A DNA stretch of 64,000 nt from NCBI RefSeq assembly GCF_044704955.1, contig NC_091980.1, positions 13,330,001-13,394,000 on the forward strand, in the 5' to 3' direction. This document shows positions 1-64,000 of this stretch, piece by piece; the stretch's first letter is position 1; each line of letters opens with the position of its first letter. Source of the stretch: Pristiophorus japonicus (taxonomy: Eukaryota). A model generated the notes under the pieces. The model had not been told where the DNA came from, did no database searches, and saw nothing but the letters and a program-made list of their open reading frames with translations. Both the position numbers and the translations under genes were made by a program.

Positions 1-879
1 AACAAGTGTGCTGGAACCCTATAAGATATTGTTGGCACTTTCCAAACCAAATAGAGTTTTTTTAAATGTATGGGAAGAGTTGACTTTGTCCCACACTCTC
101 TAAAAGTTTATATTATAACTATATTGCGAGGAACTCTCTGCAAACATGTAACCATGGAATTACAGAACACTTTCCTTGGCAATAATATAGGAGTTGCAGC
201 AAGGTACTGTAAACCAGTTGGTTACTTCCTAGATACGATATTCTCAGCGTGATAATTCCATCTAACTAATATCAGGAAGTTTCTGAGTTTCAGATAATCC
301 TAAATTGACCAGGCCGGTTTGTGTTGGTGGCCTGCATACAAATTGCAGAAAACCTACTTTAGATCTATTCAGTATTTTTAAAATATTATGTTGAATCTTT
401 TACATGTCAACAGGGTATTAGTCGGTATGTTAGAACTCCTCTTACTAATATTTAGATATCAATGAATGGAGTTCTAATCAGATGCGTCAGCTGGATAACA
501 TCTCCGTTTCTGGAGCGTATGTAGGGGAGACCACTGTTCAACTCCAGTCACTTCCTCACAACCCATCACGCTCTACAGATACAACAGGAGATTGGTACCT
601 GTATATTTCTGGCCATTGACAGAAAAAAGTTAGAAGAAAATTTGATCCTATTAGTCTTGGCTGAATTGAAGCCCATGCAGGAGAGCAAAAAAGCAGTGTG
701 CTAATGCAATGTGCTTACCTTATCGGATTTGAATTTAATCAGCACACGTTAAAAGAACCATCCAAGGTTTGCACAGCTGAAAGTAAAGTAGGCAATTAGA
801 ACAGGCGATTGTAGGCTTGGCTGAATCACTATAACCTGGTCACAACGAAATATTCATTGAGACCTATTAATACGTTTTC

Positions 880-2110
880 AAGTGCGAAAATACAGCACCT
901 GAGGACATAAGGATAAGCAATTTCAATATTTTAAAATGAAGTAAAGCACTATATTGGTAATAACACAACAGTTCACCTAACGACCAAAATAAGAAAATGC
1001 TTGAGAATCATTTGCAGGATGCTCCAAATGGTAGCCAGGGAGCACAGGTTTCCTAAATAGGTTTTAGAAATTAAAAGCTGCAATTTCCAACTATAATTAA
1101 ATTCTTTGAGTGATAACTAAGCTAGAGTAAATCAATAGATGTAGTTTACTTAGGTTTTCAATCGTCCAGTGACAACAGTCCAAAAGTGAGACTGGTAGAG
1201 GTGTTTAAGACGTATTGAAGAGATCGCTCATTATATGGATGGTATGAGAATTGGATTAGTGTCAGAAGACAGTGGTCGGTGGTTACTATTTCCTGACATA
1301 TTCTTTCAGGATCATTTCTTGGACCTCGACCTTTAACAATGTTTGTAAATAATATGGGCATGGTGTAGTCGTGTTATTAATGTTCTCAGTGACAGAACGA
1401 TGTGTGTATGAAGGTAGTGAGGTGAAAGCTACATGATTATTTACAGTGTCATATTTATCAATGATAAAATTACGTTGATGTATGAAATATGCATTTAATG
1501 TTGATAAATGTATGCTCATATATATGATCAAGTATTAGCAAGCATGCATACAAGAAAAAATCTCTACTGTTATATGTTGAAAAAGTTTAAAAATAAGATA
1601 CCTGAGTGATCATAGATTATACCTGAATGCAACTAGTCAATATGAAAGAGGTTATAATATAGTAAATTGAGAATGGAGAAGTAACTGGAAAATTTTGCTT
1701 TTGAAGTCATGACAATTTATTCTGAAATGGTACAAATAAATTTATGGTCAATTCTGGCGTATGGCCTGCAGTATTTCGTCAAAAATAATATCTGCATTAG
1801 AAAGTGTTTGAAGGGTGACCAGGATGATTTTAGGCTTTTAGCATCAGTTTTCACTAACATCTATAATAACTGCATTGCTTTGCACTTCAGAAAAGAAGAT
1901 AGATGGGTTTACGATTCCAAAATGTTAAAATATTGAAAGCTATAAATAAAATGGAAGATAAGAAACTGCTTAACTTGAACCAAAGTGTAAGAATAGGGGA
2001 GTTAAACAAACAATTGTTAATGTCCAAGCAAAATTAGAAATTAGAAAACATCCGTTTCACTGGTTAGTCGTTGTGTGGCGCTCAGAATTGAGATTATTAT
2101 AAGTCAAATA
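880..2110 (+). pseudogene. Ancient, heavily decayed CR1-type LINE RT relic (paralogous copies at ~7020-9940, ~15340-16560, ~22080-24270, ~30050-32020, ~37050-38410)
   Basis: Collinear eroded motifs: ATAGATGTAGTTTACTTAG (DVVYLD), CAGGATCATTTCTTGGACC (QGSxLGP), TTTAATGTTGATAAATGT (FNVDKC), CTGGCGTATGGCCTGCAG (LEYCVQ-like). No open frame. Confidence 0.7.
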
Positions 2111-2287
2111 ACACATTAATAAGATTAGAAATATAAAATCGAATCATTAAAGCAAAATAGGAGGCATTTCGGCCTGTCGAGCCTGTGCCCGCTCTCTGCA
2201 AGAACACTTCAACTATTCCCAATCCAAGCCCTTCCCATGTAGCCCTGCAATAATTTTCCTTCAGCTAACTGTAACATCGTAAAACTT

Positions 2288-2682
2288 GTGGTATTTGAAT
2301 TTATGTTCTCTGAATTATTAGCCGAGGCCTCGGGATTAATAGTCCAGTAAAATAACCACAAAACTACAGCAGCCGTCTATGCAACTGAGTGGCTTCCTAG
2401 CCCATTTCAGAGGTTATTGGCTCTGGAGTCATGTATTAGCTAGGCTGCGTATGGGCAGCAGAATTCATTCACTTAAGGGCATTAGTGAAACAGATGGGTT
2501 TGACGACAATCCAGTCATTTCACGGTCACCTTAACTGATCTTAGATTTTTTTAATCGCATATTCATTAATTGAATTGAAATTCTGCAGTTTTCATTGTGG
2601 GATTTGAATTCATATCTCTGGATCATTATTTCAGGCTTCTGGATTACTAATCCAGTAGCATACCACTATGCTACTGTACCCC
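2288..2682 (-). mobile_element. Tandem tRNA-derived SINE pair (truncated head plus longer copy), co-duplicated in each spacer of units 1-6
   Basis: Reverse strand shows an A-box-like GTAGCATAGTGGT and a B-box-like TTCAAATCCCAC; body matches the + strand copy at 58001-58362. Paralogous copies near 10090-10415, 16735-17765, 24450-25480, 32195-32580 and 38570-39855. Confidence 0.7.
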
Positions 2683-3019
2683 AGTCGACCTAGCTGGATT
2701 TCAGTTTGGAATAATGGCGGACGATTGTAGAAAACGTAATCGTGCCGATTGATCTTTATGGGAGGATGTGGAAATAATTTAGTCTTCTTTAATAGTAATC
2801 CGCAACTGATTGGGGTTGGGAAACCTGGTTCCAGAATCATACATGGTTTATCAATGGAAATCGACTGGTGGGCCGAATGCGTTATGCTGGCTCCTTCCGT
2901 TCTTGGATTTTGATTTCTTGTATGCAGATTCTTCATAGCTGATCTTTAAGATATTGCTTGTAATTCAGTTCCAGAGCTAACTTCTTGCAACAAACAGAAA
3001 CATACAGACTGAAAAAAAA

Positions 3020-3240
3020 GCTTGATTCAATTTATAATTGTGCACCAATAAATATAACTATTCTGAACTGATTTCAGACCGTCCAGCTTTAAGAAATGAA
3101 CGGTATTCTGATTGGATGAATTTCAATGTGGCTCTGTTCACCAATCAGAAGCTGAGATGAGATTGGTGATCCGGCCTGCCCCCAGCCACCATCACGTAAG
3201 ATCAGACGCAGTGTAACATTGGACAGCGAGCAGCTCCTTC
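3020..3240 (+). promoter_or_regulatory. Putative promoter of exon 1 with CSE-like element (GTGGCTCTGTTCACCAAT, 3128-3145) and multiple CCAAT boxes
   Basis: Block is conserved before all nine exons: TTGTGCAC box 3038, AGCTTTAAG 3085, ATTGG 3111, CCAAT 3141, ATTGG 3162, GATCAGACGCAGTGTAACATTGG. Resembles the mammalian cPcdh CSE (CGCTGTTCACCAAT-type, from recall). Confidence 0.75.
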
Positions 3241-3438
3241 GGTTTTGCTCCCGAATCCATTGGCAATTTTAGACAAAATGAGAAGATTTAAATGAATTAT
3301 TCGAGCGATTCGCATAACGTGCAGGTATTTTTTTTTACATCGTAGCTAAACGATTTTTTTTAAACCTCGTAATAACTGCTCCAGTGTCATGAATGGTGCG
3401 GTCTCGGACTGAGCAAATTCGAATGCTTTACGCTGGAA

Positions 3439-5907
3439 ATGAGATTTAAAATATATTTGTTGCTAAAATGCCAACTATTGTTCTGTGTGTTCTCCACGGG
3501 GAATCTGGTTTCTGGGCAGATTCGTTATTCGATTCCTGAAGAACTGCAACTGGGCGCTTTGGTTGGGAATCTCGCCGCCGATTTGGGTTTAGATGTAAAG
3601 CAGCTCCCGGCTCGCAGTTTGCGGATTGTGCCCGGCTCCAGAAAACAGTTTATGGATGTAAATTTAGACAATGGAATTTTGTTTGTTAAGGAAAAAATTG
3701 ACAGAGAAAATCTTTGCGGGCCGATCCTCAATTGTGTGTTAACTTTGGATGCTGTGCTTGAAAATCCCCTCAATCTGTACCAGGTTGAAGTGGAGATTCT
3801 CGATGTAAATGACAATGCTCCCAGTTTTCCAAAGAACGAGTTCCGCCTTGATATCTTAGAGCTGGCTGCGCCGGGAGCGCGCTTCCCCCTCGAGTCCGCG
3901 CACGATCCGGACATTGGAATCAACTCAGTACAAACCTACCAGCTCCTCCCGAACGATTATTTTAGTCTCGATGTACAAATGCGCAGCGCAGAGGGAACGT
4001 TTCCTGTATTGGTGTTGCAGAGGTCCTTGGATCGAGAAACGGAATCCACCCACAGGCTCACGCTAACTGCCAAAGACGGCGGGGTCCCTGAAAGATCGGG
4101 CACTGCTCAGGTTGCAATCATAGTAACAGATGTTAACGACAACGCGCCTGTTTTCCCACAGTCGGTTTATAGGGTCAGCCTATTGGAAACGGCACCCACA
4201 GGAACCCTGATAATTACGTTAAACACCACTGACTTCGACGATGGTCCCAATGGGGAGATAATATACTCGCTCAGCAGCCATACTTCTGCTAGAACCCGTG
4301 AGTTATTTGACATACATTCCAAAACTGGAGAAATCAGAGTGAAAGGAAATTTGGACTATGAAGAAAGCAGATTACATGAGATTAATATACAAGCTATGGA
4401 CAGGGGGCTTTACGCAATGTCGGGTCTCTGCGATGTGCTGGTGAACATTATTGATGTGAATGATAACGCACCTGAAGTTACGTTGACGTCTTTGTCAAGG
4501 ACAGTGTCTGAAGATGCTCGGCTTGGAACTGTAGTGGCTCTGTTCAGTGCAGCAGACAAAGATTCGGGACAAAATGGGCAGGTACAATGTCAAATTTCAA
4601 ATAAACTGCCCTTCAAACTCCATTCATCTTTGAAGAACTATTATAGATTGCTGATTCAGCATCGACTGGATCGCGAACATACCTCCACGTATGACGTTAC
4701 TATAACGTGCACTGATGCTGGAAAACTTCCACTCACGTCAAAGAAAACCATTCGGGTAGAGGTTTCGGATATAAATGACAACGCACCACGGTTTACGCAG
4801 CCTCTATACACAGCAAACGTGATGGAGAACAACGTTATTGGAGCTTCTATATTCTCCATGACGGCCTTTGATCCAGATGTAGGTCAGAACGCGCGACTGA
4901 ACTATTCTATCATGGAGACTCAAGTTCAGGGTGCCTCAGTAACCAATTATATCGCTATTAACTCAGAGAGTGGTGCCATAATTGCTCAGAGATCGTTTGA
5001 CTATGAGAAATTGAAAACATTTCAGATCCAAGTTCGGGTCCAGGACTCTGGAGTCCCATCACTCGCCAGTAACGTTTCAGTGGATGTTGTTATCCTTGAT
5101 CAGAATGATAATGTTCCAGTCATCGTGCGCCCATTACCCGAGTATGGATCAACAGCAACAGAGACAATCTCCAGGTTTGCAGAACCAGGCTACTTGGTTG
5201 CCAAGGTATCGGCCACAGATGCTGACGCCGGTCAGAATGCTCGTCTTTCTTATCAGATTTTTCAGGCCACCCATCATAATCTTTTTACTATTTCACCAGT
5301 CACGGGAGAAATTTGGACTATCCGTCGTGTTGTGAATAAAGATGCCTCTAAGCAAAGATTGGTGATTGTGGTGAGAGACAATGGCACACCATCCCTCTCT
5401 GCCACAGTGACTATCATCCTATCTGTGGTGGGAAGCGATACTGAAATGTTTTCTAACGTCAGTGTTTTAACTGAACATCCTGGATTTAATTCTGACATGA
5501 GCCTTTCCTTGGTCATCGGCTTAGGGGTAATTTCTGTCATTTTTCTAGTGATTTTGATTATTCTCGCTGTTAAGGTACACAAAAGCAGAAATGGATTGAG
5601 AGGCCAGCACTGTTCCCTCGGTGTTTGTTACTGCTTTCAAACAAGACATTCTCTGAATGGAATTCAAAAGACTAGTAGAAACCTTCAGATACCACCGAAC
5701 TATGTTGAGGTATTCGGGGGTGATCCACTTTCTCAGAGTTTCCGCTACGAGTCATGTTCAACATTGCAGTCAACGAAGAGAGACTTCATGACCCACAACA
5801 CGTGCAGGTCATCTACAGGCAAGAACTATGTCCGGAATGAATCAATCGGGAAATCAAACCCAGAAACAATGAATTCTGTAAATTCCAGCAACACAATAAA
5901 CAATAAG
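3439..5907 (+). CDS. Clustered protocadherin variable exon 1 (823 codons; SP-EC1-6-TM-variable cytoplasmic domain)
   Basis: ORF has a signal peptide then QIRYSIPEE, repeated DRE/DxNDNAP/DxDxG cadherin Ca-binding motifs, a TM segment and PPNYVEVFGGDPLSQSFRY. Donor AAG|GTGAGG at 5907/5908, phase 0. Unspliced ORF stops at 5922. Confidence 0.95.
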
Positions 5908-8072
5908 GTGAGGTGTTTCTAAAATTGGAAGAAGGTCCTCACGGGTTTGATTTGGGTGTACAGACATATTTAGGAAAGGCCAGCACATTCAAATTAATAG
6001 GATGCACGTAATATCTTTAAGGCAAGATTCTCAGTTCACTATGCCATTGCTATTTCTAGTCAACATGCATGTCACTTTGCTATATAGTGTCCTCTCCTAG
6101 GATATGTTTACGTTTCTTTTCAATTCTATGTAACTCCAATGCATTGTCGATACGTGTTTAACAAGTATGTTCAGAAAATCCATATGATTCTTTTGGCACT
6201 TTCCTCACCAAATGGAGTTTATTAAATATGTAAGAAGTGGAGACATCGCTCCACACTCTCAATATTTAAAGTTTTACTATCATGTAAGGAACTCTTAGCG
6301 TACACGTAAATGTAAAAGTACATCTTTGGCAGCAGAATAAGAGTTCCAGCCAGGTACTGTAACTATTGGTTATTTTATAGTTGCCATGGTGTCAGCGTGT
6401 TAGTTCCAACGAATTAATATCAATAGGTTCCTGAGTTTTGGATCATCCTAAATTTATCCGGTCGTCTTGAATTTTTGGGTTTCTCACAAATGCTGAAAAA
6501 CTGACTCTAGGTCTGTTCGATATATTTTTAATGGAATCTTTCTGGTGTCAACAGGGAATGGCTGGGTTAGTCAGCTCTCTTATCACTAATATTTAGATAT
6601 CAGTGAAAGGCGCTCTGTCCAGATGCATAAGCATGTGAAAAAATTATTACTGTTTCTCTAGAGACTGCAGGTGAGACCACTATCCAACACCAGTAACAAC
6701 CTCACATGCCATCATGCTCTACAGATAAGCAGCAGATAGGGACTGTATATTTCTGCCATTCACAGCCAAAAAAGAGACGATAATTTCATCAAATTAGTCT
6801 GGATGGAACGGAATCCCATGCACGAGAAGATAAAAAAAGTGTGCCGATGCAGTGTGTGAACCTTCTCACCTGGATTTCAATTTTAATCAGCAAAGATTGA
6901 ACCAATATGTGTGCAGCTAAACTCAACATGGGCAATTAAAACCGGAGATTGTAGGTTTGGCTAAACCACCAAAATCTGGTCACAATGAAATATTGATTCA
7001 GACCTGTTAATACTTTCTATAAGCACAGCCCCTAGAAACCTAAGGAAAATTAGTGCCATTTCAATATTCAAAAAGAAATAAAGCACTATGTTGTAATAAC
7101 TCAACATTTCACCTAACGTCCAAAGTGAGAAAATATTTCAGAACCATTTGCAGATAGCTCCAATTGAAAGCCAGGGAGCACAGCTATTCTAATAAGGTTC
7201 GAGAAATGAAAGGCTGCACCTTACCAATATAATGGAATGTATTCAGAAGTAACTAAGCTAGATTAAATCAATACATGTAGGTTACTTAGATCGTCAATGG
7301 CTATTTGATAACAGTCTAAAAGTGAGACTGGTAGAGGAATTTAAGCTTCATGGAATAGATGGCACATTATATGTATGGAATGAGAATTGGCTTAGTGCCA
7401 GAAGACAGAGGTCGGTGGTTACTATTTCCTGGCATATTTTTCAAGGGTCCTTTCATAGATCTCTAACGTAGGCAATGTTTGCAAATCATATGGACATGGT
7501 ATGGTCGTTGTATTACTTTTCCCAGTGACACAAAGATGTCTGTATGCCCGAATTGAGCTGAAAGAAACATGATTATTAACAGAATTACATTTATCAATAA
7601 TAAAAATTGCTTTGAGATATGAAATATGCGTTTTACTATGGATAAATATAAGCTCATATATGTGTGTGATCAGATATCAGCAAACATGTGTATATCAAGA
7701 AATAATCTCCACTGGGATACGCTGAAAAACTTAAAAACAATATCCGGCAGTGATCATAGATGATTCACTGAATGTATCTAGTCAATATGAAACAGGTTGC
7801 AATGTAGTGAATTGAAAATGGAGAAGTAACTGGAAAGTATTGGTTTTCAAGTCACAACAATTTATGCTGAAATTGTACAATTAATTGTCTGCCCATTTCT
7901 GGAGTATGGCCTGCAGTTTTCATCACACATATCATACCTGCATTAGAAAAAGTTTGTAGGGTGACCAAGATGATGTTAGGCCTTTGGCATTAAGTTTTGA
8001 TTAACAGCTTAGCTAACTGCATTTCTTTGCACAGTGAGAAATAAGATAGAGGGGTTTATGTATGCAAGCCTT

Positions 8073-9848
8073 GCAGTCAGATTCAGGTGAATTTATAATG
8101 GGGAACAAAGAAATAGCCGACCAGTTAAACAAATACTTTGGTTCTGTCTTCACGAAGGAAGATACAAATAACTTTCCAGAAATACTAAGTGTCCGAGGGT
8201 CTAGTGAGAAGGAGGAACTGAAGGAAATCCTCATTAGGTGGGAAATTATGGTAGGGAAATTGATGGGATTGAAGGACGTTAAATCCCTAGGGCCGGATAC
8301 TCTGCATCCCAGAGTACTTAAAGAAGTGGCCCTAGAAATAGTGGATGCATTGGTGATCATTTTCCAACAGTCTATCGACTCTGGATAGTTTCCTATGGAC
8401 TGGAGGGTAGCTAATATATCACCACTTTTTAAGAAAGGAGGGAGAGAGACAGCGTTTAATTATAGACGGGTTAGCCTGACATCAGTAGTGGGGAAAATGT
8501 TGGAATCAATTATTAGAGATGAAATAGCAGCACATTTGGAAAGCAGTGATGGGATCGGTCCAAGTCAGCATGGATTTATGAATGGAAAATCCTGCTTGAG
8601 AAATCTAGAATTTTTTGAGGATGTAACTAGTAGAGTGGACAAGGGAGAACCGGTGGGTGTGGTGTATTTGGACTTTCAAAAGGCTTTTGACAAGGTCCCA
8701 CACAAGAGATTGGTGTGCAAAATTAAAGCACATGGTATTGGGGATAATGTACTGACGTGGATAGAGAACTGGTTGGCAGACAGGAAGCAGAGAGTTGGGA
8801 TAAACGGATCCTTTTCAGAATGGCAGGAAGTGACCAGTGGGGTGCCGCAGGGCTCAGTGCTGGGACCCCAGCTATTTACAATATACATCAATGATTTCGA
8901 TGAAGGAATTGAGAGTAATATCTCCTAATTTGCAGATGGCACTAAACTGGGTGGCAGTCTGAGCTGTGAGAATCGCTAAAAGGCTGCAGGGTGATTGGAC
9001 AGATTGGGTGAGTGGGCAAACGAGTGGTAGATGCAGTATAATGTGGATAAATGTGAGGTTATCCACTTTGGTAGCAAAAACACGAAGGCAGAATATTATC
9101 TGAATGGCAGCAGATTAGGAAAATGGAAGGTGCTACCAGACCTGGGTGTCATGGTACATCAGTCATTGAAAGTTGGCATGCAGGTACAGCAGTCGGTGAA
9201 GAAGGCAAATGGTATGTTGGTCTTCATAGTTAGGGGAGTTGAGTATAGGAGCACGGAGGTCTTACTGCAGTTGTACAGGGCCTTAGTGAGGCCTCACCTG
9301 GAATATTGTGTTCAGTTTTGGTCTCCTAATCTGAGGACGGACCTTCTTGCTATTGAGGGAGTGCAGTGAAGGTTCACCAGACTGACTCCAGGGATGGCAG
9401 GACTGACATATGACGAGAGACTGGATCGACTGGGCCTCTATTTACTGGAGTTTCGAAGGATGAAGGGATCTCGTAGAAACATATAACATTCTGACGGGAC
9501 TAGACAGGTTAGATGCAGGAAGAATGTTCCCGATGTTGGGGAAGTCCAGAACCAGGGGACATAGTCTAAGGATAAGGGGTAAGCCATTTAGGACTGAGAT
9601 GAGGAGAAACTTCTTCACTCAGAGAGTTGTTAACCTGTGGAATTCTCTACCGCAGAGAGTTGTTGATGCCATTTCAATGGATATATTCAAGAGAGAGTTA
9701 GATATAGCCCTTATGGCGAAAGGGATCAAGGCGTATGGAGCGAAAGCGGGAAAGGGGTACTGAGGTGAATGATCATCCATGATCTTCTTGAATGGTGCAG
9801 GTTCGAAGGGCCGAATGGCCTACTCCTGCACCTATTTTCTATGTTTCT
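8073..9848 (+). mobile_element. CR1/L3-clade LINE, 5'-truncated ORF2 (RT) plus 3' UTR, disrupted
   Basis: Broken ORFs with [51 protein letters not shown] and WNSLP; tail CCTACTCCTGCACCTATTTTCTATGTTTCT. Confidence 0.92.
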
Positions 9849-10512
9849 CTCTTTCTTTGTAAAAAGACATTTGCACAGGTTTGTGGTTTTGCATTGGGGA
9901 GAATGGGCCTTATTATAGGTCAAATAACACATTATTAAGACTTAGAACCATAAAATTGAATTGTTACAGCACAGTAGGATGCCATTCGGCCGATCGAGTC
10001 CCTGCAAGAGCACTTCACCTCGTCCCAATCCCCGAACTTACCCTTAGCCCTGCCTTTTTTTCCTTCAGTTAATCACAGAATCATTATACTTGTGGGATAA
10101 CCACTATACTACAGCATCCGTATATACAACTGACTAGCTTGATAGGCCTTTTCATAGGGCATTTCTGTGGGGCTGGGATCACATATAGGCCAGACCGAGT
10201 AAGGGCCCTTCCCTAAAGGACATTAGTGAACCAGATGGGTTTTTACTGCAATCTGGTAGTTTCATGGTCACTGATATTCGTTTTTCTTATTGCTGATTCA
10301 TTTAATTAAATGACTGTGAATTCCACAGCTGCCATTCTGGGATTTAAATTCCTATACCTGGAACATTAGTTCAGGCGTACTGAATTACTCGTAACATTCC
10401 ACCGCGCTATTGTACCCCTGTCGATCTAGCTGGGGTTTTTTTGGAAGAGAAGTGGAGGATTATAGAAATCTTATGATTGCTCTTTAAGGAAGGATACGGA
10501 AATAATTTAGTC

Positions 10513-11147
10513 CATAAAGGACGGGGGGCTCGGTTTAAGGTGGTTGGTGGAAGGTTTAGTGGGAATATGAGGGGAAGCGTCTTCACACAGAGGGTTTTGA
10601 GAGTCTGGAGCTCACAGCGTGGAAAGGTGACTGAGGCAGAATCTCTCAACATGTTTAAAAGATGCTTGGATAGGCACGTGATGTGCCATGACCTGCAGTG
10701 TTTACGGACCTAGAGCTGTTAAGTAGGATTAGATTGCATAACCTCTTGTGGCTGGCGCAGGTACGATGGTAAGTACTTTAGGGAATCCACTACGGCCAGA
10801 GTGATCTCCTGGACTAGGTTGGATCGCCTGGGTGTGTCGGAGAGGAATTTTCCCAGATTTCTTTCCTCTATTGGTCTGGGGTTTTTTCTGTTTTTTGCCT
10901 CTCCCAGGAGATTGCATGGTTTTCGGTGGGGTGGAGTGTAAAATGTTGCGATACATCGGGTATCGCAGTTGTGTGGGGCGGACTGGTTGGGCCGGATACT
11001 CTTTAGCTGTTCATTGTTCATAGGTTTATATGTAACCTTCAGCGCTGCTGACCGAGGGCCGTATAGCTCTTTGTCAGCCTGCGCGGGCACGATTGGCTGA
11101 AAAGGCCTCGTTCTGCACTGTAGATGTCTATGTTTCTATGTTTCTAT
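10513..11147 (+). mobile_element. CR1-like LINE 3' end with an unusually long 3' UTR
   Basis: Encodes ...FTQRVLRVWS...FKRCLDRH (CR1 ORF2 C-terminus) and ends in (TATGTTTC)n. Absent from paralogous spacers. Confidence 0.75.
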
Positions 11148-11324
11148 AGATGGATTATGAATGGAATTGGACTGATGAGTCCAATGAAATATGTTAATTC
11201 CTTCCATTCATAAGATGCTATTTTTGTACGTAGATTCTCCATAGCTGATCTTTTAGATGTTGGTTGTAAGTCAGTTCCAGAGCTAATATTTCACATCAGA
11301 CGAAAAACATAGAAACTAAAGAAA

Positions 11325-11550
11325 AGCTTAAATCAATTTTTAATTGTGCAACAATAAATACAAATAGCAGCGATGATTTCAGGCTGTCCAGCTTTAAGAA
11401 ATGAACTGTATTCCAATTGGTTGAATTTCAATGTGCCTCTGTTCACCAATCAGAAGCTGAGTTTGATTGGTGATCCGGCCTGCCCCGTTCACTACCCAGC
11501 CACCATCACGTAAGATCAGACGCAGTGTAACATTGGATAGCGAGCAGTTC
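11325..11550 (+). promoter_or_regulatory. Putative promoter of exon 2 (CSE-like GTGCCTCTGTTCACCAAT 11433-11450)
   Basis: Paralogous block: AGCTTTAAG 11390, ATTGG 11416, CCAAT 11446, ATTGG 11466. Confidence 0.75.
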
Positions 11551-11750
11551 CGTGAGTTTTGTGCAAAAATCCATTGGTAATTTTAGACAAAATGAGAAGA
11601 TTTAAATGAAATAATCCGAGCGATTCACAAAGCGTGCAGGTATTTGGCACAACGCAGCTAACCGATATTTAAAATATTTCCAATTAACTGCTCCAGGGTC
11701 AGGAATGGTGCGGTCCCGTACTGAGCAAATTGGAATGTTTTGCGCTGGAA

Positions 11751-14219
11751 ATGAGATTTAAAATATATTTGTTGTTGAAATGCCAACTATTGTTCTGTGT
11801 GTTCTACTCGTGGAATCTGGTTTATGGGCAGATTCGTTATTCGATTCCTGAAGAACTGCAACTGGGCGCCTTTGTTGGGAATCTCGCCGCCGATTTGGGT
11901 TTAGATGTAAAGCAGCTCCCGGCTCGCAGTTTGCGGATTGTGCCCGGCTCCAGGAAACAGTATGTGGACGTAAATTTAGACAATGGGATTTTGTTTGTTA
12001 AGGAAAAAATAGACAGAGAAAATATTTGCGGGCCGAGCCACGCTTGTGTGTTAATCTTGGATGCTGTGCTTGAAAATCCCCTCAATCTGTACCAGGTTGA
12101 AGTGGAGATTCTTGATGTGAATGACAATGCTCCCAGTTTTCCAAAGGACGAGTTCCGCCTCGAAATCTTAGAGCTTGCGGCGCCGGGAACGCGCTTGCCC
12201 CTCGAGTCCGCGCACGATCCCGACATTGGAACCAACTCAGTACAAACCTACCAGCTCCTCTCAAACGATTATTTTACTCTCGATGTACAGATGCGCAGCG
12301 GGGAAAGACAGCTACCAACATTGGTGATGCAAAAGTCTTTGGATAGAGAAACGGAATCCACCCACAGGCTAACGCTAATAGCTAAGGACGGCGGGGTCCC
12401 TATAAGATCGAGCACGGCTCAGGTTACAATCATAGTAACGGATGTGAACGACAACTCTCCTGTGTTCACCCAGTCTGTTTATAGGGTCAGCCTGTTGGAA
12501 ACTGCACCCAAAGGAACCCTGATAATCTTATTAAACGCCACTGACTTGGACGATGGTCCCAATGGAGAGATAGTGTACTCGATCAACAGCCATAGTTCAA
12601 CTAAAGTCCTCGAACTATTTGACGTGGATTCCAAATCTGGTGAAATCAGAGTGAAAGGGAATTTGGACTATGAAGAAAACAGTGCATTTGAGATTAATAT
12701 ACAAGCAATGGACAAGGGATCTGGCGCAATACCCCAGCATTGTGACGTTGTGGTGAACATTATTGACGTGAATGATAACGCACCTCAAGTGATGTTGAGG
12801 TCTTCATCAAGTACGGTTTCCGAGGACGCTCCGCTTGGGACTGTAGTTGCTCTGTTCAGTGCAGCAGACAAAGATTCGGGAGACAACGGGCAGGTACAAT
12901 GTCAAATTTCAAATACACTGCCCTTCAAACTAGATTCATCTTTGAAGAGCTATTATAGACTGCTTATTCAGCATCGACTGGACCGCGAACATACCTCCAG
13001 GTACGACGTTACTATAACATGCCGGGATGCAGGAAACCCTCCTCTTACATCCAAGAAACCCATTCGGGTAGAGATTTCGGATATAAATGACAACGCACCA
13101 AGGTTTTCGCAGCATTTATACACAGCAAGCGTGATGGAGAACAATGTTATTGGGGCTTCTATATTCACCGTGACAGCCTTTGATCCAGACGTAGGTCAGA
13201 ATGCTCGCCTTAACTACTCTATTCTGGAGACTCAATTTCAGGGCGCCTCAGTAGCCACTTACGTGTTCATTAACTCAGAGAGTGGTGCCTTATTTGCTCT
13301 GAGATCTTTTGACTACGAGCAATTGAAAAACTTTCAGATCAAAGTTCAGGTCCAGGACTCTGGAGTCCCACCACTCGCCAGTAACGTTTCAGTGGATGTT
13401 GCTATCCTTGATCAGAATGACAATATTCCAGTGATCCTGCACCCATTACCCGAGTATGGGTCCACAGCAACAGAGACAATCTCCAGAATTGCAGAACCAG
13501 GCTACTTGGTTGCCAAGGTATCGGCCACTGATGCTGACGCCGGTCAGAATGCTCGTCTTTCGTATCAGATGTTTCAGGCTACCCATCATAACCTTTTTAC
13601 TATTTCACCAGACACTGGAGAAATTTGGACTATCCGTCGTATTTTGAATAAAGATGCTTCCAAGCAAAGATTGGTGATTGTGGTAAGAGACAATGGAACA
13701 CCATCCCTTTCTGCCACTGTGACTATCACCTTATCTGTGGTGGGGAGTGATACTGAAATGTTTTCTAACGTGAGTGATTTAACTGAACACCTTGGATTTT
13801 ATCCTGATATGAGCCTTTCCTTGGTTATCGCCTTAGGGGTCATTTCTATTATTTTTCTGATGATTTTAATTATCCTCGCTGTTAAGATTCATAAAAACAG
13901 AAATGGTTTGGGAGGCCAGCACTGTTCCCTCGGTGTTTGTTGCTGCTTTGAAACAAGAAATTCGCTGAATGGAATTCAAAAGGCCAGTAGAAGCCTTCAG
14001 ATACCACCGAACTATGTTGAGGTATTCGGGGGTGATCCACTTTCTCAGAGTTTCCGCTATGAGTCATGTTCAACATTGCAGTCAACAAAGAGAGACTTTG
14101 TGACCCCCAACACGTGCAGATTATCTATAGGCAAGAACTTTGTTCGGAATGAAGCCATCGGCAAAGAAAACCGATGCGTGATGAATTCTGAAAAATACAG
14201 CAACATTGTAATCAATGAG
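11751..14219 (+). CDS. Clustered protocadherin variable exon 2 (823 codons)
   Basis: First in-frame ATG at 11751 (the ORF track starts at a TTG). Same domain layout. Donor GAG|GTGAGG at 14219/14220. Unspliced stop at 14234. Confidence 0.95.
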
Positions 14220-16998
14220 GTGAGGAGCTTCTAAAATGTGACGGAGGACCCCAGAGGTTTGCTTTTGGTGTAGAAATACATCGCCGTAAAGCCAGCTAAA
14301 TGAAATGCATAAGATGAAAGTAATACCTAACAGTAAACCTTCTCAGTTTTCTGTACTATTTCTGTTTCTGGTCAACATGCCTGTAACATTTCTATATAGT
14401 GTTAGCTCGTAGGATATATTTGCGTTTTTTTTGATTATACTTAACTCCAATGCTTGGCAACCCGGGTTTGACAAGTATACTGGAACCCCATATAATACTG
14501 TTGGTTTTGTTAAACCAAGTAGATTTATGTAAATGTATAGGAAGAGTTGGCATTGTCCCACATGCTCTAAATGTTTAAATTTTAAATATCTTACGAGGGA
14601 CTCAGTGCAAACATGTAACCGTGCTAATACAGAACACTTTCCTTGACAGTAACATTGAAGTCTCAGCCAGGTTGGTTACTTCCTAGTTGCCATGGTGTCA
14701 GCGCGATAATTCCAACTAGTTAATATCAGGCAGTGTCTGTGTTTCAGATCATTCTAAATTGATTAGGTCATCTTCTATTATTCGGTTTTGCACAAATTGC
14801 AGAATAAACTGACTTTAGGTCAATTCAATAGTTAACAATTTCTGGTGAATCTTCTGGGTGTCAATAAGGAATCGGTGGGCATTTCAGATCTCTTCTAAGT
14901 AATATTTAGATATCAGTGAATGGCGCTCTGTCCAGATGCGAAAACAGCTCGTAAAATAATCTCACTGTGCCTGGAGAGGCTGCAGGTGAGACCACCGTCC
15001 AACTCCAGTCACCCCTCACACCCCATCGTGCTCTAAAGATATGGTAGGAGATTGGCGCCGGGAATATCAGTTCATTGACAACAACAAGAGAGATGATCAT
15101 TTTTTCCAATTAATTTCAGCGGAATTGAAGTCCATGCACGAGAGCAAAAAGGGCAGAGTGCTAATGCATTGTGCCTTCTCTCATGGATTTGAATTTTAAT
15201 CAGCTCACTTTTAAACTACCGTCCAACATTTTCACAGCAAAATCAAAGTGGGCAATTAGAGCAGAAGACTGTCGGTTTGGCTAAATCACCACAACATATT
15301 CATTGAAACCTATTAATACTTTTTGAAGTTCTATAAGTACAGCACCTCGGGACCTAAGGATAAGTATTGCAATTTCAATATTTAGAAAGAAGTAAAGCAC
15401 TATACTGTTAATACACAACATTTCACTGAACGACCAAACTGAGAAAACGCTTGAGAGACATTTGCAGGGTGCTCCAAATGACAGCCACGGAGCACAGGTA
15501 TCCTAAGTAGATTTTAGAAATGAAAGGCTGCACCTTACCAATGTAATGGAATCCTTTGAAAGGTAACAAAGCTAGATTAAATTAAATCAATAGATATAGT
15601 TTACTTAGATTTTCATTAGCAAGTAACAACAGTCCAAATGTGAAACTGGTAGAGAAGTTTAAGGCTCATGGAATAGATGACACATTATATGAATAGATTG
15701 AGATTTGGGATGTTGCCAGAAGACCGTGGTCAAGGTTACTATTTCGTGACATATTCGTCAAGGATTCTTTTTTGGATCTCGACCTTTAACAGTGTTTGTA
15801 AATCCTATGGACAGGGTATAGTCGAGTTATTACTTTTTACAGTGACACAAACGTGTGTGTATGTAGGAAATGAGGTGAAAGAAAAATATTATTTGCAGAA
15901 TGAAAGTGAGCAATGAAAAAAAAATCCTTTGAGGTAGGAAATAATCGTTTTAATGTGGATCCATGTAAGCTCACATATATATGATGAGGTATCAGCAAGC
16001 ATGTATCAGAAAAAAATCTCCAAATGCATCGGGACAAAAAGTTTTTTAAAAAGATATGGGAGTGTCCATAGATTATACCCTGAATGCATGTAGTCAATAT
16101 GAAATAGGTTGCAATAAAGTAAATTGAGAATTGAGAAGGAACTGAAAAGTACTGATTTTTCAAGTAACGACAAGTTATGCTGAAATTGTACAAATAATTA
16201 TACAGCCTATTCTGTAGCATGGCCTGCAGTTTTTGGTCAAACATATCATAAGTGCACTGGAAATAGTTTGAAGCGTGACCAGGGTGATTTTACGTTTTTG
16301 ACATTAATTTTGATTAACATCTTAGATAAATGTATTTCTTTGCATTTTGAAAAGAAGACAGAGTGGTTTATGCATGCAAGCCATTATAATGTTGAAAGCT
16401 ACAGATAAAATTGAAGATACCAAGCTCTTGAATTTGGAACTGAGCTTAAGAATAGGAGAGTTATGTATAACATTTTCAATGACCAAGCAACGTTAGAGAT
16501 TAGAAAACAACTTTTTCACAGGTTAGTAGCTCTGTGGCAAAGATAATAGATTTATTATAGTTTAAAAAGCACGTTAATTCATGAAATAGAATCGTAACAG
16601 CACAAGAGGAGGCCATTCGGCCGCTAGTGCCCGTGTCAGCTCTATGTAAGAGCGCTTCACCTCGTCCCAATCTTCGCCTTTTATCCATGGCACTGCACTT
16701 TTTCTTTCAGGCAATCATAGAATCGTAAAATATGTGGGATTTGAACTTATATTTTCGGAATTATTACCCCAGGCCCCTGGATTACTAGTCCCATGAAGTG
16801 ACCCACTTTAGCACAAGTATATACAACTTAGTGGCTGGGAAGGCCATTTCAGATGGCATTGCTGTGGGTCTGGAGTCACATGAAGGACAGACCGGGTAAG
16901 GGCTCTTCCCTAAAGGATATTAGTGACATTAAGATGGGTTTTCGGACAATCTGGTAGCTAAATGATCACCATTACAGATAGTAGCTTTTTATATCAGA

Positions 16999-17645
16999 TT
17001 TGGCCTATATTACAACAGGATTTGAATATAAGAGTAAAGATGTCTTGCTGCAAATAAATCGGGCCGTGGTGAGACTACACCTGGAGTATTGTGTGCAGTT
17101 TTGCTCTCCTTATCTAAGAACGGATAGAATTGCCATAGAGGGAGTGTAACGAAAGTTCACCAGACTGATTCCTGGGATGGGGGCATTGTCCTCTGAGGAG
17201 AGATCGAGTAGAATAAGCCTATAATCTCTCGAGTTTAGTTGAATGAGAGGCGATCACATTGACACATACAACATTCTTAGAGGGCTTGGCAGCGTAGATG
17301 CAAGCAGGACGTTTGCCCTGGCTGGGGCGTCTAGAACCAAGGGTCTTAGTCTCAGGATAAGGTATCAGCCATTTAGGACTGAGATAAGGAGACATTTCTT
17401 CACAGGGGGTGAGACACCTTTGCAGCTCTCTACCCCAGACGGGTGTGGATGCTCAATCGTTCAGTATGTTCAAGATAAAAAATCAATAGATTTTTGAATA
17501 TTAAGGCAATCAAGGCATATGGGGTTAGTGAAGGATATTGGAGTTGAGGTAGAAGATGAGCTGTGATCTTATTGAATGGGGGGGGGCAGACACGAGGAGC
17601 CGAATGGCATATTCCTGCTCCTGTTCCTAATTCGTATGTTCTTAT
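16999..17645 (+). mobile_element. CR1 3' fragment inserted in the SINE (marker B)
   Basis: LEYCVQF, MRGDHIDTY and PFRTEIRR motifs; TATGTTCTTAT tail; same junction as the copies at 24720 and 38830. Confidence 0.85.
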
Positions 17646-18079
17646 ATTTATATAACTAATTGCAGTTAAAATCGCTAACTGTTATGTTGGGATTTGAACT
17701 CATATCTCTGGATCATTCGTTCAGGCAGACAGAATTACTAGTCCAGTAACATACGACCGTACCCCAGTAGAGCTAGCTCGATTTCCATTTGGAAAGCAAA
17801 CGAGGATTATAGAAATCTTAGGCAAGACGACTGACTTTTATGAGAGGATGCGGGAATAGTTTTGTCTTCCTTAAGTAGGAATCAGCAGCTATTTGGAGTT
17901 GGAAAACGATGTTGGAATAATCATGGAGATTAAATGGAATTATTCTGATCGGCCCAATGTGTCATGCTGACTCCTTCCGTTTTTATGTTTTTAGTTATTT
18001 TATACAGATTCCTTCTAGCTGTTATTCCTCGTAATTCAGCTCGAGAGCTATCCTTTCGCAACAGACGGAAACATATAGG

Positions 18080-18305
18080 CTTGATTCAATTTATAATTGT
18101 GCACCAATAAATATAACTATTCTGCGCTGATTTCAGACCGTCCAGCTTTAAGCAATGAACGGTATTCTGATTCGTTGAATTTCAATGAGCCTATTTGCAC
18201 CAATGAGAAACTGAGATGAGATTGGTGATCGGGCCTGCCCCCTTCACTACCCAGCCATCATCACGTAAGTTCAGACGCAGTGTAACATTGGATAGCGAGC
18301 AGCTG
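18080..18305 (+). promoter_or_regulatory. Putative promoter of exon 3 (degenerate CSE-like 18187-18204)
   Basis: Paralogous block: AGCTTTAAG 18144, first ATTGG changed to ATTCG, CCAAT 18200. Confidence 0.7.
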
Positions 18306-18506
18306 CGCAGGTTCTGTCCAAGAACCCAGTGAGAATTTTAGACAAAATGAGAAGATTTAAATGAAATAATTCGAGCGATTCGCAAACATGCAGGGTTTTT
18401 TTTTGCATCCTAATTAAACGATTTTTAAAAAATCTCCAAATAACCGCTCCAGGGTCATGAATGTTGCGGTTTCGTACTGAGCAAATTAGAATGTTTTACG
18501 CTGGAA

Positions 18507-20975
18507 ATGAGATTTAAAATATATTGGTTGCTGAAATGCCAACTATTGTTCAGTGTATTCTCCACGTGGAATTTGGTTTCTGGGCAGATTCGTTATTCGA
18601 TTCCTGAAGAACTGCAACTGGGCGCCTTTGTTGGGAATCTCGCCGCCGATTTGGGTTTAGATGTGGAGCAGCTCCCGGCTCGCAGTTTGCGGATTGTGCC
18701 CGGCTCCAGGAAACAGTATGTGGACGTAAATTTAGACAATGGAATTTTGTTTGTTAGGGAAAAAATAGACAGAGAAAATATTTGCGGGCCGTCACTCACT
18801 TGTGTGTTAATCTTGGATGCGTTGCTTGAAAATCCCTTCAATCTCTACCAGGTTGAAGTGGAGATTCTCGATGTAAATGACAATGCTCCCAGTTTTCCAA
18901 GAGACGAGTTCCGCCTCGAAATATTAGAGCTTGCTGCGCCGGGAGCGCGCTTCCAACTCGAGTCCGCGCATGATCCAGACATTGGAACCAACTCAGTACA
19001 AACCTACCAGCTCCTGCCGAACGATTATTTTATTCTTGATGTACAAATGCGCAGTGGGGAGAGAACATTTCCAGTATTGGTGTTGCAAAAGTCCTTGGAC
19101 AGAGAAACGGAATCCACCCACAGTGTGACGCTAATAGCCGAGGACGGCGGGATCCCTGTAAGATCCGGCACTGCTCAGGTTACAATTAAAGTAAAGGATT
19201 TTAACGACAACTCGCCTGTTTTTCCCCAGTCGGTTTATAGAGTCAGCCTGTTGGAAACCGCACCAACAGGAACCCTGATAATCACATTAAACGCCACTGA
19301 TTTGGACGATGGCTCCAATGGAGAGATAATGTACTCGCTCAGTAGCCTTACTTCTGCGAGAGCCCGTGAAATATTTTACGTAGATTCCAAAACTGGAGAA
19401 ATCAGAATGAAAGAGAATTTGGACTATGAAGAAAGCAGATTCTATGAGATTAATATAGAAGCAATGGACAAAGGGTCTTACGCAATGTCGGGTCACTGTG
19501 ATGTGCTGGTGTATATTATTGACGTGAATGATAACGCACCTGATGTGACGTTGAGGTCTTTGTCAAGTACATTGTCAGAAGATGCTGCAATTGGGACTGT
19601 AGTGGCTCTGCTCAGTGCGGCAGACAAAGACTCGGGACAAAACGGGCAGGTACAATGTCAAATCTCAACTAAACTTCCCTTCGATCTAGTTTCATCTTTG
19701 AAGAACTATTATACGTTAATTATTCAGAAAAAGTTGGATCGCGAAAATATCTCCAAGTATGATGTGACTATAACATGCACTGATGCAGGAAACCCTTCTC
19801 TCGCATCCAAGAAAACCATTCAGGTAGAGGTTTCAGATATAAATGATAACGCGCCAAGGTTTACGCAGCCTCTATACGCGGCAAACTTAATGGAGAACAA
19901 CGTTATTGGGGCCTCTATATTCTCCGTGACAGCTTTCGATCCAGATGTAGGACAGAACGCTCGACTGAACTATTCTCTCCTGGAGACTCAAGTTCAGGGC
20001 GAGTCAGTAATTGGTTATATCGCTATAAACTCAAATAGTGGTGCCTTATTTGCTCTGAGATCTTTTGACTACGAGCAATTGAAAATCTTTCAGATCCAAG
20101 TTCAGGTCCAGGACGCTGGAGTGCCACCACTCGCCAGTAACGTTTCAGTGGATGTTGTTATCCTTGATCAGAATGACAATGTTCCAGTGATTTTGCGCCC
20201 ATTACCCGAGTATGGGTCGACAGCAACAGAGACAATCTCCAGAATTGCAGAACCAGGCTACTTGGTTGCCAAGGTATCGGCCACTGATGCTGATGCCGGT
20301 CAGAATGCTCGTCTTTCTTATCAGATTTTTCAGGCTACCCATCATAACCTTTTTATTATTTCACCAGACACTGGAGAAATTTGGACTATCCGTCGTATTA
20401 TGAATAAAGATGCCTCTAAGCAAAGATTGGTGATTGTGGTGAGAGATAATGGAACACCATCCCTTTCTGCCATTGTCACAATTATCTTATCTGTGGTGGG
20501 AAGTGATACTGAAAAGTTTTCTAACGTGGGTGGTTTAACTGAACACCCTGGATTTAATCCTGATATGAGCCTTTCCTTGGTCATGGCATTAGGAGTAATT
20601 TCTATCATTTTTCTAGTGGTTTTGATTATCCTCGCTGTTAAAGTTCATAAAAGCAGAAATGGATTGGGAGGCCAGCAGTGTTCCCTGGGTGTTTGTTGCT
20701 GCTTTGAAACAGGAAATTCTCTGAATGGACGTCAGAAGGCCGATAGAAATCTTCAGATACCACCGAACTATGTTGAGGTATTCGGGGGTGATCCACTTTC
20801 TCAGAGTTTCCGCTACGAGTCATGTTCAACATTGCAGTCAACAAAGAGAGAATTCTTTAACCCCAACGCATGCCGGTCATCGACAGGCAAGAACAATGTC
20901 AGGAATGAATCTATCGGGAAAGAAAACCGAGGCCTGTTGGATTCTGTAAATTACAGCAATACTGTAAACAATGAG
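18507..20975 (+). CDS. Clustered protocadherin variable exon 3 (823 codons)
   Basis: Same layout. Donor GAG|GTGAGG at 20975/20976. Unspliced stop at 21029. Confidence 0.95.
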
Positions 20976-22714
20976 GTGAGGCGCTTGACAAGTGGGAAGG
21001 AAATACTCACAGGTTTGAGTCGGGTGTAGATATACATTTACGAAAAAAACAGCTCATTGAAATTATTAGGATGAAAGTAATATCTTAAAGGCATCCTTAT
21101 CCGCTCTTTGCACTAGTTCTGTTTCTAGTCCACATGTCTGTTACATTGCTATATAGTGTTGGCTCCTACGATATGATTACGTTTTTTTGATTATACGTAA
21201 CTCCAATGCATTGTCAACCCGGCTTGAACGCCACATGATACTTTTGGTGTTGTGTAAACCAAGTGCGTGCATTTAAATGTATACGAAGTGTTGACATTGT
21301 CCCACTTTCTCTAAACGTTTACATTTTAACTATCTTGCGAGGAACTATGTGCAAACATGTAACCATGCAAGTACAGAACAATTTCCTTGAGAGTAATATA
21401 TGAGATCCAGCCATGTACCAATTCGTTACTTCAAGATGCCATGGTATTAGTGCGATCATTCCAACTGATTAACATCAGGCAGGTTCTGAGTTTCTGATCA
21501 TCCGAAATTGATCAGGCCGTCTTGTACATTTGGGCTTCGCACAAATTGCAGAAAGAACTGAAATTAGGTCAATTCAATATTTAACAATTCATTTTGAATC
21601 TTCTGGGTGTCAACAAGGAATGTTAGATCTCTTCTAAGTAATATTTAGATACCAGTGAATGGCGCTGTGTCCAGATGTGTAAACACCTGATAAAATAATT
21701 CCACTTTTTTGGAGACACTTCAGGAGAATCCACCGTCCAACTCCAGTCGCTCCCGCACACCCCATCGTGCATTAAAGATAAAGTAGTTGTTTAGTACCAG
21801 GCCATTGACAACAACAGGAGAGAATATAATGCCAACCATTTGGACTGGGCGCAATTGAAGCCCATGCTCGAGAGCAAAAAAGGCCGTGTACGAATGCAAT
21901 GTGCCAATCTTCTCTCATGGATTTGAATTTTAATCAGCGCACTTTGAAACTACTGTCCAACGTTTGCACAGCTAAAATCAAAGTGCGCAATTAGAGCAGG
22001 AGATTGTAGGTTTGGATGAATCACCACGACGTGGTCACAACAAAATATTCATTAAGGCCTATTAATGCTTTTTCAATTTCTATAAATACAGCACATAGGG
22101 ACCTGAGGATAAGTAATGCAATTTCAAAATTTAAAGAAAAAATAAAGTACTAAGCCAGTATTAACACAACAGTTCACCGAACATCCAAAGAGAGAAAATG
22201 CTTGGGAACCATTTGCAGGATGCGCCAAATGACAGACTGGGAGCACAGGTTTCCTACATAGGTTTTATAAATGAAAGACTGCACCATACCAATGTAATGG
22301 ATTATTTGAGAGGTAACAAAGCTAGGCTAATTCAATAGATGTAGTTTAGTTAGATCTTCAATGCACGAGTGACAACATATCTAAAAGTGATAGAGAATTC
22401 AAAGGCTCGTGGAATAAGTAGCACATTTTATGGATGGCATAATTATTGGCTTAGTGCCAGAAGGCAGAGGTCGGTGCTTACTGTTTCCTGGCATATTTTT
22501 CAAGGATCCTTTCTTGGATCTCTAAATTTGACAATGTTTGTAAATGATATTGGCATTGTGTAGTAGTATTATTACTTTCCCCAGTGACACAAAGATATAT
22601 GGCTACAGGAAGTGAGGCGAAAGAAACATGATTATTTACATATTGATATTGAGTAATGAATAAAATTGCTTTGATATTCGTTTTAATGTGGATAGATGTA
22701 AGCTCATCTATATT

Positions 22715-23687
22715 ACTTGGAAGAAGGGACTGACTGTAACGTTGCTAAGTTAGCTGACGATACAAAGATGGGAGGAAAAGCAATGTGTGAGGGGGACACA
22801 AAAATCTGCAAAAGGACATAGACAGGCTAAGTGAGTGAGCAAAAAGTTGGCTGATGGAGTATAATGTTGGAAAGTGTGAGGTCATGCGCTTTGACAGAAA
22901 AAATCAAGGAGCAAGTTATATTTAAACGGATAAAGATTGCAAAGTGCTGCAATGCAGCTGGACCTGTGGGTACTTGTGCATGAAACACAAAAAGGATAGT
23001 ATGCAGGTACAGCAAGTGATCGGGAAGGCCAATGGTATCTTGGTCGTTATTGCAAAGGGGATGGAGTATAAAAGTAGGGAAGTCTTGCTACAGCAATACA
23101 AGGTATTGGTGAGGCCACAAATGGAATACTGCGTGCAGTTTTGGTTTCCATATGAACGAAAGGATGTACTTGCTTTGGAGGCATTTCAACCAAGGTTCAC
23201 TAGGTTGATTCTGGGGACGAGGGGGTTGACTTATGAGGAAAGGTTGAGTAGGTTGGACCTCTACTCATGGGAATTCAGAAGAATGAGAGGTGATCTTATC
23301 GACACCTATAAGATTATGAGGGGACTTAACAATGTGGATGCAGAGAGGATGTTTCCCTGATAGGGGAGACTAGAACTAGAGGGCATGATCTTGCAATAAG
23401 GGGTCACCCATTTTAAACAGAGATGAGGAGAAATTTCTTCTCTCAGAGGGTTGTAAATATGTGGAATTCGCTGCCTCAGAGAGCTGTGGAAGCTGGGACA
23501 TTGATTAAATTTAAGACAGAAATAGGCAGTTTCTTAAACAATAAGGGGATAAGGGATTATGGGGAGTGGGTGGGGAAGTGGAGCTGAGCGCATGATCAGA
23601 TCAGCCATGATCTTATTGAATGCGGAGCAGGCTCGAGGGGTCGTATGGCTTACTCCTATTCCTATTTCTTATGTTCTTATGTTCTTA
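22715..23687 (+). mobile_element. Young CR1 3' fragment
   Basis: ADDTK, KANGIL, EYCVQFW and RRMRGDLI motifs; tail (TATGTTCT)n. Confidence 0.9.
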
Positions 23688-24719
23688 CAGATATTTATAT
23701 ATGTATGTATATATAATCAGGTATCAGCAAGCATCTGTAATACAAGAACAAATATCCACTGGCATATACTGAAAAATTAAAAAAAAACATATAGGAGTGA
23801 TCGTAGAGCATCCGTTGAATGCATCTAATGAAGATGAAAGACATTGTAATACGGCAAATTGAGAATGGAGAAGTAACTGAAAAGAACTGGTTTTTCACGT
23901 CAAGACAATTAACTCTGAAATTGTACAAATAATTTTAAGCCAATTCTGGAGCATGGCGTGCAGTGTTCACTCCTGTATTAGAAAGAATTTGAAGGGTGAC
24001 CAAGATGATTTCAGGCATTTCGCTTTATGTTTTGTGGTTATGAATTGTGGTTATCTAACTGCTTAGATAATCACAATTCGTTGCCATTTAGAAAAGAAGA
24101 CAAAGGGGATTACACATGCAAGCCTTTAAAATATTGAAAGTTACAGATAAAATTGAACATAACAAACTACTTAACTTTGACCTGAGTGCAAGAATAGGAG
24201 AGTTAAGCAAAAGATTCTCAATGACCAAGCAATGGTTAGTGGTTTAGTGGCGCAGAGAATAGAGTTCATTAACACGTCAATGAGACTTAGATTCATAAAA
24301 TAGAATCGTTCCAGCAGAGTAGGAGGCCATACGGCTCATCAAGCTGGTGTCAGCACTCTGCAGGAACACTTCAGCGAGTCGCAATCTTTGCCCTTTCCCT
24401 TAGTCCTGCATTTTTATTTCTTGCAGCTAATCATAGAAATCGTAAAATATGTGGTATTTGAACATATGTTTTCTGAAATATTAGACCAGGACCCTGGATT
24501 ACAAGTCCAGTAACATAACCGAGACACTACAGCACTGGTATATACAACTGAATGGCTTGGTAGGACATTTAGATGGCATTGTTGTGGGTCTGGATTCACA
24601 TATAGCCCATACCGAATAAAGGGCCTTCCCTAAAGGATATCAGTGAAATTAAGATGGGTTGCTCCAAAAATCTGGTAGTTTCATGGTCACCATTACTGAT
24701 AGTAATTTTCTATTTCAGA

Positions 24720-25354
24720 TTTGACCTTTATTACAAGAGGATTTGAGTATAAGAGTAAAGTCTTATTGCAATTATATAGGGCCCTGTTGAGACCAAACCT
24801 GCAGTATTGTGTACTGGTTTCTTCTTCTTACCTAAGAAAGGGTATACTAGCCACAGAGAGCGTTTAATGAAGGTTCACCAGTCTGATTCCAGGAACGGGC
24901 TCTGTCCAATGACGAGACATTGAGTAGACTAAGACTATCCTCGCTAGAGTTTAGAAGAATGAGAGCTGATCTCATTGAAACACACAATATGCTTTGAGGG
25001 CGTGTCAATATAGATGCAGGGAGGATGATTCCCCTGGCTGGGAAGTCTAGGACAAGTGGTCACGTCTCAGATTAAGGGGACAGTTATTTAGGATTGAGAT
25101 GAGGAGACATTTCTTCACTCAGATGCTGGTGAATCTTTGGAATTCTCTACCCCAGAAGGCTGTAGATACTCAATCGTTGAGTATATTCAAGATGGAGATC
25201 GATAGATTATTTGATATTAAGGGAATCAAGACATATGGGGATAGTGCAGGAAAGTGGAGTTGAGATAGATGATCAAGTATGATCTTATTGAATGGTGGAG
25301 CAGGCACGAGGGGCCGAATGGCCGACTATTGCTCCTGATTCTTATATTCTTATG
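24720..25354 (+). mobile_element. CR1 3' fragment inserted in the SINE (marker B, paralogous copy)
   Basis: Same 5' junction CAGATTTG.CCTTTATTACA and same tail as 16999-17645. Confidence 0.85.
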
Positions 25355-25799
25355 TTTAGTTAAGTAACTGAAATTAAAATCCACAACCGCAATGTTGGAA
25401 TTTGAACTCATATCTCTCGTTCATTAGTCCAGGCGTACGGAATTCCAATCCAATAATGCATCACTATACTAATGTACCCCAGTCGGTCCAGCTGGATTTC
25501 CATTCTGAAGAGAGGCGGGGGATTGTGGAAATCTTAAGAGAGCCGACTGATCTTTATTGGAGAATGTGTTAATAACGTTGTCTTCCTTGAGTAGGAATTA
25601 ATTGTGGTTGGAAAACGATGATGGAATAATCGTACACGTATTATGAATGGAATTGTTCAGATAGGCCCCATGTGTTGTGCTGGCTCCTTGCAATTCTTAC
25701 GTTCTCATTTCTTTTATGCAGATTCCTCCGAGCTGATTTTTAAGATAGTCCGTGTAATTCACTTTTCGCAACAGACAGAAACATAGAGATTGAAAGATA

Positions 25800-26030
25800 A
25801 GCATGATTCCATTTTTAATTGTGCAACAATAAATATAACTATTCTTCTCTGATTTCAGACCGTCCAGCTTTAAGAAATGAACGGTATTGTGATTGGTTAA
25901 TTTTCAATGTGCCGCTCTTCACCAATCACAAGCTGGGTGTTATTGGTGATCCGGCCTTCCCACTTCACTACCCAGCCCCCATCACGTAAGATCAGACGCA
26001 GTGTAACATTGGATAGTGAGCAGCTCCGGA
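25800..26030 (+). promoter_or_regulatory. Putative promoter of exon 4 (CSE-like with intact CGCT: GTGCCGCTCTTCACCAAT 25909-25926)
   Basis: Paralogous block: AGCTTTAAG 25866, ATTGG 25892, CGCT 25913-25916, CCAAT 25922. Confidence 0.78.
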
Positions 26031-26228
26031 GGCTTTGTACAAGAATCCAGTGGCAATTTTAGACAAAATTAGAAGATTTAAGTGAAATAATTCGAGCGAT
26101 TCGCAAAAAGTGTAGGTATTTTGTACATCGTAGCTAGCCGATTTTAAAATATATATCCAAATTACTGCTGCAAGGATAATGAATGGTGCGGTCTCGTACT
26201 GAGCAATTTGGGATGTTTTACAAAGGAA

Positions 26229-28697
26229 ATGAGATTTAAAAACGATTGCTTGCTAAAATGCCAACTATTGTTCTGTGTAATCTTCTCGTGGAATCCAGTT
26301 TCTGGGCAGATTCGTTATTCGATTCATGAAGAACTGCAACTGGGCGCCTTTGTTGGGAATCTCGCCGCCGATTTGGGTTTAGATGTAAAGCAGCTCTCTG
26401 CTCGCAGTTTGCGGATTGTGCCGGGGCCCAGCAAACAATATGTGGATGTAAATTTGGACAACGGAATTTTGTTTGTCAAGGATAAAATTGACAGAGAACA
26501 GATGTGCGGGCCGGGCATCACTTGTGTGTTAACCTTGGACGTTGTGCTTGCAAAACCTCTCAATCTGTACCAGGTTGAAGTCGAGATTCTCGATGTAAAT
26601 GACAATGCTCCCAGTTTTCCAAAGAACCAGTTCCATCTTGAAATCTCGGAGCTTGTTGCGCTGGAAGCGCGCTTCCCCCTCGAGTCCGCGCACGATCCGG
26701 ACATTGGAACTAACTCAGTACAAACCTACCAGCTCCTCCCGAACGATTACTTTATTCTAGATGTTCAAACCCGCAGCGCCGAGGGAATATTTCCAGTATT
26801 GGTGTTGCAGAGATCCTTGGATAGAGAAACGGAATCCACCCACGAGCTAACGCTAATTGCCGAGGACGGCGGAGTCCCTGTAAGATCGGGCACTGTTCAG
26901 GTTACCATCATCGTAAAGGATGCAAACGACAACGCGCCTGTTTTCTACCAGTCGGTTTATAGGGTCAGCCTGTTGGAAAGCGCACCCACAGGAACCCTGG
27001 TAATCACATTAAACGCAACTGACTTGGACGATGGTCACAATGGGGAGATAATGTATTCGCTCAGTAGCCATAGTTCCGCCAGAGCCCGGGAATTCTTTAA
27101 TGTCGATTCCAAAACTGGTGAAATCAGAGTGAAAGCGAATTTGGACTATGAAGACAGTAATATCTTTGAGATTAATATACAAGCAATTGACAACGGTTTG
27201 AACGCAATGCCTCAGCATTGTGACGTGTTGGTGGACATTATTGATGTGAATGACAACGCACCTGAGGTGACTTTGACGTCTCTGTCAAGTACAGTGTCAG
27301 AAGATGCTCCGCTTGGGACTGTAGTGGCTCTGTTCAGTGCAGCAGACAAAGATTCGGGAGAAAACGGGCAAGTACAATGTCGGGTACCAAATCAACTTCC
27401 CTTCAAACTAGATTCATCTTTGAAGAACTACTATAGACTACTGATTCGTCATCTACTGGATCGCGAAAATATCTCCAGGTATGAAGTTACTATAACATGC
27501 ACTGATGCAGGAAGGCCTCCTCTCACATCCAAGAAATCCATTCGGTTAGAGGTTTCAGATATAAATGACAACGCACCAAGGTTTACGCAGCCTCGATACA
27601 CAGCAAAAGTGAGGGAGAACAACGTGATTGGGGCTTCTATATTCTCAGCGACAGCCTTTGACGCAGATATTGGTCAGAACGCTCGACTGCATTATTTTCT
27701 CCTGGAGACGCACGTTCAGGGCGCCTCCATAGCCAGTTATGTCTCTATTAACTCAGAGAGTGGTGTCATATTTGCTCAGAGATCTTTCGACTACGAGCAA
27801 TTGAAAAACTTTCAGATCCAACTTCAGGTCCAGGACGCTGGAGTCCCACCACTCGCCAGTAATGTTTCAGTGGATGTTGTTATCCTTGATCAGAATGATA
27901 ATGTTCCAGTGATCGTGCGCCCATTACCCGAGTATGGGTCGACAGCAACAGAGAAAATCTCCAGGCTTGCAGAACCAGGCTACTTGGTTGCCAAGGTATC
28001 GGCCACTGATGCTGACGCCGGTCAGAATGCTCGTCTTTCTTACCAGATTTTTCAGGCTACCCATCATAATCTTTTTACTATTTCACCCGACACGGGAGAC
28101 ATTTGGACTATCCGTCGTATTGCAAATAAAGATGCCTCGAAGCAAAGATTGGTGATTGTGGTAAGAGACAATGGAACACCGTCCCTTTCTGCCACTGTGA
28201 CTATCATCCTATCTGTGGAGGGAAGCGATCCTGAAATATTTTCTAATGTGAGCGGTTTAACTGAAGACCCTGAATTTAATTCTGATATGTCCCTTGCCTT
28301 ACTCATTGCCTTAGCGGTAATTTCTACCATTTTTCTACTGATTTTGATTATCCTGGCTGTTAAAGTTCATAACAACAGAAATGCCTTGGGAGGCCAGCAA
28401 TGTTCCCTGGGTGTTTGTTGCTGCTTTGAAACAAGAGATTCTCTGCATGGAATTCAAAAGGCCAGAAGAAATCTTCACATACCACCGAACTATGTTGAGG
28501 TATTCGGGGGTGATCCACTTTCACAGAGTTTCCGCTATGAGTCATGTTCAACATTACAGTCAACAAAGCGAGACTTCATTACCCACAACACCTGCAGATC
28601 ATCTACAGGCAAGAACGATGTCCGGAATGTATCTATCGGGAAGGAAAATCCAGGAATTATGAATTCTGTAAATTGCAGCATTACAGGAAGCAATGAG
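26229..28697 (+). CDS. Clustered protocadherin variable exon 4 (823 codons)
   Basis: ATG at 26229. Donor GAG|GTGAGG at 28697/28698. The 886-aa ORF in the track reads through a CR1 3' fragment inserted just after the donor. Confidence 0.95.
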
Positions 28698-28707
28698 GTG
28701 AGGTGTT

Positions 28708-28814
28708 GTGGACCTGAGTCCATGATCGGATCAGCCATGATCGTATTAAATGGCGGAGCAGGCTCGAGGGGCCGTATGGCCTACTCCTGCTCCTATTTCT
28801 TATGTTCTTATGTT
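28708..28814 (+). mobile_element. Short CR1 3' UTR fragment inserted 10 nt downstream of the exon 4 splice donor
   Basis: GATCAGCCATGAT...GGCCTACTCCTGCTCCTATTTCTTATGTTCTTATGTT. TGTT occurs on both sides; the empty site is GTGAGGTGTTTCTAAAATT after exon 1. Confidence 0.85.
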
Positions 28815-29033
28815 TGTAAAATTAGAAGACGATCTCACAGGTGTGATTTGGGTGTACAGATATATTAGGAAAACCAGCTCATTTAAATATATAAGATGCA
28901 AATAATTTCTTAAATGTAACATTCTCAATTCTCAGCAGTATTTATATTTCTTCCATCATGCCCGTCACATTGCTATATAGTGTTATTTCCTCGGATGTGT
29001 TAACAATTATTGTAGATTATATGTCACCCCAAT

Positions 29034-29150
29034 TTGCAGGGATACAAGAAAAGGGCAGGGAAGTGGGACAAGCCGAGGTGCTCTTGCACAGAGCCGGCAA
29101 GGGCTCGACAGGCCGAATAGCATTCTTCCGTGCTGTAACTATTCAAAAAT
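29034..29150 (+). mobile_element. Old CR1-type 3' tail fragment (marker A)
   Basis: TTGCAGGGATAC...GGCCGAATAGC...GTGCTGTAACTATTC; also present at 36036; absent after exons 1, 2, 3 and 6. Confidence 0.65.
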
Positions 29151-31170
29151 AATGTATTGTCGACTAAGATTTAATAACTATGCCGTAAAGACACTTGCTA
29201 CTGTTAACACTTTATAAATCAATTGGATTTTGCTAAAATGTATAGGACGTGTTGACATTATCTCACACTCGCTAAACATTTAAATGCTTTGTGAGGAGCT
29301 CTGAGCATACATATAACTGTGCAAGTACTTCAAATGGGAGCAGAATACGAGTTCTAACCAGTTACTTCCAATTGGTTCGTTAATGCGTGGTTGTCATGGT
29401 GTCAGCGTGTTAGTTCAAATTAATTAATAGCAATAGTTTTCTAAGGTTGCGATCATATGAAATTGATCAGGTCACCTCATATTGTTGGGATTCACAGAAA
29501 TAGCATAAAAAATGATTTAGATCAATTCCATATTGAACAATTCATAACGAATTTTTTTGAGGTCAATAGGGAATCGCTGGGCATGTCAGATCTCTTCCAC
29601 GTAATATTTAGATACGAGTGAATTGCGTTCTTTCCAGATGAGTAAAGGCGTCGATAAATATCTCCCTATTCTTGGAGAGATTGCAGGTGAGACCAATGTC
29701 CAACTCCAGTCGCTCCCTCATATCCTATCGCGCTCGAAAGATATGACAGGTGATTAGCACCTCTTATATCTGGCCATTTAAAAGAAAAAACGAGAAGATA
29801 ATTGTACCCAATTAGTCTGGCTGGAATTGAAGCGTATGCATGTGAGAAAGAGGACAGCATGTTAATGCAATGTGCCTACCTTCTCTCTTGGATTTTAATT
29901 TTAATCACCACACGTTGAAACTACCATCCAACTTTTGCACAGCTGAAATCAAAGTGGGAAATTAGAACATGGGGTTGTAGCTTTGGCTGAAGCACCACAA
30001 AGTAGTTGCAAGAAAATATTTATTTGAGACCTATTAATACGTTCCCAACTTCTATAAATACCGCACCTAAGGACCTATGGACAACAAAGCAATTTCAATA
30101 TTCAAAAATAGTAACGTACTAAACTGGTAATAACACGACAGTTCTCTTAACTTCAAAAGTAACAAAACACTTGAGAACCATTTGCAGGCTGCTCCAAATG
30201 ACAGCCAGGGAGAACAGGTATCCTAAGAATGGTTTAGAGATAAAAAGCTGCACCTTATCAATATAATAGAATTCCTTGAGAGGTAATTAAGTTAGATTAA
30301 ATAAATAGATGTAGTTTACTTCGATCTTCAATGGACAAGTGACAACAGTTCAAAAATTAGAGTGCTGGAGGGGTTTAAGAGATGACACATTATATGGATG
30401 GAATGGGAATTCTCTTAGTGACAGATGACAGTGGTCGATGACTACTATTCACTGGCATATTCGTCAAGGATCCTTTCTTGGATCTCTGCCTTTAAAAATG
30501 TCGGTAAATCATATGGTTAGTCGTGTTATTATATTTTTCCAATTATACAAATGTGTGTGTATGCAGGTAGTGAGTTGAAAGAAACATGATTATGTACGGA
30601 ATTTCATTTACCAATAAGAAAATTATTTTGGGTGTGTGAAATATGCATTTTATGTCGTTAAATGTAAGCTCATATATATGGATCAGCTATCAGCAAGCAT
30701 GCGTGCAGCAAGAAAAAATCTCTACTGGCAGAGGCTGAAAAAGTACAAAAAATGAGAAAGTGGTGACCATACGTTATACCCTGAATTCATCTGGTCGATA
30801 TAAAAGAGACTGTATTTTAGCAAATTAAGAATGAAGAAGTAACCGAAAAGTATTACTTTTTAAGTCAAGGCAATTTATGCTGAAATTGTACCAATAATTT
30901 TAAGGCCAAATCAGGAATATGGCCTGCACTTCTTGATCAAAGAAGCGTGACCAGGGTGATTTTAGGCTTTTGCCATTAATTTTGATTAACTGCTCAGATA
31001 ACTGTAATTCTTTGCACTTTAGAAAAACAGAGAGTGATTTACGCATGTAAGCCTTTAAAATATACAAAGCGATTGTTAAAACAAAAGATAACAAATGACT
31101 TAAGTTGGATCTGAGTGTAAAAAAGGGCAGCTGAGCAAAATATTCTCAATAGCCATGCAAACTTAGAGAT

Positions 31171-31967
31171 TAACATAGAAACATAGACATAGAAAATAGG
31201 TGCAGGAGCAGGCCATTCAGCCCTTCTAGCCTGCACTGCCATTCAATGAGTTAATGGCTGAACATGAAACTTCAGTACCCCCTTCCTGCTTTCTCGCCAT
31301 ACCCCTTGATCCCCCGAATAGTAAGGACTTCATCTAACTCCCTTTTTAATATATTTAGTGAATTGGCCTGAACTACTTTCTATGGTAGAGAATTCCACAG
31401 GTTCACCACTCTCTGGGTGAAGAAGTTTCTCCTCATCTCGGTCCTAAATGGCTTACCCCTTATCCTTAGACTGTGACCCCTGGTTCTGGACTTCCCCAAC
31501 ATTGGGAACATTCTTCCTGCATCTAACCTGTCTAAACCCGTCAGAATTATAAACGTTTCGATGAGGTCCCCTCTCATTCTTCTGAAATCCAGTGAATACA
31601 AGCCCAGTTGATCCAGTCTTTCTTGATAGGTCAGTCCCACCATCCCGGGAATCAGTCTGGTGAATCTTCGCTGCACTCCCTCAATAGCAAGAATGTCCTT
31701 CCTCAAGTTAGGAGACCAAAACTGTACACAATACTCCAGGTGTGGCCTCATCAAGGCCCTGTACAACTGCAGCAACACTTCCCTGCCCCTGTACTCAAAT
31801 CCCCTCGCTATGAAGGCCAACATGCCATTTGCTTTCTTAACCGCCTGCTGTACCTGCATGCCAACCTTCAATGACTGATGTACCATGACACCCAGGTCTC
31901 GTTGCATCTTCCCTTTTCCTAATCTGTCACCATTCAGATAATAGTCTGTCTCTCTGTTTTTACCACC
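31171..31967 (-). mobile_element. Young CR1 3' fragment, minus strand
   Basis: 175-aa ORF with RDLGVMVH, LEYCVQFWSP and WNSLP; (CATAGAAA)n tail at the left end. Confidence 0.92.
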
Positions 31968-32919
31968 TTTTTCACTGGTTAGTGGTTGTGTGGCGTAGTG
32001 AATTGAGTTTATTACAGGTCAAATCCAACACTTAAAATCATAACATATAATCGTTATAGCACAGGAGGAGGCTATTCGGCCCAACGCTCTCGTGCATTCT
32101 GTCTGCAAGAGCACTTCAGCTCGTCCGAATCTCCGCCCTTTCCCTGTAGCCCCACAATTTTTTTAAATTCATGTATTCATATCATCGTAAAACTTTTGGG
32201 ATTTGAACTTATGTTCTCTGAATTATTAGCCCAGACCCAGTCCAGTAAAACAGCCACAACACTACAGCACCCGTCTATGTAATGAGTGGCTTACTAGGCA
32301 TTTCACAGGGCATTAATGTGGGTCTAGGGTCTTATATAGGCCAGACTGGGTAAAGGCAGCAAATGTCCTTCTCTAAAGGGCATTAGTGAAATAGATGAGC
32401 TTTATAACAATCCAGTAGTTTAACGGTCACCATTACTGATATTAGCGTTTTATTGCAGATTAGTTAACTGCATTTAAATTCCCCAGCTGTCACAGTGGGA
32501 TTTGATTTCATATACTCTGGATCATTCATCCAGGCCTCTAGATTACTAGTTCAGTAACATACCACTATGCCACCGTACCCCAGTCGATCTAGCTGGGCTT
32601 CCGTTTGGAAGAGAGAATTGGGATTCTGGAAATCCTAAGAGTGACGATTAATCTTCATGCGAGGATGCGAAAATAAGTTAGTCTTCCTTACATACGAACC
32701 AAAAGCTGGTTGAAATTCGAAAACGATGGTGGAATAATCATAAATGGATTATAAATGGAATTGTATTGATGGACCCGATGAGCTGTGCTGGCACCTTCCA
32801 TTCTGAAGTTTGTATTTATTTTATACAAATTCCTCTTAGCCAATCTTTAAGATATTCCTTGTAAGAGATCTGCAGCTAACTTTTCGCAGCAGACAGAAAC
32901 ACACAGACTGAAAGATAAA

Positions 32920-33150
32920 CCTTGATTCAATTTTTAATTGTGCAACAATAAATATAAATATTCTGCGCTGATTTCAGACCGTCCAGCTTTAAGAAATGAA
33001 CGGCATTCTGATTTGTTGAAATACAATGTGCTTCTGCTCACCAATCAGAAGCCGAGATGTGATTGGTGATCCGGCCTGCCCCCTTCACAACCCAGCCACC
33101 ATCACGCAAGATCAGACGCAGTGTAACATTGGATAGCGAACAGCTCCGTC
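32920..33150 (+). promoter_or_regulatory. Putative promoter of exon 5 (CSE-like 33028-33045)
   Basis: Paralogous block: AGCTTTAAG 32985, first box ATTTG, CCAAT 33041. Confidence 0.72.
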
Positions 33151-33340
33151 GGTTTTGTTCCCGAATCGATTGGCAATGTTAAAAAAAATGAGAAGATTTA
33201 CATGAAATAATCCGAGCGATTCGCATAACGTGCAGGAATTTGGTATATCGTAGTTTTAATTACATATATCCAAATAACTGCTGAACGGTCATGAATGTTA
33301 CGGTCTCGGACTGAGCAATTTGGGATGTTTTACGCTGGAA

Positions 33341-35803
33341 ATGAGATTTAAAATTTGGTTGCTAAAATGCCAATTATTGTTCTGTGTGTTCTCGTGGAAT
33401 CCAGTTTCTGCGCAGATTCGTTATTCGATTCCTGAAGAACTGCAACTGGGCGCCTTTGTTGGGAATCTCGCCGCCGATTTGAATTTAGATGTAAAGCAGC
33501 TCTCTGCTCGCAATTTGCGGATTGTGCTCGGCTCCAGGAAACAGTATGTGGACGTAAATTTAGACAATGGAAATTTGTTTGTTAAAGATAAAATTGACAG
33601 AGAAAATCTCTGCGGGCCGAGTCTCACTTGTGTGTTAACCTTGGATGCAGTACTTGAAAACCCTCTCAATCTGTACCAGGTGGAAGTGGAGATTCTCGAT
33701 GTAAATGATAATGCTCCCAGTTTTCCAAAGAAACAGTTCCGCCTTGAAATCTCGGAACTTGCTGCGTCGGGAACGCGCTTCACCCTCGAGTCCGCGCACG
33801 ATCCGGACATTGGAACTAACTCAGTACAAACCTACCAGCTCCTTCAAAATGATTTTTTTATTCTCGATGTACCAATGCGCAGCGGGGAACGGAAATTACC
33901 AATACTGGTGTTGCAAAAGTCCTTGGATAGAGAAACGGAATCCACCCACAGTCTGACGCTAATGGCCAAGGACGGTGGGGTCCCGGTAAGATCGGGCACT
34001 GCTCAGGTTACAATCATAGTAAAGGATGCAAACGACAACACGCCTGCGTTCCCCCAGTCGGTTTACAGGGTCAGCCTGTTGGAAACCGCACCCACAGGAA
34101 CCCTGGTAATCACATTAAACGCCACTGACTTGGACGATGGTCCGAATGGCGAGATAATGTATTCGCTCAGTAGTCATAGTTCGGCGAGGGCCCGTGAACT
34201 ATTTGACGTAGATTCCAAAACTGGAGAAATCAGAGTGAAAGGCCATTTGAATTATGAAGAAAGCAGTGTCTTTGAGATTAACATACAAGCAAAGGACAAG
34301 GGCTCTGACGCAGTGCCTGAGCACTGCGATGTGTTCGTGAACATTATTGACGTGAATGATAACGCACCTCAAGTGATGTTGAGGTCTTTGTCAAGTACGG
34401 TTTCCGAGGACGCTCCGCTTGGGACTGTAGTGGCCCTGTTCAGTGCAGCAGACAAAGATTCGGGAGTAAACGGACAGGTACAATGTGAAATTTCAAACAC
34501 GTTGCCCTTTAAACTAGATTCATCTTTGAAGAACTATTATAGACTGTTGATTCAGCATCGACTGGACCGGGAACATACCTCCAGGTATGACGTTACTATA
34601 ACATGTCGGGATGCAGGAAACCCTTCTCTCACATCCAAGAAAACCATTCGGGTCGAGGTTTCGGATATAAATGACAACGCACCAAGGTTTACGCAACATT
34701 TATACACAGCAAGCGTGATGGAGAACAATGTGATTGGGGCTTCTATATTTTCCGTGACAGCCTTTGATCCAGATGTAGGACAGAATGCTCGACTGAACTA
34801 TTCTCTCACGGAGACACAAGTTGAGGGCGCATCAGTAGCCAGTTATATCGCTATTAACCCAGAGAGTGGTGTCATATTTTCTCAGAGATCTTTTGACTAC
34901 GAGCAATTGAAAAACTTTCAGATCCAAGTTCAGGTCCAGGACTCTGGTGTCCCACCACTCGCCAGTAATGTTTCAGTGGATGTTGTTATCCTTGATCAGA
35001 ATGACAATGTTCCAGTGATCGTGCGCCCGTTACCGGAATATGGGTCAACAGCAACAGAGACAATCTCCAGGTTTGCAGAACCAGGCTACTTGGTTGCCAA
35101 GATATTGGCCACAGATGCTGACGCCGGTCAGAATTCTCGTCTTTCTTACCAGATTTTTCAGGCTACCCATCATAATCTTTTCACTATTTCACCCGACACC
35201 GGAGACATTTGGACTATCCGTCGTATTGTGAGTAAAGATACCTCTAAGCAAAGATTGGTGATTGTGGTAAGAGACAATGGAACACCATCCCTTTCTGCCA
35301 CAGTGACTATCATTCTATCTGTGGTGGGAAGCGATACTGAAATGTCTTCCAACGTCAGTGGTTTAACTGAACGCACTGGATTCAAGCCTGATAAGAGCCT
35401 TTCCTTGGTCATTGCCTTAGGGATAATTTCTATTATTTTTCTAGTGATATTGATTATCCTGGCTGTTAAGGTTCATAAAAGCAAGAATGGTTTGGGAGGC
35501 CAGCACTGTTCCCTGGGTTTTTGTTGCTGCTTTGAAACACGAAATTCTCTGAACGGAATTCAAAAAGCCAGTACAAATCTTCAGATACCACCGAACTATG
35601 TTGAGGTATATGGGGGTGATCCACTTTCGCAGAGTTTTCGCTATGAGTCATGTTCAACATTACAGTCAACGAAGAGAGACTTCATGACCCACAATATATG
35701 CAGGTCATCTACAGACAAGAACTATGTCCGGAATGAATCTATCAGAAAGGAAAATTCAGGAATTATGAATCCTGTAAATTGCAGCAACTCAGTAAGCAAT
35801 GAG
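33341..35803 (+). CDS. Clustered protocadherin variable exon 5 (821 codons)
   Basis: ATG at 33341; signal peptide two codons shorter. Donor GAG|GTAAGG at 35803/35804. Unspliced stop at 35815. Confidence 0.95.
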
Positions 35804-36035
35804 GTAAGGTGTTAGTAAAATTTAAAGAAGATCCTCATATGTTTGATTTGGGTTTACAGATATATTTATTGAAAGCCAACACATTCGAATGCATAAGAAG
35901 CAAATAATATCTTGGAGGTAACTTTCTCAATTCTCTGCACAATTTCTATTTCTAATCAACATACCTGTCACATTGCTATATACTGCTAGCTCCTAGGAGA
36001 GGTTTACATTTATTTTTGATTACATATAACTCCAA

Positions 36036-36153
36036 CTTGCAGGACTACGGAGAAAGGGTGGAGAAGTGACACTAGCTGAGATGCTCTTGCAGAGAGCCGG
36101 CATGGACTCGACAGGCTGAAAGGCCATCTTCCATGCTGTAACCATTCAAAAAT
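36036..36153 (+). mobile_element. Old CR1-type 3' tail fragment (marker A, paralogous copy)
   Basis: Same sequence and insertion site as 29034-29150. Confidence 0.65.
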
Positions 36154-37602
36154 AATCCATTATTGACCCGGATTCAACAAATGTGCTGTAAAGCTATATG
36201 TTACTGTTCGCACTTCTAAAATCAATTGGAGTTTACTTAAATGTATAGGATGTTGTATCATAGTCTTTAAATGTTTAGATTTAGCTATTATGTGAGTAAC
36301 TCTGAGCATACATGTAACTGTGCAAGTACTTTACCTGGGAGCAGAATAAGAGCTCTAGCCAGGCAATATAAACTGTTTAGGTACTTTGTGGTCGCCATGG
36401 TGTCAGCGTGCTGATTCCAATCAATCATTATAAGTCATTTTCTGAGCTTGAGATCATACTAAGTTGATCAGGTCGCCTCATATTGTTGGGCTTCACAAAA
36501 ATTGCAGGAAAACTGATTTTAGGTCAATTCAATATTTAACAATACATTTTGAATCTTCTTGGTGTCAACAGGGATTCGATGGGCATATCAGATCTCTTCT
36601 AAGTAATATTTAGACACCAGTGACTGGCGTTTTACCCAGATGCATAAAGATGTAGAAACATATCTCCCTGTTCCTTGAGAGACTGCAGGTGAGACCACCT
36701 TCCAACTCCAGTCACTCCCTCAAACTCCATCTCTACAGGTACGGTAGGTGATTGATACCTATAGTATCTGGCTATTGACAACAAAAAGAGGGATGATAAT
36801 TTTTATCCAATTCATCTGGGTGGAATTGAAGCACATGCATGAGAGACAGAAGTGCAATGTGCTAAAGCCATGTGCCGACCTTCTCTCCTGGATGTGACTT
36901 TTAATTGGCACACTTTGAAACTATGACCCAACGTTTGCACAGCAGAAATCAAAGTGGACAATAAGTACCAGAGATTGTAGGTTTGGCTGAATCACCACAA
37001 TGTGGTCACAACAAAATACGCATTGAGACCTATTAATACTTTCTCAAGTTTTATGAATACAGCACCTAGGGACCTGAGGATAAGTAATGCAATTTCAATA
37101 TTTAAAAAAAGATATAAAGCACTATACCTGTATTAGCACACCAGTTCACCTAACATCCAAAGTGAGAATATGCTTGAGAACCATTTGCAGGATGTTCCAA
37201 ATGACAAACTGGGAGCACAGGTATCTTATGTAGGATTTAGAAATGAAAAGCTGCACCTTACCAATGTAATGGAATTCTTTGAGATGTAACTAAGCTAGAA
37301 TAAATCAATAGATGTCGTTTACTTAGATCTTCAATGGACATTTGACAACAGTCCAAAAGTGAGACTGGAAGAGCAGTTTAAGCCTCATGCAATAGATGGC
37401 ACATTATATGGATGGAATGAGAATTGGAGTAGTGCCAGAAAATAAAGGTCGGTGATTACTATTTTCTGGCATATTCTTCAAGGGTCCTTTCTTGGATCTC
37501 TACCTTTGACAATGTTTGCAAATCGTATGGACCTGGTGTAGTCGTGTTATTATTTTTTCCAGTTACACAAAGGTGTGTGTATGCAGGAAGTGAGACAAAA
37601 GA

Positions 37603-37713
37603 GTGGAAGTGGAGTTGAGGCCAGGATCAGATCACCATGAACTTATTGAATGGCGACACAGGCTCGAGGGGCCAAATGGCCTACTCCTGCTCCTATTTCT
37701 TATGTTCTTATGT
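37603..37713 (+). mobile_element. Short CR1 3' UTR fragment
   Basis: AAGTGGAGTTGAGG...GGCCTACTCCTGCTCCTATTTCTTATGTTCTTATGT, interrupting the AAAGAAACATGATT spacer motif. Confidence 0.85.
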
Positions 37714-38829
37714 AAACATGATTATTTACAAAATGGCATTTACCAAAGATAAAAATTGCTTTGAGGTATGAAATATGTGTTTTAATGTAGATAAATATAA
37801 GCTCATATAATATATATATATATGAATCATCAGGTTGCAGCAAGCATGTTTAAAACAAGAAAAAATCTCCACTGGCATACAATGAAAAAGTAAAACAAAT
37901 TACAAGAGATTAATCGTAGATAATCCCCTGAATACGTCTCGTCAATATGAAAGAGGTTACAATATGGACAATGGAGAATGGAGAAGTAACTGAAAAGAAC
38001 TGTTTTTTTCAAGCCATGGTTATTTATTCGGAAAATGTACAATAATTGGAGGCCAATTCTGGAGTATGGCGTGTAGTTTTCGTCAACAATATCACACCTT
38101 CATTAGACATAATTTGATAGTTGAACAGGACGATTTTAGTCTTTTGGCTTCAACTTTTAACGAATGGTTTAGAGAACTGCATTTCTTTGCACTTTAGAAA
38201 AGAAGGCAAAGGGGTTTACACATGCTAGCCTTTAAAATATTGAAAGCTACAGATAAAATTGACAACAAACTATTAAACTTGGACCTGAGCCGCAAGAATA
38301 GGGGAGTTAAGCAAACAATTCACAATGATCAAGCAGAGTTCAAAATGAGAAAACTCGTTTTCACAGGTTAGTGGCTGTGTGGCACAGAGAATGCAGTTTA
38401 TTAACACGTTAATGAGACTTAGATTCATACAATAAAATTATTAGAGGGCATTCGGCCCATCAAGCATGTACCAGCTCTCTGCAGGAGCACTTCAGCTAGT
38501 CCCAATCTTTGCCCTTTCCCGTAGCACTGCAATTTTTTTTTCTTTCAGGTAATCTGAGAATTGTAAACCTGTGGTATTTGAATTTATGATTTCTGAATTA
38601 TTAGCCCAGGCCCCTGTATTACGTCCAGTAACATAACCACTACACTACAGCACCCGTATATACAACTGAGTGGCTTGGTAGGCCATTTCAGACGGCATTG
38701 CTGTGGAGTTAAATATAGATTTTACGGGTGAGGGTCCTTCCCTAAAGAACATTACTGGCATTAAGATGGGTTTTTCCAACAATCTGGTAGTTTTATGATC
38801 ACCATTATTGGTAGTAGTTTTTTATTTCA

Positions 38830-39728
38830 GATTTGGCCTTTATTACAGGAGGATTTGTGTATGAGTAAAGATATCTTACTGCAATTATATCATCATCATA
38901 GGCAGTCCCTCGAAACGACGATGACTTGCTTCCATGCAAAAAAAAGGATGAGTTCACAGGTATTTCGTAAGGAGGGCCCGAACTACATCCTCAAGTGTGG
39001 AAGATGCCAGTGCGTGGATGTTTTTAACATGTGGTGGCCGTTGCACACCAGCCAGCACATGGGCTTGACAGAGCTAGGTCTTGGTTCAGTGGCAAAGATT
39101 ACCCAAGAAGACTGAAGACCAGCTCTGCTGCAGGGACCTAGTGCGCACACATATCGCAATATGTGCAATTATATAGGACCCGGTGAGACCACATCTGGAG
39201 TATTGTGCACAGTTTTGCTCTCCTTACCTAAGGAAGGGTATACTTGCCATGGAGGGCGTGCAACAAAGTTTCACCAGACTGATTCCTTGGATGGGTATTG
39301 TCCTATGAGAAGAGATTGAGCAGACTGAATACTCTAGAGTTTAGCAGAATGAGATATGATCTAATTGAAACATACAACATTCTTAAAGGGCTTGTCAGGG
39401 TAGATGCAGTGAAGATGTTTCCACAGGCTGGAGAAGTCTAGAACAACGAGTCACAGACTCAGAATCAGGGATCTGCTATTTAGGACTGAGATGATGAGAA
39501 GTTTTTTCACTCAAAGGTGGGGAATCTTTGGAATTCTCCACCCCAGAGAGCTGTTGATGCTCAGTCGTTGAATATATTCAAGACAGAGATCGATGGATTT
39601 TTAAATATTAAGGGATATGGTGATAGTGCAAGAAAGTGGAGTTGAGGTAGAAGATCAGCCATGATCTTATTGAATGGTGGAGCATGCTCAAGGGGCCGAA
39701 TGGCCTACTCCTGCTCCGAATTCTTATA
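38830..39728 (+). mobile_element. CR1 3' fragment (marker B, paralogous copy) containing a nested insertion
   Basis: Same junction as 16999 and 24720; interrupted at 38891-39163. Confidence 0.85.
38891..39163 (-). mobile_element. Non-autonomous RTE-tailed retroposon (SINE-like), 273 bp, 11-bp TSD
   Basis: TSD TGCAATTATAT at 38880-38890 and 39164-39174. The (CAT)n tail plus ~40 nt match the 3' end of the RTE LINE at 53057. Confidence 0.8.
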
Positions 39729-40194
39729 TTTATTTAATTAACTTAATTTAAAATCCCCATCTGCCGTGTTGCGATTTGAACTCATATCACTGGATCATTA
39801 ATCCAGGCATACAATATTACTAGTGCAGTCACATACCTCTATGCCACTGTATCCCAGTCGATGTAGCTGGATTTCCGTTTGAAGGAGAGGCAGGGGTTTA
39901 TAGAAATCTTAAGGGAACCGACTGATCATTTTGAGAGGATACGGAAATAATTTATTCTTCCTTAAATGGGAATCAACAGCTGGCTGTGGTTGGAAAACGA
40001 TGATGAAATAATCATACTCAGATTATAAATGGAATTGTATTGATGGACCACAATGCGTTTTGCGGGCTCCTTCCATTCTTACGTTCGTATTTCTTTTATA
40101 GAGATACCTCCTAGCTGAGCTTTAAGATGTTCCTTGTAATTCAGTTCCAGAGCAAACTTTTCGCAATAGGCTGAAACATACATACTGAAAGAAA

Positions 40195-40425
40195 AGCTTA
40201 ACTCAATTTTTCATTGTGCAACAATAAATATAACTATTCTGCGCTGATTTCAGACCGTGCAGCTTTAAGAAATGTACGTATTTTGATTGGTTGATTTTCA
40301 ATAGGGCTCTGTTCACCAATCAAAAGCTGAGATGTGATTGGTGATCCGGCCTGCCTCCTTCACTACCCAGCCACCATCACGTAAGATCAGACGCAGTGTA
40401 ACATTGGGTAGCGAGCAGCTCCGTA
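40195..40425 (+). promoter_or_regulatory. Putative promoter of exon 6 (CSE-like 40303-40320)
   Basis: Paralogous block: AGCTTTAAG 40261, ATTGG 40286, CCAAT 40316. Confidence 0.72.
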
Positions 40426-40623
40426 GGTTTTGTGCAAGAAACCACCGGCAATTGTCGACAAAATGAGAAGATTTAAATGAAATAATCCGAGCGATTCGCA
40501 AAACGTGCGCGTATTTGTTACATCGTAGTTCTTCGAGTTATTTAAGGACAACCACATAACTGTAAAAAGCATAATCAATGGTGCGGACAAATATTGAAAC
40601 AATTGCAATGCTTTGCGCTGGAA

Positions 40624-43089
40624 ATGAAATTTAAAATATACTGTTTGCTGAAATGCCAACTATTGTTCTGTGTGTTCTCCACGTGGAATCTCGTTTCCGG
40701 GAGGATTCATTATTCGATTCCTGAAGAGCTGGAATTGGGCGCCTTTGTTGGGAATCTCGCCGCCGATTTGGGTTTAGATGTAAAGCAGCTCCCGGCTCGC
40801 AGTTTGCGGATTGTGCCGGGACCCAGCAAACAGTATGTGGACGTAAATTTAAACAATGGAATTTTGTTTGTCAAGGATAAACTTGACAGAGAACAGATTT
40901 GCCGGCCAAGCCTGACTTGTGTGTTAACCTTGGACGTTGTGCTTGAAAATCCTCTCAATTTGTACCAGGTGGAAGTGGAGATTCTCGATGTGAACGACAA
41001 TGCTCCCAGTTTTCCACAGGACGAATTCCGCCTTGAAATCTCGGAGCTTGCTGCGCCGGGAGCGCGCTTCCCCCTCGAGTCCGCGCACGATGCGGACATT
41101 GGAACCAACTCAGTACAAATCTACCAGCTCCACCCGAACTACTATTTTATTCTCGATGTACCAATGCGCAGCGGGGAAAGGAAGTGGCCAGTGTTGGTTT
41201 TGCAGAGATCCTTGGATAGAGAAACGGAATCCACCCACAGGCTGACGCTAATTGCCAAGGACGGCGGGGTCCCTGTAAGATCGGGCACTGCTCAGGTTAC
41301 AATCATAGTAAAGGATGAAAACGACAACGCGCCCGTGTTCCCCCAGTCGGTTTATAGGGTCAGCCTGTTGGAAACGGCTGCCACAGGAACCCTGATAATA
41401 ATATTAAACGCCACTGACTTGGACGATGGCTCCAATGGAGAGATAATGTATTCATTCAGTAGCCATACTTCTGCGAAAGCCCGTCAATTGTTTGATCTGG
41501 ATTCGAAAACTGGTGAAATCAGAGTCAAAGGGGACTTGGACTATGAAGAAAGTAGTGTCTTTGAAATTAATATACAAGCGATGGACAAGGGCTCTGGCGC
41601 AATACCCCAGCATTGTGATGTTTTGGTAAATATTATTGACGTGAATGATAACGCACCTGAGGTCACCTTGACATTTTCGTTAAGTAAAGTGTCAGAAGAT
41701 GCTCCGCTCGGGACTGTAGTGGCTCTGTTCAGTGCAGCAGACAAGGACTCGGGACAAGACGGGCAGGTACAATGTCAGATATCAAACAAGCTGCCCTTTA
41801 AACTAGATTCATCTTTGAAGAACTATTATAGACTGCTGATTCAGCATCTTTTGGATCGCGAAAATATCTCCAGGTATGACGTGACTATAACATGCCGGGA
41901 TGCAGGAAACCCTCCTCTCACATCCAGGAAAGCAATTCGGGTAGAGGTTTCGGATATAAATGACAACGCACCACGGTTTACGCAGCCTCTATACACAACA
42001 AACGTGATGGAGAACAACGTTATTGGGGCTTCCATATTCTCCGTGACAGCCCATGATCCAGATTTAGGACAGAACGCTCGACTCAACTATTCTCTCCTGG
42101 AAACTCAAGTTCAGGGCGCCTCAATAGCCAGGTATATCGCTATAAACACAAAGAGTGGTATCATATTTGCTCAGAGATCTTTTGACTACGAGCAATTGAA
42201 AAGCTTTCAGATCCAAGTTCAGGTCGAGGACTCTGGAGTCCCAACACTCACCAGTAACGTTTCAGTGGATGTTGTCATCCTTGATCAGAATGACAATGTT
42301 CCAGTGATCGTGCGCCCATTACCCGAGTATGGGTCAACAGCAACAGAGACAATATCCAGGCATGCAGGACCAGGCTACTTGGTTGCCAAGGTATCGGCCA
42401 CGGATGCTGACGCCGGTCAGAATGCTCGTCTTTCATACCAGATTTTTCAGGCTACCCATCATAATCTTTTTACTATTTCACCCGACACTGGAGAAATTTG
42501 GACTATCCGTCGTATTGTGAATAAGGATGCCTCTAAGCAAAGATTGGTGATTGTGGTAAGAGACAATGGAACACCATTCCTTTCGGCCACTGTGACAATT
42601 ATCTTATCTGTGTTGGGAAGTGATAAAATGTCTTCTAACGTGAGTGGTTTAACTGAAGACCGTGGAATTTATCCTGATATGAGCCTTTCCTTGGTCATCG
42701 CCTTAGGAGTAATTTCTATCATTTTTCTGCCGATTTTGATTATCCTCGCTCTTAAAGTTCATAAAAGCAGAAATGGCTTGGGAGGCCAGCAGTGTTCCCT
42801 GGATGTTTGTTGCTGCTTTCAAACACGAAATTCTCTGAATGGAATTCAGAAGGCCAGTAGAAGCCTTCAGATACCACCGAACTATGTTGAGGTATTCGGG
42901 GGTGATCCCCTTTCTCAGAGTTTCCGCTACGAGTCATGTTCAACATTGCAGTCAACAAAGAGAGACTTCATGACCCGCAACACCTGTAGGTCATCTACAG
43001 GCAAGATGTATGTTCAGAATGAATCTATTGGAAAAGAAACCCCAGGAATGATGAATTCTGACAATTACAGCAACACTGTAAACAATGAG
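40624..43089 (+). CDS. Clustered protocadherin variable exon 6 (822 codons)
   Basis: ATG at 40624. Donor GAG|GTGAGG at 43089/43090. Unspliced stop at 43104. Confidence 0.95.
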
Positions 43090-43610
43090 GTGAGGCACTT
43101 CTAAAAAAGAGAAGAAAATCCTCACAGATTTGATTTGGATTTACAAATATATTTAGGAAAATCAATCACCTGTAAACGAGGGATGGCAGTGATATCTTAA
43201 AGACATAGTTTTCAGTTTTCTGCTCTATTTCCATTTCGAGTTAACATCCCAGTGTCTTTGCTATTTACTGGTATCTTACTTTATATATTTCCACTCCTTT
43301 GTAGTTATGTGTAACTCCAGTGCCTTGTCAAATTAGGGTTAACAAGTATTCAGGAGTCGCCATGATTACGTGGATACTTTTTAAACCACTGGAATGTATT
43401 TCTGGCATGCACATAATGTGCCGCATGGTCTCATTCTCTGTCATAAATTTCTATGACATTTCTATTTAAACATATAGGAATTGCAGACGTTTTCCCACAC
43501 TCTCTAAACATTTACATTTTAATTATTTAGTACGGACCTCAGAGCATGCATGTAACCAAGCAAATGCAGACAACTTTCCTTGGCAGCAGACTTGTAGTTC
43601 CAACCAGGGC

Positions 43611-45730
43611 TTACATAAGATTATATAGGATATCTGGTCAGAAACAGGTCATTCGGCCCAATCAGTCCATGCAGGTATTTATGCTCCACTCGAGCCTTCT
43701 TCCATCCTTCCTCATCTAAATCTATCAGCATAACCTTCTATTCCCTTCTCCCAAATGTGCTTGTCTAGCCTCCCCTTAAATACATGGATACTACTCACTT
43801 CAACAACTCCCTGTTGTAGTGAATTCCACACTCTCACCACTCTTTGGGTAAAGAATTTTCTTCAGAATTCCCTATTGGATTCCTTGGTGACTATCTTACA
43901 TTGATGGCCTCTCGCTATACTCGTTCCCGCAAGCAGATTCGAAAACTGCAACTAGAACGCCCCTATTTAAAAAGGGAGGCAGACAAAAAGCAGGATACTA
44001 TAGACTAGTTGGCCGAATACATCTGTGGTTGGGAAAATGTTGGAGTCCATTATTAAAGAAGCCGTAGCAGGCCATTTGGAAAAGCATCATTCGGCCAGGC
44101 AGAGTAAGCCTGGATTTATGAAGGGGAAGTCATGTGTGACAAATTTGCTGGAATTCTTTGAGGATGTAATGAACAGGGTGGATAAAAGGGAATCAGTGGA
44201 TGTGGTGTATTTGGACTTCCAGAAGGCAATTGACAAGATGCCAAATAAAAGGCTACTGCACAAGATAAAAGGTCATGGCGTTGGGGGTAATATATTAGCA
44301 TGGATAGAGGATTGGCTAACTAACAGAAAACAGAGAGTCAGGATAAATGGTTCATTCTCAGGTTGGCAATCATTAATTGGTGTGGTGCCGCAGGGATCAA
44401 TGCTGGGATCCAACTATTTACAATCTATATTAACGATTTGGAAGAAAGAACCGAGTGTAATGTAGCTAAGTTTGCTGACGATACAAAGTTGGGAGGAAAA
44501 GCAACGTGTGACGAGTACACAAAAAATCTGCAAAAGGATATAGACGGACTAAGTGAGTGGACAAAAATTTTGCAGATGGAATATAATGTTGGAAAGTGTG
44601 AGGTCATATACTTTGGCAGAAAAAAATCAAAGAGCAAGTTATTATTTAATTGGAGAAAAATTGCAAAGTGCTGCAGTACAGCGAGACCTGGGGGTACTTG
44701 CGCATGAAACACAAAAGGTTAGTATGCAGGTACAGCAATTGATCAGGAAGGCCAACGGTATCTTGGCCTTTATTGCAAAGGGGATGGAGTATAAAAGCAG
44801 GAAAGTCTTGCTGCAGTTATATAGGGTATTGATGAGGCCACACCTGGAATACTGCGTGCAGTTTTGGTTTCCATATTTAAGAAAGGATATACTTGCTTTG
44901 GAAGCAGTTCGGAGAATGTTCACTCAGTTGATTCCGGAGATGTGAGGGGTTGGCTTTTGAGGAAAGGTTGAGTAGGTTGGGCCTCTACTCATTGGAATTC
45001 GGAAGAATGAGAGGTGATCTTATCAAAACGTATAAGATTATCACGAGGCTTGACAAGTTGGATGTAGAGAGGATGTTTCCTCTGATAGAGGAGACTAGAA
45101 CTAGGGTGTATAATCTAAAAATAAAGGGTCGCCCATTTAAAACTGAGATGGGGAGGAATTTCTTCTCTCAGAGGATTGTAAATCTGTAGAATTCGCTGCC
45201 TCAGAGAGCTGTGGAAGCTGGGACATTGAACAAATTTAAGACAGAGATAGACAGTTTCTCTTAACCAATAAGGGAATAAAGGGTGATGGGGAGCAGGCAG
45301 GGAAGTGGACCTGAGTCCATGATTGGATCAGCCACGTTCGTTATAAATGATGGAGCAGGCTCGAGGGGCCATATGGCCTATTCCTGCTCCTATTTCTTAT
45401 GTTGTTATGTTAAGTAGAAACATTCTCTCTGTCCCACTCTCTCAAAATATTTCATAATTTTAAAGACCTCAATTAGGTCACCCCTCAGCCTTCTTTTTTC
45501 AAGAGAAAAGAGACCTAGCTTGTTCATCCTTTCCTGATATAGATACCTTCGAATTTCTGGTATTATCCTTGTAAATCATCGCTGCACCCTCTACAGTGCC
45601 TCTCTATCCTTTTTATAATATGTTTACCAGAATTGAATGCAGAGCTCTAAATGTGGTCATGCCAAGGATCGATATAGGTTTAGCATAACTTCCCTACGTT
45701 TCAATTCTTTACCTCTAGAAATAAACTCGT
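43611..45730 (-). mobile_element. Older CR1 3' portion, minus strand, split by a younger CR1
   Basis: Left arm has the tail and WNSL-type coding on the reverse strand; the right arm resumes at ~45412. Confidence 0.7.
43935..45411 (+). mobile_element. Young CR1 LINE RT fragment nested in the older CR1
   Basis: YLDFQKAIDK, PQGS, KFADDTKL and LEYCVQFW motifs; tail TTCTTATGTTGTTATGTT. Confidence 0.92.
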
Positions 45731-45961
45731 ATTACTTATAGACAGGTTACTTAATAGTGGACGTGGTATCGAACCAATAAGAAAAGATGTGGAAATTTTG
45801 GAGGACCCTGACTCCACCATTATTACCACAAAATAATTAACTTATCATATTGTTGGTTGTGGGGTCTTCCTATGCGTAAAATAGGTTACTGTTCTACCTC
45901 CATAAAATAAGCTACTACAGCTTGAAGTATTTGTGGTACCTTGATACGTTTCTTAGCTTGA

Positions 45962-46551
45962 TTTTGTTTCTTTCATTTGAATGTGGTCGTCGAGAGCAAG
46001 GCCAGCATTTATTGACCATTCCTAATTGCCCTGGAGAAGTTCTTGGTGAGCCATGGAAAGGTTTATATCAGGATTTAATCCAGGGTATTCAGTTAAACCA
46101 CTCATATTAGGTTTCCTTCCCTAAGCGACATCAGTGAATCAGATGGGTTTTTACAACAATCAGTAGTTTTATGCTCACCATTAATGTAACAACAACAACT
46201 TGTATTTATATAGCGCCTTTAATATAGTAAAAGAATCACATGGCACTTCGTAGGAGTATTATAAAGGAGAATTGGACACCGAGCCACGTTAAGTATAGAT
46301 TAGGGCAGGTGACCAAAAGTTAGGTTAAGGAGCTAGGTTTTAATATGCATCTTAAAGGAGGAAAGAGAGGTAGACAGGTAGAGAGGTTTAGGCAGGGAAT
46401 TTCAGGGCTTACTTAAATTACTTAAATTCACGTATTTAAGTAATTGAATTTAAATTCCCAAGCTTCCGTTGTGTGATTTAGACTCGTGTCTCTGGATCAT
46501 TAGTCCAGCACTCTGGATTACTAGTCCAGTAACATAACTACTATGCTAACA
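45962..46551 (-). mobile_element. tRNA-derived SINE (same family as 58001-58362), interrupted by an L2 3' fragment
   Basis: Tail GGCCAGCATTTATTG at left; head CTGGATTACTAGTCCAGTAACATAACTACTATGCTA at right. Confidence 0.65.
46189..46410 (-). mobile_element. L2-clade LINE 3' end
   Basis: (AAC)n TTGTATTTATATAGCGCCTTT tail and coding end match 50795-51370. Confidence 0.7.
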
Positions 46552-47059
46552 TACCTGTTTGATGGGGCGCTATATAATTCCAGGTCCTTTTGTTTGCAGT
46601 GCATCCCATTATTTCATAAATGCTAAATAATAACAAGAACGACAGAGCAGTTACACCAAGTGCTCACAAACGATGTACTGTACATTTTCTAACTGTCCCA
46701 TATTTCCCGTAGCATATAAAATACCTCCCACGATCCTCCTTGGTCTGAGAACTGTAATTGAAATCATTCCCCTCAACATTTCCTTTTTTGAAGCAACACC
46801 GTTATTAAGTCATAAAATTCTGCCACTGTGATTGAGTATACAATAAATATTATGTGATGCCATGTGTAAGGTTACATTGAATTAACTGTATTTAGTGGAG
46901 AATAAAGCAGAAAATGTAAGGGTTCGCCTAACATGTAATGTGTCCAGAAAAATATGTATTGTAGATGGAAAGGGAATTGTTCCTCGGGATATTCACTGCA
47001 AAACATTTCTCAAGGAACACGCTAGCAGCGAGAATTAAAATGATGAAGAAAAAAGGTGA

Positions 47060-47280
47060 CCTGATTTTTAATTGCACAACAAGAAATGTTAATTTTAATC
47101 CCCAAAATTCCAAGACATTCTAGCTTTAAGAAATACTTATTATAGTGATTGGTTGAACGTTCGAGGACCGCGTAAACCAATCAGAAGCTGCAATGTGACT
47201 GGAGATCTTGACTGCCCCCTTCCCTCCCCATCCTCCATCACACACCATCAGATACAGTGTAAAACTGAATGGCGAACGGC
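47060..47280 (+). promoter_or_regulatory. Putative promoter of exon 7
   Basis: TTGCACAA 47072, AGCTTTAAG 47122, ATTGG 47148, CCAAT 47177, GACTGGAGATC; same order and nearly the same spacing although the rest of the spacer is unrelated. Confidence 0.72.
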
Positions 47281-47485
47281 GGAACGTATGTTAGGTCTAT
47301 GCGGCGACTGAGAATTTTCAGCGAAATAAGAAGGTTTGCGAAATAATCTCAGCGAAGCCCAAAGCGTGCAGGTATGCATTGTAATTCCTCTTCACCAAGA
47401 AGATGATATATAAAGAACTATATTTTCAGGTTTGAATTAACGGCGCCGTACAGCGCTGAAGCAACTGGAATGCTTTGTGCTGGCG

Positions 47486-49942
47486 ATGGGATATTATCAA
47501 ATAAATTGGCAACTGTTGTATTCTATTTGCCTCTTCTGGATTGTAGTCTCTGGGCAGATTCGCTATCAGATTCCTGAAGAACTGCAGCTAGGCGCCTTTG
47601 TTGGAAATATCGCAAATGATCTGGGATTACGGACAAAACAGCTCTCGGCTCGAAATTTTCGGATTGTGCCCGGTCCCCGGAAGCAGTATTTGGAGGTAAA
47701 TTTAGACAATGGGATTTTGTTTGTGAAAGAAAAAATTGACAGGGAGCAGCTCTGTGGGTCGGGCCTCACATGCATGTTGCCTTTGGAGACCGTGATCGAA
47801 AACCCCTTGACCGTGTACCACATTGAAGTGGAGATTCTCGATATAAACGACAACGCTCCCACGTTTCCGAATAGCCAGTTTCGCCTTAAAATCTCCGAGC
47901 TTGCTGCGCCGGGAGCGCGCTTCGCCCTGGAGTGCGCGCACGACCCGGACGTTGGAACCAACTCCCTGCAAACCTACCAGCTGGCTGCTAACGAATATTT
48001 CGATTTAAATATTGATTCGCGGGGTGGGGACGGAAAGTTACCAGTATTGGTGCTGGAACGGCCCTTGGACAGAGAACAGCAAGCGACCCACAGGTTAGGA
48101 CTAATTGCCAAGGACGGTGGGATTCCTGTAAAGTCGGGCACTGCTGAAATAATAATTATAGTGCAAGATGAAAATGACAACGCGCCCGTCTTCCCAAATT
48201 CAGATTACAGAATTAGCCTGTTAGAAAACGCACCCAAAGGAACCTTGCTTATCAAATTAAACGCCACTGATTTAGATGAAGGTCCCAATGGAGAGATATT
48301 GTACTCTTTTAGTAGTCATACCTCTGTTAGAGTCCGTGAGCTATTTACTGTGGATTCAAAAACTGGTGAAATCAGAGTTAAAGGAAATTTGGATTATGAA
48401 GAAGAAAGTGTTTTTGAAATTAACATACAGGCGCTGGACCAGGGCATTAATCCAAACCCCGGATATTGTCACATTCTGGTTAACATTATCGATGCTAATG
48501 ATAACGCACCTGAGATGACACTAACCTCTTTGTTCAGTCCTGTCAGTGAAGACTCCAAACCCGGGACTGTGGTTGCTCTAATCAGTGTATCAGACAAAGA
48601 TTCGGGAGAGAATGGGCAGATAAAATGTGAAATCGCAAACAACCTGCCTTTCAGCCTAGATTCTTCACTGAGAAACTATTACCGATTGCTCACTCGGCAG
48701 CTGCTGGATCGAGAAAATATCTCAAAGTATGACGTTGCTGTCATCTGCAGTGACTCGGGATCTCCTCCACTCGAATCTAGGAAAAGCATTCCAGTTCAAA
48801 TTTCGGATATAAATGACAACGCGCCACGCTTTACGCAGACTTCCTATACAGCTTACGTGACGGAGAACAACGTGATTGGGACTTCAATCTTTGCAGTGAC
48901 GGCTCTTGATGCAGATTTAAACCTCAACTCCCGATTATGCTACTCTATCCTCGAAAGCCAGGTTCAGAGCGAGCCGGTGTCCACTTATGTCAATATCAAT
49001 TCCAGAAATGGTGTCATATTTTCTCAGAGAACTTTTGATTATGAGCAACTCAAAAGCTTTCAGATCCAGGTCCAGGCACAGGACTCTGGAGTCCCACCAC
49101 TCACCAGTGACGTTTCGGTGGATATAATTGTCCTGGATCAGAATGACAATGCCCCGGTGATCATGCACCCTTTCACGGAGTACGGCTCAACAGCGTTGGA
49201 GACAGTATCCAGGTTTGCAGAGCCGGGCTACCTGGTTACTAAGGTAACGGCCACAGATGCTGACTCGGGCCAGAATGCTCGGCTCTCTTACCAGATTCTC
49301 CAGTCGACTGACCCTGGACTGTTCACCATCTCGTCTGATACAGGGGACATCTGGACAATCCGTGGCTTCGCGGGCAGAGATGCGAATAAGCAAATGCTGG
49401 TTGTCGCGGTAAACGACAATGGGACCCCGGCGCTTACTTCTACAATGACACTCCTCTTGTCAGTGGTGGAGGGCGATACAGAAATGCTCTCTGATATGGG
49501 CAATTTATCTGAAGATCTCGGGTTGACTCATGATATAAGCTTTTACTTAGTTATATCTTTGGGGATAATCTCGTCCATTTTTCTCGTCGTTTTAATTGTT
49601 CTTGCTATTACAGTCCACAAAAACAGGAGTGGTTTTGGTGGCTATTCCTGTGCCCTGGATATGTGCTGTTGTTTTCGAGCTAGGAACTCGCTGAACGGGA
49701 GTCAGAAAGCCAGTAGGAATATCCAGATCCCTCCGAACTACGTTGAAGTATTTGGGGGCGATCCACTTTCTCAAAGTTTCCGCTACGGGACCTGTTCGAC
49801 TTCAGATTTGACCAAGGGAGAGTTTTTGTTCTCCAACAGGTGCCGTTTGTCTACCGGCAAGAATAATATCGGCATCGAAAATACGTGGAATAAAGATAAG
49901 CCACAAGCATTACATTCTCCCAATTGTAGAAACATTAGTGAG
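47486..49942 (+). CDS. Clustered protocadherin variable exon 7 (819 codons; divergent subgroup)
   Basis: ATG at 47486 (gcgATGg). Six EC repeats, TM, PPNYVEVFGGDPLSQSFRY. Donor GAG|GTGAGA at 49942/49943. Confidence 0.95.
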
Positions 49943-50794
49943 GTGAGACGGTCGTAATATAGCTTGATTGCTTATATCTGGATCCACAAGTAAACTTCGT
50001 CGAAGGGTACTGTCTGTTACTGCGGGAGCGCTGTTGCAATAGATAAGTGAGCTTCATAAATCTCACTTTGCTCTTTTGGTTTCTAATCATTATGGGCAGA
50101 GAAAACTCTATAATTTGTGTGGTATCCGTTAGAATGCTTCCGCATTAACGTAAGGTGAAATAATTGTGGCTCTTTATGCACTTTTCCCCACCGTTACAGC
50201 TCCCATTAACTGGTCGCTGTGCATTGTAGGTAACATCAATTCGTTGTCCATGTAATATAAAGCTGCAATGTTATCAGACAGAGGGTAGATATCCAACCAG
50301 CGACTACTTACTGGTCTGACATGAACGTGACATCAAAATATTACTGATCCATATTTAATGTAAGTTAATTCATAACTAAAAGCTTAATAATATGGGCTAC
50401 ATTAAGAAATGCCATTTAGTTTTGATTAGTTTAAATTCGGTTTGGTAAAGGTATATGGTCATCAAAGTAGTACTATCTATATATATCGATATATACAGGT
50501 GTGTGTATGTGCTTGGGCGTGTGCGCACGATCACGTGATGCCTAAATAGCAGTCAAGGCAAATAACGAATAGCGTTACAGCAGCAATCAGACGGATCAAA
50601 TTAAGTTTTTGGCAACTGGAGCTATATGTGGCAGGTGCAGTTCAATGTTAATAAGCGAAAATAATTGTAATAGAAGCAAGGAAATGAAAGGATTATGCGC
50701 TGACTGAAACTGTGCTGATCAGAGAAAAAATATCTTGGTGTAATGGTGAATAAATCTATAAACTGAGTTTCGTGTTTAGCTTCAGTTTAACCAC

Positions 50795-51370
50795 AACAAC
50801 AACAAAAACTTGTATTTATATAGCGCCTTTAATGTAATGAAACGTCCCAAAGTGCTTCACAGGATTATAATGAGATAAAAATGTTGATCCCGTGCTGATA
50901 AGTAGAATTTAGTGCAGGTGGCCAAAAGCTTGGTCGAAGAGGTATGTTTTATGGAGCGTCTTGAAGGAGAAAAGAGAGGTAGAGAAGAAGAGAGGTTTAG
51001 GCAGGGAGTTCCAGAGCTTGTGGCCTAGGCAACAGAAGTCACGGCCACCAATAGTTGAGCGATTATAATCAGGAATGCTCAAGATGGCAGAATTAGAGGA
51101 GCGCAGACATCTCTGTATGTTGTGGAGCTGGAGGATATTACAGATATGGGGAGGGGCGAGGCCATGGAAGGATTTGAAAATAAGTATGAGAATTTCGAAC
51201 TCGAGGCATTGCTTAACCGGAAGGCAATGTAGTTCAGCGAGCAATGGAGTGATAGGTGAGCGGGACTTGGTGCGAGTTGGGACACGGGCCATTGTGTTTT
51301 GGATCACCTCTAGTTCATGTAGTGTAGAATGTGGGAGGCCAGCCAGGAGTGCATTGGAATAGTCAAGTAT
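50795..51370 (-). mobile_element. L2-clade LINE 3' fragment
   Basis: ORF with LDYSNALLAGLP, IQN, ITPLLAELHCLPV, HGLAP, LWNSLP and FKTLHKTYLF (typical L2 ORF2 C-terminus); (GTT)n tail. Confidence 0.85.
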
Positions 51371-51764
51371 CTTGGTAACACATGTATAGAAGATGCAAAA
51401 ACGTATTGGGGTTGGATAGTCAGAGAAATATAGTAGAAAAGAAAATATCGTGGTAAAGGGCTTTGGCCCGATTCTCTCTGGAAAACCATGTGCCGTTATG
51501 GGCACCTGATCATAGGAAGGATATTATTCCCTTTAGAACAATGCAGAGTCATCAAACAAGAAGATTTGTGGCATCAGGAGTTACTGTTATAAGGAAAGGC
51601 TAATAATTTTAAGCGCATTACTTATGGAAATGAAAAGATTTTGAGGTGACCTAACTGACGTTTTGAAGGAACTTGACAATCATAATCCAGGTAAATGATT
51701 TATTATGAAGATAGCTTCAAATACCAGGACACTTATGTTAAAAATTTAGTGTTAAAAAAAAAGA

Positions 51765-52200
51765 AAGACAGAATTACATTTATATAGCGTCCTTCATGAC
51801 CACCTGACGTCCCAAAGCACTTTACAACCAACAAAGTATTTTTTGAGGCTGTTTTAATGAAGGAAATGCTGCAGCCTATTTGCACACAGCAAGGTCCCCC
51901 AAACAACAACGTGATAGATATTGACCGTATAATCTGTATGTTGTTAGTGATATTGATTGAGGGATAAATATTGGCTAGGACACAGGGGATAGCTCCCCTG
52001 CTCTTCTTTAAAATAGTGCCATGAGATCGTTTATGTCGACCTGAAACAATAGACAGGGTCTCAGTTTAATGTCTTCCAAAAGACAACATCTCCAACAGTG
52101 CAGCATTCCCTCATACTATATTTTTCAGCTCAATCTGTGAAGTGGGACTTGAAGCCACAAACTTCTGACTCAGAGGTGAGGGTGCTGCCAACTGAGCCAC
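51765..52200 (-). mobile_element. DeuSINE-like (SacSINE1/AmnSINE1-type) SINE, near full length
   Basis: tRNA-like head GTGGCTCAGTTGG...TTCAAGTCCC, central GTGTCCTAGCCAATATTTATCCCTCAA...GCTGTGTGCAAAT domain and L2-like tail. Family name is from recall. Confidence 0.7.
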
Positions 52201-52524
52201 ACGTGGCACTTGTTGAAAGCAAGAAAGAAAGTTAGGCAAATGGTAGAGGGACTGTGGGTGTACTGCGCCAATGGACAATAAAGTAGATGCATGAATTGAT
52301 TCAAGAGGCAAATCGATACATAAAGATACAAAGTGTTAGGTGGTGTCGATATATGAAGATAACCATATTATGCTAAGTAGCCATTTTATGTTGCTAAAAT
52401 ATCTTATGTTCTCTGAATGACTTTAGTGCTAGGGATTAGCTCAACTTCCATTTAAACAATCCAGTGTTAGTATCAAATACTCTCACATTAGACATTGCAC
52501 AGCCACCAGTGCACTACAGCTACA

Positions 52525-52780
52525 GCTGGGAAAAAGAATCAGAGGGAAGATGAGGAGTTTTTTTTTAACGCAGCGAGTTGCTATGATCTGGAAAGCACTG
52601 CCTGAACCGTTGGTGGAAGCAGTTTTGATAACGAGTTTCAAAGAAAATTTTGGATATATACTTGAAAAGGAATCATTTGCAGGGCTGTAGGGGAAGAGCA
52701 GGGGAATTGGATAGCTTTTTCAAAGAGCCAGCAAGGCATGATGGGCCAAATTACACCTTCTGTGCTGTACGATTCTATGT
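52525..52780 (+). mobile_element. Old CR1 3' fragment
   Basis: TTTTTAACGCAGCGAGTTG...TGGAAAGCACTGCCTG (FFTQRV..W.ALP) and tail TGTGCTGTACGATTCTATG. Confidence 0.6.
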
Positions 52781-53056
52781 AGTTTTCTGCCAAATGCATG
52801 AGCCCTAGCTCCATTAATGTATCTATTCGGAACTGGGTTCACTCTGCTTAAACATATTGCATGTAATTCCCAAACAGCGAGGGAACCACATGCTATCAGT
52901 CTAGACAGGACTCGGACCCATGTCTCAAACATTAAAAAGTTAGTGCTAATGTGTTCTTTCCCTCCAAAATCTCAAATGTCTATCTTATCGAATGGCAGAG
53001 CTAGCTTGTAGGATCGAATAGCCTACTTCTCTGCCTATTTTTTATGTTCTTATTGC

Positions 53057-53462
53057 TCATCATCATCATAGGCAGTCCCTGGAAATCGAGGAAGACTTGC
53101 TTTCACTCTAAAAGTGAGTTCTTAGGTGACTGAAGAGTCCAATGCGGGAATTTCAGTCTCTGTCACAGGTGGACAAGCAGTCGTTGAAGGAAAGGATGGG
53201 TGGTGAACCTGGTTTGCCGCACGCTCCTGCCGCTGCCTGCGTTTGTTTTTTGCATGCTCTCAGCAACGAGATTCGAGATGCTCAGAGCCCTCCCGGATGC
53301 TCTCCCTCCACTTAGGGCAGTCTTTGGCCAGGAACTCCCAGGTGTCGGTGGGGATGTTGCATTTTATCAAGGAGGCTTTGAGGGTGTCCTTAATTTCCTC
53401 TGCCCATCTGGCGCTCGCTTGCCATGTAGGAATTCCGAGTAGAGTTCTTGCTTTGGGAGTAT
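53057..53462 (-). mobile_element. RTE-clade LINE 3' end
   Basis: Reverse strand codes, with lesions, LHGKRAP.GQRK..KDTLKASLIKCNIPTDTWE.LAKD...WR and a CxxC...SRIGLFSHLRTH zinc-finger-like end; (ATG)n tail. Confidence 0.8.
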
Positions 53463-53504
53463 ATTGTCATCAGCCTAAAGATTAGCAAATATAAGATTTT
53501 AAAA

Positions 53505-54570
53505 AGCAAGACGCATTTATACAGCATCTTTCATGACCACCATAAGAACATAAGAAATAGGAGCAGGAGTAGGCCACCTGGCCCTCGAGCCTGCTCTGCC
53601 ATTTAATATGATCATGGTTGATCTGATTATGGACTTAGCTCCACTTCCCTGCCCAATCCCCATAATCCTTTATTCCCTATCGCTCAAAAATCTGTCTGCC
53701 TCTGCCTTAAATATATTCAATGACCCAGCCTCCACAGCTCTCTGCGGCAGAGAATTCCATAGACTTACAACCCTCTGAGAGAAGAAATTCCTCCTCATCT
53801 CAGTTGTAAATGGACGGCCCCTTATTCTGAGACTAGGTCCCCTAGTTTTAGTTTCCCCTATAAGTGGAATTATCCTCTCTGCATCCACCTTGTCGAGCCC
53901 CCTCATTATCTTACATGTTTCGATTAGATCACCTGAACTCCAATGAGTATAGGCCCAACCTACTCAACCTTTCCTCATAAGTCAACCCCCTCATCTCCGG
54001 AATCAACCTAGTGAACCTTCTCTGAACAGCCTCCAATACAATATATCCTTCCTTATATACGGAGAATAAAACTGTACACGGTACTCCAGGCGTGGCGTCA
54101 CCAATAACCTGTACAGTTGTAGCAGGACTTCTTTGCTTTTGTACTCTATCCCCCTTGCAATAAAGGCCAGCATTCCATTTGCCTTCCTGATTAATGCTGT
54201 ACCTGCTTACTCACATTGTGTGTTTCATAAACAAGGACCCCCAGGTCCCTCTGTACCAGACATCCCAAATTGTTTTACAATCAATGAAGTGCTTTCTGAA
54301 GTGTAGTCACTGTTGCAATGTAGGAAATGCGGCAGCCTATTTGTGCTTGGCTAGCGCCCAGGAAGACCAACGTGATAATGACCAGCTAATCTGTTTTTTA
54401 GTGATGTTGATTGAGGCATAAATGTTGCCTAGGACACTGGGGATAACTCACCTGCTCTTCTTCTACATCCACCTGAGAGAGCAGACCGGGTCTCAGTGTA
54501 ATATCTCATCTGAAAGACAGCACCGCCAAAAATGTAGCACTCCCCAGTGCTGCACTGAAGTGTCAGCCTA
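53505..54570 (-). mobile_element. DeuSINE-like SINE split by a CR1 insertion
   Basis: Tail at 53505-53541 and body at 54257-54570 match 51765-52200. Confidence 0.65.
53541..54253 (-). mobile_element. Young CR1 3' fragment, minus strand
   Basis: (CATAAGAA)n tail; ORF MRGLDKVDAER...WNSLPQRAVEA. Confidence 0.9.
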
Positions 54571-54774
54571 GGTTTTTGTGAATTAATTCTATTTAACAAA
54601 AAATAACATCAGAGAGTTTGGGGTTTATCTGAGTCCCCGGTGTCTCAGAAATTAAGTGCCCATGAAAATGTGGTTCCTACCGCATTCTCTGAAATGTTAA
54701 TATATTAATTGGAAAAGAAAAGAATGGTTTTGCAGAGAGAAGAAAACATCCAAAACATTAAAAGAAAAGGTTCA

Positions 54775-54985
54775 TTACATTTTTGGTTGCACAACAATAA
54801 ATGCAAATAATAACGCTTTAGCAGGACATGCTAGCTTTAAGAAGTCAACAGTACTCTGATTGGCTTAACATGAATTCGCCAATCGGAAGCTAGTATGTGA
54901 CTGGAGATCCTGACTGCCCCTTCCCTTCCCATCCACCATCACATACGATCCGAAACAATGTAAAATTGGATAGCGAGCTACGCAG
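54775..54985 (+). promoter_or_regulatory. Putative promoter of exon 8 (CSE core deleted)
   Basis: TTGCACAA 54787, AGCTTTAAG 54833, ATTGG 54859, CCAAT 54879 (20-bp rather than 30-bp spacing). Confidence 0.7.
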
Positions 54986-55199
54986 GGTTGCAGCCGTTTT
55001 CGCGGAAACATCTATTGGGGATTTTAGCCACAAAATGGAGACTTTTCTGAAACAATCTCGACGATTTCTTAAAAAGCAAAGGTATTTTTCTGCACTGCAG
55101 CCTTTCTAGTGAAGAAATTAGGCGTAAATTATTTTAATCTAAGGTTGAACCGAACGTCACGGAGCCGCGCTGAAGCAATTGGAATGTTTAACACTGGCA

Positions 55200-57665
55200 A
55201 TGAGATGTTACAACATATTTTGTTTTATAAAATGGGAACTGCTATATTGCATGTTTATCTCCTGGAAAGGAGTTTCAGGAGAGATTCGTTATTCGATTCC
55301 TGAAGAATTGCAACTGGGCGCCTTTGTTGGGAACATTGCGGACGATTTGGGATCAGATGTAAAGCAGCTCTCGGCTCGGAATTTTCGACTTGTGTCAGAT
55401 TCAAAAAAGCAGTATCTGGAAGTACATTTAGACAATGGGATTCTGTTTGTCAAGGAAAGAATTGACAGAGAAGAGCTATGTGGGCCGAGCCTCACTTGTG
55501 TCCTGTCTATGGAGGCCGTGCTTGAAAATCCTCTTAACCTGTACCAAATCGAGGTGGATATTCTGGATATAAACGACAACGCACCCCGTTTTCCAAAGAG
55601 CCAGTTCCGCCTTGAAATCTCCGAGCTTGCTGCGCCGGGAGCGCGCTTCGCCCTGGAGTGCGCGCACGATCCGGACGTTGGACCCAACTCGGTGCAAACC
55701 TACCAGCTGATTGCAAATGAATACTTCGTGCTTAATGTTGAGGCGGGCATTCGAGATGGGAAGTTGCCAATGTTAGTGCTGGAAAAGCCTCTGGACAGAG
55801 AGAAGCGGTCGACGCACCGGTTACTGCTACTAGCCAAAGACGGCGGGGTCCCCGAAAGGTCTGGCACTGCTCAGATCAACATCGTACTGGAAGATGCCAA
55901 CGACAACGCGCCGGTTTTCCCTCAATCCGTTTACAGGATCGAACTACCAGAAAATGTGACCAAAGGAACTTTGGTACTGCAGGTAAATGCCACTGATTTG
56001 GATGAAGGCTCCAATGGAGAGATTGTGTACTCTTTCAGTAGCCATACCTCTGCTAGAGTCCGTAAACAGTTTACTTTGGATTCCAAAAGTGGTGAAATAC
56101 GAGTTAAAACGAATTTGGACTATGAGGAGCATAGTGTATTTGAGATTATTATACAAGCAAAGGACAATGGGGCTCACGCAACCCCAGTTAACTGCCACGT
56201 TGTATTGAACATTATTGATGTAAATGATAATGCACCTGAGGTGACACTGACTTCGTTATCTAGCCCAATTCCCGAAGACTCGCTGCCTGGAACTGTAGTG
56301 GCTCTGATCAGTGCGTCAGACAGAGATTCCGGTGAAAATGGGCAGCTGCGATGCCGAGTCGGAAATAATCTTCCTTTCGCGCTGGATTCATCCTCGAAGA
56401 AGTACTTACGATTGCTTACGCAGGACCCGCTGGACCGCGAATCCGCCTCCACGTTTAACGTTACCGTCACCTGCAGTGACGGGGGAAGCCCGCCTCTCAC
56501 AGCCAACAAAACCATCCCGGTTGAAGTTTCGGACAGAAATGACAACGCGCCGCAATTTGCGCAACCTGTCCTTACAGCATACGTGATGGAGAACAATAAT
56601 ATTGGCGCGTCCATTTTCTCAGTGACAGCATTTGATGCGGACATAGACCAGAATGCTCGGCTATCCTATGCTATCCTGGACAGTCGGGTTCAGGGCGAAT
56701 CAGTAAGCAATTATGTCTATATTAATTCAGAGAATGGTATTATATATTCCTATAGATCTTTTGACTATGAACAATTAAAAAACTTTCGGATCCAAGTTCG
56801 GGCACATGACCGTGGAGTCCCACCACTCGCCAGCAACGTTTCCATAGACATCATTATCCTTGATCAGAATGACAATGCCCCAGTGATCGTGTATCCATTA
56901 AGCGAGTATGGGTCAACAGCGACAGAGACTCTGTCGCGTTTTGCGGAACCAGGGTATCTGGTGGTCAAGATGGCGGCCACTGATGCCGACTCTGGACAAA
57001 ATGCTCGGCTCTCCTACCAGATCATCCATGCTACCAAATCGGGACTGTTTACTATTTCATCGGACACGGGCGAAATATGGACAGCCCGTGATATTGCAAA
57101 GACAGATTCATCCAAGCAGAGGTTGGTCATCCTGGTAAGTGACCATGGGACACCAGCACTTTCTGCCACAATGTCGATCACATTGTCAGTGGTTGAGGGC
57201 GATGCAGAAATGCTCTCAGGCAGAAGCAGTCTGCCCGAAAACCGTGACTTCGCTTCTGATACAAGCCTTTACTTGGTCATATCTTTAGGAATAATCTCGT
57301 CCATTTTTCTGGTGGTTTTAATTATTCTAGCTGTTAAAGTTCATAAAAACCGAAATGCCTTCGGTGGCCACAACTGTGCTTTGGGTCCATGTTGCTGCTT
57401 TGAATCAAGGCATTCGATGAATGGAATTCAGAAAGCCAGACGTAACCTTCAGATCCCTCCCAACTATGTTGAAGTATTTGGAGGCGATCCTCTTTCTCAA
57501 AGTTTCCGCTATGAGACATGTTCAACGTCACGTTCGATAAAGAGAGACTTCTTGTTCCCCAACACGTGCAGTTCGTCGACAGGCAAGAATCAAGCCAAGA
57601 GCGGAATCATTGCAAACGGAGGAAAATCAGCATTTTCAAATTCTGAAAACTCTATACATCGTGAG
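55200..57665 (+). CDS. Clustered protocadherin variable exon 8 (822 codons; divergent subgroup)
   Basis: ATG at 55200. Donor GAG|GTGAGG at 57665/57666. Unspliced stop at 57692. Confidence 0.95.
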
Positions 57666-58000
57666 GTGAGGCGCCTGAAAGGTCAATCTTAACCGAACAA
57701 ATGCAGGTAGAATGGTATTAGGAAGTTAGAACTCTTGTTTTACTTGTTATGCAATACTTTATCATCGTTTACAGACCGGCCCACAAGTGCGGTGTTAAAT
57801 AGTTGCTTTACCATCGTTAACAGTTAAAGAGCTGTTGTAGCTGTCTCTTTACTGTACCCCGTTACAACACATTCGACCATTAACAAGATTGAGTGCTTTA
57901 CTGTTGCAACCAAAACATTAGTTGGTTACAAGACAAAATATGAAAGTTTGCCATTGCCTCGATAGCTGTGATAACAGCATTTTTTTCATTTATATTTGCA

Positions 58001-58362
58001 AGGGTAGCATAGTGGTAATGTTACCTGGAGATCGCATCACGGCAGCCGGGGAATTTAAATTCAGTTAATGAAATAAATCTGGAATATTAAAAAAAAACTA
58101 GTATCAATAATGGTAACCATGAAACTACCGGATTGTCGGAAAACCCCATCAAGTTCACTAATGTCCTTTAGGGAGGGAAATCTGCATCCTTACTATTCTG
58201 GTCTATATATGACTCCAGACCCACAGTAATGTGGTTGACTCTTAAATGCCTTCTGAAATGGTGGCTCACCACCACCTTCTTACGGGCAATTCGGGATGGG
58301 AAATAAATGCTGGCCTTGCAGGCGACACGCACGTCCCAGGTACGAATAAATAAAATAAAAAA
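58001..58362 (+). mobile_element. tRNA-derived SINE with LINE-derived 3' tail
   Basis: Head GGTAGCATAGTGGTAATG; tail CACCACCTTCT...GGGCAATTCGGGATGGG..ATAAATGCTGGCC...GAATAAATAAAA shared with the LINE at 62196. Confidence 0.72.
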
Positions 58363-58759
58363 TCAGTTGAGAGTCCAAGGTTCATAATGTAGGGCACTAT
58401 CACGGTTGCAAACATCCCATTTCAACTTGATGGGGGGCTACACGCCGAAATGGGTTAAAAAGAATTTCAGGGAGAGTTCATTAATATTCACACTTCCTAT
58501 TTTATTTTAGTCATCATGTAGCATTGCCGAATATAATTACAGATAACGTGCAGGTGAATTAGTTAGGTTTAATGGAGGAATGAATCAGAATACCTGAGCT
58601 TGTGAATCAAACCAATGGGTCATCAATGACGCTTTCAGTGAAGAGTATTGTTTGATTAGGGTTCTGATAAAGTGTCAATTAAGTCTCAAATCTACTTAAA
58701 ATATAATCATTAGTGTAACAGAGTGTGGGAACTCCAAAATAATGAAAGAGAAGGTCGGT

Positions 58760-58980
58760 TAGATTTTACATTGCACAGCAATAAATGCTACTATTGCGCA
58801 AAGATTGAGGAAGGCAGTGCAGCTTTAAGAAATGCTCAGCGTCGTGATAGGCTGAATGAAAGTCAACCTTTTTCCACCAATGAAAAGCTGTAATGTGACT
58901 GGAGATCCTTGCTGCGTAACCCTCCCCTTCCGCCATTATATACGACCAGATACCGTGTAACATTGGGTAAAGCTGCGTGT
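58760..58980 (+). promoter_or_regulatory. Putative promoter of exon 9
   Basis: TTGCACAG 58771, TTGCGCAA 58794, AGCTTTAAG 58821, ATAGG 58847, CCAAT 58877, GACTGGAGATC, GTGTAACATTGG. Confidence 0.7.
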
Positions 58981-59194
58981 CGCTACATTAGCTTCTCTAC
59001 ATTCATCCATTGGCGATTTTAGAATAATTAAGGTTTGTCAGAATAATTACGCAGATTTTGTTTAAAGTACGTTTGTTTTTTTTAGGCAATACTAGCTGTT
59101 TTAATCAAAATGGAAACATAATTGACTCTTTTTCCCAGGAATTATTCAACGGCGCCGCGTTGTGCTCAGTCACTCGAAATGCTTTGTGCTGGAA

Positions 59195-61645
59195 ATGGAG
59201 CATTATAAAATATATTGGTTATTGAAATGGCAACTTTTATATTCTATCATCTCTTCCTGGGAACTAGTTTCTGGACAGATACGATACTCGATTCCTGAAG
59301 AGCTGAACGTGGACGCCTTTGTTGGGAATATCGCAGAGGATTTAGGTTTGGATATTAATGATCTCTCGGCTCGCGGCTTTCAGATTGTGTCTGGCCCCAG
59401 TAAGCAGTATATGGACGTAAATTTAGACAATGGGATTCTGTTTGTGAAGGAAACAATGGACAGAGAAATGCTCTGTGGGCCGAGCCTCGCTTGCACATTG
59501 TCCTTGGAAGCCGTGATCGAAAATCCCCTGAATGTGTACCATTTTCAAGTGGAGATTCTGGATGTAAATGACAACGCTCCGAGTTTCCCTGAGAGCCAGT
59601 TACGTCTGGAAATCTCGGAGGTGGCCGCCCCGGGAACGCGCTTTGCCCTGGAGTGCGCGCACGACCCGGACGTTGGCAGCAACTCGGTGCAAAGCTACCA
59701 GCTGGCAGCCAACGGCTACTTCGCTCTCGATGTCGAGACGCGCGGCGGGGACGGAAAGTTGCCGGTCTTAGTCTTGGAAAGACCTCTGGACAGGGAACAG
59801 GAGAGCACCTACAGGTTAGTGTTAACTGCTAGGGACGGAGGGTCCCCTGAGCGATCTGGCACGGCTCAAATATTGATTGCGATCGAGGATGCCAACGACA
59901 ACGCACCTGTTTTCCCACAGTCGGTGTATAGGGTCAGCTTGCTGGAGAATGTGCCCACAGGAACCTTGGTGACCAAAGTAGCCGCCTCTGATTTGGATGT
60001 AGGTCTCAATGGACAGGTAGTGTATTCGTTTAGCAGTCATACCTCCAATAGAGTCCGTGAACTGTTTGGTCTGGATTCAAAAACGGGTGAAATCAGAATT
60101 AAGAAGAATTTGGACTATGAAGAAAACAGTGTTTTTGAGATTAATGTACAAGCCAAGGACAAGGGAGCTCACGCAACCCCTGCTTACTGTCATGTGGTGG
60201 TTGACATCGTTGACGTGAATGACAACGCACCTGAGGTGACACTCACATCTATATTCAGTCCTATCGGCGAAGACTCCCTCCCCGGTACTGTGGTGGCCCT
60301 GATCAGCTCAACAGACAAAGACTCGGGAGAAAACGGACACGTGCATTGTCAAATCCCAAATGAACTCCCTTTCAAACTAGATTCGTCCTTAAATAACTAT
60401 TACAGATTAGTTACCCGGGAGACATTGGACCGCGAGCATGTACCAAACTACAGTGTCGCCATCGTATGCAGTGATGCCGGAATCCCTCCACTCACATGCA
60501 ACAAAACTATCCGGGTGGAGGTATCAGATATAAATGACTACTCGCCGCACTTTGCGCAGCCTTTATATACAGCTTACATGATGGAGAACAACGCTATCGG
60601 CGCGTCCATATTCTCGGTGGCTGCTTTCGATCCAGATTTAAGTCAGAACGCTCGCCTGTCCTACTTCATCCTGGAGACTCTGATTCAGGGCAATTCCGTA
60701 TCCACTTATGTCTCCATTAACTCGCACAGCGGTGTCATATTTTCTCGGAGAACTTTCGACTACGAGCAACTCAAAAACTTTCAGCTCCAAGTTCAGGCCT
60801 GGGATTCCGGAGTCCCACCACTTTCCGGCAACACTTCAGTGGATGTTATTATCCTTGATCAGAATGACAACGCCCCCGTGATCGTGCACCCATTGCCCGA
60901 GTTCGGCTCCACTGTGTTAGAGACGTTATCCCGCTTCGCAGAGCCGGGCTACCTGGTTGCTAAAGTCTCTGCTACTGACAGCGACACGGGCCAGAATGCT
61001 CGACTTACGTACCAGATTCTCCAAGCTACTGACGCTGGCCTCTTCACCATTTCCCCAGATACGGGAGAAATCTGGACCATCCGCGGTATTGTGAAGCATG
61101 ACGCCACGAAGCAAAGGTTGTTAATCGGTGTTAAAGACAATGGATCACCGCCACTTACAGCCACCGCCACATTCCTCCTGTCTGTGGTTGGAACCGATAA
61201 ACAAATGCTCTCCGATGTGAGCAGTTTGTCCGAAGATCCCGGCTTCGTTTCTGATATCAGCTTTTACCTGGTCATAACGTTAGGAGTCATCTCGTCCATT
61301 TTCCTGGTGATTTTGATTGTTCTCGCTATTAAGGTCCACAAAAGCTTTTCTCTAGAGACGTGTGGCTGTTTTGCAGCAAGGAACTCGCTACATGGCGTTC
61401 AAAGAGGTGGCAGAAACCTACAGATACCACCGAACTATGTTGAAGTGTTTGGGGGTGATCCGCTTTCTCAGAGTTTCCGCTATGATACATGCTCATCTTC
61501 ACATTCCACCAAGAGAGAGTTCACCTTATCCAACAGGTGTAGTGCGTCTACGCGTAAGAATAACGTCCCGAGTGGCACTTTGGCGAATAGAGACACCCCA
61601 CGAACACCAAACTCTGCGCAATACAAGGTCACTGCCAATAATGAG
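59195..61645 (+). CDS. Clustered protocadherin variable exon 9 (817 codons; divergent subgroup)
   Basis: ATG at 59195. Donor GAG|GTGAGG at 61645/61646. Shortened juxtamembrane segment. Unspliced stop at 61690. Confidence 0.95.
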
Positions 61646-62195
61646 GTGAGGTTCTTATCCGAGGGCGAAAAGAACACCTCATGGTTTTGATTTGGATTTA
61701 CAAATTTTCACTGAAAGCCTATCGATCATGAAGATCGGATTGAGGAAATACCTTGAGAGTCAGCCCTTTGAATTTCCTTTGCTATCTGAATTCCCAACCG
61801 CTATTCCTGGACCAGCTCCTGTGCTAATCAATATTTTGTCCTTCGGTGCGTTCATATTGTTTTACCATTAAGTTGAATGTGGCAGTTAGAGAATGTTACC
61901 TTTAAGTATGTTTGGATAAATCACAACCACACAAACCAAATGCACCTCCTTCAACATACTATCATCTATATTTTAGTGGAAGGAAAACAAATATTGCTCA
62001 CTATGGTATTTCGCCATGGTCTATGAGGTTAAAACTATTGTGTTATCGGTGCTCTGTTGTTGCTACTCGATATTTGCCATGAACTGTACTGTTGGATTTA
62101 CATTTCTATGGAGAATTATAAAATCACATATTTTTCTCGGAACGATTCAAAGAAGCAATCAGTCAATTATATGAATTACATGGACTCAGTGGGGA

Positions 62196-63780
62196 ATTCT
62201 TTTATTCCTTCATGGGATGTGGGCATCGCTGGCAAGGCCAGCATTTATTGCCCATCCCTAATTGCCCTTGAGAAGGTGGTGGTGAACCACCTTCGTAAAA
62301 CTGCTACAGTCGCTGAAGGTACACACACAGTGCTGTTAGGGAGGTAGTTCAAGGACTTTGATACAGCGACAATGAAAGAATGATGATATATTTCCAAGTC
62401 AGGATAATGTGTAACTTGGACAGGAACTTGGAGCTTCTGGTGTTCTCATGCACTTGCTGCCCTTGTCCGTCTAGGTGGCAGAGGTCACGGGTTTGGGAGG
62501 TACTGCCGAAGAAGCTTTGTGGATGGTACACACTGCAGCCACGGTGTGCCAGTGATGGAGGGAGTAAATGTTTAATCATAGAATCGTAGAAATTTACAGA
62601 ATGGAACTAGACATTCGCTCCATTGTGTCAGTGCTTGCCGACAAAGAGCTATCCAGCCTAATCCCACTTTACAGCTCTTGGTCTGTAGCCTTGTAAGTTA
62701 CAGCACGTCAAGTGCATATCCAAGTACATTTTAAACGGGGTGAGGGTTTCTACCTCTACCACCCTTTCAGGTAGTGACCTCCAGACCCCTACCACCCTCT
62801 GGGTGAAAAGATTCCCCTCAAATCCCTTCTAAAGCGCATATCAATTACTTTAAATCTATGCCCCCTGGTTGTTGACCCCGCTGCTAAGGGAAATAGGTCC
62901 TTCCTATCCAGTCTATCTTGTCCCATCAAAATGTTATACACCCCACTAGGTCTCACTTCAGCCTCCTCTGTTCCAAAGCAAACAACCCCTATCTATCCAG
63001 TCTTTCCACATAGTTAAAATTCTCCAGTCAAGGCAACATCCTCGTAAATCTCCATTGTACCCTCTCGAGTGCAATCACATATTTCCTGTAATGTGGTGAC
63101 CAGAACTGCATGCAGTACTCTAGCTGTGGCCTAACTAGTGTTTTATACAGTTCAAGCATAACCTCCCTGCTCTTGTAGTCTATGCCTCGGTTAATAAAGG
63201 CAAGTATTCCGTATGCATTCTTGTCTATGGTGCCTGTCCTTGATTAAGCCGTGTCTTTCTAAATGTTTTCAGAATTTTTTCTAATAATTTTCCCATCACA
63301 GAGGGTAATCTGACTGGCTTGTAATTATTTGATTTATCCCTTTCTCCCTTTTTAGACAAGTGTACAATGTTAGCAATCCTCCAGTCCTCCAGTACTGCAC
63401 CTGTAACCAGAGAGGATTGTAAAGTGATGGACAGAGACTTTCCTAATTCCTCTCTTGATTCTCTTAACAGCCTGAGATACATTTGATCTGGGCCTGCGGA
63501 TTTATCCACTTTCAAAGATGCTAAGGGGGTGGATGGGGTAGCTTCCTGAGCGTTGTTGGAGCTGCAGTCATCTAGGCAAGTGGATAGTAGTCCATCACAC
63601 TCCCGACGTGTGGCTTGTAGATGGTGGAAAGGATGTGGGGAGTCAGGAGGTGAGACAATCGCCACAAAATACCCAGCATCTGACCTGCTCTTGTAGCCAT
63701 GGAATTTATGTGGCTGGTCCAGTTGAGTTTCTGGTCAATGGTGACACCCAGGACGTTGATGGTGGGGGATTTGATGATGG
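62196..63780 (-). mobile_element. LINE 3' portion (possibly RTEX-like; clade uncertain), interrupted by CR1
   Basis: Tail GGGATGTGGGCATCGCTGGCAAGGCCAGCATTTATTGCCCATCCCTAATTGCCC; decayed coding ending ...LPNSTV...HHHLLKGN; resumes at ~63530. Confidence 0.6.
62578..63525 (-). mobile_element. CR1 fragments, minus strand (3' end plus a piece of RT region)
   Basis: CATAGAATCGTAGAA tail; LEYCMQFWSP on the reverse strand; KSAGPD...DWRIANIVHL.KKG...NYKPV in the 63225-63665 ORF. Confidence 0.8.
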
Positions 63781-64000
63781 CAGCTAAACATTACAAGTTA
63801 CCAGAATATGATCCTGGTAATTAGTATTGAAGGACGCATGCCACAGGGTCTTATGAAGGCTTGAGTCAAGTCACATAAGGCTTCATATGTAAAGCAGTAA
63901 CATATATTTACCTTTTTAAATGGGATCCGAAGAAGTGGTCCTTATAAAATCTGCTAATGTTTGGCAGAGGGAAGGAAATTTCCAAAATAATACAGGAAAA

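What the first reader, a model, noticed from the sequence alone, without database searches (positions are those of the whole stretch)
3393..59208. Out-of-frame upstream ATG exactly 16 nt before the start codon in all nine protocadherin genes (conserved overlapping uORF)
Seen: uATGs at 3423, 11735, 18491, 26213, 33325, 40608, 47470, 55184 and 59179, each at main ATG minus 16. The uORF overlaps the true start. It reads M(L/F)(Y/C)(A/K)GNEI* in genes 1-6 and MLCAGNGAL* in gene 9, and runs 35 and 39 codons in genes 7 and 8. In the same frame at -46 there is an ATG in genes 1-6 (3393, 11705, 18461, 26183, 33295, 40578) and ACG in genes 7-9. The 46-nt interval has the same length and no stop in any copy. 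In the protein frame the A of the uATG is a wobble base that stays invariant while its codon changes (GAA/GGA/CAA/AAA), favouring selection on the ATG itself. 8 of 9 uATGs have a purine at -3. Established: overlapping uORFs repress main-ORF translation and force leaky scanning. Inference: a cluster-wide translational dampener that could equalise or gate isoform dosage, a layer I do not know to be described for cPcdh.
Basis: partly seen in the sequence, partly recalled or inferred. Interest (0 to 1): 0.7.

Follow-up and report, generated by a model that had tools for sequence, protein, structure and literature searches.

The report
Ancient decoy start in shark protocadherins
One family of shark nerve-cell identity genes keeps an out-of-frame "decoy" start codon exactly 16 bases before the real one in all 21 intact copies examined, which likely turns down how much protein each gene makes; it is a known kind of control and is absent from the rest of the gene cluster.

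Summary
An out-of-frame ATG sits at main ATG -16 in 9 of 9 window genes and in 12 of 12 further intact paralogues of the same clade. The clade is the Pcdh-nu group beside the constant exons of a shark protocadherin cluster. The ATG is the only invariant triplet in 240 leader columns, while both neighbouring bases change 6-7 times. The peptide is not conserved. Eight of 8 informative annotated proteins from other sharks and rays fit the same ATG.

- It is not cluster-wide (0 of 39 other intact genes).
- The -46 ATG is confined to one recent subclade.
- The 'wobble' argument is void, because the leader is not coding.

Best reading (0.6): a selected overlapping uORF start that dampens translation by leaky scanning, possibly also mRNA level via NMD. 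Translation was not tested.

New lead: the same clade has lost the CGCT/CTCF promoter element that 36 of 39 other genes keep. This is one shared event, so it is a correlation only. Verdict: new member of a known kind; interest 0.4.

The parts
3423..3449 (+). g1 overlapping uORF (uATG at -16, 8 codons, TAA ends at +11)
11735..11761 (+). g2 overlapping uORF, 8 codons
18491..18517 (+). g3 overlapping uORF, 8 codons
26213..26239 (+). g4 overlapping uORF, 8 codons
33325..33351 (+). g5 overlapping uORF, 8 codons
40608..40634 (+). g6 overlapping uORF, 8 codons
47470..47577 (+). g7 overlapping uORF, 35 codons
55184..55303 (+). g8 overlapping uORF, 39 codons
59179..59208 (+). g9 overlapping uORF, 9 codons
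3389..3395 (+). g1 ATGs at -50 (7-codon uORF ending at the TGA at -29) and -46 (in frame with the -16 uORF); restricted to the recent subclade, not conserved clade-wide
3439..5907 (+). g1 Pcdh-nu variable exon coding part (signal peptide, 6 cadherin repeats, cytoplasmic start); donor-like GT at 5908 inferred by motif
11751..14219 (+). g2 variable exon coding part (3' end inferred by donor motif)
18507..20975 (+). g3 variable exon coding part (3' end inferred by donor motif)
26229..28697 (+). g4 variable exon coding part (3' end inferred by donor motif)
33341..35803 (+). g5 variable exon coding part (3' end inferred by donor motif)
40624..43089 (+). g6 variable exon coding part (3' end inferred by donor motif)
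47486..49942 (+). g7 variable exon coding part (3' end inferred by donor motif)
55200..57665 (+). g8 variable exon coding part (3' end inferred by donor motif)
59195..61645 (+). g9 variable exon coding part (3' end inferred by donor motif)
3086..3216 (+). g1 promoter-like block, repeated before all nine genes: GCTTTAAG box (3086), decayed CSE/CGCT site just before CCAAT (3141), initiator-like CAGTGTAA (3209, inferred transcription start about 230 nt before the main ATG)
   Evidence: initiator label recalled from the consensus, not measured
3325..3384 (+). g1 leader stretch between a donor-like CAG|GTATTT and an acceptor-like AG, 60 nt; possible ultra-short leader intron, unproven; it would not remove the -16 ATG

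Best explanation
The ATG 16 nt before the start codon is an old feature of one Pcdh-nu clade, invariant in all 21 intact copies examined, and it likely acts as the start of an overlapping out-of-frame uORF that would divert part of the scanning ribosomes and so lower protocadherin output. Shown: position, frame, invariance across paralogues, free change of the peptide, restriction to one clade. Inferred: (a) the site lies in the mRNA, with a start near -230. (b) Its middling context (purine at -3 in 19 of 21, pyrimidine at +4 in 18 of 21) lets some ribosomes leak to the main ATG, whose -3 G is invariant. (c) Ribosomes that start at -16 stop at +11 to +14 in 19 of 21 genes, past the main ATG, so ordinary forward re-initiation is excluded. 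(d) That early stop lies far upstream of the junctions to the constant exons and could also trigger NMD. At 16 nt the two ATGs are near the edge of the range in which close AUGs compete in yeast, so a partial, fixed damping is expected rather than an on/off switch.
For: 21 of 21 intact clade genes have ATG at exactly -16 with no indel between it and the main ATG. It is the only invariant triplet in -240..-1; columns -17 and -13 change 6 and 7 times; the only other invariant runs of 3 or more are the GCTTTAAG box, CCAAT, ATC and the main ATG. Of 4 triplets invariant in the nine window genes, only ATG stays invariant in all 21. +4 takes all four bases and uORF codons 2-4 change non-synonymously. 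Broken copies keep ATG at -16 in 5 of 8 against 21 of 21 intact (Fisher p 0.015). 8 of 8 informative annotated proteins from 7 other shark and ray species have Cys (7) or Trp (1) at codon -5, preceded by E, Q, G or K, all compatible with xxA TG; they group with several different paralogue lineages. Run X1 looks like RNA: one contig matches the first constant exon from its acceptor AG to its donor and runs on unlike. One X1 contig spans 3315-3557 without a gap, across -46, -16 and the main ATG. No RNA structure covers the site. Mechanism by analogy: PMC9743702 (abstract and section 9 read; yeast data), PMC4890304 (passages read).
Against: No ribosome, reporter or cap-mapping data; translation from the site is untested. 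The out-of-sample test is only borderline once slow sites are allowed (0.057 with gamma rates; (18/51)^3 = 0.044 from the counts). The flanks are also fairly slow (TT at -21/-20 and TT at -12/-11 change 1 time each; -33..-1 averages 2.5 changes against 3.45 further up), as a longer DNA or RNA motif would give. The protein evidence cannot tell A from G at -16 and only shows genes whose main frame is open. The three pseudogenes without ATG at -16 are the most diverged ones, and two of them keep an ATG at a shifted spacing. These leaders hold 2-6 ATGs in 200 nt, so -16 may add little in genes with many. X1 is not on record as RNA, is contigs only, and the spanning contig is a paralogue mix (6 differences).
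Confidence: 0.6

Rival explanations
1. The ATG is the core of a longer DNA or RNA element (about TTGGRATGYTTT), such as a downstream promoter element, protein-binding site or splicing enhancer, and is kept for binding, not for initiation.
For: -23, -21, -20, -12 and -11 change only once each. The whole LKQL[EG]CFxLEM-coding stretch is recognisable in other sharks and rays. The clade lacks the usual CSE and could use a substitute element, as a CSE-less frog subgroup carries another motif (PMC4978886, passages read).
Against: The bases touching the ATG on both sides vary most (6 and 7 changes, all four bases at -13). TEAD-like GGAATG or ETS-like GGAA/GGAT cores (motifs recalled) are broken in g1, g3, g6, g9 and L010 while ATG stays. 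No conserved structure there.
Confidence: 0.2
2. Passenger: the ancestor happened to have an ATG here and it survived by descent, slow local mutation or gene conversion reaching out from the signal-peptide region.
For: An ATG within 30 nt of a start is common by chance in this composition (about 4.3 expected per 200 nt). The out-of-sample p is about 0.05. Twelve of the 21 genes form one recent expansion.
Against: Leader tree length is 4.5 substitutions per site, and triplet retention is 7e-4 even with rate variation. Neighbouring bases differ among paralogues, which conversion would have evened out. Retention in several lineages older than the shark-ray split. Vertebrate uATGs are depleted near coding starts (PMC4890304, passages read), so loss should be favoured.
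Confidence: 0.12
3. The last 30 nt of the leader are coding in the protein frame (CTG-started extension LKQLECFVLE), so TG is kept as a Cys codon.
For: CTG at -30 in 18 of 21; slight excess of third-position changes in -30..-1 (my sums: 3.0 against 1.8 and 2.1); Cys in 7 of 8 foreign records.
Against: In-frame stops after -30 in intact genes L008 (-15, the 'Cys' codon itself is TGA) and L012 (-24), and a frameshifting insertion in L005. TGG in L004, L006 and Narcine. The invariant A at -16 would be a free third position.
Confidence: 0.04
4. The site belongs to splicing of the leader: donor-like (-112) and acceptor-like (-55) signals define a short intron or join leaders across genes, and the ATG is part of the exon that follows.
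For: AG ending at -53..-58 in 20 of 21 and donor-like sites in 17 of 21 by pattern, 54-65 nt apart. Several automatic gene models use this AG.
Against: Neither signal is invariant. No joint was listed in the leader, and one contig crosses the stretch unspliced. Splicing would not explain why exactly ATG is fixed.
Confidence: 0.04

Closest known systems
Overlapping out-of-frame uORFs (oORFs / uAUGs) of vertebrate mRNAs
   Same: AUG upstream of and out of frame with the main start, ending inside the coding sequence; peptide not conserved; middling context. Repression and depletion near coding starts are described in PMC4890304 (passages read).
   Different: Here the same position is fixed across 21 tandem paralogues and apparently across sharks and rays; no translation data exist for this case.
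Competition between closely spaced AUGs (Brownian-ratchet scanning, PMC9743702)
   Same: Out-of-frame uAUG within 30 nt; weaker inhibition as the distance shrinks; NMD of such mRNAs in yeast (abstract and section 9 read).
   Different: Measured on synthetic yeast libraries; the ~17 nt limit was stated for downstream AUGs; no natural vertebrate gene family with a fixed spacing appears in the parts read.
Cartilaginous-fish protocadherin-nu subcluster
   Same: The 21 genes form one clade (support 0.999) with Callorhinchus nu8, nu9, nu13, nu15, nu17 and lie just before the constant exons.
   Different: No leader or uATG description found in the searches run; the original elephant shark paper was not held, so nothing of it was seen.
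CSE-less clustered protocadherins (mammalian alpha-c2, beta-1, gamma-c4, gamma-c5; Xenopus gamma2 15-36)
   Same: Promoters without the CGCT-box CTCF site (PMC7811963, PMC4978886, passages read); like C-type genes (position recalled), the clade sits next to the constant exons.
   Different: Here a whole expanded clade of 21 intact genes shows decay of the site; orthology to C-type genes was not tested, and expression mode is unknown.

Membership tests
overlapping uORF | AUG upstream of the main start, out of frame, with its stop downstream of the main start | tested here: met
   21 of 21 intact genes; stop ends at +11 or +14 in 19, +92 and +104 in 2
overlapping uORF | Lies inside the mature mRNA leader | tested here: inconclusive
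   RNA-like contigs cover 3170-5983 and one spans 3315-3557; run not on record as RNA, contigs cannot show starts; promoter-like block lies more than 200 nt upstream
overlapping uORF | Is translated and lowers main-ORF translation | not testable with these tools
   needs initiation profiling or reporters
conserved regulatory uAUG | Start codon better conserved than flanks, peptide not conserved | tested here: met
   the out-of-sample p is borderline (0.003-0.057)
conserved-peptide uORF | Peptide sequence and length under purifying selection | tested here: not met
   codons 2-4 vary non-synonymously; length 8-39 aa
clustered protocadherin, nu subcluster | Tandem ~2.4 kb variable exons with signal peptide, Cadherin_2 plus cadherin repeats, upstream of shared constant exons | tested here: met
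clustered protocadherin, nu subcluster | Groups with named Callorhinchus nu proteins | tested here: met
   (FastTree support 0.999; only nu references were included)
CSE-bearing (CTCF-chosen) protocadherin promoter | CGCT-box element about 200-330 nt before the start codon | tested here: not met
   TGTGTCGCTGT with at most 2 mismatches in 5 of 21 clade genes against 36 of 39 others; CGCT at the homologous place only in L003 and g4
   0 of 39 intact genes outside the clade

The most novel reading that the evidence does not exclude
One ancient protocadherin-nu clade swapped control layers. It lost the CTCF/CGCT promoter element that drives stochastic promoter choice, is therefore expressed broadly like C-type genes, and caps its surface dose with a fixed decoy start codon at -16 (leaky scanning plus NMD), kept for hundreds of millions of years in sharks and rays.
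Probability: 0.15. Interest if true: 0.7.

Novelty: new member of a known kind. Interest (0 to 1): 0.4.

Why it matters
Clustered protocadherin control is studied mostly as promoter choice by CTCF (the topic of most papers listed). A start codon fixed across a whole paralogue clade would point to a translational layer that sets isoform dose, and it gives a natural series for testing competition between close AUGs. The coincidence with loss of the CTCF element makes a clear, testable question. Limits: overlapping uORFs are a common kind of element, the nu subcluster has no orthologue in bony vertebrates (PMC2764143, passages read), and no function is shown.

Tried and rejected
RNA runs: no RNA holder was listed; the one run, X1, has no library record and is contigs only. 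It gave no cover of the L009 5' end, which is no evidence. Binned depths would fit higher-depth contigs ending near the donor-like site at about 3325, but contigs cannot show ends, so this was not used.

RNA structure over -16: none predicted; only a weak hairpin further up, -3.1 kcal/mol, on 7 of the 9 window genes.

Protein searches: the search on the L009 extension found nothing. The representative search gave 4 hits and no new informative record.

Other clades: no invariant ATG besides the main start in four other clades (13, 9, 10 and 4 genes).

Literature: 8 searches. Searches combined protocadherin with uORF, upstream AUG or translation terms; no listed title or abstract start concerned a uORF in clustered protocadherins, and one search returned 0 papers. 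Searches found no paper on elasmobranch promoters or leaders among those listed. The library lacks most subscription papers, and the elephant shark cluster paper was not held, so 'not in print' is unproven. No supplements were read.

Earlier scan notes: none.

Rejected: -46 as a conserved start; the wobble argument; 'cluster-wide'; a conserved uORF peptide.
Full report
Setting. The window is G000:C4:13330001-13394000. It holds nine tandem + strand ORFs of 823-879 aa; the three scanned carry Cadherin_2, five Cadherin matches and Cadherin_C_2. The closest named relatives are shark, ray and chimaera protocadherins. The genome search reported 114 matches from 150 of 298 candidates scored, so the cluster list may be incomplete. 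I fetched 80 further variable-exon loci on the same contig and 200 kb downstream, where constant exons start about 7 kb after the last variable exon, L009. Start codons were assigned for 80 of 89 exons; 9 broken or unclear ones were left out; 60 have ORFs of 760 aa or more.

Observation. All coordinates and peptides check out.

Extent. ATG at -16 is present in 21 of 21 intact genes between 13.20 and 13.40 Mb and in 0 of the 39 other intact genes; 6 of those 39 have some overlapping out-of-frame ATG within 40 nt, at -11, -14, -22 or -25. The 21 genes form one clade (support 0.999) with Callorhinchus nu8, 9, 13, 15 and 17. So the feature marks one nu clade, not the cluster. Of 8 broken copies in the clade, 5 keep ATG at -16, two have an ATG at -14 or -8, and one has ATT (Fisher p 0.015). 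The three deviants are also the most diverged copies. Two broken copies have lost the main ATG and kept the upstream one.

Chance. In the 21 intact genes, 18 of 240 leader columns are invariant and ATG(-16..-14) is the only invariant triplet. Columns -17 and -13 change 6 and 7 times by parsimony; the mean is 3.3. Other invariant runs are the GCTTTAAG box, CCAAT, ATC and the main ATG, and the GG at -4/-3 is invariant too. Under GTR with gamma rates (tree length 4.5) a given triplet survives in all tips with probability 7e-4. For the 12 genes outside the window, given the nine, the figure is 0.057 with gamma rates and 0.003 with one rate; 18 of 51 columns invariant in the nine stay invariant in all 21. 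The result is beyond chance overall and borderline out of sample. The flanks -23..-10 are also slower than average, which keeps a longer-motif reading alive.

Other species. No DNA of other sharks could be fetched, so I used annotated proteins whose models run on upstream of the main Met. Among 156 proteins, 8 records from other species give six or more colinear residues: Pristis (2), Narcine, Heptranchias, Rhincodon, Cetorhinus, Scyliorhinus canicula and S. torazame. All 8 have Cys (7) or Trp (1) at codon -5, that is TG at -15/-14, after E, Q, G or K, which can all end in A. Dropped: three records that match this genome's own genes (P0121-P0123), three whose models join in elsewhere (P0125, P0128, P0129) and four with extensions of three residues or fewer (P0001, P0038, P0060, P0061). 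A and G at -16 cannot be told apart, and only open frames are visible. The records pair with different paralogues (L009, L012, L010, L011/L014, L008, the g1-g6 group), so the feature likely predates the shark-ray split (some 250-300 million years, recalled).

What is not conserved. The uORF peptide varies in codons 2-4 and in length, 8-39 aa. At -46 there is ATG in 9 of 21, ACG in 5 and other triplets in 7; all nine ATGs are in the recent subclade, and ACG to ATG is the expected CpG decay (inference). The protein frame upstream of the main ATG is closed at -15, -24 or -30 in three intact genes, so the wobble argument does not apply, although its conclusion survives on other grounds.

Is it in the mRNA? 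A promoter-like block lies 220-370 nt upstream in all nine genes, with an initiator-like CAGTGTAA at -222 to -244 (label recalled). Run X1 has no library record. Its contigs cover bins 3170-5983 and not 2768-3169 or 5984-6500, and one spans 3315-3557 without a gap. Another matches the first constant exon from acceptor AG to donor and then runs on unlike, as a spliced transcript would. This is a hint that -16 is transcribed, not a mapped start.

Mechanism. Best reading (0.6): a leaky, overlapping uORF. Context is purine at -3 in 19 of 21 and pyrimidine at +4 in 18 of 21. The frame ends at +11 or +14 in 19 of 21, past the main ATG. In yeast, out-of-frame upstream AUGs inhibit less as they approach the main AUG and lower mRNA through NMD (PMC9743702, abstract and section 9). 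[quoted passage not shown] Leaders of this clade hold 4.3 ATGs per 200 nt against 4.3 expected from shuffles; the other 39 hold 2.5 against 3.8. All steps from ribosome use onward are inferred. Rivals: motif core (0.2), passenger (0.12), CTG-started extension (0.04), splicing signal (0.04).

An unexpected correlate. The element TGTGTCGCTGT just before CCAAT, invariant in one other clade and carrying the CGCT box described as the CTCF-binding CSE (PMC7811963 and PMC4978886, passages), is matched with at most 2 mismatches in 36 of 39 other intact genes but only 5 of 21 clade genes; the shuffle baseline is about 4%. At the homologous place CGCT survives only in L003 and g4. The motif was derived from the other clades, which favours them. 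Loss of the CSE and presence of the uATG map to one clade, so this is one coincidence, not 21. In mammals three of the five C-type genes lack the CSE, and C-type genes are reported as constitutively expressed in cerebellar and cerebral neurons. That suggests the novel case (0.15): broad expression capped at translation.

Novelty. Eight literature searches listed no paper on a uORF in clustered protocadherins, judged from listings and abstract starts. The elephant shark paper was not available, and no supplements were read. PMC2764143 was seen as passages.

Verdict: real and probably selected; a new member of a known kind; clade-specific; function untested. Interest 0.4.

Noticed in passing
promoters of all nine genes, e.g. 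window 3127-3137 (g1); L003, L005, L008-L014: The CGCT-box CSE (CTCF site) kept by 36 of 39 other intact cluster genes has decayed in this clade (5 of 21 within 2 mismatches; CGCT only in L003 and g4), while the GCTTTAAG and CCAAT boxes stay invariant.
   Followed up: partly
window 3325-3384 (g1) and the same place in the paralogues (-110..-118 to -53..-58): Donor-like xAG|GTAT (17 of 21 by pattern) and acceptor-like AG (20 of 21) flank an AT-rich, indel-rich 54-65 nt stretch: a possible ultra-short leader intron or two unpaired splice sites. Automatic gene models in several sharks and rays use this AG to fuse neighbouring genes.
   Followed up: partly
window 3086-3093 and homologous places in other clades: A GCTTTAAG box lies upstream of the CCAAT boxes, about 120 nt before the inferred start, and is invariant or nearly so in three of the four other clades aligned; too far up to be this promoter's TATA box, role unknown.
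   Followed up: no
window 3409-3412 (g1, -30..-27) and paralogues: CTGA is nearly invariant: an in-frame CTG at -30 (18 of 21) overlapping a TGA at -29 that closes the 7-codon uORF from the -50 ATG.
   Followed up: partly
L015, L018: Two broken nu copies have the main ATG changed to ATT while the -16 ATG is intact.
   Followed up: no
L074-L077 (G000:C4 about 11.43-11.60 Mb): At least four variable exons lie on the - strand inside an otherwise + strand cluster, two with intact ORFs and CSE: a local inversion or an assembly feature.
   Followed up: no
G000:C4 10.49-13.48 Mb: The cluster spans about 3 Mb with at least 89 variable-exon-like loci, of which 60 were scored intact and roughly a third are broken or unclear.
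   Followed up: no
L006; also P0001, P0060: An in-frame ATG at -9 gives a three-residue extension (MLEM) in one paralogue and in a Mobula record, arising from the variable -9/-8 columns.
   Followed up: no
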